The translations under genes and the position numbers were made by a program. The notes below the pieces were generated by a model. It did no database searches. It was given only the letters and a program-made list of their open reading frames with translations, and was not told the DNA's origin. Positions 1 to 64,000 of a stretch of 64,000 bases of DNA are shown piece after piece. The stretch is taken from the NCBI GenBank assembly GCA_000934665.2, contig KZ538320.1, positions 1 through 64,000 of the forward strand. Reading direction: 5' to 3'. Origin of the DNA: Catajapyx aquilonaris. Lineage: Eukaryota. Numbering within the stretch: position 1 is the first letter of the stretch; each line of letters opens with the position of its first letter.

Positions 1-360
1 AGGGGGGGGGGGGATATAAGAATGCTATTTTCTTCCCGGGTTCTCTCTCCTTCCTTCCGTCTTGAAGAAAATCGCTTTGATGTGAGTCAACCTGGCTTGT
101 AATGGCCCCAGTCTTGTTCAATTCGGGTCTCGCAAACGCCATTTGATTGCGAGGACAAAATGGATCGCATGGTTCGTGGACCTCCGGCTTATCCCGCGAT
201 AAAAGATTTGGGGGGCCCATGGTTAGCAGCTTCCTATTGGATGATAAATAACCGGGTTCCGTCGAGTGTGCGTCAAAAGTGATGCCACCAGGGATCAAAA
301 GGGAATGTCTTTTTTTCCACATGGCTCAACCAGGAGGAAGGCGATGCATATGTGCATATG

Positions 361-562
361 TAAGGTAGCAGATCTGAAGCTCAAATTAGCCTCCACAAGA
401 GAAGGCTCACGACTCGTGAGGTAGAAGAAGGATCGTCTGTCTTGGAAGCTAATTTGAACTTAAAGTCTACTAGAACCTCCAAGTCCACACGACCCTTGAG
501 GTAGAAGGAGGTTAGCCTCAGTGTGTTGGAGGCTAATTTGAACTTCAGGTCTGCTACCTTAC
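361..562. mobile_element. MITE family B copy (Kolobok-like) with a duplicated right arm
   Basis: Left arm TAAGGTAGCAGATCTGAAGCTCAAATTAGCCTCCA (361-395) pairs with TGGAGGCTAATTTGAACTTCAGGTCTGCTACCTTA (ending ~561). A second, degenerate right arm lies at ~442-470. The same family occurs at 2885 and 8254. Confidence 0.8.
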
Positions 563-2098
563 TCATTTCCTCGACTGTACATTTATACATGTAGTTGCGC
601 TTAATTTTAGTGGAAACAACCAGCGTTGGTTAATTCCCAGATATTCCGAATTTTTGTATGAATTTGTCCGACCCTCCAGTTCGTACAATGTCACTGACGA
701 ACGTGCTTGTCGTACTCGAGCATTGGACTGGAATCTGGCGAATTGATGCCATAAAGCGACATGTAAGTGAATGCGTTCCAGCCCATTTGAATATTATTAT
801 GAGACGCACTCTCCCTCTCCCTCTGTGTATGTGGTATACAACATTGAGCCCAAATGTGTTTGCGTTGGAAAAAGCATCAGTGTGTAATTACACACACGCA
901 CCAACACACGTTTTCAAAATGTGCAGTGGAAGCTTTTGCATTTTTGAAATTGAACACTCATTTTCCTCTACTGAAGCAAAAGGACCTTCAACTGTAACAT
1001 TAGTGGAGTCTGGGGGGAAGAAATGCGGAAAAATAAATATTCTAGAGTTGTGTGTTACTGGATGATTCAGTCAGGCGTCGGCAAAGGTGTGCCGAGTTTA
1101 ATGAAGTGAATTGTGGAGAGGTGGAAGTAGAGAATATTTTTTTTTGCTCCTTATGAAGCGATGATTGGAGGGGGAAAAGCAGGTGAAACATGCAACCGAG
1201 CGAATGAATTTCAGGTTCCGCACATGCAGACCGCGTAATGAGTCTGGAGGGAATCGAGTCATGTCAACCTTACAAAAAAATGAAGCTTCAAACACACTCT
1301 GACGCATCTGAACTTGTTTTTGGAGCGTGAATAAATCTACAGGAGAAACCCACTATAAGTACTATACAAGTTGTTCCATTTCGTTCCGATTTGTTCCGTT
1401 TGGTTCCGGTTCTGGCCAGCCTTACTTGATGGCAGCATGCATTGTTTGAGTCTGTATCGAGCGATGAAAGCCTGTACACGTTGTGTAAATTTTTCACAGG
1501 ATGAGCGATGGGTTGAGAGACCTGAATAAAAAAAAAGTGTGTATGACAGGAGGTCCTTGTGCGGTTTGCGTGTGCCCAATTTTCCATTCGAGCGGGGAGG
1601 GGGGAAAGAGAGGGAATCCCCCCCCCCCCCCCCCNCCTCGATGAGTCTCGGTACATTAGCTCATTTGGCAGCCATCTGTGAAGTCATTTATCAGGCCAGC
1701 GAAGATGCAGGCTCCGCTCACTGTGTCCGCAGCATCCCTCATCACTTTTGTCGCCTAGTTTTTTTTTTAAACTACGTCAACGACAAGGGAAATCACGCGA
1801 ATTCGCGCATTTTTTTGGCGATGACTTAATTTTTGTGGACAAACCCGCTTTTTCCCTTTTGTGACGTCATTTTTCGGTGCGGTGATCAAAGATGGACGGG
1901 TTCCGATAGGTGACAGGGTTTTTTTTTCTATCCCCCATTTCAAATATTAACAGGATTTGGCAGTGTGTGTTTATGAACTGTGCAAAAATCAAACGGAAAT
2001 TTTAATTTCGGTTCGGTCCATTTCGGATGTAATCGGAACACACACGACTTTTAGCAACATGATTGAAGCTACAGTTCGCATCAATTGGAAGATCTTTA

Positions 2099-2225
2099 CT
2101 ACGCGACGAAATGGAGGGAATCGGGGTGGAGGCGCGGGGAAGTTCAGAGAGCGCGTCCGAATGCATCTCGCTGTAGCAAAACCACAATGACGTTCGTTGG
2201 CCACGGCGCCACAAAACGTACAGTA
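2099..2225 (+). repeat. Dispersed repeat family D, copy 1
   Basis: CTACGCGACGAA...TCGGGGTGGAGGCGCGGGG.AGTTCAGAGAGCGCGTCCGAAT...GTTCGTTGGCC...GCGCCACAAAAC.TACAGTA is shared with 27953-28091. Confidence 0.85.
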
Positions 2226-2884
2226 CAGATCAGCCCATTTAATTAATTTGAATGTTAATGTTCTGATATGGTAAAATTTTGGTCAACATGACAAATTGTT
2301 AAAATCATTCATTTAACGAGCATCAATACGTATAGCCAGTAGTGTAGAGGTAACTGTCTGAACGTGATATTTTTGTCGCAACCGACACTGAAATTTAATA
2401 GATGTGAGTGGCAGCAAAGAGAGCGTTGGAATCAGGTTGATCCGAAACTTGATTGGTGGAGCCGGAAGGGCAATGATCACAAAACAGAAAGTGTCGCTTT
2501 GTCCGCATCACCGCCGCCCCTGGGAAAGGTGTCGTGCCGTGTGTGTCATATACACCCAAAGCCCTGGCAGGTGGAAAAATTGTGGGCGTCAGGTGCGTCC
2601 GGGGGCTCTCCGGAAGTGTTTCCAGTTTGTATCCCTGGCGTGGAATTTGTCACTGGTAAAAAAAAAGGGGGGGGGGGGGAAAGAATTGTGGGAGAGAGAG
2701 AGAAGGCAGAATGGATGGTTGGTGGGTTGGTTTGGACAGGTGCAGATGGCGCCCATCGTCGACGGATACTCTTTAGGGAATCAAATGGGGCTCCCCTGTC
2801 AATTAGAGGCCATTTTACACACTTACACTGCTTTTTAGTATGTGGCAAACGTCATCGGTGTTTTCCCGCATATTGAAACTGTGT

Positions 2885-2997
2885 GGTAGCAGACCTGAAG
2901 CTCAAATTAGCCTCCAACAGAGGCGCTCCTCCCTTAGCTTTCTCACGACTCATGAGGAGGAGGCTAATGTGAACCTCAGGTCAGGTACATTATTCAT
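2885..2997. mobile_element. MITE family B copy (degenerate)
   Basis: GGTAGCAGACCTGAAGCTCAAATTAGCCTCC ... GGAGGCTAATGTGAACCTCAGGTC inverted arms, homologous to 361-562. Confidence 0.8.
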
Positions 2998-5872
2998 TTC
3001 CACCTCTGGACAGAACAAAATTGTGCCTTACAGAGCAGAGGTACTCTTCCACTTCCTCTTTGTTTCATCCTGACATGATGCAACCCAACGAACACGCTTT
3101 GCATTAATCGGGTTTGAAAATTAAATTTGATAGAAGTCCAGAGCACCCATTGTGAAAAACTCGCATGTGAATTCTTCCACGCTTGAGAAGCGCACGCCCA
3201 ACTAAACGTGAGATCAGCTAGGTCTCACCTTGGAGCCTTGGGAGATGACAAACTGGATGCTTGACCTTCAGTGGTTGACTCTTTGCCTATTCGGTTTTCG
3301 GACTCATTTGGTGGCGAGATGCCCACGTGGGTGGTGCTTCATTCCGATCCAAGGTGCCTCCTCTGCAGGAGATTCACACTTTTGAAGCAACAGGTGAGCT
3401 TCATTTGCATCTGGCTGGGTGGGTGGTGAGTAGGTGAGGGGGCCAATCATCGGGACACTCTTTGGGTTCGAACTGATTGGAGGTCCGGGGGGACAATGTG
3501 GGACAATTTTAGTGTTCAATTATTTTCTGCTGGTTTTCATATTAAGCTGTTTATTACGTTAATAGCTATACTAGGGTGAAAATGGCCTTCAGGTCTTATA
3601 GGGAGTTTGTTTTTGTGATGGTTTTTTTCGGGATAATTTCTGCGCGGTTTTTCTGGGAATTTGTCCGCAGAACGGAAATACCACGTATTCTGTGTTGATT
3701 TGCAATTTTCTTCATGCGCACATTAGTGATATTTGAGGAACTGGGTGAGGTGGGTAGGCCATCTAAGGCACGAGTCTCTCTTTAATTGGATCAACCAGAT
3801 GTCTTTGGGGCCAGAAGCCCAGCCATGCGGATCAGACGTGAATCATCGGAGTGGCTTCCGGCCACCACGACCTTGGACTCTTCTTCATCCGGTCAAGGTC
3901 ACCTATTCAAGGCTGGGAATCACACTGTATAGCGACATCGCAATCAAAAGATCACTCATCCAAAAACAAATTTTTTTCGTGTAGCTGACAATTATGCGTA
4001 TGTGTCTTTTTGGCTCATCTTCATGTATTGGCTTAACCCCTCGGAGTTTGCGAACCAACTTTGCGGAGGTTTGCGAAAAAAAGAGGAAAGTTGCGGGTTC
4101 TGCGGTGTTTGTATCGTGACAAGCAGTGAGACCGCAAGTAGGGCTCGTAAAATAGGAGCGTAAAAACCTCGTAACTACCTCTGGGAACCGGTGGAGAAGC
4201 TTCACCCTCCCCAACTCTTCTTCCCCCTCTACCAAATTTGGTTCCGGTGTGTGTGTGTGTGCTGATCCGGAGGCCCAATCCGGAAAATACGGGCCTCCTC
4301 CACGATTTATACCGGTCTGGGTGTGTACGGTTTTCCATAACTTTGAGCGCCCGGAGGAGAAAAGTTTTCTCCGCTAAAAAAAAAAAAGGGGGGAAATTCG
4401 AGGACGTGATTTTTGCTGATAAATGATGTACCCCCAGCGTTTGGATATTGAGAGCGATAAATTGAGCAGCGGAAAAACGGAATTGAAACCCTGATGAAAT
4501 ATCTGGAGGTGGACTTAAGTCACGATAACTGTAGCGCGCTAGATGCATAATGGCGTCCGATCCTCCATTTTGGATCCTGCAAGCAAAACGGAAATGAGAA
4601 GGGTTGGGCTCCCCAGTATTGCTTACATTTCGCACACCCTGGATCTCCTTCCGCTTGCTAATTCTCTCGCGAAACATTATCCACCTCCCTTGTTTGTTCC
4701 CAGCACAATCCCCCTCGAGGCCATCTTGAGAATCTTGTCCGAAAATTCATGTAGTGGAAATGCAAGGATGCAGAAATGTCGCCCTTTGCAACCAAATAGT
4801 TACATCACATTTGTTGTCATTACACAATAGTTTTTTTTCGCGATCGTTTCTCTCAAGGCGATATCTGCAGCCAATCTGAACCGGATTTTAACACTCACAG
4901 TCAGGGCTGTAATTTCTGATTTGTTCTTGTGTCGACTTCTCCCCTCGGGAGTTTGCAAAAAAAAAAGGTCCAGAATAGTGGGAGGCGAAAAGGGGGGGTA
5001 AGTTTGTCCGGGTATGCTATAAATCTTCATTGCGGAGTAGAAGCGCTTCCTTCCTTAGCCTGGAAACTTTATTTTATTATCGCGGCCATCTTGTTTGTCA
5101 GCAGCCATTACTGGGGTGGGTGGAAGGAGGGGGGGTTAAAAATCGCTTTAAATGCAACCTCATTTTCTGTTTGGAGAAGAGAGAAAAAAATCAGATTAAG
5201 GTCAGGGTTGGCAACAGCGCTTTTCTGTTCCTCGCAAAAAAAAAAATAATAAAAAATGGAGTGAATTTCATTTGCAAGAGTGTTAATGGGCGTGGGAATT
5301 GCAGTTTGCGTAATGGATGCATATTTTAAGCCTGTAAACTTGCTTTTTTTGGATGGAGGCAAGGGGGAGAGGGGGGGGGGTTGGGAATAATTTTGCAAAA
5401 ATTGTTGGTTTTAATCAGGTTGGGTCGGTGCATTACTTTGGTGCCAGGTATGCTGCTGGGTTGGGTCCCCGACACTGTTATGAAATGGATATTGCGTTCC
5501 CCATGAAATGTAGTCTGTACCTCTAGTCCTTTAATTTAAATATTTGCTTCGTTACCCTCTTGAATATTGGTACACTCTATTTGCATTTTCAAGCAAAGGT
5601 TGCTCATATTCCAGATATTAAAAATGAACGAATACATTAACTACACACGATGACAACAGTTCCGAGTCATTTAGTTAATCAACTTGACATCCCATACTTT
5701 TAAAATGATTAAAATGTGTTAAAGCTCTGCATGCATTAGTTTTCTGCAATAATGGCTTGCATTAATCTGTGGAAAGTTTTAATACAAGATTAATTAATCT
5801 GCGCTGATTAATTTTTCATTAATTATATGGGCTAACTAAAATGTTTGTAACAAATGTATGCATTCCCATATA

Positions 5873-6192
5873 CAGGGTGTTCCAACTTTTTTGTCCGCAC
5901 AGTTATCGGAAAATTGCACGTAGCTGCTACTTTGTAAGCAGTGACTTGCAAACGGTGATTTTTCGGAGGAACGGGGAATATTCCCTGTGAATCGTAGGTT
6001 GAAGTGGCATACGTGCTTCCCGCTTAAAATTGAGGGTCAAGCCTGGACACTCATTTTTCCAGGCTTGACCCTCAATTTTCATGCCATTCCCAATTCCTCC
6101 GACAAATCACCGGTTGCAAGTCACTGCTTACAAAGTAGCAGCTACGTGCAATTTTCCGATAACTGTTCGGACAAAAAAGTTGAAACACCCTG
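5873..6192 (+). mobile_element. Tc1/mariner-type MITE family A, copy 1
   Basis: TA|CAGGGTGTTCCAACTTTTTTGTCCG...CGGACAAAAAAGTTGAAACACCCTG|TA. Near-perfect TIRs of ~85 bp with TA target duplication at 5871-72 and 6193-94. Two further copies in the window. Confidence 0.95.
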
Positions 6193-8253
6193 TATTCACA
6201 TCTTATCACCGATAGATTTGTGCGATTTTATTGTCGCAGCAGTTATTCATTTTCAATGCAAAAGCAGCTCGTTTCAAATTAAGTTGCATATATATTTTTA
6301 AAGATTTGATTAAACCAGTCCATTAGAGTTCTTTTGTGTCCCCAAAATTGCGAGCAGCATGCAAACGAATGGTGCTGGAGCAATAATTGCGTTGCAGGAA
6401 AATGCGCAAAAAGGATTTTTTCTTTCTCCTCGTTGGCTCCTCTTTCCGTTTGAATAGGAAGGAATTTGAACAAGAAATCAGATAAACTGCAGATTCCTTT
6501 TACTCACTGGGTCCAAAACCATCCTTTTTTGGACCCCCCAAAAAATTCTCAAACTTCTTTTTGTTGGATCCGGTGCATTTCCAAGTTTCCATCTCCAAAC
6601 AGGCCGGCGTGTAAATATCGATTGGAACTGAGGTTGGAGATTATCCGGAGTGTAAACAAAGGCCGGAAAATATTCTGGGATTTTTTTTTCTTTTCAAAAA
6701 TGGGTTTTGGGGCAGTGAGGTTTGGCGGTTTTTGCTAAAAGCGGAAGGTAATGATGATAAGTTTGGCGTCTTCAAGACGAGCTGGGAGGGAAACACGACA
6801 ACCATTTTTTTTCCTTCACTCTTTTTTTTCTTTCTAAGGTTACGAGGGCGTTTTCCGTTGTCTTGACTTTCGCAGAGACTCATCCTGAGCCGGACTCTAA
6901 TGATGACGAACGAGCCCAGTCCTTTCCTCTACACTACACAGCTGACTTTAACCTCAGGTGCTGTCCCACCCCCTTCTCACTCTTTTTTTTTAAAGGAGTT
7001 TAAGAAGCTTTTCCAAAGATTAACTCACACCACATGACCGCTGCGCTTGTCATCTTTCATAAAAGTGGGCTCGTAAAAAGCGGTGTAAACTGGGGTTAAG
7101 CCAAAACGGCCGCCATATTTGTAAGCACCGTTTATGAACAGTTGGAAAACGTAATTGATGGTGATGACACATTTAAACGTGGATTAACTTGGGTTGGTGT
7201 GAAAAGGTCACACTTAATATTACAACACGTCATTTTCAAATGTTTTAAAACCGTCTACCATCGATGAAATGCAGCTTTGTAAGAAAATGTTCATATCATT
7301 TATTTTTAATTAGCTCAGTTTAAAAAACAATCTGATGGTAAATGACTGTTAATAGTTGGCAGCAGTGTGCTTTGACATTATTAACACGAATTAATTTTAA
7401 TGCTTTTAGTGGTGCCACTTTGTGAACATGCAAAATTCAGGATATTTTTTTTACCGAAAGAGGTACGAACATGGATTAATCACTAATCCACGATTAATTT
7501 CCATTATGTCGTAAAATGCCAAAAATTAGAACTCGAATTAACGTTATCAGAATTATTGGTAGGCATATTTGTCGGGCAAGTTGTTACGAACATTTCTAAA
7601 AAACATGCACTGGAGTAAACAATATATTAACCGAGCATGGTGCAACCCGGCTATTGCTTGATCATTGTTGGCCAGCATGTTGAAATCCTGCACCCTGCAT
7701 TGTTCCGAATCATGATACCGGTGCATATCGAGTTGTATTTGCAATGTAATGCAAAATTAGGGGCGTGCAATTTGTGCCCGGGTTCTCCCTGCTAATGTTT
7801 ATGCGCATTTGATGTTTTGGCGTGCAAAAAACCCGGGGGTGTATGTATGATTAACTAATGGCCATTTGCAGGTAGAGCACCATTGTTTAAGGCCAGATTT
7901 GGCTCGGATTTAATCCAGTCTTAATTGCTGCTAGCGACTGATATAAACCGCTTCTAATTGCAAGTAATTGTATCTTAATTGCGAAATCATTTTTCCCCTC
8001 CTCGCAAATACAGAACCGGTTCTAATGGCTTGATTTTCTGAAGCCTCCTTTTACGGAAACTACGGTAATTAAAAACCTCCCCCCTCCCACTCTGGAGACC
8101 TACTAGAAATGAGTTATCCTACTCTTAATGACAAGCACGTACTTCACCTGCCTTGATTGGTCGCTGATTTTAATCCCCTGGATTTGCGAATAGCCTCTCT
8201 TGAAATCGCGAATTGAGCTTTCAAATGTCAACTTTAAGTGTACAGTCAGTTAA

Positions 8254-8328
8254 AGGAGTATGGTAGCAGACCTGAAGCTGAAATTACCCTTCAAGCAAGA
8301 GAAGTTTCAGGTCTGCTACCTTACTCCT
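8254..8328. mobile_element. MITE family B, short copy with both ends, TTAA-flanked (Kolobok-like termini)
   Basis: TTAA|AGGAGTATGGTAGCAGACCTGAA...TTCAGGTCTGCTACCTTACTCCT|TTAA. A TTAA duplication with AG...CT ends fits Kolobok better than piggyBac (CCC...GGG). Confidence 0.75.
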
Positions 8329-10154
8329 TTAACCCTGTGCCGGGCAATCGTGGTGTGAGGGCAACAATCACATTGTGTAAACGCCATCAGCTTTAAAGTT
8401 GGTCCTGCAAACCTGCGACAGTTAGCTTCCCCTAGATGGCAGATAAGTCGACGAATGATACAGGTTGAAGTGGACAGAAGCCATTTCATTGAAAGTGTTG
8501 TTTGAACTGTGCTGAAGCATGTCACTAAAACATATCCGTATACTCACTTAATCGTGTATATGTGTGAAGTAGTCTAGACCGTTCCGATATATGCCTCGCA
8601 TGAACACGCTAAACTCTACCGAGAGGAATATATTCGTTTCCATTTATTTCGCTCAGAAAACCGGCGGCCATTGTGGCCCGCTATTAAAACGCAGTTTTAC
8701 CGCTATCGGGGCCTAGTCACGCTCCTAGATTAACTGCCCCGATCCTATCAGTACCTAGTAAATAGTAATAAATTACAACGCCCCCCGAGGGAAGCCTGAA
8801 AAAGCGCGCCCCATCGTAAGCGATAAAAGCCGCGTGACGTCACAATTGCAGTCCGAATGAGTTAGCTGTAGAATTGGAGATGAAATGATATTCGGCACAT
8901 TCGGAGATCAGAGTCACTCAAATGTGCCAAGATTTGGACCAATGGCCCCTACCCTTCTCTCTCCAAAACCCTCTCGTTTCTTCCACGACGATGGCAGCGT
9001 CCAAAATAGCCGCGTTTCTAGGACACTTTCACTGATTTATGCAAGTGCTGCTGAGGTGTCTTTTATTTTTTTTTGGCGAAGCTGATAAAAAAAACCGGGC
9101 ATATGTCCCTGGGGGAAGCTTTAAGGGAGGGAGGATAGGGTGGAAGAAATTACCCTCCCTCCTTTTCCCCTCCATTTTACCCCCCTCCTTTCTCCCCAAG
9201 TCCACTCCACCCCCCCCTGCCTAATGCTACTGTCAAACGGCTAAGTGCTTATCGATTCTCAGACTACCCCCCTTTTCCCACACTCAGCCAAACCAACACT
9301 AGCGGGGATTCCCCAACTTCGCTCGATGCTTCTAGGATAGGGTGGAGTTAGAAGCAAGTGTTCACGGGCAGTCAGTTACTTAATAAGTTGAGAAACTGAG
9401 GTTAATTAAGATATATTAGGTGCTAATATTATGCTGAGTGTGAAGCATCAATTTGGATGCGGCCCAATTGTAGCAATTGACAACCTTTTTAGACTCTCAA
9501 GTCACGATAACTGTAGCCCTGTACTGATCGGTGAGTTGCTAAGTAAAGAAACAATTTCCCCCCAGAAGAATGGGTACAAAACGGGTATATTAACTCAGCT
9601 ATTGACAGATCAAAGATGGCCGCAATACAACAACTTGGAAATGTAGCTGCTACGTTGTTTCTTGCCAACTTCTATGCTATAACGTAACCGTGATCGCTGT
9701 TAAGTTCGCATCTTCGGCTTTAGGAGATTCCTGACTCTCCCGTGTATGAAGCTGGCAGTCTAGGAAGTCCCAAGTGTCATGGGGAGGTAGTGGAAAGGAG
9801 AGAGAGAAAAAAGGGGGGGTCGACAAATGGGAAGAGAATCGGAGGTGGCGGGTGACAAAGTCGGTTGGAACCACTGGGACCAATCCGGTGATTAGTCAGC
9901 GCCCCCGGAATTTTTGGGGAGGGCCAAGTCTCTCTTTTTCCTGGTTGGCTGCCAGCCAGCAAATATCAACCACCAAAAAATTCGCAGACATTGCCCTATT
10001 CCTGTGGGAACACACGGGAACGAACTGGACAAAAAAATGGCGTCATGTGTGTTGCCGTGTGTGTCTAGGGGGCTAAGAATATCTGAGAGCTGTTAATTCA
10101 TCCTTGTTCCTTCACAATTCAACCTATAGTATGAGCTGCTACATTTTAACCGAA

Positions 10155-10345
10155 GCAGTGGTGGCGGAGGGGATATGGTATCCGACTGCTAATTGGGAGG
10201 TCCTGGGTTCGAATCCCGGTGCCGGCAACTCTAACCGTGGTTTTCTGTGGTTTCCCACGGTTCCTCCAGGAGATTTCCGGAGTTGTTTCCTAAACTAATA
10301 GGCCACAGCCGCCTCCTTCCTTTCCTATCCTACCCCAAAAAGCGC
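10155..10345 (+). mobile_element. tRNA-derived SINE (Talua/Lm1-like insect SINE2)
   Basis: A-box-like TGGCGGAGGGG (10162), anticodon-like loop GACTGCTAAT and B-box GGTTCGAATCC (10206-10216). These are followed by GGTTTTCTGTGGTTTCCC...CCTCCAGG...TAGGCCACAGCCGCCTCCTTCC, resembling the conserved body of termite/locust SINEs as I recall it. The tail may extend to ~10430. Confidence 0.85.
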
Positions 10346-11131
10346 AGTAAAAAACGAAACGAAGAGTTCCAGTCAAAAAATATATATATCCCCCCTAAAG
10401 AGCCGCCGGCTGATAACGGGGTATGAATTATTATAAGATGCTACATTTTGATAACTCTGAAAATGACTGATTAATAATTCAACTAGCATATAATAAAAAG
10501 CTAACATATTACAATATATAGCTAAACCAGCATCTTATAAGTTATAATTATACGGTACAGTATAAAAGAAAAAGTTTGTCGGTTTGTCCCATTTCCCACC
10601 CACTCTAGTATCTTCTCTTCCCCTTTACCACCCTGTACTCTACAGTGACAACTGGGTTACCATTGCAACGGGATTTCCACGATTGCAGTGATTATACAAT
10701 GATTGATGGTTGTTTGCTGATTCGTTGTGTCCATAGTAGCGTCAACATAATACCATAGCAACAATGACATTCAACGATATCAATGGTGTCATAGGCAATT
10801 TGGCAAAAATTTAGGCATCGAAGCGACATCCGATGGTTAAGTGCGGAAGTAAGACGGTGAAGTTCAGGAGTAAGCGAGTCCAGGAGGTGGCGCCCTGGCG
10901 CCCGGAACGGCGAAATTGGGAATTCTGTGGTAGTGCTGTCGTTGGGCTGTTTTGGGTTTTTCTTTTGCGGTTCACACAGCCCCTGGGCTCCTTTTTCCAA
11001 AAATAAAAAAGTGGTTTGCAAATGTAGAAAACGCGGGCAAAATTTGGAGACCTCTCCCATTACTGTAGGCCCTGCGGTGAAGGAGTTGCCACGACAGTCG
11101 GCTTTTAATAATATAGATAACGAAACTAATA

Positions 11132-11333
11132 CACTAATATAACAACTAATATTGTAACTAATATAACAACTAATATAACAACTAATATTGTAACTAATAT
11201 AACAACTAATATTGTAACTAATATAACAACTAATATTGTAACTAATATAACAACTAATGTTGTAACTAATATAACAACTAATGTTGTAACTAATATAACA
11301 ACTAATATTGTAACTAATATAACAACTAATATT
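11132..11333. repeat. Minisatellite, 12-bp units in a 24-bp higher-order pattern
   Basis: 16 full units plus a partial one, of AACTAATATAAC (A) and AACTAAT(A/G)TTGT (B), mostly alternating. Confidence 0.97.
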
Positions 11334-12353
11334 AATTCAACAAATTATTAGCTGCTTTTAAATGTAACTGCTTAGAAATAAGCAACTTCGTGCAAAAATA
11401 GCCGTCATCAGCAGTAACCTGAACATGTAGTGTACAGTACACCTTATCAGCTGAGCCAAGCAGCTAAATCAGCTATATTTGATCAAAGCTCGAGGCGGAA
11501 ACTCGCTCCTTCACCCCCCGGTTGAAAATAGAGTGTGTGACGGAGCGAATAAAGTCGCGAATTGTTGGCGAAAAGTTGCCCATCACTTCACCTCCTCATC
11601 TTCCCTGAAAACTTATCTGACTGTCAGCAGTCCATCAGAGAGTCTGATTCGGCGAAAATGAGGTGGGAAGAAGAAGAAGAAAAAAAAAGTGGTGGCAGGT
11701 AGGGTATATATAGGGGGAGGCACAATATTGCTCCTTGATTGCGGGGAAAGAAGATCCAGGCGAGCTCCCAATTCGTCTGACGAGTTTCCTGACCTGGAAC
11801 CTTGGGGTCGCAAAGGAAGTGAATTGGAAAGTAATTTACTGGCCCTGATTGGCTGGTTGGCTCCCGCCCGCCATCTTTATAGTAATGGCCGACATGGGAC
11901 GTTTCCCCACACTCTTTTTATATTCCGTCCACATGGTCGGGTTGATTTCAAGGAATTTTCGGTCCTGATCTTTGATTATGGCCGGTCTTTTCCCTCTGGA
12001 GATAAAACAGGGGTAGATATTCTCGAGGAGTCTCTGCCTTGCCAACGGGAACCTTTACTTCAAGATAAGTCTGGTAATAAGACCACGTTCATCGTTAGAC
12101 TTCTCCGCAAAATGGTGACCTTAAGTTAAAAAATGTGAGCTTAACTATGTGACACACGTTATATGTATGGCATGAACAAACTAATAATGTATCTCAAGCA
12201 CTTTTAGGCTGTTTAGCAATTTTTTGGAATTGGAACTAATCCTCTTAGTAAGTAACAGTTATGGCCTACTTTATGTTCATAATTATTTGCTGCTAATCCT
12301 TGAAGAACTAGTGAACCCGTTGCTGTAATTTGGCAAATATGATATTCAGTGTG

Positions 12354-12395
12354 ATTGTTTGTTTGTCCAGGATGAGTCATCACTTCAACTCAGCC
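12354..12395 (-). repeat. Family C cassette, 3' fragment
   Basis: TTGTTTGTTTGTCCAGGATGAGTCATCACTTCAACTCAGCC is the reverse-complement match of 13269-13307 and matches 39728-39770. Confidence 0.7.
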
Positions 12396-13140
12396 TGGTC
12401 CAAGAATGATCACTTTCAGAAAGGGACGTGACGTGTGATGACGTTTCATAAAGTACCAATCAGAGCAACGATCAGATGGGATAGCCTGCTTGAAGCTCAT
12501 TGGGAGGGAGGGAGAGGATCGTGCCTCTGATTGGTGCTCTATGAAACGTTATCATACGTCACCTCCCTTTCTAAAAGTGGTCGTACTATACTCCTCGCAC
12601 ATGTGGCACTTCCTGCCTCTCACCACACTCCTGTCATTATACGTCAGTTTCGTACGAGGGTTAGTGGTAAAGGCAATGGATTTCTTAGAGTGAACTGCTG
12701 GGCCCATGGCCCCGCCCCCAAACAAACTTCTCTCCTCCCTCCTCCCTCCTCCACTTCTTCTCCCCCCCACCACTTTGGCACCATGACAACATGTATCCCT
12801 CCGCCAGAGCCTTATTCCGATGGTGCTTATGCGCGCCGAAAATAAGTGAAAAGAAGAAATTCGAACGCCGTTGCCGTGGATTCGAACGATGCTTCGAAAT
12901 TACGCGGGCACGGATCCCGATGCTCTTTTGTCTCTCGCCTTGAAAGTAGTCCCCATGTGGCAAGGTTGCTGATTTTAATTTTTCGCGTAAGTAACTAATA
13001 ACGCTATTCTAAGTAATGCTTCAGTGTTCATAAATTATGTCAGAACCAAATAATTGATATGCGTCGAATTCCTTTTTAAAATACACCGTCAATTACATTT
13101 ATGTATTTTCACCTGGCAACCTTCCTGTGACGCACGGTCA

Positions 13141-13307
13141 TACAGGCGATCCCATTGGTTCGCCCGGGGGGGCGTGTCTGTTCACTCTAATACAGGCGAT
13201 CCCATTGGTTCGCCCAGGGGGGCGTGTCTGTTCACTCTAAGAAATCCGTTCCCTATGCAAGTGAACTTGGCTGAGTTGAGAACACTCACCCCGGACAAAC
13301 AAACAGA
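13141..13307 (+). repeat. 50-bp tandem duplication followed by a family C-related fragment
   Basis: TACAGGCGATCCCATTGGTTCGCCC(G/A)GGGGGGCGTGTCTGTTCACTCTAA twice (13141-13190, 13191-13240), then ...GCTGAGTTGAGAACACTCACCCCGGACAAACAAACAGA. Confidence 0.85.
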
Positions 13308-16300
13308 CAGTTCGTAGTATAGTAGTTTTGCTTCGAGACTTTTCCAGAATTTTGTCAACACTGGCAGAACTGACAAATGGACTCAATCACTGGTGACAGT
13401 GAGTCCATGAGGAGGAGTTCATGAGAGAAGCGCCATCTATATCCCCAAGCCCCCGAAATTCTCGGGGGGGACCATCCAAGGGAAATGTGATTTATGTCAT
13501 GCATGTTGGCGGAACAACGTCGCTTATTTATCTTCCGGCAGACCATCTAGTGCCATGTTGCCTAATTTCATTCCCATCTTATTCTCTGCCGCTATAACTC
13601 TACGTCAGGTTCCGGAGGTTTTTTTGGGGGGAGGTCCGCACCATTCGCTTGTGCGCAACGTGGGCCATAAGTCACTGCTGGAAAGATATATGGCCGTGTT
13701 CTGTTCCTTAGTTCAGATACATACATTTTAAGGGCAGTTATGACGTGTGTGTTCTTGTCTCACTCGCACCATGTTGACCGTGACGTCAACACTTCAACTT
13801 TTTTGACTGGCTGTCAAATTCTGTATAAACTGAAGTTTGCCTATTTAGCTTATTTTTAAGCAGCTACTGTACTGGAGGCGATAAATATTATATGCTAATA
13901 TTAGGTTGCACGTTAACACCATCCAGGAGCAAGTTAGGTTTTGTCAGGTTACATCAGGTTTCGTTACGATGTTGCCACATTATGGCTGAGACTTCCCAAC
14001 ACTCTTTGGCTCGTTTGACAGCCCGTGACAACAGTTGGAGAAACCGGGTTATCGAAGCATCCTCCGGGGGAGAATCCGGATTCCCCCAGGGTAATCCAGG
14101 GGTGCGTTCAGTACCAAGAGACAAGGCAATGCAAAGGGTGGCGTCGCTGCCATCTGATTGGTTGGCCCCGTACAAATCCGGGTGAATCCCAGCTGGTTCC
14201 TTGGCTGGTCTTGAAAGGGAGACCCCCTTTTCCCAATTCCCGCCAGAGATAAGGGCTGAATCGGAATTTATTGTGCTTGAATGGCGGGCCTGAACAAAGA
14301 CTCCCCCCTTTTCAAGGGGAAGGAGGAGGAGGAGGAGAAAAGCGTGGGGGGCACTTGGGAACCCATCTGCACCATGCTTGCTTCCATGTCGGAAACTCTA
14401 CAAAGTGCAATATCGAGACCTCTCTTTTTTTCGTGGAAGTGAAATGGCTAGAGGTATCGAATGAGAAAGCTGGATCCGGAATAGCGTGTTACCGGATCAT
14501 GTGCTGCACATGTTGTTGGTTACGGTCACCTGATCGCTGAAAGTGGAAGGAGCTTGAAACTGGTGAAACCAAGTGAAATCTCTACGTACATATTATATTG
14601 TCACCATTTAATTTGTCTGAATCGTTGCGCATGTAAAATAAATAAAAATTAAATGAAAGCTAATGACATTAGTCGGGCTGAAACTGTTACATTGTTACAT
14701 CGTGAGAGAGATGTTGGGAGAATTATTGATATGTGGGTCTATGTACAGTAATTAAAATCTCAAACTCAAGTGACACCAGTCTGACCACTGCGGCCTATTA
14801 ATGCTGTGTTCGTCTCTTTTACTGTGACAATAATGCGTCATCCCTGTCTCGCAACCATTACTTCACTGTCGATTCCCCGTCAACCCCAGTGCCAACAACG
14901 ACAATGTACCTAACCGTCAATCCTATAGTGTGATAGATTAATTATGAACGAAAAGTAATGAACTTACAACCCTTCATGCAACTACAATATATTGTCAGAG
15001 GATGCAATATGAAACATGACACTTTAAGAGAAATGTGGCATGTTGTAATATTTGTCAGGCTTCGACGTGGTTCTAACGCGATTGAAACATCTGTCGATAT
15101 TCGGCGGGTTTCCTTTTAGTTTTGATCCGTGTCTGGTGTACGCAGTGTCTTGTTGATGTTTAATTAAAATTTAATCCCGTTTTCTTTTGGCCTCGATAGA
15201 TTAATGAAAAATGCATGTCGCCTTCCCTGCTTATTCATGCAGATTAGCAGCCAGGGGAATAAGGAAAAGGCAGAGAGAAAAGCGACACAAAAACAAAAAA
15301 AGAGTAAATTCTTAAATCGCCCCTTGGTTCTTCTGCCTTGGTTGGGGGCGGGAGAAGAACAAGTGCGCTTAAGCAGGAAATGGCGTCGTCGTCGTCGTCG
15401 ACGTCGACTCAGGGATTGTCTTTCACAAAAGAGGGAAAATGGGGGAAGGGAGTTGGATGCATGCAGCTTCCCAAGAATGGAAACAAAGCGTTTTAATTGC
15501 CGGGAGTCGCGCGTCTCTTAGCGATCCTCCGTGTTTTGCAAGGATGTCCTGATGTTACATTCGCGATCAATTTTAAAAGGGACAAGGCGGCTCTGTTTTG
15601 CATACTCTCACTGTGCTGTCAAGCCCCCCAAAAATTAAGGAGAGTTGGAGATGTAGGCAAGAATTATTCAGGCTCGAACTATTGACGCCGCAAGATAATG
15701 TTTTTGATAACGTCTAAAAATATAACCGTTCAACAGTATACCTACTATAAACAGCATTCTATGAAAGGTTGTTAATTGCCTTAGAACAGGTATAGGCCTA
15801 CTGTAAGACAGGACCTTGCGGGCCCAAGGCAGACACAACAACTCACTGTATTTTCCCCAAAAGCTCGTGGCAACATGTCCATAGCAATAAACACAGCCCT
15901 TAGTTTGTAGTTAAGGGCCTGAGTGTATGGAAATAAAGCGACTAAACTGAATACACCGTGGGCTGTTGGTTCTCTGACCGTCCACAGCTCTAAAGGGATG
16001 TAAGGGGTTAAAATGAGGGGTCAATTTTGATTGCTACAAGTAAACATTATTTTACACTAATTTTTTATGGTAGCCTAAACAATCCATAAACACGTCTCAC
16101 TTTACGTTAAACTTTCTTCGCGTTTTCTTATGGTTATTTTTTTTATCAAGCCTCCATTTCGAATATTCCATTACATTATTTTGATGCTTATACTACAGAC
16201 TATCCTTCTGGGTGTAGCCTGAACTTCCTCCGCGAACTTTCCTTTGCAACTGAATTTCCTTGGGATTTCCCCCTTTGTAAGTCCACTCTGGATTTACCTG

Positions 16301-17534
16301 AAAACTTATTAACTACAGTTTCTCATAGGAATTACGATGATATCCTTTGAGATTTCGCAAGGTAATATCGTATATGTGTCAAATAAAGTTACGAGCAAAC
16401 TTACCATGGTTATGCAAAACATACTGATGGTAGCATAACCGCAGAATATTTTTTTGATAGCTAGGGCATATTAATGGCAGTCAAATTACACGATAAATTA
16501 AGATATTAAACTGGGGATTGCATAGTCGCAAGCCTGCCTCCAAAGCAGATATTGCACAAACTCACTCCCGCACTTTTCCAGAAAAATGTCCATAAAAGTC
16601 CAGCAAAAAGGCAGGGGAGGTTTATACTGTACACACCGTGAGCATGTACCGCTCCTCGGGTCCTGTACAGCCACTTGTGCATTGTATATAAGGTGGAAGC
16701 TGCTTTGGAGAAACACTTTTGGATGGAGGCTGAGTGTACTTGGTCGAGAGGACCGCTCCACTTTCTTCTCTTCTTCTTTTTTTTTGGGACTCTTTTTATC
16801 CTGGGCTTGCTGGATGGGGAGGCCTGGAGGTCCATTAGGGATCCGGGCTGCCACCAAGAAAAGCCAGCCGTTCCGGGGCACAACACCCGGATTTCACTTG
16901 CTTTGAATTCTGGGATGGGGAAATGGCTGAAGGGTAAGGCTCGTGGAGATCGACCTGAATTAATTGCAAATTTCTCTCCACTCCTGCACCTTTTATTCAC
17001 ACCATTTCTGCACCGGTGTCACTCTTTCCTTATGCCCATTTTTGCAAAAAAAAATCGGATACAAAAGTCGGATTCCGCAAAAATCCATGCTTTGGTCTGT
17101 AAGTGAAAATTAATAATCTCTTCTCCGTCATATTGCAGGTGCAAAAAAATGATTCGACGCTATAGAAAAGTTTGATGCTGCAGGGATAATATGTAGATCC
17201 AGTTATGCATTTTCCCCCTTGTTAGCGGTATCGACGCGAGCTTAATGAGCACGCGTAAAATGCCCCTGCGAGCTCTTGTGTCCTGTTAGCAACTTTTTTT
17301 TACGCTGCAAGAGTATGTCAGGCACGTAATTAAACTGCAATCAGGCCAGCTCAATTACCACGTATAACCAGGGCTGGAAAAAAGGAGAGGAAACAAGAGT
17401 CAGGTAGTGAGTTTTTTATTATTTTTTATTTGCAATGCAAAGTGTACTGACAAATTGCAACGAATAAACTGTCCAACGATAGCACGAGTGCTGCGGGCCA
17501 CATTTCATCTGGTTTATAAAATCTTCTCTTCTTC

Positions 17535-17704
17535 TCTATAATATTAAAATCCTTCGTTGCATGGTAATGCCTTCTGATTGGTCAGCCTCATATTGTTACC
17601 GCGACGCTTTCGATTGGCTCCCGTAGATTGTTACCGCGACTCTTTCTCAAAACTGCCCATGGGTCGTGCTAATAACATGTCCTCCACCGCGAGGTTTTTT
17701 TTAG
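17535..17704 (+). mobile_element. Possible non-autonomous Helitron remnant
   Basis: Starts TCTATAATATTAAAAT, has an internal direct repeat (GATTGG...ATTGTTACCGCGAC twice), a small CCTC...GAGG hairpin, then TTAG|T (a degenerate CTRR end). Confidence 0.35.
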
Positions 17705-20700
17705 TAAATATATTATAAATACATAATCATCACCTGGTTTTGGGACAAGTGTATGACAACCTTTGCAGTTTGCATGGGACTTGTCAAACCTTTCTAAAGT
17801 ATTATAGCTCCGTTAAACCCGACCCGAAATGGCGCGCAACAAAGCGCAAAGAGGAGGAAGCAGCTCTTTGGCTCGAACTGGCGATAATAGTGATAAAGTA
17901 CACATATGAAGCAGTCGGGGAGTCGTGAAAGAGAGTCCCATCAGGATTGCAAATGGGGCTCGGAGACTAAATTGTCAGCAGTAAACAGCAGGAGAGGAAG
18001 AAGTGGGATGCAGAGAGGGGTTAAGAATATGCTGTTGATTAAATCTCCCATCTTGGCAGATAGGGTCGTATTTTGAAGTGAAAGGGACCCAATGAAACCC
18101 CCCTGCTCTACAAGTTGGAGAACGATGCTTAAACTTGGTGCCAAACTCGTTAACGCGATTTTCGAGAGGAGGAGGAGGAGAAGGAGGAAGATTGTCTGAT
18201 GGAGAAGCCTAACCTGGCCCAGGTGGTGTAGTAGCCAAGAAAACAGATTAATACAACGTTGTTACAACTCGATTAAGTTCTCAACAGTTATTTTCTGACA
18301 CTTGTAGCATAATACGTATTATAGCAACTTGTATTAGTCTTTGTTAACTTGAGCTTGCAGTGCATTTGTTGAGGTTGAAACCACATTTAGCTGTGCGACC
18401 CACACTCTGCACAATGTCTGGCTTTCTGTGCATCAGAAGCACTTTAAGCGAGTCGGATAATTTTGTCCATTTACACTGTACAGTGTACATGCCACCTGTT
18501 ATCTATACCTGCTCCTCATTTGTGTACTTTCACGCTCACACTTTTTCATACCAAGTGGACACTTTTGAAAAATTCATCCGTCCAATTTGGGCCTAATTGC
18601 TACTTGTTAAAAACTTTGTTCAGTTTACATTATGCACCCCAGATAGTTTTTTTTAAAAATGTCACTTGTCAGATAAAAATAAGCCATTAAAGCAAGTTTT
18701 CCTTGGTATTCCTGGCTGCAATGCAGGCATGCATACTCCTGAAAACTACAGGTTCGTATAAGTCATCTATCATTTGGAGGAAACGTCTGTCCAAAAGTTT
18801 TGTGCCCCGTTTGGCCCAGTTTTCACAGGTGAACACCCACTCACTTTATGTCCGGATTATCCCTCCTTCCAGCAACTGGAATTACCTAAGCATCAGCCTC
18901 ATATTTTTCCTCCATTTTTTATTTCTGAAAGGTGAAGAGTCGACTGAGCCTTCTAACAAATTTTTTTTTTCTTCCGAAATTTTCTTTTCGGGCTCTTTCT
19001 CTCTGTGTGTGACTGGGGTTCCTTTTTCTGTGTGCTGGAGGATATTGATCTGTCGGGGTTGGATCCTTGGCTGGATCTGCTGTGGCTTGCTCCCTTACAC
19101 CTACTATAAACCCACCATCAGGAAGTGGATGGGGGGGACTGGGATGCGGGAATCTCCTCAAAGCCAATCAGATTATGGCAAGTGACCACAGGGACAGACC
19201 TACCTATCGTCTCCTATTCAGGGGCTATATGGTGTTGGCTCTTATGCAGATAAACACTGCTGAAATGTGTGGCAAAATTTAAGTCTTAGAAGCAACATTA
19301 GTAATGATCACCATGTAGGTACTGTTACGAACGTATTTAATTTTTAAAATGATAAACATGCACTTTAGGTGATCACGCAGTAAAGAGAGAGGCTTTGATC
19401 CACTTATTTTGCGACTATATCGACGTAAGTTATGCATAAGTTTGCTTTTTTAAATTAGCGTGTGCTTGTACAGTACAAACCCTGTGGGATGTTTTTCATA
19501 CCGTCGCGTCGGTATACTTGATGAGCTCTGAAATAAATCAAGGCTCTCGTGTACCCGTTGTTTACTCTATACTTCACATATTGTTGTCAATATATTATTC
19601 GGAAACATTGTGGACTTGCTTTAAGTTTAATAACTGTACTTTTAGCTACTCCCACATTCGGTGTGTGATGCGAACAATGTTGGAAACTTGATGGGCCCAC
19701 AAGCAAACAGTGTTTCACACACACACAAAAAAAATGATCGCATTGGGTATTCTCTCTGTATTTAAAAACTTCCACACGTGAGTTTTTTTTAAAAAATGAC
19801 CGGAAATTTACACGGGGAACACTCGCCTAGTCATTAATATTGAATCAACTGAAATGGTTGCATTTTCAAACTCGGTTTTAAATGTGTGGATCGCTAAATG
19901 GAAGCCAGGTATAACAAGTGTTACATTCTGAGTACACCGCGGTGTATTTGGCCTGATTTTAATGTTGTAAAGTGCTATTTTTCAGCACTTTGTCCCTAAT
20001 GAATGTGTAATGTTGACAATTAACCCTTGTCAAAAATGGCCCGATAATGCGCATGTACTTAACGAGAATGCGTCAGATCATATCAAAGGAAAACCATAAT
20101 GTACATTGTGATTGAAAAGTACTTAACGCTCATAAATATTTCTTTATGTGGATTTCACTTAAATTTTTCCTGGATAATTTTTCTGCAATCTTTTGGAAAC
20201 GCGGCCGTTTCTAATTGAAATATCAAGCGATTTTATGTTGTTTGCGTTAGTTTCCTCAGTATACACATTGCAATGCATTGATTCCCTATATAAAACCGGA
20301 TTCCTTCAGTGCGTCTGTGTATATTAAAATCCACGCAACAACAGAAAAGCAGAAGCATTTTTTTTTAAAAAAAGGGGGAAAACTGGAGCTCAGGAATAAT
20401 TCTCCCTGAAATTAGCATAGTTTTATTTATTTTTTTCCACCAACATCAAAGGGTCACATTCCACATAAACTGGCCGAATAGAGCAGGGAAGAGAGAATAA
20501 AAAAAAAGATCCACTTACATGCAAAGAATGGTTTGTCTACTGCTGGAGTAATTGCAACTGGATTTTTTTTTTTTGTAGTTTACGTCTGGTTTATATAGGA
20601 AGAGTGAGAGTTTCGTTTTTTTTATATAAAAAAGTGGGGTTGTAAAAGCTAAGGAACGATCCACCAGTTAAACCCAAGGGAAACTGTTGTAATTACGAAT

Positions 20701-23700
20701 TCCATTTCTAGGAAGGGGGCAAGGAACAGTCAAGGAGACTTGGATGGGTAGTCCACATCGTAATATTCTTTTTGGGCAAAGGAGTTTCCTCTTTTCATTT
20801 GTAATTTTTACACACCTCATTTCATGCTTTGTGCATATCCTTTACTGGTTTTTATTTATTTAATTATGTCATTCCAAAATATGACGTGAATGTTGATGAC
20901 TGCTTTAATTTTTTCGTTCGTATGGACAGTCCATAGTCGTTCATTCACCTGATCCTCATGAAGTACAGCGGCAATGCACTAGCACTATTTTTTAAAATTC
21001 AAACTAAAATTGCACAAAAAATATATATATTAAAAGCCACCCTTTTATGAACAAAAAGATTATGTTGAGCGCATGATGTGCTCATTGTGTGCTTTAGGGC
21101 TTGACATGCTTTTATGCACTTGCGGCATTCATACCAAACGAATACCTGATACTACATTAAATCGGAATTGATGCAACGAGCGCTGATTTTGAGTCCGGAC
21201 GACACTGTTAATGAAAGGCGTGTCTTTCAAAGCTTGTGTTTATTTCAGTTTTTTTTTTGGAGGGAGGGTGTGCAGTAGCTGCAGCAAAATATGCGTTTCA
21301 CACGCACTCGTTATGTGTGTAACATCAAAGGAATCAAATGTTTATCATCATTCAGCTTCCGGGTGGGGGATGGGGGGGGGGGAAGCTCTCCCACCTGCAC
21401 ACAGTTTTTTTTTAAAAAAAAATCCTACAGTATTTGCAAATGCAATCGCTGGGATGCGCAGCTTTTCTGCTAGATAAAAGCCGTTTTTTTTCCCGGAAGG
21501 TTGGAAAGGCGAGGAGAACAATATAGGGCGAAACAAAAATAACATGATGAAATTTCCAGCTCGTAGGCATTTCTGTCGGTTTTAAAAATACAAATTCCAT
21601 TATGTTTGAGGAGTTTCTGCCAGATCCTACCCCCATGCCCTATATCCCCCTGTTTTTGTTTTTTTTCTGTATGAATATATCGGGATTCGTGCATATTCAT
21701 AGAGTTTATTCCACTTGGGGATGGGGTAGGTTTGCCAAATTAGGTAGTCCCACTAGTTTGCCCAGCAGCGCGTGCTATTGGCGTCACAATGACAACAACT
21801 GTTTGGACAAATACGGATTTCGGTCTGTGCTCGAAAAAAATACATGTTTGCAATGCTGTGTTTGTGTCTGAAGCGTCTGTACAGTGACACCTAATGGTAC
21901 CAACGAATATGTTTTGTTAAAAATTCTAAAGGAGACGTTTACTGGCTTGTGAGTGAAAATAGCTGTGTATGATGGACGGATGTGTTACGAGTCACCGTGT
22001 AGTTAACTTTCAATCTACTGGGCAATAAAACGTCGAGACCGGAACTGCCAATTCCCCCGGAAAGCCTAAGGCTTGGAAGCAACTTGCAGCTGATTGGTTT
22101 ACTTATTTAAGGTGTAAGTCAGGATCAGGTGCAGAAAAGTTGGGAGTTAAAAAAAATTGGCCAGAGGACTAATCCGGTTTGGCTGAACTGAGGCCTATAA
22201 TCCCATTCCGGATTGGGGGGAGGAGGTTGGGGTGGGGTTTGAGGTCCGCCCGTTCGGAAGTAATGACGCAACTTCCTTATGGTCTTTTATGGCTTCAGCA
22301 ACTGTTTGGAGACGACCTGGTTTGCTTTGCCTCCAGCTAGAGTTCTGTAGGGGGGGTCCTGCCTCATAAATATCGCCCTATGAGTGTTTTATGGGTCGTG
22401 TCTCTGGCGCAAGTGAACAAGCAAATGCACACAGATGGTCCCCGGAAAAAAAAGCTGGGTCTGCACGTGACTTGATTCCGATCCAGAGGCTCAAATATGG
22501 CTGACATGATAATCCGACGCCATCTTGGATTTTTATTACTCATTACTATGAACGCAATTTTGGTGCAATTTTGCTGCAACCGGGCATAGATTATGTGTAT
22601 GAGCTACATTTGTGTGAGCGCTATAGATTCTGCATGGCTTACTTGCATTGCATCTAGTCTCTACCATTCTCCATGAATGACGTTTGCGCACCTGCTGCCT
22701 GTATTCATTGCATGACGATAGACGCATAGTCTTTTTGCACGGTAGACTGGCAAGGCAGGAATTAATGGGCTTGGATTCGCGAGGAAAACAATAATCGTCC
22801 GCATCATTATCCTGTGGGGAGAAGCTTGCAGACTTTGAAAATTAATTTTGAGTATTTGCGCTGCCTGGGAAATGCAGCTTCGTCATCCGGATACGAGTCG
22901 TCGGCTAGGGGATTATTAGGCGTGAAAAGCTCGCTTCCCCGATTCGTTCCTTGCCTGTTACACACTCTAAAAATATAGGAAGGTGTGAGGGAGGCTGGGA
23001 GAGGTATAGGAAATGATTAGCCTACCCCCGGGCATGTCCGCAATCGATAAACTTGTCAAATGGCCCATTTAATCTTAATTGGCCCGCGTTTCGCATTAAC
23101 GACTCGGCACCAGCCAGTTCGGGTTTTGGTTGCATATCGCTACAAGTGCTGGCACCAGCTATTTCATCCGATAGTTTTCATGTGGACCGTGATAAGTTGC
23201 TCTCTTGCGGTCGACACATGATGGCGCAGTTATCGGTGGAAAGTCCGATAATAAGGTATCAGAATTGCTGTATAGAAAGTTGGAACAAACCAGCATGTTT
23301 TTTGCCCTGAAGTGTCATGGCGCCTTCAGCATATGAATGACGTCACTGATGATAATGTGTCAGTGAGGATGGTTGACGTCCGCATAAACTTGTTTGCCAA
23401 ATTTTTTGATCTAGGAGAAGTGCACCTACCGCAAAAGTAGACGATGAGTAAGCAGTGTTATGGCAGATATGAAAGAAAAGTTTTCCGCTTGTGGTTGACA
23501 AAAATTCTTATATTGTCCTGCCTGGCCACTCCCCTTCAGCCTCTCACCACCCTCACTAACTTCAAAGCTTTTGGAAATTGAAAGTTTTTGGAGACTGACA
23601 AGCGTGCCAGGGCGTTCAACTTTTGCAGTCTTTTTTCCCTTCTTCTTCCTTGCTGCTCCCTCCTGCTGAGCTTCTGGCTTCGATTGATTCTTTCACAGGG

Positions 23701-24720
23701 GACGTATCTGTTTATGCTAATAATGGCTTTTCTGCACTCCAGATCCAATATCAAAGGCGACCTAAACCTGGCTTTTTTCTGTAGTCCTTCCCGGTCTTGT
23801 CAAAAAATTGAAATTAACAATAAGTTACAGTGACGTCCAAGTTGGGGGGTGAGGTGGGCCAACCAGTGTTTCCAAAATTTGGCAACGGGGTTCGTTACTA
23901 GTATATGTATATAATCGTAACTTATTTAATTGCGCATTGGATGGGTTAACTCGTCTTGCTGTTTCCTGTCACGTCCGATATTTCGTCTGGGTGCTATAAA
24001 GTCCGCAGTAAGGTTGGAAGTCCGGTGTTTGGTCGATCGCATGACCGGATTGGTCTCTAGAGTTGAATCGTGCCTCCATTTAATTGCCCAAGAGCTGATG
24101 CTCCTGCTGTCCCATTCCGGCCCAAAACGAGCCACTTGGCACCCTTTGGGAACAGCATGCAAAGGACCCCTCTCGGCCACGCTTTCACTTTCCCCCCATC
24201 TCCGGGAGTTTCCATCCTCCACTCCAATCTCGCCTCAACCCCCCTTTTGTTCCATCCTATGCCAGTGTCCTCTGGACATATCCATTCAGGAAAAGGCCGT
24301 GTCAATGTGTCCATTGTCGCCAGCGTCCATCAAGCTGGATGCCATAACGCTGTCCTCTCTATTTAATAAGAGGAGCTTGGACACTGGGACTCGTCGCCTT
24401 AATTGGACGGAAGGCAGCAGACGGAGTCTAGCAATTGCTGAAATCTGCTGCAATATTGGATGGAAGCAATGTTTACGAGGCCAGTAGTGTAGCCAATCAC
24501 AAAGATTTTTGAGAGGGCAGACCATTTGCTAATTTTTGAAATGAAATTTGCGGTTGGATGTCTGGCCAGAGTTTTGTGTCATTCTGTATAACATGTAGTT
24601 TTTCACGATTTTTTGCTTATTATTTTAGCGAATTCATCTACAAATATTTGGACTCGTTGTGTACTGAATATTTACAGTTGATTCTGATGCTTTTCGTTGA
24701 CATTTACTGCGAAATACATC

Positions 24721-24794
24721 CTAGGGGTCTCGGACTTTTCGCCCCCGCCGCGCCGGCTAAAAGTCTGGGGGCGAAAAGTCCGGATCCCATCTAG
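24721..24794. mobile_element. Miniature inverted-repeat element (hAT-like ends)
   Basis: CGGACTTTTCGCCCCC ... GGGGGCGAAAAGTCCG perfect 16-bp arms bounded by CTAG at both ends. No 8-bp TSD is visible. Confidence 0.6.
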
Positions 24795-26197
24795 CTCTTT
24801 CGCACAATTTCTGATGCGATTTCCTCTTTAGACTTCTGGACGTTTCTGGTAACAATCTGCTACACAACTTGCTGATATCTATGCAAAAACCAGTTTTGAG
24901 AAATTCCCATATATCTTGCACATTCAGATGGTCTAGTTTACTGTGGAAATTTTCGCTGACCCGAATTTGCGATTATTTAAAATGCGGAATGCGGTTATGA
25001 TGTGTACCTGTGGTGGAGGCTCGCTGAAATTTTGGTTTTCAGCCGGCTGCGATGGCTTGGACCCCCAAGTACATTTGCGTAATGAATCTGCAGGGGGGGG
25101 GAGGGCGGTCCTGGTGGTGGTAGAGGTAGAACATCCCAATTTTCTAATGCATGGAATTACTCCCGGCAAGCAGCGTTCTTTAAAATTAAGCCCGAATCCC
25201 ATTAGAATAATTTTGGGGGCGCAAGTGTCGCCAAAAATTTTGCAGATGGATTCAAGCTGACCTCCGGGGCCTGACTAACTGAAAACTGAAACCTGGGGTT
25301 TGTTTATTTTTCCGCGAAAAACTCGGGGCCTGTCTTTTTCTACCGCCGTGCAATTTTCTTGTAATGAGGTTTTTGGCCCTCCCCGTGTGCTTTGCAAGGC
25401 TGCATAATGCGATCCTGCTTAATCGACTTATGCTTAGCATATTACCTCCTCTCTGCAAACTTGCAATGGGATTCACGCATCCCGAAATTATCACGGCCAA
25501 ATTGGGTTAGTAGCCGGGGCTAATTTGCTCGGCGCACTTGCTCCTCCCTCTTCAAAAAAAAAAAAAACTTCCATCGGTCCCCCCCTTCATTTTGTTTGCC
25601 GGATAATTTGTCGCTTACCTGCTGGCAGAATAATTGATTGCTAATCAGAGTTGCTTGTCCGCACTGAGATGGCCAGAGTGGAAAGCTTCCGGGGGAAAAA
25701 AATCCTGTTCGCGACAAAGTTTACGCATGCATAAAAAGGTCCGCCATTTTGTTGCAGCCGACTGGAACAATTTGCCAAATTTTGATCGCCTGACTAAATT
25801 TATCCTATAGTGGAAAAAAATTGCTGAAATTTAGGATCCAACTTTGGACAGTGACTTTGGGAGTATCTCCACAGCAAGATGATTGCTCCTCTTCCACCAC
25901 CTCTTCCAACATTTACTCTGCTCCTATTATTGCCTGTTAATTGCTCCCTGGACTTAATCTGCTCCGGGCAGGCCTTCCTTTTTCCACCACTTGTCTTTGT
26001 ACTCCATTTTTCTCTCTCCCTCGTTGCCACACCCCAATGAGAGCTGATTATGCGTATCGCTACTCTTCCCCTTCCACCCAGTGGGAATAACATTTTCTGG
26101 GAATTGCCTTCAGTTGTAAATTTAATGACTATAGCATCAGTGTTCATGGCCAACTTTACATGTGATGTTCTGGAGTGTGGTAATGGAAAGAGGCAGA

Positions 26198-26610
26198 CCT
26201 CTGTTTGTTCATGGTGAGTCATCAGTACTATGTGTGCCAACTATACAGGGTGTCTCAACTTTTTTGTCCGAACAGTTATCGAAAAATTGCACGTAGCTGC
26301 TACTTTATAAGCAGTGACTTGCAAACGGTGGTTTGTCGGGGGAGTGGGGAATGGGGAAAAATAGGGTCTCACATCCCATGGCATGTGTGACCCTCTTTTT
26401 TCCAGGCTTGACCTTCAATTTTCAGCGGGCAGCACGTATATGCCACTTCAACCTACGATTCGCAGGGGAATATTCCCCGCTCCTCCGAAAAATCACCGTT
26501 AGCAAGTCACTGCATGCTTACAAAGTAGCAGCTACGTGCAATTTTCCGATAACTGTTCGGACAAAAAAGTTGAAACACCCTGTATAAGACATATAGTACT
26601 ACGTCCACAA
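26198..26610 (-). repeat. Family C cassette interrupted by MITE A copy 2
   Basis: CCTCTGTTTGTTCATGGTGAGTCATCAGTA...GTGCCAACTA[TA-MITE-TA]...AGTACTACGTCCACAA. The two flanks join into a match to 47141-47230. Confidence 0.75.
26246..26582 (-). mobile_element. Tc1/mariner-type MITE family A, copy 2 (opposite orientation)
   Basis: TA|CAGGGTGT...ACACCCTG|TA. The interior is the reverse complement of that in copies 1 and 3. Confidence 0.95.
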
Positions 26611-27952
26611 TGTCAGCTACTACCGGCTACTACAGATGATTTTTAAAAATGAACTCAACACAGTTAGCGCAACTTATTTCCAACACTGAGCTTGAGGGGG
26701 TAACAATATGGCCAACTTTTGCGACGTTGCCAAGGCTCGAACGATAAAGGCTACCGGTGTGAATTTGGCCACTGAGGCAAGATTGTTGTTGGAACAATAG
26801 ACTTGCGCGAGTGTGGGTGCGCACTCGGTTGAGCTCGTCAAAAAATTCATATTGAACTGACACGTCATCATATTATGACGTCCTTGTCATCGTGAAGGTG
26901 TCCTTATGTTTCAATTAGATGAATATGCAAATGGCCATTTTAAAGTCCTTTAACAGTTAGATCTGCCCTGTCTGGCCAGGGGATAGCAGTAATATATTCA
27001 GAATCCTGCTGTCCCGGCATATTTTTTGAAGGGCCCTAATTTTCCACCGTTCCACCACCGCCCTCTACTTTTAAGGACGTGGAATTATAGGGTTGTCACG
27101 ATTTTATCATATGACGGAATTGCGGGCTTATTTTATGGGGCGCTTGGTTGCCTCCCTCCGTCCCTCCCTCTTCCTCTCCCTCCTCCCCACTCCTCATTCT
27201 CTGCCAACCCGAGCAGAATTTGCCGACAGGGATTATCGAAATTCTGTCAACGAAACTGCTATAACAACGTTTCTTGCCACACAACCAGACTGTTGTTGGG
27301 GGAGGATGGGACGGACCTAAAAAAAAGAGAGAGAAAATAGGAGGGGTCAATAGTGATAGACACCAGTTATTTTGAAGCAAAGCCAGCACGAGAGAGGCTA
27401 TAAAGCTATGAATGACAATATGTCAGCGAACAAGTGTCGCTATAGGGATGAAAAATTGTCACCAAAGCTCGACACATTCCTTTACCTGCTACAACAGCCT
27501 GAACTAGAACCAAATGAAGAGTCACGGCTGAAAAACCCGAGAGCCAACTTCCTAATTCCCCATCACTGTGTCGGGCCGTAATTGCCAAACTTTTACGCAC
27601 CCCTAAGAAGAAAAGGAGAGATTGCAAGACCACGTTTAAAAGCAAAGAAAAAAAGGGGGGAGTCTGTGTGCGAATTAACCCTTGCAGCTTCTCCTTCCAA
27701 ATCCTGGTAGCTTCATTATGCACTTCATTATCGCCCCCCAACCACTCTCCTCCACCTCTCTTCAAAACTTTCTAACCCAGAAAAGCAAAGTAAACAACAC
27801 GGCTTGACAAGCCAGCCAAAAAAATGACAACGCTGTTTTTCACAGCGGATTAAGCCTGGTCCTGGTTATCTTTTAAGTCCACCAATCAGTGTTGGCCTTT
27901 GGAAAAAGTTTGATCAAGTTAGACCTATGTCCAAATGTAGGGATGATAATTC

Positions 27953-28091
27953 CTACGCGACGAAGGGAGTCGGGGTGGAGGCGCGGGGCAGTTCAGAGAG
28001 CGCGTCCGAATAGATGTGACGTCAGAGTGCATCTCGCCATGGCAACGCCACAATAAAGTTCGTTGGCCTGCGCGCCACAAAACATACAGTA
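27953..28091 (+). repeat. Dispersed repeat family D, copy 2
   Basis: Homologous to 2099-2225, with an extra segment containing TGACGTCA (28017-28024). Confidence 0.85.
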
Positions 28092-28107
28092 ATTATTATT
28101 GCGCTTA

Positions 28108-28429
28108 CACGAAGAGGCGCAAACATTCGATTTTTGCGTCTCTCTGTTTGGGGCGTTGCCAGGGCTGGCGGCCATCTTGAAGTGTGGGGAACGCCAACGA
28201 GATATAAATAGGGTACAGGCAAAAATAGGGTCCCCATCTTTGATTCGCGCGTGTTCTTGCCGTGTAGTTGCCATGGCCGCCAAAACCATCAAAGATGGCG
28301 GACCCTATTTTTGCCTGTACCCTATTTATACCTCGTTGGCGTTCCCCACACTTCAAGATGGCCACCAGCCTTGGCAACGGCCCCAAACAGAGAGACGCGA
28401 ACATCAAACCGAAGTTTGCGCCTCTTATG
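28108..28429. mobile_element. Fold-back MITE with ~135-bp arms
   Basis: AAGAGGCGCAAAC...GGCCATCTTGAAGTGTGGGGAACGCCAACGAG...CATCTTTGAT (28112-28244) pairs with 28288-28426. TA lies at 28106-07 and 28430-31. This explains the mirror-image ORFs in the track. Confidence 0.9.
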
Positions 28430-29365
28430 TAGTATATGCTCCCTGCTGACTACATCCACAATCGTTGGTGCTAATAAGTAGCTGTTGATTGGTATGTCCC
28501 AACAACAACGACGATCGTGTGAACATATAGCTATTACATTTCCTGCAAAAACAATTTTGCCAAGCTTTAACCTGAATTTGCAAAAGGTGCGAGCTCTCAC
28601 ATGTCCAGCGAAGATACGATTAATTCAGGCTCCAGAGGTTTTGAAAAGAGAAGGGTGATGAAGCTGGGGCCTCGATTGGTGGATTAATTTTGCAAAATGG
28701 TTCCTGCCATCCCCGGATTTTTGTGAAGGATTGCATACCCCCTGGCGGGTACATTTTTTTGAGGGGAAAAGGCCCGGTTCGTCCTTTTCCCTCGGGAGAG
28801 CTTCCGACTCTGTAGGTGTGGAAATGGGTTGAAAGCCTGTCCCCACAGGTTCCTTTGAATCGCATTCATTCTGGATTTTGCAATCTGTGCAAATGAAACG
28901 CTATTCCGCACCCACGTCCCACCCACCGCGTCCTTTATCTTTATGCACAGTTTTGCACCCGAATGCTGCTCGACTTTCCCTTAGCTTTTCCCCCTGACCT
29001 GATGGAGTTCCCCTGCCCTGCACACTTCAGTTCAAAACGTCCGGCGCAGGGACTTTTCAGGATAGGGATGTATTAGCACCGGACGAGCCGAGTTTTTCGC
29101 CCCAAAAAAAGAAATTACGGGGGCTTTCCAGGCTTATCTGGACACGTCCAGGGAGATAAGCGGGGTTGCCACTTTTGTCCGGACGAAATTGGACCGCTTT
29201 GTGGCCGGTTATGTCGAGCAATTTGTGTTTGTTGTGGACGTGTCTGCTGGGGGTGAGAGGATGGGCCAAAGGGACGTTTGGGACGGGACATGTCCGGTGC
29301 CAAAATTGTGGCGAATTTCAACAGTGTGCGAGAGTTGATTTTTTTCGTGGAAGTTAAGGACATGT

Positions 29366-29400
29366 TGACTAATTATAGCGTTTCCTCTTTTTAGGTAAGT
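29366..29400 (+). promoter_or_regulatory. Putative recursive splice site (ratchet point)
   Basis: Branch-like TGACTAAT (29366-73), pyrimidine tract TTTCCTCTTTTT (29381-92), AG (29393-94), immediately followed by the perfect donor GTAAGT (29395-400). Confidence 0.7.
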
Positions 29401-30757
29401 GTTCCTCCAGTTCTGCTCATTTTGATTGGGATATGTCCGCAGAATGTAAGTACAGATTTCGAATTATAAGTGACATTGCTCCGTCCGTTAGATGGCAACC
29501 GTAGCTAACGCCATCTCGTGAGTCGAACTTTCCAATTGCGACTCAATACAGTTTGAGGTCTCAGTTGCGATGTCTTCCGGACTCTTTTCTAATCTGGCGA
29601 CTGCTGAACCCTGGATAGACCGTCACCCAATGGCTGCTTAAGAATGCCAAAGGGCAAGTAGCAGGCTGGTTGTTGCGAGAAGCCTCGCCTGAACATCCAG
29701 AATGCGATAATTATGCCATTTCCAGCCCCCGACTCTGGAATACACAGTAGCGTTCCCCCCTATTGCCTCTCTCTGGAGAGGGGAGGGAAATGAACCCATG
29801 GGAAGGTTGTTGGCAGGGGGAGGTGGTAGAAGGAAGAGGGCTTTGAGCCTGTCACGTGTTGCATTAGAATTTGTCCCAATGGGACCCAATTCGAAAAGCA
29901 GGGTTCCATCCATCATGCAATGGATGTGAAATGACGAAAAGCAATACATCCCCTGGTGGGTCGCCCTGTGACACCCAGCAAGTTTTTCAGGTGCTAATTA
30001 CATTACCGAGTGTATCCGCAGCATTTTAATCGACTAGTAAAGCTCAAGACCTAAAGACAGGCGTCTGAACGCACCCTGAAACCACTCCCACCGGATTGAC
30101 GTCACTCTGCTGCACCTGGAGCCATCTACTGGCTTAACATTTCCTCTCCGCAACAATAGCCCTATTAAAACCGCGCAATCTTGTTAACTGAGGCAGGTTG
30201 GCCAACTGCAACAACCAGGCCGTTTGGCCTTTATTCCAGGCCACAAAGGGGGGAAGGTTCGCAAACTGCTTTTCTCATAGTAATGCTGGGTCTCCCTCCG
30301 TCTCCTCCATAATGGCCAACTTGAGATGAATAAGACGAGTCAGATGCCTGGAGCTGATTAATGAGATACGTCTCCATATTGGAGCACTTGAGGCGGATGG
30401 GGGAAGTTTGACCTGCCCAATTTCTGAGGCGGGCCATCCAACTTGTGGGTGTGCCGCAAAAGAGCTGTGCCCCTGGAAAAGGTAATCCATCATCCAGAAT
30501 TGACAGGGAATCCTTTTTCGAGCACTGTCAATACAATGCGGCGGCAGCTTGTTCGCCTTCCTGCCTTTACTTTTACCGGCCCCCGTTCATGGAGCCGAAT
30601 AACTGCCGATTTTATACGACCGGTTTTGCGACACTGTTCGTGATTAATGGGGGTTTTCGTCAGGTCGGTTTTCGCCCGGGTTCACACTATATACCGTCGC
30701 TGGATCATTGCAGTTGTGGGATTCACCAATCAGAACAAGGCTTCATTGCTCCGTTGG

Positions 30758-31096
30758 AATAGCGACTTCATGTGCAATAATCGAAAAATCGATCTTATGT
30801 GCAATATACATCATCGATAAATCGCGAGATTGATCCCATATGTTATGTATCGAAATATCTCCCTCGTGTGCAATCGACTTGATGTCGATATTTCGATATA
30901 TCAGGTTGAATAAATTTCTCGACATATCGCGCATGAGGTCGATATGTCGCATGCGAGGTCGATATGTCGATATATTGCACATAATGTAGATTTTTCGATT
31001 ATTGCGCATGAGGTCGATATGTCACGTGCGAGGTCGATATGTCGATATATTGCACATAATGTAGGTTTTTCGATTATTCCGCATGAAGTCGATATT
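30758..31096. mobile_element. TCGA-rich MITE with a 75-bp tandem duplication of the right arm
   Basis: Left arm CGACTTCATGTGCAATAATCGAAAAATC..TTATGTGCAATATA pairs with TATATTGCACATAA..TTTTTCGATTATT..GCATGA(G/A)GTCG. The right-arm unit recurs at 30929, 31004 and partially at 31079. Confidence 0.8.
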
Positions 31097-34000
31097 TTTG
31101 AATTTTGATCGATATATTTAGTGACTGTTGATAATCATCATCATTTACTTCACGGCATAAATCCCGTGCAGGGGTAGCCAGCGGAGTCCAGGTTATACAT
31201 CTGTCCACCTCATATGACCGAGTGTTGATAATGAGACTTTTCAGTGTTGGTCAGGTTTTATTGTGTCATTTAAAATTAAAATTGCATGGTTTACCAGCCA
31301 GCATCCAGAGCAACAAAATTTTGAGGCACAGAAGCACAAAGCGATGTCATAAAGTCATTTCCACGGATTGAAACAATGAAGTCAACATTTCAAATATGTA
31401 TGAGCCAAACACAAGCACAATTTGCTGGGAGTGGGTGAATAATGGACAGTTTTTGATTCTTGTCCACTACCCCGTGAGTGGAAAGTTAGTTTTGTGCGGT
31501 TGTTTTATTTATTTATTTCTGTGGGAAACAACGGCGACCGCATCGCATGATCGAAACCTGCTACATCGAACGTGAAATTGTTACCCATTGTCGTGCCTGT
31601 AACTGGAGACGACAACAAAATAAAAATCCACTGCATTGTTGCCAGTGTGCTATCGAAAAATCGCTGGCATTTATCAAAATGTCACACACAGTTACGAGAC
31701 GCTGAATATGCATGTCATTACCCGGAAAAAGTGCATTGTCTCTCATTGAGCTGTTACACTGAAGAGTCAGGTTTACTGCCAGGAAAATGAATGCGATTGT
31801 TCGTCCATAATGCACATTGTCCGAAACCTTCTTGTAAACACATAGTATCTGGTGCTTCACATACTTTCTTGGTAACGCCTTGCTGTCTTGTCTGTGATAT
31901 GATGAAGTACAATGCAGTTTGGTCGGTGTCGGCAGTGGCGGCAATGCATCAAGTTTAAACGACGTTGTGATATAAGTAGGTGCCCGTCACCATGATGTGA
32001 CGCTGATGTCGAGTCCGCCTGATTTATGGGCCACCTCTTTCTCTACGGGGCCCATTGTTCTTGCCCGTAGATCGAGTCTGGCTGAGGAAGTGGGGCGGCC
32101 CACGGGCATGTTGGGTGTGATTAATATTTGCTAGCATAGTAGGTGTTGGTAATTACTCAGACAAACTTGTAGAGCGAAGGAGAACTTTAAGAGTAGGGCT
32201 CATGAGCATTAATCAAAGCGGATACAGCCAGCGATATTTCCATCGCCTTGGCCGCCATTTTTTTAAATTAAGGTTTGGATGGATGCATACCTGCCAGGAT
32301 ACTTTTGAAGCTCATTTTCTCCACAACGAGGCTGCGTAGACCAAATAGCACCTCTACATAAAATGATCATTAGGAGCCATTGAGTTCATCCTGCACGTTT
32401 ACAATCAATATGAAACACCTTGCATGTGCTGCGTGGAAATTTTTAGATCCTGTCATATGCTGGAGATCCAGGGGAGGAAACTGCTGGGATTTTAGAACCA
32501 GTGCTTTAGAGCGTTGGAGGGATGGAGAGAGAGAGAATGTTGTTTGGGTTTCTCTTTCGGGTCTGGTTTCGTAGCCCCGGGGCCGATATGGGATGTGGCA
32601 GTGTGTTTACCTCGTCTTCTCCTTTCATCGCTACCGCGCATTTAATCCTATTGCACCGGCTCTCAGCTCCTGCTAATCTGGTTATTCAATGGCAAAAGTG
32701 GGAGAGAGAGCCCAGGCTTGGATGGGGAAGAGGAAGAGACCTGATTTTTTTCCCTCCCATCTTCTCTTTTTTTTCTCCCTCAGCTCTACTCGAGGGGATG
32801 TTGAAGCAAGTGTTTTTCAGGGACGTACAGGAAGAGAGTGAGGCTTGAGCCGATTATGGCGCCGTAGATTTTTGGGGGGTAGTCTGAAGGCTGTGTGCAT
32901 TGACGGGACGTGAACGAAAAAGTAGCACACCCAAAGTACGCCCAATTTTCACTTCTGGAGTAAGCAGGACGTGTAAAAGCTCCTGAAAATGTGCATGAAC
33001 ACATAAACACCATTGGTTGAATTCAGAGAAGCTGTTTAATTAAACGCTACTTTTAACCGTCAAATTTGGTGAATGTGCGTAACACTTTGTGGATTTGAGA
33101 GTGGACACTAGTGTTGCAGGACTGTACCGACAGGAAACCGTAGCTTTGTATGACACACTACAGTGCCATGATTCCTGCGGTTGCGACTTGCGTTATTAAA
33201 TCACGATCTCTCACCTCTGAGCTCATGTTTAATGACTATTCAGTCTGTGACGCACCGGTCGTGTTACAGTGTTGCTAAGCCATAGAGACACCAAATAATA
33301 GATCATCTGATTACACTTCAAAGTGTTTGCATCAAACAAAAGTATACTGCATTTAATGTGAACATTCATTAGGCCGGTAATTTTCCACCTTGCACTGCTA
33401 GCAGCCAATCTATTTGGGACTTTGTAAGTGGCTCCTGTGAGAACATTTAAGTCTGAACCTTTTTTTGTGTGTGTGTGTGTCCGGAACAATTTCTTTTCTT
33501 TCTCCTTGCGAAAAGTCTCACCTGTGGCGCCATTCGAGTCCGATCCGGCCCCTATTTGTCTTACGACTGTAACTGTCCAAGATGGAGGAAGGCCCTTAAT
33601 CTAGACACCCTCCTACCCTTTTCCTCTATCCCCCCTTTTGCAGTTGACTTATTGGCCCAATTCTGGGTCGGAGAACTGGTCTATTAGCTAATTAAACCTG
33701 ATACCCCTCCTTCTGGCAGGAAGGGGGGTTTAATCGAGTTGCCTTTCTCCCTTTTTGCACGCCGACTTTGCTGGTTACACTTAAGAGGCCTGATTAGCAC
33801 AGGAATTGTTAAGTGGATGCGGATGCCAAGTGTCTCTTTGGCGCCCAAAAACCCCCTGCAACTTTGGCATGGGACGTGGAGGATACGGATGCAAGTTTGC
33901 ACCTAAGACAGGTTGTAATATGATGCAACGATGGTGCCAAGTACTGGGTGTAAAATTCGATGCAAAAAGCGATCTGTTTGCACATAATAACTATAGGGTT

Positions 34001-35258
34001 AACCACGCTGGAAAGCTCTGCGCGGTCCGGCCATATTGGATAGTGACGTAAATTGTGACGTCATCAACTGCTGGATGCGGCCATGTTGGATTTAGCTAAT
34101 GACGTCATTAATTTCAAGATGGCGATCCGTTTCAATTTCGCCTTTTGCTGAAGACTCTTGATGACTGAGGGATTAGGACAGGAAGGAGGTTGAATGATTG
34201 GTTGCCAGATGTGGAGATTCCTGCATTCATTAGTCCCTGTCGGATTAAAGCCCGCCCCCGATTAGTTTCACGGTGCCAGGGTCCCCTTTTCCGGGTAAGG
34301 CGGAAATCCCTGTGGGATGCGACCAACTACTGGGACGCCTGGTTTCTAACTGAAAATTGGGACACACTCCTGGACTTGGCTGCCGGATTGGGAGAGGTTT
34401 AATCTCTGACTCTTTGATACCCCCGAGAGCCAGCTTAGGAGGCTTGACCTTTGTGTTACGTTTTTCTTTCTTCTAGAAAAAAAAAGCTGGGGGGTATAAC
34501 AGGATTGCGCGTAATTTCGCCAAAAATCCCTCGCAATTGTAATGCAAATAGGGATTTATTGCTGGGGCCTGTAGGTTTCAATTTAGTGGTGCCTTGTGCT
34601 GAGTGTGTACTTAGAGGAAAGATATAGTGTAATCCCTTCCAATTCGTCAATCAGCCTCCCTCTTCCAGTCTTCTGTTTTTTGCAAACCATCAGTGCTAAT
34701 TCCGCTTTTTTATGAGGTACCCAGCATCAATCAAGAGGTCCTGCCTTGCTCCTAAAATTACGTTCCTACTCGGGAAAGACAAGAAGTTTGTAGGCCGGTT
34801 GCTCTGATGAAAAGGGGGGTTGGCTTTCCTCCTCTCTCCACCCCTCTTTCTTGCTTCTCCGCCTCTCCCCACCAACTATTACTCTACTCGTATTATTGTA
34901 AGGGAAACGGACCGTTAATTGCATCTGTGACGGTCGAGTGAAGAGCACGCCGACTAATTAAGGCGCCTTTGAGGGCCCAGGGGTAGCTCCGGGCACACGT
35001 AGCAGGAAGGATATTTGGAAACATATTTCCTTTGCTCCGACGCCACTGTTCCGCCTGGCCTAACATGCTCTGTCCAAAATCGCGAGCTCGTTTTAGGACC
35101 TTAAAGGGGGTTGACTCTTAAGTGGCGGCAAAAGTGTAGAATGACCGCTAGATGGCAGGATCTGAACAGGTCGGACGGTAGATGGCGGGATGTGCTTCGG
35201 TTGGTTAGGGAAAGGGTCGCTAGACGGCAGAGTTTAGCTATTCCATGACAGCTTATAT

Positions 35259-35442
35259 TTTTGGACGCCACGTTTTGCTCTTTGAAAATTTATAACGAAT
35301 TCATGCACTTTGAGGCGACTAATGATGGTGTTCAAAAGGTTGGCTATAATAGCCAATTTCAATATTTTAAACACCATCATTAGTAGCGTCAAAGTACTTG
35401 AATTCGTAATAAATTTTCAAAGGACAAAACGTGGCGTACAAA
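35259..35442. mobile_element. Fold-back element / MITE remnant
   Basis: ~78-bp imperfect arms: ACGCCACGTTTTG..TTTGAAAATTTAT.ACGAATTCA...CTAATGATGGTGTT against its reverse complement, with a central TTGGCTAT-A-ATAGCCAA hairpin. Confidence 0.85.
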
Positions 35443-37689
35443 TTGAGACCCTTACAGATAGAGCGGGCTGCATAATGGTCTCTATTTATTCAATAGATCT
35501 TGTTAAGAGAAGTCGTCTAGTCGTCCGAATAATCTACGTATGCGAACCATATAAACAAATTTAACTGCAAAAATTAACGACATTATGCAAAATTCATGCC
35601 ACTAGTTTGTATTTTGAGATAACGGCATCCCTTCCACAATACCAAAAGAAAGTCTGTAGAATTTAACAGCCTGTTAAAAAATTGCATCGATATCTGGCAG
35701 ACAAAAGCAGACATTTCAAATTTGAACATTGGGACCAAAAAATTATAAAATCATTATTGCCAATTGTTACTTTTAGCTAAATGCCATTAAGATGTCTCAT
35801 AATGTCACATTGGCACAAACTCGACATTCATGTTGGTGATTATTAATTTTCTATTATTCTTTTTGCCTGCTTTTGCCAATTTTGTACACGAGCTTCTGTA
35901 AAGGACACGAACGCTGTTTCCGCCTGCATATTTGAGACTCATTTGAGAAATCTCGATCTGCGCCAACATTTGGCGAGCAGAAAATTTAATCGTCGCTGAA
36001 AGGGACGGGGGCGGGCGATATTAGAAAAGGGCGGGTTTATTTCCGACGACGCCGTCGTCAATACTTTCTGGTGCTGTCACTCCGGACAAGAAAAGCTGTC
36101 ACCAGGAGTGTTGTCGCCTGCCAAAACCGACCCCACCTGCCACTCCATCTAACTCTCCAACCAGACATCATTCGCACGCTAAAAAAAATATAATATCGGG
36201 AAGTGGCGATTTAATCGGACCCGCCAGTATTGGAGATCGGAAAAGATCGGTCTAATCCGCTAATTAAAACAGATTGTGAAATATTCCCCCGATAATTTGG
36301 CTACTTTGGTTTTAAGACCTGGTTTTAGGACCGGTCCTTCTGTTGTGTGTTGAATTTTGCGAAGATGGCGAGTCTTCCCAAACCGCAGAGCATAATTTGG
36401 GGGTTGGCTGTGAGCTCAGCAGACTTTGCCGCACCCACACAAAAAAACTCCGGGACCAATTGTAATCTAGCCTTCTGATGGGCTGCGACATTTGGTCAAG
36501 CGGTGCAGAGCCTGGTTTCATCAGGGCTAAAATTGCGCGTAATATTCGCCAAGACGTTTTCATCTCCTTAATGGAAGGGATGTAAGTAGTGGATGTGCAG
36601 CAATTACGTTGTACGGCTTGCTCATGTGATTAATGAGAGTGCAATGCCAGAGTGGACTTATCCGCTCGGGCGTTGTAATCAACAGTTTTTCTTTTTTTGG
36701 CAATGTTTTTGGGAGATTGAGTCGGATTGAGTGCCATTTATGGGCTGGTAAAATTGATTGGGATATAATCGGGGTTGACACCAGAACAGTCTCAATTTCT
36801 TTGAAAAGTATTTCATATGAATATTGGAATGTCTTGCGAGATATTTGAAGAAATATTAGGCAATACCGTTCAGGAGCCAATACTGCGAATTTTTTTTCCG
36901 AAGTAAAGGATTTATTAGGAGCGAATAATATAGCCGCGGTTTAAATAATTGTGACTATATAAATTTCATATGAACTTCAGGGACATGAAGGGACATGCAA
37001 AATTCCAAGTGAATTTTCGCAAGAATCCGGTATAATCACATGATAAAAAAATAAGACCGCGCTCATCAGTTTTGTTCGCCTCGTTGTTCTCTATATATAT
37101 ACTCTTCCATCGTCGTCGACAGGGAGAGGAGAAAGTGTCATTAATCGGGAAAAGGTCCCGAGCCTTTGTCGCCCCTAGAACTTAATAAGCAGGAAACCTC
37201 CGCTTGCATATAAGCCAGTTTGCGAGAAGTTTGTCGCTTGTCTGTGTACAATCTTGAAGTGCTCTCTTGAAATTGCGGGGAAAGGGAAGGAGTAATCCGG
37301 GCGCGAGAAGAGCGATCAAGACCTGCTCTAATTATCTTCCGCAGTCACAATCAATTTCTCACTCTGCACTTCTTACTCTTCTCTTCCCTACCAAAGGCAC
37401 AGAAAAGGGGGTTAATGAGGAGTCTGAGCAGTTTTTTTTCTGTCTTATTATTATTATTATTTCTTGTCCTCCGGGATTCATTGCACAGGGTGTCATGAAA
37501 ATCGCAGTAATTCTACTATAACGTCGCTAAAGTCGACTATGTTGCTCCCCCCCCCCCCAAGAGTAATGTTGGAAATAAGTGAAACGTCTATTTACCAGTA
37601 CACCCATTATAATTTGATAATTCCAACCATGCCCGGTGCGCGAACTGGGGTGCACACACGGTTTCGTTCGTAGACAAATTTATCTACAG

Positions 37690-37915
37690 CAGGACTTTCC
37701 AAACTGTGGGTCGTGAACATAATATTTGGGTCGCGAGGGAGGGTAAGAAATTATTTTTGCAACTGATTTTATCTCTCTAGAAATATATGCCCATAAACGA
37801 GAAGATGCATTCATTTAACGATTATTGTCATTGACTATCACTGGGTAGGGTTGAATTGGAATTTCACGAGACGATTTTCTGGGTTCGCCAACGAAAAAAA
37901 TATTGGGAAGTACTG
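37690..37915. mobile_element. hAT (Charlie-like) MITE
   Basis: Termini CAGGACTTTCCAAACTGTGGGTCG ... ATATTGGGAAGTACTG. The 8-bp TSD reads ATCTACAG (37682-89) / CTCTACAG (37916-23), 7 of 8 identical. Confidence 0.85.
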
Positions 37916-38627
37916 CTCTACAGAGTTATGGTATACACTATACAGTATTACGATTTATTTGTCACACCCTGTGGCTCATCTCGAGATTTTTAATCAAGAC
38001 GCGGTGTCTTTGAAGGTTTGACGTGCATGACGACACAAGAACAGTGTGTCATTAATTCGGGCGTTGAAAAGTGAAACGATTTGAATCCGCTTTCCACTTA
38101 ACCGGGGGGATAAACCGTCGTGACTCAGCTCTTATTGGCTGAGAAGGTCCCCCCTCCCAAATCTTTGCTCAAGTAATAATTTGTTCCCCTTGTTCGAGCC
38201 TCGCTAACGAACAGGAAGAAGCCAAAGCCCCCTTTTCAGCACCATTTTCATCCGCGGAAAATCCTTCTCGCTCCCCAACCAGATTAAGTCCCCAGATTTA
38301 GTAGGGATTGACATTAACTGAGTATATCAACTTGAATCGTCTTTTCATGTCTGTTGCGGCCGGAATGAGAAAGGAATTGCGCTTTTGCAGGGGATTGGTA
38401 TTGCTCGTGTTTGACCGCGCGGAAACAACCTGCTTGGGCTTGTCGTATTGCAAGGTAATTGTTTGGACTGATCGGTTCGAGTCAGGTTGGTTTACACGGG
38501 GGTCTGACAGGCAAGAAGATTGCAATTATCGCAAACTGTGATGATTTTAAGCCTGATTCACATAATGCGATTTTTGGCGTACTATACACATTCGAGGGAT
38601 TTTTTTCTAATATGTGTTAACCAAAGC

Positions 38628-38778
38628 TTGGCAACACTGCCCGGCCAGCCTCCCACTTGGACATAGTACGATATGCCGCTGCCAGGTGGCACACAGACTC
38701 ACTCTCTGCACACTACCGCCGGTAGCAGGGGGAAGGTAGCAGTACATGCACGTTGGTGATGAGTCACCTCGCGGACAT
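38628..38778 (+). repeat. Family C cassette (CTCF-like + AP-1-like motifs)
   Basis: TTGGCAACACTG...CACTTGGACATAGTA...CTGCCAGGTGGCAC (38679-92)...TACATGCACGT.GGTGATGAGTCACC..CGGACA. Aligns along its length with 45984-46125. Confidence 0.85.
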
Positions 38779-39727
38779 AGCCCACCAGCACGTTTCTCGC
38801 TTCAGTTGAAGTGTGTCCCTACCTCTGACCACAATACAAGTATTGTAGAGAGTGAACCTGCTGTGTCATGTCATTCCTGAACGAGGAAAGTGATAACTAA
38901 TGGTGCACTAGGCGATTGTGTCAACGCGAATTATGATTATGATATGCGCCTAACCGAAGATTTTTGCTTTAATTATTCTGGTTTGTGCTACATGCCTTTT
39001 AAGGCGGTCCTCCTAGGGTTTCCAGTCCGACCTTAAGTGTCGGCCAGGTTGCATACCTTGCAAGAACACACGAGCCGAGAATGGATTCGGAGAGAGATGG
39101 ACCGTGACAGGGTAATCTCTCGGACGACCTACTACTATGAGGGTGGGTGTCTGTGGTGGTGGGAATTACCTGTGGGATACCCCCTAGTTTTTTTGCCTGG
39201 TCCTTCCCATCAACTTCACTGGGCTCGAAATGGAGATAGACACTGGATAGCCGCCGGTTGCTCCAGGGCTTTTAGCGCATCCGTCGGAATGGATGAGCGT
39301 CTCTTTCTCTAGCAGACTGGGCGTGGGATGAAGCAACAGCAACAACGAAGAAAAAAAAGGGGAAGCAGCACCGGTGTACAGAGGTTGGCAAAAGGGAAAT
39401 TTGGGATTCAGGAGCGCGTTGGATATAAAGTAGGTATGGAGCCAGGGTGATTAGGAAATTGGGGCAGGAGGTAGTAGTGCCTCATTTGCAAGGCGGCTGA
39501 AGAATAATCGGCCGGCTAATCTCCTGGGCTGCACGGATGGAGAGAGGGCTACTCTTTAAACATTTATGGCCATCTGAAGAATGGCTGGGAACAGCCTACA
39601 TTTTAGATGCTGCTTAAGACGAAGTAGGTGAGCGAGTCAGTGACGGATTGTGTCCCTTACTGGTAAAGATTTTTATACTAATTGCACCACACAATTTATA
39701 GATATTCATCCACCGTATTTGAGTGTA

Positions 39728-39849
39728 TGCCTCTGTTTGTCCGGGGTGAGTCATCATCTCCGCTCAGCTATGAGCATGTAGTGTCATTACCTCTCGCACG
39801 ACCTTGAGTAGCAGTAGTAGACAGAAAGGTAGGGTGCTCCATCTATGTG
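39728..39849 (-). repeat. Family C cassette
   Basis: Reverse complement reads CACATAGATGGAGCACCCT...CACTACATGC...GATGATGACTCACCCCGGACAAACAGAGGCA. Confidence 0.8.
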
Positions 39850-42800
39850 TTGAATATGGTACAAGTTTTGGTTCACTAGTATGCTACATTATATTCTGTT
39901 ACAAGTATTTGCTAGTGGCCTCGTTTTAAGGTGCGCATACTCAGTGGCTGGCTTTAAAGACGCTTATTTTAGAGGCATCCTTGGGTTTTTCTTTATCCTT
40001 CCTCCGCCATTCGTCTCCCGATTAAGGCCCAGTTGGGAGCCCGATTTTTGGAGGGAGCCAGACAACAAGTGGACCCTTTGGAAGGAAACGGATTTTCCAG
40101 CCCGCTATAAATATACGAGGGAGGCATAAAATGGGTTCTCCGGATGGCGGTCAGGGGAATGGTACGTTACCGGGAACTCATAACTGGAGGGAATTCCGCA
40201 AGCCTCTTTTGCGTTGTCTTTCGCCATTATTTTTGGTGGTGTGGAAAGGGGGGGGGGGTGTCCCTGCGGTGCAAAGTAATGCAGGGGACGAGTAATGTAA
40301 CAGGAGAATAAAAGTGAAATAAAATGTGAGTGTCGGGCTAATGTGTCCTGAGGCGAGTTCTTTGTTGAGAATGCTGAGGACATTGGTAATCCGGAGTGGA
40401 AATGGCGTGCAGATATTTCTCCGAGCCCGCGATTGTGTGAGCCCCATCAGGAGCACAATTGCATCTGATAGGTGAAGATTTCCAGACGAATTAACTTCCA
40501 GGAGAAGCAGGAAAAGCTGCTCGTCATCACTCCTTTTCCGATTGGACGGAAAAGAGAAATCTCTTTACGTTTTTCTAAACGTCTCCGCCCGAGCATGTTG
40601 ACGAATTAGTAGGCGAGGAAAGCAACCATAAATCAATCTCCAATCCAACCCCCCCAGTTTCTCCCTCGTGTTATTGTTGATTAATCGCCCCCACCAGTCC
40701 TGGATCCGCAGTCCATATTCGGCATTATGGTTTTGAGCTGATGGTCGCCGCCATCTTTGTGGGGGCCGATTGAGCCCTACTCGAGCGTGCCTAGATTTTT
40801 CCACTTCCGTTTTCATGATGGATTGGGCAACTTTGTAACCGGAGGGTTTCATGCTCATTAAAATACATGCACTCGTAGGAGGGGTCACCGTGTGACAGTC
40901 GGTCGTTGTAGTCTCCTAGTTCCGGTTCCAACCCCATTTTCCTGGTAATGCGCACCCATGTATAGGATCCCCAAGTGCGATGGGAATGACAGCGTCGTCG
41001 ACAAGTCCAATTAACAGGCGTCGAGGGTAGGTACGGCAGTCGCAATCGCTTAATCTTCATTTGGACGGTCTCCAGGCTGCATGGGCTTCATATCCTGTGT
41101 CCCCTCCTTTCCTCTGCCAAGAAAACAATTGGGTGGTGGTGGGAGGAGGAGGGAGAACGGGGCGCCATTTCCTTTGACGCCACTGTATCCTTCAAGTTGA
41201 TTATCATAATAGATGGCACAAAAGCGAGGCTGATGACAAAAGCCGGGAGGGGCTTTGGGGGATGCCCGGCAGGGGAGGGGATTCGGCCAACTAATTGAAT
41301 CTAGGTTCACCCCCCTGAATCTTGGGAGGTCACACTCCCCCCTCCCCTTTTTCAAGCCAGGTGGGCATCTGCCCTCCTCTTTGATACACACTAATTCCAT
41401 TTTCAGGGGGACCGGGTCCTGCTGGATGAGCAACCGGATTTGCTCAACTGCGCTTTCCGCCTGCTCCTTCACGCCTAATGGCTAACCTTTGTACCTGACA
41501 AATTTGTTTAGTTGCCCATACCAACTGGCCCGGACGCGACAAAAAAAAATACAGTTCTTTGGATGGGTACACAGCTTTCTGAAGCGTGTTTGCAAACTCC
41601 AAAAGCGTGGAATGTCGTGCACTGTACAGCATGATTCTAAAGCTAGGTAAATATCGTCTGATAACAATGAAATTACGTAAATATTTTAAAATGAAACAGT
41701 TACTATAGGCATCAATTTCCAGAAAGGACCCCAGGTTGCCAGAAATTTGAAAGAATGTTGTTACTTTATAAAACAATTGCATGCAGAAGTAGATCATATC
41801 TCAATATAAATTTACATACGAAGAGTACAAGCACCTGAGAATATTACCTTTGCCAGGTGAATGTTTCTAATGAGATAATGTTCGCTTCACTTGGTACCCT
41901 CACTCCCTCCGTGGAGCATGCGTGGAAATTTGAAAAGTGGGAGGTTCCAAACGTGCATTTTCGGAGGGCCGCTGCCTATATTATTAAGTTGAGTGGATTT
42001 GTCATTTGCGTCGAATCATCCCAGTACAAATGAGACTCCTAAAGAAATTCATAAAATGAGAAAAAAAATGTAGTTTGCCCCCCTACTATTATTGGTCCAT
42101 TTTTTTCGCTCTCTCCACTTTCACGCTTTTTTATAGAAAAAGGGTGGACTATTGATTGGTCCGGCGACAAAAGTTGGCAGGTCCCCGTGGGAAAAATTGC
42201 GTCGTTGGGGGGAGCTTTGGAAGGAAGGGGGGTGCTGATATGATCAGTAGCTGGGCCGAGACCAGGTTTTCGGAGGTGTTTTTTGGAGGACGTACACTGT
42301 AGCTGTGCGTCAAGGTGATGAAATACGATGCAGCTGGGAGTCGCATTTTTTTCTGGGGAGAGCTCAGACGCCTCCGGCTGCTTTATGGTTCCCATGACCA
42401 TCCTGCAAGAAAATGTCATTGAAAAAAAGGGAGGAAGGCCCCGTGCTTTTGCTTCCTGATTGATTTTCTCTGTACGTGGTGGAGTCGAAGTGCATGTCAT
42501 TAATTACCAATCAGAGCATTGCATCCTGCCAAGCCTTCCTCCCCCCCACTTAATATTCCACTCTTGGAGGGAACAAGCTCGGAAGGCGCACTACTACCCA
42601 TTGCTGCTGCTATAATTACCTTAATGGCCGTCCCGCATTGATCGTTTTAACGTTGGTAATGAGCAAATAAGCGCCCCCTTAATGGGTAAATAAATTTGGG
42701 TGCAATTCATCAAACTGGAAGGGATTGTGAGGCAATTGCACCCCGCCCCACCCCCCCTTTTCCAAAAACCATTCTTAAGAAAAGGAGGAGGCAAAAGGCT

Positions 42801-44485
42801 TCACCTTCCACCTTTCGCTCTTTTCTCATTGTCTCGTCCTTTTATTTCCTTTGGAAATTGATGGCCCCGCTGATGTTCCTTTGACGCGACATTTATTTCC
42901 AGGACTTCTTTTTCGAACCTAATTCTTCTCCCACTACGACGACCCCCCNNNNNNNNNCCCCCCCCCCATCACATCCGGGCCAATATTATCTCCTGGTCCT
43001 TGAATGCAATCGCTGTCGAGCTTCTCTTTTTTTGAGGGGGGAGGAAGAGGTAGGGGGTAAGGAAGAACCATCAAAAGGATTTGGGACGACGTATGAAGCA
43101 ATTCTTATGTACTGGAAAGCTTTCCTTCAAACTCGAATTTTAGAAGGTTATTTCCAGGAATTGTGTAGTTTAAAACGAAATTGTAGCTATAATTTTGGTG
43201 TCAAAAAAACCGGATATGAAAATCCTGTGCGGAAATTGCATTTAAAAAATATTTTGATAATGCCATAAGCGACAGTAAAAAAATGTAGCATCATTGGCTT
43301 AGCATACGTATACACCGTATTATGGAAATTGCGGGAAAATTTAATTTGCCTATGCTTTTTGTTTCGAAAATCCTTGTTGCCGAGTTAGAATCATGAAATC
43401 GAGTTATACATTTTCATTGTGATAAACATGCGGTTCTCATCGACATCCCGTATCTAATTTTGCTACTGAAAGAATTAGTATTAAAAATACATTACAGTGC
43501 TGATGGTTGATCCTGACTATTCAGGGCAACTCACCGCACAGCCATGTGTTAATCTAACTTCCAGGATACCGAGTCTCTGAGAGTTAGACCACGCAGAGCT
43601 GTTGTGCGGGTTGCCATGAACAGCAAGGAAAAACCGCTTCAGCAGAAAATGGAGGTGAAAAGATCTTTCTCGTGGGAATATTCCGCGTAGGCCAAAACAA
43701 GATGCACTGATTTCCTCCAACCGCGTGTTTTCCTCTAGACAAAAGCCCTGCGAAAAGTTGGGTCCTCTGAGGGTGGGGAGAGAGAGGATGGGGGATGGAG
43801 GAGGCAGCCTTTCCCAAGTTCCAGGGCTGGGAGAGTGGGTGGGGTTGGAGGATGACTTTGGTAAGTTTGATTGCGGGGTATGTGAGTAGCAGCAGCTGTA
43901 AAGAGCAGCAGCAGAGGTTGGCTCCAGAGAAGAGCACTAACTTGTAAGTTGGCGGCTCTCTGATCGATACCCAGGGTTGGGTACACACTCTCTCTCTTTG
44001 CCCTGGGTTAGGATGCTATGCCCCCCCGCTTTTAAACCGCCCTCTCTAGTCTTCCTAATGTCTCTGTTTATCCTGCCGCTCCTTTGGTCTGTTTTCCCTT
44101 CCCGTTGTCGTTGATGGGCACGGCTGCCTTTGCCTACCTGCTGCATTTCCACGTTAATGGTACGTAAAATGACTCTTTGGATTTTTTACGACTCCGCGGA
44201 ACTCGTTGAATGCTCGGTTTTAAAAAAGCGGGTAGGCATGTGAGGGGAACCTATAACAGAAGTTTATTAGGCGGCGTTTGTGGCCTCTACAGAAGCAACT
44301 ATATGCACTGCCGAAATCTGAGTTCATACTGTCCAAGTATGTCATTTGCATGCTGAGATAGCCAACCCAGATTGTAGATAATTGCACTAATCATCCGTTG
44401 ATCTGAAATTCGCATTGCAATACTGTATCTGTAAGTCATAATATACTCTCTAAAAGTATTGCGTACAAATTTGATACGTACAGTA

Positions 44486-44571
44486 CTATCGGGTTCAAAT
44501 ACTTTTGGCCACTTTATCCTGGTCTTGAAGCAACCCTTCGCACAGACCCCACGTTAAAGTATTTGAAATAG
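44486..44571 (+). mobile_element. MITE family E, internally deleted copy
   Basis: TA|CTATCGGGTTCAAATACTTTTGGCCACTTTATCCTGGTCTTGAAGCAAC is identical to the start of the 52948 copy; the right arm is reduced to AAAGTATTTGAAATAG|TA. Confidence 0.9.
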
Positions 44572-44761
44572 TACATCATGTGTGTACGTATATTGTCCTT
44601 TTTACACGTACCAGTGTATGGTGAAGACACAAATTATCTACAGAATGTACGGTGTCTAATGTACGCAATGTAAACACAATATGCATATGGTTTTTGAAAG
44701 CGCAACGTGTGCACCCTGGATACACGTTGTTTTTAGAGAGTACCCTTATGGCCCTGTCAGG

Positions 44762-45483
44762 CACGGTACGTCGCAACATGTGCCCTATTATTTTAATTGC
44801 GAGCGTTAGCGATCTGACAAGGAACATATCTCGGGTGATAATAGCGGAACTTTATGAAACTGAATATGCTCATAGAGGACAATACACGTATGATAAAAGT
44901 GAAGGAAATGAGACCCATATTTGCAAAAGTTATGAGGTATTAAGTGCCAAAAATAATACATTTTTGTGCACAATGGGATTACCTTAGCGACCGCACACAA
45001 TGATATTGAAGTATGTAATAAGTTTTTATTGTACCAAATTTACATTATTTAACTGTCACACAATTTATTTGCACATACACAGTTCACGTTTTAATGAATG
45101 GTTTATACAGTGGTTATGCAGTAGGACACTTAGGTGGTTCTGTATAGTGTTTATGCGGCAGTACATTTAAGTCGTTCTGTTTAAACCGTTCATTAAAAAG
45201 TGAACGCTGTATGTGTAAATAAATTGTGTGACAGTTAAATAATGTAAATTTGTTACAATAAAACTGATTACATACTTCAATGTCATTATGTGCGGTCGCT
45301 AAGGTAATCTCATTGTGCATGAAAATTTACTATTTGTGACACTTTAACACGTCATAACTTTTGCAAATATGGGCCTCAGCCCGAAATGAATTCATTTTTG
45401 GTTATCATATATTGTTCTTAATTAGCATATTCAGTTTCATCAAGATCCGTTATTATCACCCGAGATAATATTATGTTCCTTGT
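44762..45483. mobile_element. Large fold-back element (~290-bp arms), right end apparently truncated
   Basis: 44817-45110 is an imperfect reverse complement of 45177-45483, e.g. CCCATATTTGCAAAAGTTATGA / TCATAACTTTTGCAAATATGGG and ATTACCTTAGCGACCGCACA / TGTGCGGTCGCTAAGGTAAT. The left terminus at 44762 (CACGGTACGTCGCAAC) is inferred. Confidence 0.85.
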
Positions 45484-45499
45484 GAGCTTTTCTTGTGGG

Positions 45500-45700
45500 T
45501 TATGTATCCTCAACTATATGTGCTGTCCGTCCTTGTGTATTTGACTTGAATCGGCCAGGCGTTGTGTAAACTCTATCACGTAAAAGGTCGGGACTTAATG
45601 TACCATCCTGTAGAGAGGCTGGAAACACCGGATTGTTTTCGATATGCTTTATTTTTTTTGGAAATGCATCGGGGCCATTATGCAAAATCCCATCGCGAGC
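45500..45700 (-). pseudogene. Degenerate Tc1/mariner-superfamily transposase C-terminal fragment
   Basis: The translation ...DAFPKKI...SPDL-LRDRVYTTPGRFKSNTQGRTAHIVEDT resembles the family pattern FP.RWI...WPPRSPDL(NP.DFFLWGY)LKDRVY...TL.ELK.NI..EIA.I..DT, with the bracketed catalytic segment deleted. Confidence 0.5.
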
Positions 45701-45983
45701 TATGCAATGCAACGATGGCAGCGTCTGTAATGCCACAAAGTTGGAACAATGGATATTGTTGTACTCGGAATAATAACGTCTGGAAACTTCCTGTTTCACT
45801 TGCTCAGAACCAGCTGCTCAGTTAGATATTGTTTGGGCGTTGTATGAGTGCCAGCGTGTAAGGAGGCCATTCCATACAGACCGGTTCTAGTCTATTTACC
45901 AGACCAGTTACTGTATTTGGCTGAAATTAACACCAACCTGATGATCAAAAAATGTTGGATTGCACGTCAGAATATGTCGATAT

Positions 45984-46125
45984 TTGACAACACCGCCCGG
46001 CCCACCTTCCACTTGGACGTAGTATGACATTCCACTAGTAGGTGGCGCACAGGCTCGTTCTCTGCACAGTACTGCCCCGCTCAGAGGGAAAGTAGTACTA
46101 CATGCACGTAGGTGATGAGTCTCGC
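45984..46125 (+). repeat. Family C cassette
   Basis: TTGACAACACCGCCCGGCC...CACTTGGACGTAGTA...CTAGTAGGTGGCGC (46035-48)...TACATGCACGTAGGTGATGAGTC. Confidence 0.85.
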
Positions 46126-46809
46126 CTAGCAAGGGCGCCCAGTATCCTCCTCCATCTATTGACCTACCAGCGAACACGGATTAGACCGGACATCACAGGT
46201 CCTGTTTATCGAGGAGAATAACGATATTAGTCACCCCTGCAGCTTTGATCGTCCATGGCCAAAAGGATTTGGAGATAATAGCTGGCCGGACATTCCACGC
46301 CGGACCTGGGGGGCAGGGGAGTCAAATGCCGGGTTGTTGAATGGGGCTTGAGGAAAAGGGCAGCGCAATTTGGCAATGGGGCAAAGGGGAGGGGGGGGGG
46401 GGCTCCCAATCATGGGGGATGGGACATCAGCCAGTTGACCCACAACACTGATTTTTAATCCGGTGGATTAGAGGGGACCGAACAGGTGCAGAAGAATGGA
46501 CGTATGGTGTTGGGCCGAGTGATGGTCCGACCCAGGCGCCGATGCATTTTGCACGCTGTTCAGTTCTAATAAATGGAACCCCGAAGCGCGTCACGTCCGC
46601 ACCCGCGCCCAGAATTTGATCAACGTCATGCGGGGCCAGTGTCGCTTCCAATGACACTGACTTTGGACCCCGGACTCTCTCAGTCCCCAATCTGTATTTT
46701 GTGCAGATGGTTATATACGTGGTCCGGATATCTTGCAAAAAAATTTGGCAGTCTTGGAAGTTGTGTTCCTTTTTGTTTTCAAAAATAAATTTTTACTTGT
46801 CATAATATA

Positions 46810-47118
46810 CAGGGTGTTTCAACTTTTTTGTCCGAACAGTTATCGGAAAATTGCACGTAGCTGCTACATTGTAAGCAGTGACTTTCGGAGGAACCGGGAA
46901 TATTCCTTGCGAATCGTAGGTTGAAGTGGCATACGTCCTGCCCGCTGAAAATTGAGGGTCAAGCCTGGAAAAAAGAGGGTCACAACATGCCATGGGATGT
47001 GTGACCCTCTTTTTCCCCATTCCCCAGACAAATCACCGGTTGCAAGTCACTGCTTACAAAGTAGCAGCTACATGCAATTTTCCGATAACTATTCGGACAA
47101 AAAAGTTGAAACACCCTG
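46810..47118 (+). mobile_element. Tc1/mariner-type MITE family A, copy 3
   Basis: TA|CAGGGTGTTTCAACTTTTTTGTCCG...GTTGAAACACCCTG|TG (right TSD mutated), with a small deletion at the inner edge of the left TIR. Confidence 0.95.
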
Positions 47119-47140
47119 TGTAGAAGTGGATTGGGTCTGT

Positions 47141-47248
47141 TCCTCTGTTTTGTCCGCATTAAGTCATCAGTAGTGTGCGTAGAGGGGGGTATGCGCCATC
47201 TGTGTGAGAGTTGTAGTAGTACGTCCACAACGGGGGCAGTGTTGCCAA
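47141..47248 (-). repeat. Family C cassette
   Basis: Reverse complement reads TTGGCAACACTG...TGTGGACGTACTA...CACACAGATGGCGCA...GATGACTT..GCGGACAAAACAGAGGA. Confidence 0.85.
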
Positions 47249-48499
47249 CATTTATATCGTATATTGAGGTTAAATGATACAGTAATATAACAAGTTACTT
47301 AACAGTTAATAGGCTACTCTTGATTATAGTTTATTTATTGATTGTAAGTCATACTGTGCTAATGTTAACATTTATTTGTTATTTGTTATTTTCGCTTATA
47401 CTGTACACAGTTTATTATAATTAGATGATGTGTCCGATAATGTACAATTTGGTGGCATATATTACTAATATTTAGGCTATATGAGCTGAACGTTGTGTCA
47501 TGTTCTGGTTGCATCATTGGAGGATGATGTGGAAAATTAGATTTTGATTTGTTTTGATATTACATAATGTAATTAATAAATTACGCTTTCCATTTAATAC
47601 GGGATGCACAGTGGTTGTTTATATACTTGCTAGGAAACTTATCAGAATTTGAAAATTACTGGAAAAACACCCGTTCATTAATAAAAACTAGATATATATA
47701 TATATATATTTTAAATTGTGACCCATTTCGGAAATATTTACTGGCGGTGATGGAAACGTTCAATTGTATATGAATTACATGAACAACAATCACCGAGGCA
47801 GCTTTGCGTTAGTGAAAGTGATTATATTTTGAACTTTTATACTACCAGGTTGCGCCACTCAACAATCTTTGACCACATTTTAGCCAACAGTTTATCGCGT
47901 GCCATAAGTCCTCTCTCAGAGGCTTTAAACGAGAAATTATTTACGGCCGGTTTCACCTTTACCATAAAACCTAGTTCCTATCTGGAAAGTGACACGTAAA
48001 GGAGAAAATCCATTGTTGATTACTGTTGACACACACTGTTCTCAATCCGGATAATTTTAACCCAACGTGTGTTGTCATCTTGGTTCCGTTTTATTTCCCA
48101 ACAACGTTGCCACATCTTTGAACCTGGTTGAAGGGTCGAACTCGTCTGGGTTTTTTTTTCTCTCCCTGGATTGTGGCACGCACCTGCTGAGGTGCATAAA
48201 ATGGTGGTATGTTGGGGGTTAGAAAAGGGTTCGTTGGATGGGTGGGAAGTGGGTGGGGTGATGTGGGAGGATGGAGGGAGGGGGAAGGGGGGGAGGGGTT
48301 GTGTAGACGCCGGCGCCAAGTGGTCCGGATGGATCCCCGAACCCTGGCCCACCCCTAGATGGAGCTTGGCTGTCACAACGATAGGACCTATTGCAATTCG
48401 ACTCCTGGACCATGTGGGATCTTATCAGGACGACGGAAACAGTGAGAAAAAGTGTTCGCGAAATGTTCATATGACACACCCTGTGATATTTTTTTTATT

Positions 48500-49079
48500 T
48501 TTTTAAAAAAATCGGCTTTCCCTACCCCCTACAATCGAAAGATAAGTGATCATCAGTGAGTCGCGCCGGTTAGTGATTCACAAGGAATATGTAAAAAGCC
48601 GCGCGAAAAAAATGGTTAATCTCGCAGAAAAAAATATGGTTCTGAGGAAGCAGGTGAGCCAACAGGATTTTTTTGCAAATTTTGAGACAGGTGAGCTGAT
48701 GGATTGAGCTGAACCGGTAAACAATTTTAAAAAATTTAACCGGACGTAAAATTCGGGCATGTGCGATAACTATTTTCAAATTTTCGGATTTCTGAATAAT
48801 ATAAATTGTGCAAAAATATGGACGCATTAATGAATGACAACAATATGTAGAGTATCGCAAAATATTCTGCGGGTTTGAATGAGGTGAGCCAAGCTGATTT
48901 TTGTTTGAAAAATTGAGGCTGATTTTTTTTTGCGAAAATATTATCATATCTGGTCTGAAATTATCTAGAACGGAACTTTCCAATAGTGTGCACCGGATTA
49001 ATGAGCTGGATTTGCATGATTTACTTGGTCGGATTTAAACAGTGCTTCGGGACATCTACGCTCGGATTTAATGGGTTAA
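48500..49079. mobile_element. Possible DNA transposon remnant ending in GGG|TTAA
   Basis: AT-rich block with repeated AGGTGAGC(C/T) and CGGATT(T/A)A motifs, ending ATGGGTTAA like a piggyBac terminus. No matching left TIR was found. Confidence 0.25.
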
Positions 49080-50535
49080 AGCCTGATATAATAATAATAT
49101 AAGAAGATTTAAGTCACGGAGCGAAACAACATTAATTTTGCTGAATGAGCCGGTATAAACGGACGTAATGGCTAAGTGCTATTTAAAAATGATTTAAGGA
49201 GGATTTAAGTTGCGGGTGGGCCTGGAGCTCTCCAGGGCTTCAGTTGAATTTAATGCTGTGAAACCTGTCCATAACCTCTGGAGAGTCTGAACACACCGGA
49301 GTTTTAGTTTGGACTCCCCGGATAAATTCTGTCGCACAAAACGGAAATTTTTCTAGAAATATTAACTTTCATTACTGGAAAATATGCCAGACTATTTTTT
49401 TGCAGTGTGATTGAATTTATGCGAGGAGCAAAAAAAAACTAATTAGATAATTTCTATCTTAGGATCGGTTTCGCGAAATTAATGGAAAATCTCCGGTTAC
49501 GTGTATTGTTCGTAGTTGCAATTTATTTTGCTTTCTGAACTGCAGATGGTATATATACGTCGTTAGAAATCTGGAGGTCTTAATAATTTCATCGATCTTC
49601 ATCTGACCATCTGGTGCAACTGGGCGCAATATGTTTTTTTTTTCTCGACAAATATAACCGGATAGGACCATATGAACAAAGATTATGAAAAATATATGGT
49701 GGATTCTAAAATTAGCGGCATATACGTAGATTACGTTATGAATATGACCTGACGTGAGATTCACACATATGAACGCAGATTAAGGATTTTGCCAAATTCG
49801 TGTTGATTCAACCTACAACCTCGTGAAACTAATATTATTGTTATATTATGCAAGTAGAAGCATGTGATTTCCTTTGCATTGTTTAAGGAACACCAACAGC
49901 TTGGAGCCAACCTCCCACACTTTCAATACGCGTCTTGAACACTCTTGTGTGTGCTAACCTAACACCAGGTTAGTCGGAACCGTACCAAATTTTTTTCCAT
50001 CCCCAAATATCCGGAACGCCTCCGGAACATGTGTAGGATCGTAGCCACTAACCGCATTAGACACGCCCCGTAGAATCGGGGACCAACAACCTGGAGCAAT
50101 CCGGCCTGCCTAACACTGGAGCCCCGGACTCTGCCTGCTACACGCTTTGCATTATTGAGTTTATGAAGGTTTTATAAACTCGGTGCCGCGCACCGTGTAA
50201 TGCGGACGTTCTTATCTATGGAGAGAGAGGGGGGTTCTCGAGCCGGTGTTGCGTACAGTGTGCTGTCCGGTTTTTGTTCGGTGCGTTTGGGTTGTAATAC
50301 CAGGGCCAATTGGGGTTGTCAAGTGGCTTGTGTGGCATTGGCGTCGCTTGAGAGCGTTTTTAACAGGGCTGTCTGGGGGCTATAAATGCGACGGGTGCAC
50401 TAGACTAGAGGTTCCAAACACGCTCTATTATCCAGTCTGGCGACCCAATTTGATAGGGAATTTTTGAACGTGGAATTGGCTGGATTCAGAACATGTTAAA
50501 TTGAGGAACAAATCAGCCTATGTTATGTTGGAAAC

Positions 50536-50819
50536 ACTGGGTGGAATTTTCGTGGTACAATGTTGGACATTAATCGAGGCATACTGCTAGCGACATTTTC
50601 CATAGCGGCAGAAGAAGGAATCGAAGATATAAGGATACTTCAAGCCGGGCGAGCAAGATTCTTTCTTCTGCCGCTTCGGAAGATGTCGCTAGCAGTATGC
50701 CTAGATTAATGTCCTACACTGTACTACTAGTTACTTCTAACTTAGCAGTACCAGTGAAGTGCAATGGTACTGCTAAAGTTAGGAGTAACTAGTAATATGA
50801 CGAAAATTCCACACACAGT
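50536..50819. mobile_element. Older palindromic MITE (H) hosting a nested MITE
   Basis: After removing 50558-50723, the left arm ACTGGGTGGAATTTTCGTGGTACTACTAGTTACTTCTAACTTAGCAGTACCA pairs with TGGTACTGCTAAAGTTAGGAGTAACTAGTAATATGACGAAAATTCCACACACAGT. Confidence 0.85.
50558..50721. mobile_element. Tc1/mariner-type MITE (G), nested
   Basis: TA|CAATGTTGGACATTAATCGAGGCATACTGCTAGCGACAT...ATGTCGCTAGCAGTATGCCTAGATTAATGTCCTACACTG|TA. Confidence 0.92.
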
Positions 50820-50903
50820 CGTGCTGGTAAAAGTGGGATGATCGAGTGCGCACCATAGTTCGCGCAGCCTGCACGGTTGACATTATCAATGATTTCTGGA
50901 GGC

Positions 50904-51111
50904 GCTTAGGACAAAGTGGCCCAAGTTCATTTTTTACCATTTTCGTGATACGACACAGAAGACAGCTCCAAGTTGGTGCAAAATTGGTGTAAGTTCTGGA
51001 CATTTGGACAGTAGATGACCTAATCGTATTTATGATCCAAGGAGTTACGCCATGGAGCTGGTGAATTTTGAAGCTTTATTTTTATGGACTTGGGCCACTT
51101 TTGTTGTAAGC
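50904..51111. mobile_element. Degenerate MITE
   Basis: GCTTAGGACAAAGTGGCCCAAGTTCAT ... ATGGACTTGGGCCACTTTTGTTGTAAGC inverted ends. Confidence 0.6.
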
Positions 51112-51235
51112 TTATTGTGTGTACTGGTAAATAAGCTCAGGATGTGTATTTCCAACGCTACGCTGGGGGGGGGGGGCTATGTTTGCGACATTTCTAAGGC
51201 TATAGAGGCTATGGGTGTCCCCTGGTGAGTCACTC

Positions 51236-51315
51236 TGGCAACATTGTCAGAACTATGGAAGCTGCGTGAGTGTAGGTGCGCACTCGATCGACTCACCTCG
51301 GGCAAACTTAGGCAC
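51236..51315 (+). repeat. Divergent family C-related copy
   Basis: TGGCAACATTG..AACTATGGA...TAGGTGCGCAC...GACTCACCTCGGGCAAACTTAGGCAC parallels 55004-55111. An extra TGAGTCA sits at 51226. Confidence 0.55.
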
Positions 51316-52947
51316 AGACTTTTTGCGTCCTCTCCGGTCAGTAGTCTACGGGCTTCTCATAGACTCGCCAGTTTTGTAGTAATGTGAAGCCATCAGAGGT
51401 TTTACCTAATTGCGTGCATCAAAAATTGAAGCAACGTCTCTGTACTTGGCTGCTTAGTTAACATTGCGTGCATTGAAGCGAGCAATCAGCCCACACGTCA
51501 GGGACTTGACGACATTGTAGACTCGTGGCATCTCGGGGGGCTCTCCCGCTGTGACAATCGCAATTCATAAGCACAAAGTAAGGCGGTAAGCGTAATGAAT
51601 GCGATTGTTGTCACACACCCCCTTGTGTGTAGGTTCTCCTCGGGGGGTATTCTCAATCAAAGAGCTCAATTGCTCTCCCCAGCCTTTTAGACAGCAGGCA
51701 ACAAGTTCCAATGGCAACAGCTGTGGAAATGGACTTAGCAACACTCGGTGCCAGGGTCGGGGGGAGGGGGAAAAAAAGTGTAATAATTGGAGTGTTTGCC
51801 GCCTGGAACAGTTGCGCTGAAAACAAATGGTGTTGTGTCTACCCCTTGAAAATTTTGGCGGAGTAAGCTTTTATCCGGGGTTTTTCCCCCCCGGGCTGTC
51901 TTGCAGAGTTTGCGGGCCTCAGAAAGGGGGGGGGCTCAGATGCTAATCCTAAGTTGCGGATGACGTGGGCCGGATGGTTCTTCTCAGCATAAGATGAATC
52001 GCGGAGACAACGCATAAATGAAGACTGACTAATTCTGGGAGATTTCCCGGATACCAGAGGCGTGGAAAAGAGGCCCGTCCTCCCGGATTTATCACTGCTG
52101 GGGAACATCCCCAGAACTTTCCTAAACGCGTCTCGACCGCGACCTGCATAAATCCGTCAGATTCAAGCGCGTATTCCTCAGGGCAATCCGGACTTTTCCT
52201 CTGCTGATTTCCCCCGCCGGATTGGCCACATGAGTATGAAGGACGGATATCCAAATTCGCAAATTTTTTTCTTGCTTTTCACCCTCCCACATTTTAAGTC
52301 CAAAGTCTGTGAGGATGTGAAAACGACGTTAAGCTGGAGAGCTGGGATATTGCTGAAATGTGGCGGACGTGAGCAGGAAGCAAATTCGCAGATTTTTTTT
52401 TCTCTCGCCCCCCACTACCCCCCAGTTCTTTCCAAACTTCTTTTTTTTTGGCAAAATGGTTCCCTCTACCCTTCTTGTCATCTCATGAGAGACGTATCCC
52501 CTGGTGCTGATAAAAGCCGGGACTTTGCCTTTTAATGCATTCGGCCTTCTCCCAGGTTTTTACGCTTTCTGTGTAGCCAGTAAGTTTTTTTTCCCCCTGG
52601 AAAAAAAAAATGGCAGGCAGAAAATGTGGGCGAACTTAACTCCGAGCGAATACCTCGAGAGAGAACCTTTTCATTCCGGTCTCTTGGCACATGCTGTATT
52701 TTCCGGGCCGTGACGTTACCTGGGTATATCATATTCATGGAGTTATCAGCCGGGAGCGACACGACGGAGAAGGCGTGTGTATAAGGCTACATTAGGGGCA
52801 TTCACACTGCAACCGAACCCATTACGGAACCGGCCCACTTTTTGGTTGCTTAATCATTGATCATCTGATTCCATATTCGTCATTTTGCAAAAGTGCCAAC
52901 CGAAATCATATTTGTTGACCCTTTTTTTAAATATTTGTGCTAACTTA

Positions 52948-53088
52948 CTATCGGGTTCAAATACTTTTGGCCACTTTATCCTGGTCTTGAAGCAACTCTT
53001 TGCACAGACCCCACGTTAAGGAGGTGTGTGTTTGTGTTGGTTGCTTCAAGACCAAGATAAAGTGGCCAAAAGTATTTGAACCCGATAG
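52948..53088. mobile_element. MITE family E, full copy
   Basis: TA|CTATCGGGTTCAAATACTTTTGGCCACTTTATC...GATAAAGTGGCCAAAAGTATTTGAACCCGATAG|TA, with TIRs of ~49 bp. Confidence 0.95.
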
Positions 53089-53094
53089 TACGTA

Positions 53095-53205
53095 CAGTGC
53101 TGGACATATTAGCAGTACCTAAATGTTTACGTAGCTGCCAGGTAACGCCAGCGACGCTTATGGCTAAAAATAAACGTTTAGGGACAGCCAATATGTCCAG
53201 CTGTG
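53095..53205. mobile_element. Tc1-like MITE (F)
   Basis: TA|CAGTGCTGGACATATTAGCAGTACCTAAATGTTTA ... TAAACGTTTAGGGACAGCCAATATGTCCAGCTGTG|TA. Confidence 0.8.
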
Positions 53206-55003
53206 TACTAGTAACATGATCTTGGCTTTTCGATTGTACTTACGGACATTTAAACCACTCTGTTGAGATGCAATAACATTACACCAATGAGCATAGTGTT
53301 ACTGACAACAGAGAAGGGCTTTACTAGGTTGGGTTACAGTGAGGTCAACACCCTTCTATTGTTACCACAATTATTGATAAATTTTCCACATTGTTTGAAT
53401 GAAGCGAGCGACATAATGAAAACTTTGAAACATTTTTTGGTGAGTTCAGCCTGAGGGTAGCTAAGATTTTAAAAAGGATAAGTAGCGCCCGATGAGGTGT
53501 TGCGAAAAGGAAGTTTGGCCAGGGGCGCTTTTTTCCCAGAGAGATAGAAGGGGAGGCAAAAATGTTGATAACGATCCAAAGGAGTACAAGTGGTGGAATT
53601 CCGGTGGGGTCAGAGGCAGAAGTGAATGAAGAGAGAGAGAGAGGCCTGAGTGGCTGCTGCCTTCCGTGAAATCCCACGGCGTTGCCAATCCTCTTTTGGC
53701 GACCATTTCCCTTAAAAGCTCTTCTCTTTTTTTAGATAAAAAAATTCAGGCATTTACGTTCTACTTGAAGCGACAATTTTTTGGCAGATGTGTATCAGCT
53801 TCAAGTAAGAGTGCATGCAACTATATACTCTTAGTGCAAAGTTCAGGCCCCCCTCGTTTTGTCTGTGCCCATCACCTGTCTCCTCCTCTCTCACTTAATA
53901 ATCGTTACCTGCAGATTTGCAGGCGCCGTTCGGAGGTCACACGTCAACCCGGATTACGCCCCGGATCTCTTTTCTCTCCCGGAGCTGCCTTCTCTCATGT
54001 CCTCACCTTCCCTTGTCAGAGATATAGCCTTTCCTCTCGCCCTTCCTTCTCCATCCCATTTTTCATCCCCTGCTTGGCCCCTAAAGAAATCTACAGGATG
54101 CTACACTGCTTACTGATATAATTTCGGCCCGTTGCTTGTAACAATTTGAAGTAACTGCTTTATAATTAATTTTGAGCAATGGAACACCCTGTAGTACATC
54201 TATAGGGGCATATGTTATCAGTAGAGCTCGTTCGTCATTCCTCTGCCTCCGGGCCTGTGTTTGGAGGCTGCTTCTGCGCCCGGATTCTACTTATCCGGCG
54301 TATTATGGAGGGGTCCCTAGAGGTCGGACCGGAAAATACATCAACATACGTACTACGCCTCCGTCGCCGGTTTATATGCTCGGTTTGTGGCGCTTCCGGT
54401 CCTTGCCTTTCTTTATTTCCTGATCCGGTGGCGTAAGGGTAAACGTGGATGGTGTGTTTTAATCGAAGGAGGGAGACCAGTTTGTTGAAAAGATTATCGA
54501 TTGCCTATTGGCTGGTGTTGGGACTGGTTGGAAGATGCTCAAGTTCTGCTGTCTTGGCGATTTCGTGCGAATAAAACGCAGGAAAGGGCCGGAGTAAAAG
54601 GTTGGGGAAAACTGGTACTCGTGCAGACAACCATCGTGTGAAATATTTACTTTTTTTTAAAACTAGTTACTGGGTTTTTGAATCAATAGTTTCTCCTCTG
54701 TGACTGTGGACCAGCCGGCATAAAATGGCGGCCACTTTGCGGAGAAGAAGAAAAGAGAAAAAGGAGGCAAGGTCATGCAAGCAGAGCTTTTGATGGACAG
54801 ATTTATTTCCGGGTTGGTTCTGGAAGTGACATCGGTTAACGAGAGCAGGAAATGAAGCGGGCCAAGAGGCGTCTTTCTTCCTAGCTGCGGGGGACAAGTG
54901 GAGTTGTTGGAGAGGAGGTTTGAAGGAGAAGAAAAGAATGGCCATGTTTCCACTGGACATGGTTCTGCACAGCATGCTGAGCAATAATATACGTAAATAA
55001 ATA

Positions 55004-55111
55004 TGGCCACACTGCTACGCAACTATGGACGTAGTGTCAATTCTTTCCCATAGATGGCGCACCCTCTCGCTCTACACACTGATGATGACTCACCGCGGAC
55101 AAACAGAGGCA
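55004..55111 (+). repeat. Family C cassette
   Basis: TGGCCACACTG...TGGACGTAGT...CCCATAGATGGCGC (55047-60)...GATGACTCACCGCGGACAAACAGAGGCA. Confidence 0.85.
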
Positions 55112-58100
55112 CGGTTCCAACAATTCTGCGTGTGATTCCTTGTGGAAAATATACACCGATGCTATCTAGAGCTCTTTACTTAAAGAAGTGAAGCACATAG
55201 CCGGCACTATCGATCAGGATTAAGGAGCTATAGGGAGGGAGGAGAAGGGGGTTGGGATGGTTCCTGATTATCCGGAGCAGGCCCTTGTTTGCATGAAGAG
55301 GAGTCGGCCCACCTCGGTTGGAAGTCACCGGAAGGATGCTAGGGGTCGTAAGGCCCGGATTTCGGAACAGGCTAATTAATATGGCGGTTAAGTTTGGGGG
55401 GCAAAAGAGGGGGGGGGGGNNNNNNNNNNNNNNNNNGGGGGGGGGGCGAGAAGGCAAGTGCCGTCTTATCAATTTTCCATTTTCGGGTTAGTACTGTGGC
55501 CGATAAAAATTAGGAACCATTGTTCGAGTTATATCCGGGTTATACCATCGCTAAACTCCGGATTAAGAAATAACTGTAGCTTAGCTTAATCTACAGATTA
55601 CGAACTTTTGCCTCGAGAAATTCAAATTTTTGTGAACTGGGATTAAACTGGACTTGAACCGGGTTTACATTTGAACCACTGTTCGAGAAATCGCCCCTAA
55701 AAGTGGCCAAAATCAGCGGGTCAAAGTTAACCACCGGTTACTATAGTTGGGAGTGAGGAAAACACCAAGTCGCCTAATGCCATTGTCGGAAGCCATTACT
55801 TAAAAAATCAATCTAACCAACAGTCGCTATTTATACAACTAGATCGAAGGAGTGGTGTTAACTATTTTAAAAAACGACTACAGAGAGTAGCCTGCTAATT
55901 CTGCAATCAATAGTACTAGCCATTCCTAACATTTATATTTAATAGCTGCTACTCCAGTAGCAGTTACTGTGACTGGTAGTTAATCTATGCAGTGTTCGTT
56001 TTAGTATACATTCAGGATGTTTTCCATCGGATGGAAATGTGATGGACGACACACGTCAAAGAATATGTCAACTCCATGGATGAAGATCCAGGCTGGCAGT
56101 TGTTGGAATTACATGCAGACAAGCCTCGTTCGGAAATCCGGTCGAATTAGCAGAGGAGAGAGGCCTGAATTATTAGAACTGCATTTCCAGCCACTTTTTT
56201 TTCTCTCGTTTTTACAAAAAGTATTCACTAATGAAGAGGGGGTGCTCCCTCGTGAGCCAAATAACCCGACGGGATTTTTAATTGAAAAGTGGAACATTTC
56301 ATTTCACGCATTGGAACCTCTGGCAACGCAATGCTGGTCTTTTTGCTGGACGATCAAATTTTTTAAAGAAATAGTACAAATTATTATTACAGTGGCACAG
56401 TTAATATTTAAAAATATAATATCAAATGTCAAGTTCTTCCTCATTTTTTCCCATTTGGACCCAACAGTAGCGTGTTGTGTATTTCGACCATGAAATTTTC
56501 TGCATTTAAATTAAAATTGAAGTCGAGGAACAAATGCCGTGCGTTACATTTTGAAAGAACCATCCAAGTGACCATTGTTGCTTGGTTTGTTTGCCAAAAA
56601 AGGACCATTGCTAATTTTTTTTATCGCACTGGAGCATCAGTAGTTTATTCAGCAGTCGTCCATGTTGACCTCTGCATGCGAATAAAAGGAGACGTTTGTG
56701 ATGGAAAAAGGACGCAACTTTGTGTCCGAGTTTTTTTTTATTGTTGGTTGTTGAGACTCGGCTGCATTTTCCTAATTCCTGTTTTGGAGCAAAACAAAAA
56801 CAAGGGGGTGGACCGGGGGTTTAAAAAAAAAAACCTGGCGGAGTTTCCGGCAGCAGAGCAAACGAATGCGGCGGGCCATTGTTTGCGGTGTCCGTTGGAA
56901 TGGATTGGGACGGGACGTTGTGCAGTCGGGACAGCCAACGGTCGGGATTGAAAGCTTTTGCGGCCACACCGACACAGCTTGCAGGAACGACACATGCACA
57001 AAAAAGTCACTATTTTGGAGGGGAAACAGCTTGGAAATAATGACCCAAATATCTCCATGTTTACGAAGCTCAAAGGTCTTGTAGAATCACAATTAAGTCC
57101 TTAGGTGAAAACGTCCTTTGATTTAAACACTCGGTCAAGTCATGCCCTGGATCTGTCCACATTAAAGATTTAGTTCACTAAAGATGACATGTTCAATACA
57201 ATGAAATAGCGCATGAAACAGATTGTTTTTCAATGAACTCCAGTACTGATAAGCCCGACAGACTGTGAAAAAGAAATGGCAGAAGCTCCATATTGCCTCA
57301 ATATATTTTTTTTGCCAATCTTGATATCCCTTTTCTCCCATTCTTCTGATGCTAGAAAATACCATAAAAATGAAGACAGTTCTGCAGCGACTTATCAGGC
57401 TTCTTGCAGTCTAGGCTTGTAAATAAGGCACAAAAAGCATCTCGGTTTAAACTTTATCTGGCTTCAGGGAGGAATGGACGGGGCGATTTTTGAGGGCTTC
57501 GTCCCTATATAGCATGGCTCGGATGTGGCTAAATATTTGAAGCACTTTCTGAATAGCGTGCCTCCAGGCTCAATCCGCTCCCCATCCACGAAAAAAAAAA
57601 ATTGCGAATTTTTGCGACGAATCCTTTCTGAGCAGGGAGGCTCATCTTGCCTAGAAATGGAGCCTTTTTTTTCTCTCCATGCGACTATCGATCATCTTTT
57701 CTAGCCTCATCCTTCTCTCATCATTAAAAAATTTAAGTAAAACAACGCGGTTATATATGAAGGTCCTTTTACTTCAGAGGTTTTGTTGCCGCACCCCTGC
57801 TGGATATAGGTTAAAACCGAAAAATCTGAAAAACAGAAAATTTGCACAAATTTCTTTACATGACATACGCGTTATATTACGTTTTTATTAACCTCAATGA
57901 CCGTTCCTGTACCAAACATTAATGGATTGTTGTTCCGCAATTTTTTGGCAATAGCAGTGATCCCTGTTATTTTAAACATTCTGACTCTTTTGAGTGATTA
58001 GTTAGTTGATATTTCCAACCCTCATCCCCCAAAAAGTACACGATTTGCAAACACGACCTTTCACAATTATTAATTGCTAATGTCAGGTAACATGAGCGTA

Positions 58101-61100
58101 AATTTATGAATTGTGTCAGGTAGCACTCTTCTCCCCCCCCCCCCCNCCCATATACACCAACGGGCCATGATAATTGGAGGCCATTGATTGGATGGGGATT
58201 GACAGGTGTGAACGTTTTGCTCGCTAATGAAACATAACTCTGGGATTACACTGTTTTGAGTGCCTGTGGTGATCGCATTGTTCATAGATTGCGGAGGCCA
58301 ATCCGAATTCCTACATTTGGCCCACCCATCCCACCCCATCCAGCTCCCCCTCCGATCCCCCCAGTCCGGAAAACTATTGACAAAATAATGCGGGCGTCAT
58401 GAATCAAATCCGGGAAATTGCTTGGCCCGGAGTAAATTCCAGCAGGGATGATGAACCGGATTGCGATTTTCCGGCCACTATTTTTTTTCGGCCTTTTCAA
58501 ATTGCCCGCCTGTCTCAGGTGGCGGATACTGCAGTGTTGCCACATCTTGAGCAATGGCGGCCATTGATGCAATCCAGCGATGTTGCCACATTTCATATTG
58601 CTGGACAAGGAGTATTTTTTTTAACGCACATTATTGGTTAAATTCCAGAAATTCGGCCATTTTTTGGGGGTTAGTACTGGACTAGCCAACCACAGAAGGT
58701 GTGGTGTAGCCAATAGCATGAATGCGGCGTTGGTAGCCACCAACCGGGGACAGGGGTAACCACCAAGCTGCTTTTCAGTCGCGGTTTCACGTGGGGGGGA
58801 ATTGGTGAAAAACGCGGTCTGGTGGTCAGAGGGGCTTTCCTTATTTGTCCGAGCTTGAGTCCTCCTCTAATCCATGGGCTCAAGAGAGGAAAAGCCCAGG
58901 CCCCATGACGGATGGGCTTTTCCACGCTTATCGGCGGAGATGTAGGTGGCGCCACTTTGTCAACGCCACCCGGCGGATGGGACCGGAACTAATAGCCCAA
59001 AGATGGCGGACGGTTGTGTCTCTTAAGGGTTGAATGTCCTAGTGTTTTGGACACCTTCCATGGGGTGGTGGGGTGGGTGAAGATCGAAGCTGGGAGACCG
59101 GGGATCGATCCTGAGGCAAATGAGGCCAACTCTGGCTGTCGTCTTAGCCACCCCCCTTCCTCCTCCTTTGCCTGTGGAGATTGCGAGCGGAATGAGCTAT
59201 GATTGTAATTAAGCTGACTCCTCCACCACCCTACCACCACTCCTAGTTTCCTCCAGTCATCAATTATAAATATTCCCTAGGCGCTTTTGCATTCGGCACC
59301 CATGCAACAGTTTGCTTTAATAAGAAAGGAGAGGATCCGGACCCCCCGCAAGCCAGTCGTGACTTCCTCGTTCCGGATTTTCTAGACGTGAAAGTCGAGC
59401 GTGTGATTAGCAGAGGCGGTGCTGCCGATATTCAGAAACCCACTGGAGCATGAGCCAGACACCCGGCATCTGTGCTCGATCAAATAGTTCAGTCAGCCTT
59501 TTTCTTAGAAGCTGTGACTAACTAGGAGTCTGCTTTTGGGAGGCTCATTACCATACTCAGGATTGTTGGTTGTTGAGGTTGCAGGTGGCATAGAGAAGCG
59601 GTTTTACACACCCAAGTTCTCGGTTTGGCTATACAGCCATTCACGAAATGAGTTGCGAGTTGCTAGTTTAAATACCTGTACAAATGTGAGGATATTTATC
59701 CATAAGTTGTTATCTTGTAACTTGTAACTTCTGGCCACACTTCCGCTGCAGTCCAGCCCGATATCAGAGTAGGCTCAGTGATGGGGAAAATGAGCAGGGA
59801 CACTAAAAGGCCAAATGAACTGATATAACAGCCAATGTCATCTGGGAAGACTTATCAACGAACAAAAGATAAAACAGAATATTAATCAATCAGTTCATTC
59901 AGTGAATCTCTCCCAGGTTACAATATTGAATATGGCCGGAAATTGTATTTATTTATTAATTAATACCGGTACGTATAATGTTATCCAATGCAGTGCTTTA
60001 TCTTTAGGATAGCATACCTGCTATTCTGACCAAACACGCGTGATAACTTTTAATTACACATCTTTCATTATTAATACAGTAATTTGACATACTTGATGAA
60101 AACGCATGAAGGTGTGTAAGAATCACCAACATTCTGTAAGTAGCACCAATTGTGTTTGAGTGTCCGCAAGTGTTATCTCCAGGCCTGTACGTGCTCTAAT
60201 TACACGCTGATCTAACTTTTGGGGGTGATCAGATTGGCTAACTGGTCGTTACTCAACACTGGTTCAGGTCACAATTTTAGCGCCTGTTTACACATACAGT
60301 TCAGGGAGGAAGTTTTAGAGGGGGGAGGCGATGTTTAGGAGCGATTTTGGGGATGGCCAGTATCAATTATTATCCTGTTAAATTCGGGCTTGCCCGAGCT
60401 CCAAATTGCGTTTTGTCAGTCACCGCCACTAAAACCTTTGTTGATAGGATAAACAGATCGGCCCGAATTGTCTTCTAGGTTTATCATTGGCGTGTAGTTT
60501 TTTTGGGGAGTGGGTGGGATCAGGGGAGGTTTGATCTGTTTTCATTTCGGGGGGCAGGGGGATATGTGTTGTGGGCCCCAAGATTATAGTTTGATGAGGC
60601 CCTTGCTGAGCTCGTTATGCAAATGAGTTTCATCGGAAAGCAAGGCAAATACAAAACCAATGGGCAAATATCGAATGGGATTAATAAATCTGGAAGGACT
60701 AATTATTGATGATGTTGGAAAGTGGAGAGATGTTGTCTCTCCCCCAGCTTTAGTCGACCGGCATTTTGATCGCAAGGCTGTGAGGCGTCCACTGCAAATA
60801 TGCTTCTGTTTGCTCGAGAAACCCCCCCTTTTTGCACGCCTCTTTGAGCCAGATTTGCACTTTGCAGTTTGCCCTTCGCTACCTGGCAACCTTTGCTGCC
60901 TTAAGGTTCATTCCTACACGCCTGGAAACTTCCCCTAGACTTTTCATATACAGTCTGTCGGATTTACCTGGAGGCAAATGGCCAACACTGTTACCATGTT
61001 TGAAATCTGGCGTCGTATCAGTACAATATATTCATTCCCAAAATAACTATTGCTTCTGATTATCTCCCTCCGGTAGTTCTAATATTAGGCACTTATATTC

Positions 61101-62324
61101 ACCCCTTTTAACTGCCAGGATCTGACGTTACAGTCGGCGAGCCTTGCCAACCCTTTTTGCATGTAATTATTCCTGTCTCATATTCCAACCCACCTTTTAA
61201 CTTTTCTAGCCATCTATTTTAGGATTCTAGATCAATACACATTGTGCTCCAGGGCTGCAAGTATAGAGAGAGGAATTGATGTACACAGGATCTCTTATAG
61301 TAGCAATGTTTGTCAGCTGCAGACATCATCTCCAACCATGCCATGAGCGTCTCATACCCTTGTTTTTTTACGTCCGAATTAATTGAGTTACTGCTCTTCT
61401 GGAGCTTCATTCCGCTTGCATTTTTACGGCCTTTCCACGAGACCGTTTTTGCAAACGCACAAAAAAAAACATCCCTCTAGTTATCCCATCGCGTAGTTTA
61501 GGACTCGCGGGGGAAATCTGGCTGCACTCATACTCCGTGTAGTTTTTGTCGTCGCCAACTGCTCTTAGCACCTATAACTGCGTATTATTTCCTTTACTTT
61601 CCTTTTAAAAAACGCACCGGAAGTGTAGAGGGAGGGGCCTGAAGCAGTTGCGGCTGAGTAAGTACCCATCAAGACGGCAATTAGGAAGTGGCATTGGATT
61701 GTGCCGGGTTATGGAAGATTAGTGAGCATTCGGGAGGGGAGGATTGGGGATGAGGTTCATTCTGGAAGGTACTGACGCTGTTCATTGCCCTTATGAGTTG
61801 GGAGGTTCAATCCCAGCCGGTCCATAATCACGTACTTGCCACACAGGGCCAATTGCTCACCTGCTCTCAACACAAGTTCCATGAACGCATCCAAAATGTT
61901 GCATCTAGGCTGCATAGACCGTTTAAAGCACAAACTTGAAGATGATCACAGAGGTTGAACGGGGTAGGGGAAGTGTAACCGCCAAAAGGTGGTATGGCCC
62001 GCTTTGATGTCGATCCCTCTTTAGACCCTACTCCGGTTGTGATTGGCTGCTTCTGGTGGTGTCCTGCTGCAAGTGTCCTCCATTTTGGAATAAAGAGTGT
62101 GACGTGTTGTGGAGTGTGGTGTAAGTGGTGTTGGTGTGTTGGTGAGGGCGAGGGTGAGGTGACAACGGTGATGCGAGGTGCGGTGGGCGCCCGGGTGACG
62201 AATGCGGAGGTGAGGCTCCGGCGGCGGGCTTGCCTACTACTCCCCCCGATAAGGAAGAGAGCAAACGCACCGCTGCATCGCGTCACCCTTCGCAACACTG
62301 CCAACCCACTTGTCGTCCCTGCAG

Positions 62325-62386
62325 ACATGGCCATGTATTACTACGCCAGCAGACTCAATGCCTCCGCGCAGGCACTCTCCAGGAAG
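62325..62386 (+). CDS. Putative 62-nt coding exon, (D)MAMYYYASRLNASAQALSRK; gene unidentified
   Basis: Acceptor CTTGTCGTCCCTGCAG|, donor AAG|GTAAGA, and an ATG in GACATGG context at 62327. The frame is open upstream to ATG 62171 and 61994. All three frames are open across the exon, so the choice of frame is inference. Confidence 0.55.
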
Positions 62387-62459
62387 GTAAGACTGACCCT
62401 AGACACGTGTGGCAACCTGAACATAACTCTGTCCTTCTCTGTGCATCTGTCCTGTCCAG

Positions 62460-62504
62460 GGAAGCTCAGATTGCGCTGAGAATCGCAGGAAAAGTTTATT
62501 GGAG
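62460..62504 (+). CDS. Putative next exon GSSDCAENRRKSLLE (3' boundary uncertain)
   Basis: A 73-nt GT..AG intron (62387-62459) ends in a long pyrimidine tract, CTCTGTCCTTCTCTGTGCATCTGTCCTGTCCAG, and the frame continues. Only a weak donor GAG|GTTCAG follows; otherwise the frame reads to TGA at 62583-85. Confidence 0.4.
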
Positions 62505-64000
62505 GTTCAGTGTTGCGTGACTGAACTCGGGGATTGTCGATGGTTATCTCACCATCGATTGATCATGATAAAGGCGGTCCCCTGAACACACCAATTCTTC
62601 ATTCGACCTTTCATGATTGGAGCTGATTGGCAGCCTTGATTGGGCCTTGGCTCTCTGGCCATCTTGCAAAGCTGAAATTTCCCGGTGTGGAGCCTTTTAT
62701 CTTTGCTATCACCTGTCCATTGATAGACTTCGGTTATTGAGCATCCACCCACATACGATAAAATGTGGTAGTCTTATCCCCCTAAGCGAATCTAAGCGTA
62801 TAACCTTTATTATAATACCTTACATTCCTGTTTTTCATTTTAACGATAATAATTTTCATATAACGAAGGTTAAGGATTCCATATAGCCTGTCACGACCTG
62901 ACCTAATATTAGGTGCGCAAAAACTGGCCTTCAAGTAAAATAATACCATTAGAAAACTACTAATTACGTAGACAATAAGTGCGAACAATAAGTATTGAGT
63001 GAAATAATCATTCAAAATTTTAAATACAAATGTACGTACATAAATGTCATTGCTCTAATGAACATAAGAATAGTGATAAATAACAATTTTTAAATTAGTG
63101 AACCCAATATGATAAGCAAGTAGTAACTTAACCTCAATATACAAAGCATAGCTGAGGAACTAATAACCGCAAGATATACGATATATCTTAGGAAATATTT
63201 CGAATTTTACTTTCACGCCATAAAATGCAATACATAAATTTATGATCATTATTGTAAAATAACGTGTAAAAGGAATAAATAAATAAATAAATACATTTAT
63301 AAATAAATATTACGTAGCGAACTGGTTATATGAGTAACATATACAGTTACTGTTGACACTATTTAAGTCACTTCCTCTTTTACAAGGTGTGCAAAAACCG
63401 AAGTGTATCCTTATCCGTCATGGGGAAGAGGCGGGTTGGAACAGGGCCACCAGGACATTAAACCCTCATCCTCACCCATACCTCCCTCACCTCTCCCAAT
63501 CTCTGATTCGGCAGACAAAACCTGGCCTAACATTATAATCGGGTGTTTGGGTGTTGTTAGGCTTTCACGACGGTTTCATAGGTCGTATATCCGGGGGATT
63601 TGCAACGAGCTTGGCCCAACGACTTGGTCTCCTCTAAACCTCCCCTCCCGTGGATATAACCCGAACCCCAACACATAAGCTTCCACGGGGTTTTTGTCCT
63701 CTGCCACCCCCTCTACACTCTCCACTCGCAAAAAAATTGCATACTCGAGCCGAAAAAGCTTGGCAAGGGCTTAGTCAGTGTGAATTTTTGACGGGAAAAA
63801 ATTCTGCAATCTTCGATGGTTGATCCGCATGTGCTCGTAGAGTAGGAAAGTTTCGGTGCTCGTAATTCCCGAATGTGCCGAAACAGGACTGAAACAAAAG
63901 GGGGGGCAGGTTAGAAAGGGGGTTGGAAAATGGCCTCCAATTCTGCGAACAATGCGAGCTGGAATTATAGCAATTTTGCACCCGCACAATACAGTGGGTG

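Follow-up and report, generated by a model that had tools for sequence, protein, structure and literature searches.

Diverged copies of one short sequence bearing CTCF-, AP-1- and Motif 1-like words in Catajapyx aquilonaris: a candidate old repeat family

Introduction

The rodent B2 element, a Pol III retroposon derived from a tRNA, has A and B boxes, a tail and target-site duplications, and its binding by CTCF has been measured. Work by Bourque in 2008 and by Schmidt in 2012 reportedly found that B2 SINEs spread CTCF sites (see also PMC7520972, PMC5880236). A comparable situation has been predicted in Drosophila, where multicopy predicted boundaries from cdBEST (PMC3378885, section 16 and Table 4) are associated with the transposons Rt1a, Rt1b and GATE and carry CTCF words. 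Fly domain borders are also the site of Motif 1/M1BP-CP190 promoters, Motif 1 acting at the promoters of active genes (PMC8263732).

Here we analyze a short cassette that occurs repeatedly in a 64,000-nucleotide stretch of DNA, referred to as the window. Similar to the rodent B2 SINEs, the cassette is a short dispersed repeat with a CTCF-like word at several places; in contrast to them, it has no tRNA head, tail or target-site duplications that could be found, and the CTCF-like word is intact in only three of seven copies. As with the cdBEST boundaries, these are arthropod repeat copies in which words for boundary factors cluster, and both were identified purely from sequence. However, the predicted Drosophila boundaries share >90% identity over 100 bp and are assigned to named retrotransposons (PMC3378885), whereas the cassettes are 47-73% identical, unclassified and no more than candidate boundaries. 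The first block of the cassette resembles Motif 1, and a boundary role had been proposed for the cassette, but unlike at the Motif 1/M1BP-CP190 promoters, no gene, exon or core-promoter word was found beside the cassettes.

Results and discussion

All seven cassettes of the original prediction are genuine: they descend, with divergence, from a single short ancestor (Table 1). Self-BLAST of the window, which is independent of any profile, aligned 45984-46121 with 38628-38765 (79.0% over 138 bp, E 8.7e-27), 54986-55120 with 47265-47131 (71.9% over 139 bp, E 8.7e-8) and 55081-55111 with 39758-39728 (96.8% over 31 bp, E 1e-6). When each of a set of eight copies was sought by leave-one-out nhmmer, with a profile built from the remaining copies, seven of the eight were recovered (E 7e-15 to 4e-3); these are the seven noted earlier, and the copy not recovered is the added eighth at 26765-26872. 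Mismatch to the consensus is 13-34% per copy, and pairwise identity among the seven earlier-noted copies is 0.47-0.73. The copies fall into three sub-forms, namely a short form, a long form with ~57 extra bases and a variant form, and the ancestral length is ~150 bp (short form) to ~200 bp (long form). The family also reaches ~25 bp further 5' than the first block described previously, taking in an AATATRYG word. The copies are present in both orientations in a gene-poor stretch, and both self-BLAST and flank comparison showed that similarity ends at the cassette edges, the flanks being unrelated or unalignable. A cassette is indeed present at 26198, but the description of that copy needs correction, the whole cassette being split by a 345-bp foldback element with the 5' half on its far side. 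The fragments proposed at 12354 and 13269 are supported by the shuffle alignment test, in which the further candidates 50529, 13345 and 58532 found no support and were dropped.

Table 1. Cassette copies, cassette fragments and adjoining foldback elements in the window.
Feature	Position	Strand	Evidence	State
c55004, short form	54978..55131	+	nhmmer E 3.7e-37; leave-one-out E 7.2e-15	sole copy with five intact blocks; 0 mismatches in B1-B5
c47141, short form	47124..47274	-	self-BLAST, nhmmer; leave-one-out E 1.3e-11	AP-1-like word mutated (GATGACTTAAT); block 5 with one inserted base
c45984, long form	45959..46125	+	self-BLAST, nhmmer; leave-one-out E 6.4e-10	2 mismatches in block 1, 2 in block 4; without block 5
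c38628, long form	38599..38791	+	self-BLAST, nhmmer; leave-one-out E 5.5e-13	CTCF-like word is AGGTGGCAC; without block 5
c39728, long form	39720..39895	-	nhmmer; leave-one-out E 2e-8	deletion between two CTTGG words took out blocks 1-2
c26198, 3' half	26177..26241	-	leave-one-out E 3.6e-3	blocks 3-5, degraded
c26198, 5' half	26587..26656	-	nhmmer E 3.3e-4	block 2 intact, block 1 lost
c51236, variant form	51224..51333	+	nhmmer; leave-one-out E 1.5e-4	no CTCF-like word left (GTAGGTGCGC); degenerate block 2
Tentative eighth copy, variant form	26765..26872	+	nhmmer E 3.3e-12 only when included in the model	resembles c51236 only; 0/5 blocks at <=1 mismatch
3' fragment	12354..12395	-	E 0.0058; 0/300 shuffles reach score against c55004	GATGACTCATC..GGACAAACAAACA
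Middle fragment	12580..12633	+	shuffle P 0.007-0.01 against c38628 and c55004; 0.09 against c45984	region of blocks 2-3
3' fragment	13269..13312	+	E 0.16; 0/300 shuffles reach score against c55004	ACTCACCCCGGACAAACAAACA
5' fragment, long form	23810..23880	-	shuffle P 0 and 0.003 against two long copies; 0.05 against c55004	block 1, GGCCCACCT, ACTTGGACGT
Foldback miniature transposon in c26198	26242..26586	.		345 bp, TA duplication; between blocks 2 and 3
Another copy of that foldback element	46806..47123	.		immediately adjoins c47141 at its 3' end

Block order is collinear across every copy, with individual blocks absent or mutated as had been predicted. The number of blocks retained at <=1 mismatch is 5, 3, 4, 2, 3, 2, 1 and 0 of five in the eight copies, and whole blocks are deleted in c39728 and c51236. 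The block words are more frequent in the window than expected by chance: AGRTGGCGC, which resembles a YY1/Pho site as well as a CTCF site, occurs 7 times against 0.61 expected, GATGASTCACC at <=1 mismatch 6 times against 1.46, CGGACAAACAGAGGC at <=2 mismatches twice against 0.05, and TGGCAACACTG and TGGACGTAGTA, both at <=1 mismatch, 11 times against 1.14 and 5 times against 0.51, respectively. Isolated AGRTGGCGC words at 2744, 10885 and 58944 lie outside any cassette context. Literature searches returned only primer-like chance matches for the six block sequences and nothing usable for the CTCF word strings, while searches for external copies gave 0 matches in metagenomes and, in viral contigs, a single chance match inside a phage coding region (L001).

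Hallmarks of the known transposon classes were sought in and around the copies. In each copy or pair, the longest word shared in inverted orientation has 4-8 bases and the longest one shared directly 5-7 bases, both within the null (mode 5-7); as noted earlier, no terminal inverted repeats or target-site duplications stand out, and old copies may have lost the latter. No poly-A or simple-repeat 3' tail is present in the cassette sequences read, ARAGORN predicted 0 tRNA genes, and the fit to A and B boxes, judged by eye against the box consensus, is poor, in agreement with the earlier statement that Pol III boxes are lacking. A tRNA, 5S, 7SL or snRNA head with internal promoter boxes, as expected of a SINE, is not found in the cassette. 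Since the copies are 13-34% from the consensus, loss of a tail or of target-site duplications is to be expected; at ~20% divergence the hallmarks would be mostly erased, and their absence therefore says little either way.

We estimate at roughly 50% the probability that the cassettes are a decaying, old interspersed repeat family whose motif order was inherited by descent. One ancestral sequence gave rise to all loci, which on this reading are most likely what remains of a non-autonomous mobile element, or of a longer element's regulatory end. The copies, now unevenly eroded, would have spread by transposition. The CTCF/YY1-like, AP-1-like and Motif 1-like words would have served the ancestor itself in regulation instead of having been selected by the host, and the 'ordered grammar' would be collinearity from a common ancestor. 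Homology without shared flanks, the truncated pieces (12354, 12580, 13269 and 23810) and the younger transposon that interrupts c26198 argue for such a history, while the lack of hallmarks of any transposon class, the uneven column conservation and the enrichment of the CTCF-like word argue against it. As an ordinary repeat, the cassette would be one more unclassified old repeat for a repeat library, and a warning that common descent by itself yields a collinear 'motif grammar' among repeat copies.

All eight copies are confined to 29 kb, at 26-55 kb of the window, and the outer 21 kb has none, a distribution as compatible with local duplication as with transposition. The cassettes may accordingly be immobile and have arisen by local duplication of a promoter or other regulatory element belonging to unannotated, fast-evolving non-coding transcripts, in which nothing but the promoter-like part can still be aligned. 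The missing transposon hallmarks, the contrast between alignable cassettes and unalignable flanks, and three inverted pairs of close neighbours (26198/26772, 38628/39728 and 45984/47141) point in this direction, yet we consider it rather unlikely. Close pairs occur at chance frequency (3 against 2.45 expected, P 0.42), and identity is lower between the partners of a pair (0.58, 0.59) than between copies at separate loci (0.73, 0.69). Beside the seven copies, TATA and Inr words, with patterns from fly work, have no fixed offset on either side (tail side, TATA 1/7 and Inr 1/7; head side, Inr 2/7; offsets all different), strand skew is not reset at the cassettes, and no conserved peptide or shared downstream sequence was found in the flanks. 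Pfam gave nothing above cut-off among 157 ORFs. Two unconfirmed hints below the cut-offs lie beside cassettes (LIDHydrolase on the minus strand at 50782-51075 and TTI1 on the plus strand at 47751-47996), and because they fall on the opposite-strand side, a promoter firing in that direction was considered. It was rejected: the LIDHydrolase hint has no homologue and the TTI1 hint no PDB match, four weak Pfam matches in 157 ORFs are about what chance gives, and the weak eighth copy would set two promoters head-on within ~140 bp.

Alternatively, the host may have co-opted the repeat as a putative insulator, boundary or regulatory module in which selection kept the CTCF-, AP-1- and Motif 1-like words, a scenario that appears quite unlikely from the sequence. 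The CTCF core proposed originally stands in part: the published Drosophila pattern CTCF-M2 of cdBEST, YAGRKGKCGC (PMC3378885, Table 1), matches three of the seven copies and also position 13430, with 6 occurrences in the window against 0.70 expected, but the word is broken in 4/7 copies, and the cdBEST patterns CTCF-M1 and CTCF-M3 match none of the seven. Likewise, six of the eight TGASTCA (AP-1-like) sites of the window are inside cassettes or fragments, but the core is broken in 3/7 copies and TGASTCA is unenriched overall (8 against 7.43 expected). The likeness to Motif 1 is weak: c55004 has the fly consensus at <=1 mismatch, the other six copies fail, and the window count (3) is near expectation (2.46). 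Precedent comes from the transposon-carried clusters of predicted boundary motifs recorded in Drosophila (PMC3378885), against which another study reports that fly CTCF shows no particular enrichment at the borders of domains (PMC8263732).

In favor of co-option, blocks 2 and 3 are 26 bp apart in all four copies that have both intact, and mismatch counts per column are more uneven than in shuffles of each copy's mismatches (variance p 0.002, 7-8 copies), an unevenness that could reflect either constraint or alignment bias. Clustering of the conserved columns is marginal with only 7-8 copies (run p 0.077; lag-1 autocorrelation p 0.057), and change rates are similar at CpG and non-CpG consensus sites (22.5% against 19.1%). 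Against co-option, the variable sites of the short form do not predict those of the long form (Fisher p 0.09, 0.41 and 0.85), and no significant signal of constraint at particular sites was seen in the cassettes. Moreover, c26198 is split between blocks by 345 bp, and all five blocks are kept in only one of the eight copies, with block loss in the other seven. What the sequence supports of the original prediction is a dispersed repeat family with factor-like words in fixed order; it does not support the preservation of a grammar.

A more specific proposal, which we regard as improbable on present sequence grounds, is that an arthropod repeat seeded a compound landing pad of CTCF/YY1-, AP-1- and Motif 1-like words, and that word-keeping copies such as c55004 serve as boundary or regulatory elements. 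Such a landing-pad repeat would be an invertebrate counterpart of the dispersal of CTCF sites by mammalian SINEs. Should some copies bind architectural proteins, the spread of CTCF-type sites by repeats, documented in mammals, would extend to arthropods and bear on the evolution of genome folding outside the vertebrates.

The cassettes might also be the long terminal inverted repeats of ~1.0-1.3 kb DNA transposons (38599-39895 and 45959-47274), which we judge very unlikely. Two tail-to-tail inverted pairs enclose ~0.7-0.95 kb, and the interior of the second (45959-47274) has a G+C content of 0.55 against 0.27-0.43 around it, but similar G+C peaks are found elsewhere in the window. The arms within a pair are 58-59% identical, below the arms of different pairs, neither pair has a target-site duplication (longest shared words 5 and 6 bases), the two interiors are unrelated, and the third pair is arranged oppositely, head-to-head. 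That each cassette is a small non-coding RNA gene, for example a box C/D snoRNA, is barely credible: a TGATGA word is present in 6/7 copies and the central insert varies in length like an expansion segment, but a search against Rfam gave 0 matches at gathering and did not hit any cassette at E<=5, the consensus fold (-0.15 kcal/mol) has 0 compensatory pairs, none of 10 single folds is stabler than shuffles on either strand (z -1.92 to +2.08), and the sequences read have no CTGA D box or terminal stem downstream.

The foldback elements at 5869-6195, 26242-26586 and 46806-47123, presumably of the Stowaway-like class, offer a comparison within the same window. These elements are 82-87% identical and have well-defined terminal inverted repeats as well as TA duplications. 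Similar to them, the cassette is short, non-coding and dispersed in both orientations, but it shows no terminal inverted repeats or TA duplications and is much older. Kinship between the two was rejected, as alignment scores fall inside the shuffle range. A tendency of foldbacks to target cassettes was likewise considered and rejected: two of 12 foldbacks touch a full cassette copy (P 0.15), and four of 12 touch a copy or fragment (P 0.014, with a fragment list that is post hoc and includes the unsupported 50529 and 13345). The element that interrupts c26198 is 85-87% identical to the other two.

Results and discussion

The cassette is a short repeated sequence of five ordered words (blocks 1 to 5), and its copies are named here by position. 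Self-BLAST and profile searches confirmed that all seven positions in the original prediction hold related sequence. Self-BLAST of the window aligned 45984 with 38628 (79.0% identity over 138 bp, E 8.7e-27), 55004 with 47141 (71.9% over 139 bp, E 8.7e-8) and 55081 with 39758 (96.8% over 31 bp). A profile made from the copies recovered those same copies at E 3.7e-37 to 6e-12; leave-one-out profiles, a fairer test than a profile containing every copy, recovered seven of eight (E 7e-15 to 3.6e-3), the sole miss being the tentative extra copy at 26765-26872. The block words are far commoner in the window than shuffling predicts, and the proposed block order held, being collinear in every copy. The two fragments proposed earlier were also supported, together with two further ones; candidates at 50529, 13345 and 58532 lacked support and were dropped. 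The cassettes fall into three sub-forms (short, long and variant), and at 26198 an entire cassette is split into two parts by a foldback transposon (345 bp, with a TA duplication).

Positions of cassettes and other features in the window
Feature	Position	Description
Cassette, short form	55004, 47141, 26198	
Cassette, long form	38628, 45984, 39728	~57 extra bases ahead of AP-1-like word; CCCGGCC-type insert after block 1
Cassette, variant form	51236; 26772 (26765-26872) weakly	
Cassette fragments	12354(-), 13269(+), 12580(+), 23810(-)	
Foldback miniature transposon	5869-6195, 26242-26586, 46806-47123	~320-345 bp, 82-87% identical
Imperfect palindrome	44814-45486	673 bp, arms 77% alike; ~500 bp from copy 45984
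Other hairpin repeats	28112-28426, 35260-35442, 50552-50797, 52943-53093, 12408-12582	
50-bp unit, twice	13140-13240	Between cassette fragments, in rearranged patch 12.3-13.5 kb
24-bp tandem repeat	11133-11333	8.4 units
Opposed CTCF-type words	58943-58974	TAGGTGGCGC and AACGCCACCCGGC, 10 bp between; outside cassettes
Lone CTCF-type word	2743-2752	
TGGCAACACTG-like words	31634, 33267, 58532, 62290	Isolated, <=1 mismatch, outside cassettes
N runs	42949-42957, 55420-55436, 1635, 58146	Assembly gaps or masked bases

We give about even odds (probability roughly 0.5) to the reading that the cassettes are an old, unclassified interspersed repeat with a word order inherited by descent. One word order, perhaps the ancestor's own regulatory region, would have passed to the copies, which would have been eroding through substitution, deletion, truncation and nested insertion. 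Pairwise identity among the seven originally reported copies is 47-73%, and individual copies lie 13-34% from the consensus. We infer that the cassettes were mobile; no terminal repeats or duplications survive at them, as would be expected of copies this old. The copies are confined to 26-55 kb of the window, and local duplication of the cassettes is therefore a live rival.

The original prediction of an insulator or boundary module with a preserved motif grammar stands in part: the sequence is a dispersed repeat carrying ordered factor-like words, but the five-block grammar is complete in copy 55004 only, the eight copies retaining 5, 3, 4, 2, 3, 2, 1 and 0 of the five blocks at no more than one mismatch. 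Real site-specific constraint should leave the same sites variable in short and long forms, yet the overlap of their variable sites was not significant (three choices of copies gave Fisher p 0.09, 0.41 and 0.85). When each copy's mismatches were shuffled among the 92 well-filled columns, conservation proved more uneven than in the shuffles (variance p 0.002). The other measures were marginal, at p 0.077 for conserved-column runs, 0.071 for invariant columns and 0.057 for neighbour correlation, and patterns of this kind are favoured by the alignment itself. Consensus sites had changed alike at CpG (22.5%) and non-CpG (19.1%) positions. Judged on sequence, column data from seven or eight copies have the pattern expected of descent with decay and cannot show constraint. 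An insulator role is possible for the best-kept copies, its sole positive support being the word matches. Transposon-borne clusters of boundary words have a fly precedent, itself drawn from sequence alone (PMC3378885, section 16). Fly CTCF is also reported to show no special enrichment at domain borders (PMC8263732, introduction).

The factor names fared unevenly. The central word (block 3) fits the fly CTCF-M2 pattern YAGRKGKCGC (PMC3378885, Table 1) in three of seven copies but not in the other four, and no copy fits CTCF-M1 or CTCF-M3. CTCF-M2 has six matches in the window against 0.70 expected, namely those three copies, 13430 and two more sites outside cassettes. TGASTCA, the AP-1-like word of block 4, is not enriched in the window (8 against 7.43 expected), although six of the eight lie within cassettes or fragments. 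The central word is similar also to the YY1/Pho site. Likeness to fly Motif 1 holds for copy 55004 at no more than one mismatch but for no other copy, with three matches against 2.46 expected. Outside cassettes, the block 1 word occurs at six sites, one of them fragment 23810, against ~1.1 expected for the whole window; isolated TGGCAACACTG-like words also exceed the shuffle prediction, and the word may be common across this genome in its own right.

Other readings failed. Long inverted transposon termini were rejected, the two arms of a pair being 58-59% identical, below copies of different loci, with no duplication flanking the pairs; the three close inverted pairs are no more than chance would produce (2.45 expected, P 0.42, 8 points in 29 kb). 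A recognisable promoter is disfavoured by flanks that, on both sides, have no DNA or peptide in common once overlaps, the cassette itself and the foldback element are set aside, by TATA and Inr words at no fixed offset, and by strand skews that track the whole window with no reset at cassettes. An opposite-strand promoter, considered because of weak matches to LIDHydrolase and TTI1, did not survive follow-up. The apparent 'MMTHxGQTEA' coding frame is broken in other copies. A structured RNA was dismissed on a consensus fold of -0.15 kcal/mol with 0 compensatory pairs, ten single-strand folds with z from -1.92 to +2.08, and Rfam matches within 26-56 kb that, even at a permissive cut-off, fell on hairpin repeats only.

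Kinship of the cassette with the foldback element was likewise rejected. The foldback family ends in CAGGGTGTT(T/C)CAACTTTTTTGTCCG; two of its three copies have clear TA duplications at both sides, and two of three lie inside or against a cassette. Two hairpin repeats matched miRNA precursor families of the plant type in Rfam, weakly and below threshold (MIR2630, 60 bits against 144 needed; MIR9746, 43 against 79); most likely both are hairpins that mimic such precursors, not miRNA genes.

The window is eukaryotic, has a G+C content of ~44% and is poor in genes, with no tRNA genes, no Rfam match at gathering score and only 11 ORFs of at least 150 aa. Among 157 stop-to-stop ORFs (22 + 135), no Pfam family exceeded its own cut-off; the four weak sub-threshold matches all came from the set of 135. 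The + strand has G>C and T>A nearly throughout, most strongly at 14-58 kb, and the cumulative G-C skew climbs steadily, as would fit a window that lies within a single long transcription unit on the + strand, for example a large intron. The N run at 55420 lies inside a G-run, ~300 bp past copy 55004.

Follow-up and report, generated by a model that had tools for sequence, protein, structure and literature searches.

Site-by-site maps of recursive splicing come almost solely from Drosophila and, for a different form of the process, from vertebrates. The locus considered here raises the question of whether such a site lies at position 29395 of a 64-kb stretch of DNA (hereafter the window, by which we mean the whole stretch analysed) from what is presumed to be a non-dipteran invertebrate. 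A sequence-only reading had singled out the motif around this position, in which an acceptor runs directly into a consensus donor, as the ratchet point of a giant + strand intron removed in steps. Taking anatomy, rarity, setting, strand signals and published precedents together, we regard 29395 as a candidate ratchet point, somewhat more probably than otherwise one that functions in recursive splicing within a long intron of a + strand gene. If validated, a site with this cryptic-exon architecture would show the mechanism known from flies at work in a further lineage, and would offer a clean substrate for minigene work.

Anatomy of the motif and its downstream donors

The elements of the motif are collected in Table 1. 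On the + strand, seven bases separate the branch-point-like element from the pyrimidine tract, the tract carries T at positions -3, -4, -5 and -6 (-5 and -6 being 29390 and 29389, respectively), and the AG at 29393-94 and the GT at 29395-96 are directly juxtaposed, with zero nucleotides between them. One AG (29377-78) is found between the candidate branch A and the tract, 5-6 nt past 29372; an AG 5-6 nt from a branch point is too close to be selected as an acceptor. The branch-like sequence, the 12 pyrimidines, the AG and the GTAAGT previously reported between 29366 and 29400 were all recovered, and their coordinates proved exact.

Table 1. Positions of the candidate ratchet point, its putative RS-exon and associated splice signals in the window.
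Feature	Position	Strand	Remarks	Basis
Branch-point-like element TGACTAAT	29366-29373	+		Sequence
Candidate branch A	29372	+	-23 from the 3' splice site; CTAAT	Motif level
Polypyrimidine tract TTTCCTCTTTTT	29381-29392	+	12/12 pyrimidines	Sequence
Candidate recursive 3' splice-site AG	29393-29394	+	TAG context	Sequence
GTAAGT, putative regenerated 5' splice site (ratchet-point donor)	29395-29400	+	6/6 match to consensus	Sequence
Putative cryptic RS-exon	29395-29445	+	51 nt, 3n; 2/3 frames open	Inferred from sequence
Downstream donor AAT/GTAAGT, candidate RS-exon donor	29446-29451	+	Non-consensus T at -1	Sequence
Second downstream donor CTC/GTGAGT	29518-29523	+	Alternative end of a 123-nt exon; no frame open	Sequence
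Candidate downstream exon ccctgcag/AC ATG ... AAG/gtaaga	62325-62386	+	62 nt; 20-codon ATG frame	Sequence

We compared this arrangement with the ratchet points of Drosophila, the consensus of which is (y)nncag/gtaagt as quoted by Shepard et al. in 2009 (PMC2773006). The juxtaposed AG/GTAAGT is shared with the fly sites as described (Duff et al., 10.1101/006163; Pai 2018, PMC6110457; Burnette 2005, as cited), and so are the prominent pyrimidine tract, the TT at -5/-6, a candidate branch A within the interval from -36 to -21 and a location in long, apparently non-coding DNA. In Drosophila, 196 of 197 ratchet points have TT at -5/-6, as against 44% of all introns, and recursive branch points, 79% of which are A, lie mostly between -36 and -21 (Duff et al., 10.1101/006163). 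The smallest intron with a ratchet point in the same study measures 11.3 kb. In the window, the possible intron segments would extend at least 29 kb upstream of the site and 33 kb downstream of it, as far as the candidate exon at 62.3 kb, lengths that fall within the range of 2.6-63.6 kb given for Drosophila. There are also differences. The fly consensus has C at -3, whereas 29392 is T, and this base counts against a ratchet point; in addition, the 29395 site, unlike the fly sites, is known from its sequence alone.

Several features extend the original description, namely the TT at -5/-6, the position of the branch A at -23 and the donors at 29446 and 29518. Fly ratchet points are recognised via a cryptic RS-exon of ~50 nt that ends at a downstream donor, which the regenerated donor normally out-competes (Joseph & Lai 2021, PMC8605326). 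A second GTAAGT 51 nt downstream of the first, followed by a GTGAGT, would correspond to this arrangement of a short cryptic RS-exon in the fly. The window holds 39 GTRAGT on the + strand, and three of them are found inside 130 nt at this site; at that density, two more within 125 nt of the first have a probability of P=0.0026, a value calculated post hoc. The 51-nt candidate RS-exon begins with the consensus donor GTAAGT and would preserve the frame. In length it equals the Ubx exons m1 and m2, which are expressed RS-exons of 51 nt each (PMC8605326), and like them it has a consensus donor at its start and a second donor at its end. The idea that the window might represent the Ubx locus, which arose from this length, was rejected, given that no homeobox or other Pfam domain was detected in the window. 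The 29446 donor also agrees with the donor-competition model in having the weaker context, with T at -1. By comparison, cryptic RS-exons as a rule do not keep the frame according to the same account (PMC8605326), whereas the candidate unit has a length divisible by three and two open frames. Vertebrate RS-exons (Sibley 2015, via PMC8605326) are alike in their exon-definition mode of recursion and in the competition between regenerated and RS-exon donors, but are described there as mostly expressed exons, and the CpG observed/expected ratio of 0.79 argues that the window is not from a vertebrate.

Judged by its motifs, the 29395 site would thus qualify as an intronic ratchet point of the Drosophila type with a cryptic RS-exon. 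At this level the original interpretation is upheld, and it is reinforced by the TT at -5/-6, the branch A at -23 and the donors 51 and 123 nt downstream.

Rarity, copy number and surroundings of the site

The motif was then set against the rest of the window. The donor-containing string AGGTAAGT occurs once on the + strand and 0 times on the - strand across the whole 64 kb. Among the 413 AGGT tetranucleotides examined on both strands, 29395 is the sole + strand site with at least 5/6 donor matches and at least 13/20 upstream pyrimidines; two weaker sites on the - strand also combine such a donor and pyrimidine content. Twelve pyrimidines followed by AG (Y12-AG) occur 6 times on the + strand, where they precede 6 of the 3538 AG dinucleotides of that strand, and 10 times on the - strand.

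Chance expectations were derived from an order-4 Markov chain trained on the window, with which 6000 windows of 64 kb were simulated. The core motif Y12-AG-GTAAGT appeared at a rate of 0.0010 per window on the + strand and 0.0012 on the - strand. Adding a CTRAY 0-12 nt upstream of the tract reduced this to 1 in 6000 simulated windows on the + strand and 0 in 6000 on the - strand, and when a GTRAGT was required 24-94 nt downstream, 0 of the 6000 windows had the motif; both the branch-motif and the donor-cluster tests were chosen after the sequence had been seen. AGGTAAGT is not unusual by itself, with a Markov expectation of 0.6-0.8 per strand and simulated values of 1.0 on the + strand and 0.4 on the - strand. 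In a single window the core is therefore an event of about 1 in 500, and a rarer one with either added feature. The motif lies well beyond chance for a single window. It was picked, however, in a survey of many windows, and among thousands of eukaryotic windows a few core motifs are to be expected by chance.

The site is single-copy. A DNA contig of run X1 spans 28505-30981 at a depth of 31.5 and with 0 differences, while nearby repeats reach depths of 1e4-1e5, compared with ~30 for single-copy DNA. Run X5 matches solely high-copy repeats at ~26.2-26.8 and 28.1-28.4 kb, and not the site. Anatomy, rarity and single-copy status of the site are all direct observations.

Two near-fully palindromic elements are located in this part of the window, at 26242-26586 and 28126-28445, whose arms measure 72+42 nt and 87+29 nt and are 88-96% complementary; they look like very high-copy transposons of the MITE type. 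The 29395 site lies ~950 bp downstream of the second element and outside it. Tandem repeats were found at 30925-31095 (75 nt, 2.3 copies, 93%) and at 13140-13240 (50 nt, 2.0 copies, 98%), and the X1 depth is modestly raised at 30.8-31.4 kb. A further tandem array, at 11133-11333, consists of 8.4 copies of a 24-nt unit (two 12-nt subunits of the ACTAATAT type) with 95% matches, and inflates the + strand count of CTAAT (107 vs 66). N residues total 28, in runs at 42949-42957 and 55420-55436 and as single N at 1635 and 58146; the short runs point to minor gaps of a draft assembly.

The surroundings of the site look non-coding. Directly upstream of the AG/GT at 29394, each of the three phases runs into a stop codon, after 0, 5 and 8 codons, so that the GTAAGT at 29395 is not the donor of a coding exon. 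Neither the 19 open reading frames of at least 120 aa nor the 230 of at least 75 aa in the 64-kb window gave a Pfam match at the gathering score, and scans of the window returned 0 Rfam families and 0 tRNAs. Three sub-threshold Pfam matches (DUF1402, TTI1 and LIDHydrolase; E 0.001-0.007) are what 230 queries would be expected to give. A LIDHydrolase identity for the 98-aa frame at 50782-51075 on the - strand was considered and rejected: the match (E=0.0011) scores 19.2 bits against a cut-off of 27, the translation is unlike a hydrolase and the hit is probably spurious. The earlier description of the window as an exon-free stretch agrees with this lack of Pfam, Rfam and tRNA signal, but short or non-coding exons and intergenic DNA are also compatible with it.

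Strand signals and the intron context

Base composition was analyzed in 15 bins of 4 kb over the first 60 kb, after removal of the 28 N, and sign tests were applied. On the + strand, T exceeds A in 14/15 bins and G exceeds C in 13/15, each by a skew of about 4-5%. An excess of T over A on the coding strand is described as general in eukaryotes (PMC5786239), and the TA skew thus points to + as the sense strand. The same source reports C>G on the coding strand of invertebrates including Drosophila, and G>C on that of vertebrates. The G>C skew of the window is therefore of the vertebrate type and opposite to that of Drosophila introns, which makes composition a weak and ambiguous hint. A vertebrate origin, to which the combination of T>A and G>C might point, was rejected, as the CpG ratio argues against it. 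In a presumed invertebrate, either transcription or the direction of replication could be the cause of T>A together with G>C.

Splice-site hexamers gave a further indication of strand. GTAAGT occurs 21 times on the + strand and 6 times on the - strand, against Markov expectations of ~12 and 8-11 (binomial P 0.009-0.033), and the bias is weaker for GTRAGT (39 on + vs 18 on -, P 0.04-0.10). For 3' splice-site hexamers the picture is mixed: TTTCAG was found 14 times on the + strand where 26-28 were expected, while TTTTAG and TTGCAG are not depleted there. A location of the site inside a giant + strand intron is weakly hinted at by the T>A skew and by the + strand excess of GTAAGT.

An upstream exon is absent from the window. 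A downstream exon at 62.3 kb had been put forward as credible and as lying on the same strand, and it does indeed combine good splice signals with the + orientation (Table 1). However, a search of longer proteins with the surrounding 70-aa frame found no homologue, which by the nature of the search is weak evidence, and the exon has no Pfam match. A simple acceptor-plus-donor rule recovers 34 pseudo-exon pairs on the + strand and 20 on the - strand of the window; the candidate is one of the 34 and so is neither unique nor exceptional among such pairs.

Proposed splicing route, alternatives and precedents

The mechanism that we propose is drawn by analogy with Drosophila, and we infer + strand transcription, the intron context and every splicing step at 29395. 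U2AF and U2 would recognise the branch A at ~29372, the 12-pyrimidine tract and the AG at 29393-94, while U1 bound at the downstream donor at 29446 (or at 29518) would define a short cryptic exon, 29395-29445. Splicing of the upstream exon to 29395 would remove the first intron segment and rebuild a strong donor, exon/GTAAGT. This regenerated donor would be expected to beat the downstream AAT/GTAAGT with its poor -1 base, so that the 51-nt cryptic exon would leave with the remainder of the intron in a second step, and the mRNA would keep no trace of it.

The plausibility of a real site can be gauged from the work of Shepard et al. in 2009 (PMC2773006), who counted RP-sites per 100 kb in introns of >50 kb at an 80% score threshold. 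The rates given there for the sense strand and its complement are 2.196 and 0.101 in fly, 1.029 and 0 in mosquito, 0.484 and 0.122 in bee, 0.807 and 0.101 in beetle and 0.540 and 0.066 in sea urchin, with sense:complement enrichments of 4.0 for bee, 8.0 for beetle, >>10 for mosquito and 8.2 for sea urchin. These rates imply that most sense-strand RP matches in the long introns of invertebrates exceed background. If the lineage studied here resembles those species, finding a genuine site within 64 kb of a long intron would be far likelier than the ~0.001 expected by chance for a match of this quality. The TT, the branch distance and the downstream donor, as read from the sequence, would likewise favour function.

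Against this stands the possibility that a run of pyrimidines, an AG and a GTAAGT came together by chance in neutral DNA, intergenic or intronic and on either strand, and are never or negligibly used. We consider this unlikely, though it is the alternative that deserves the most weight. The chance expectation of the core, ~0.002 per 64-kb window on both strands, means that thousands of eukaryotic windows would yield some; for AGGTAAGT by itself the expectation is 0.6-1.0 per strand, and Y12-AG was found 16 times in the window. A comparison of the 20-base core with a metagenome collection retrieved 3 loci, on unrelated contigs, with the identical 20-mer and flanks that are dissimilar beyond it. 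These are chance matches, and they show that such strings arise independently. A coincidence of this kind would nevertheless have to include the branch motif (1/6000), the downstream donor (0/6000) and the donor cluster (P=0.0026), and it fits poorly with the sense-to-antisense RP-site ratios of 4-22 reported for invertebrate long introns (PMC2773006).

Quite improbable, in our estimate, is an ordinary exon boundary, whether of a non-coding exon that ends at 29394 and lacks annotation (in a 5'UTR, an alternative first exon or an lncRNA) or of a plain 51-nt cassette micro-exon, 29395-29445, that begins with GTAAGT by coincidence and is normally included in the transcript. TAG/GTAAGT is also a good context for a conventional donor, and the 51-nt segment, being divisible by three and open in 2/3 frames, is as expected for an expressed cassette exon. 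The stops after 0, 5 and 8 codons, however, exclude a coding exon ending at 29394, and a plain donor would make the perfect upstream acceptor coincidental, Y12 preceding only 6/3538 + strand AG. The cassette version, moreover, partly merges with the ratchet-point reading that we prefer, because any exon opening with a consensus donor counts, by definition, as a candidate RS-exon. We give very little credence to an intronic docking site for the U1 snRNP, serving for example to suppress premature polyadenylation or to promote trans-splicing, with an incidental acceptor. AGGTAAGT matches the donor consensus in full, GTAAGT is enriched on the + strand (21 vs 12 expected), and a conserved intronic U1-binding motif is reported to promote trans-splicing at Drosophila mod(mdg4) (PMC4387717). 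Docking of U1 would, however, leave the perfect acceptor, the branch motif and the spacing of the downstream donors unexplained, and nothing in the data is specific to it.

The ratchet-point reading also has a more elaborate form, in which competition of the 29395 donor with that at 29446 would lead to alternative inclusion of the frame-preserving 51-nt RS-exon, as with the Ubx micro-exons m1 and m2, in an invertebrate outside the Diptera. This version is speculative and improbable; if true, it would mean that regulated recursive splicing of the exon-definition type is not confined to flies.

Outside the Diptera, the precedents that we found in the literature at the level of sites or motifs are the enrichment study of 2009 and one locust site. 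The predictions of Shepard et al. (PMC2773006) resemble ours in being motif-only calls made with the same consensus and in concerning, as we presume here, non-dipteran invertebrates; that study presents genome-wide enrichment and no validated single sites, whereas ours concerns one site in more architectural detail. In the locust, a recursive site predicted in the 230-kb intron 2 of NPF1 was reported in 2022 with support from U2AF65 RNA immunoprecipitation (PMC8892266). The NPF1 site is likewise a single motif-predicted site, outside the Diptera, with an upstream branch point and a pyrimidine tract; in contrast to its immunoprecipitation support, the site at 29395 is a sequence-based prediction. 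The earlier remark that recursive splicing is little documented outside the Diptera was a fair one, with these two precedents found, but it needs to be qualified by the enrichment in bee, beetle and sea urchin in 2009 and by the locust site of 2022. Sites in non-dipteran invertebrates have thus been predicted for years, and 29395, a candidate at the motif level, would add a well-defined experimental target to them.

Elsewhere in the window, an acceptor and a donor come close to juxtaposition at 52565-52585 on the + strand, where ctttctgtgtag/CCA/GTAAGT is followed by T8, placing a good acceptor 3 nt from a consensus donor.
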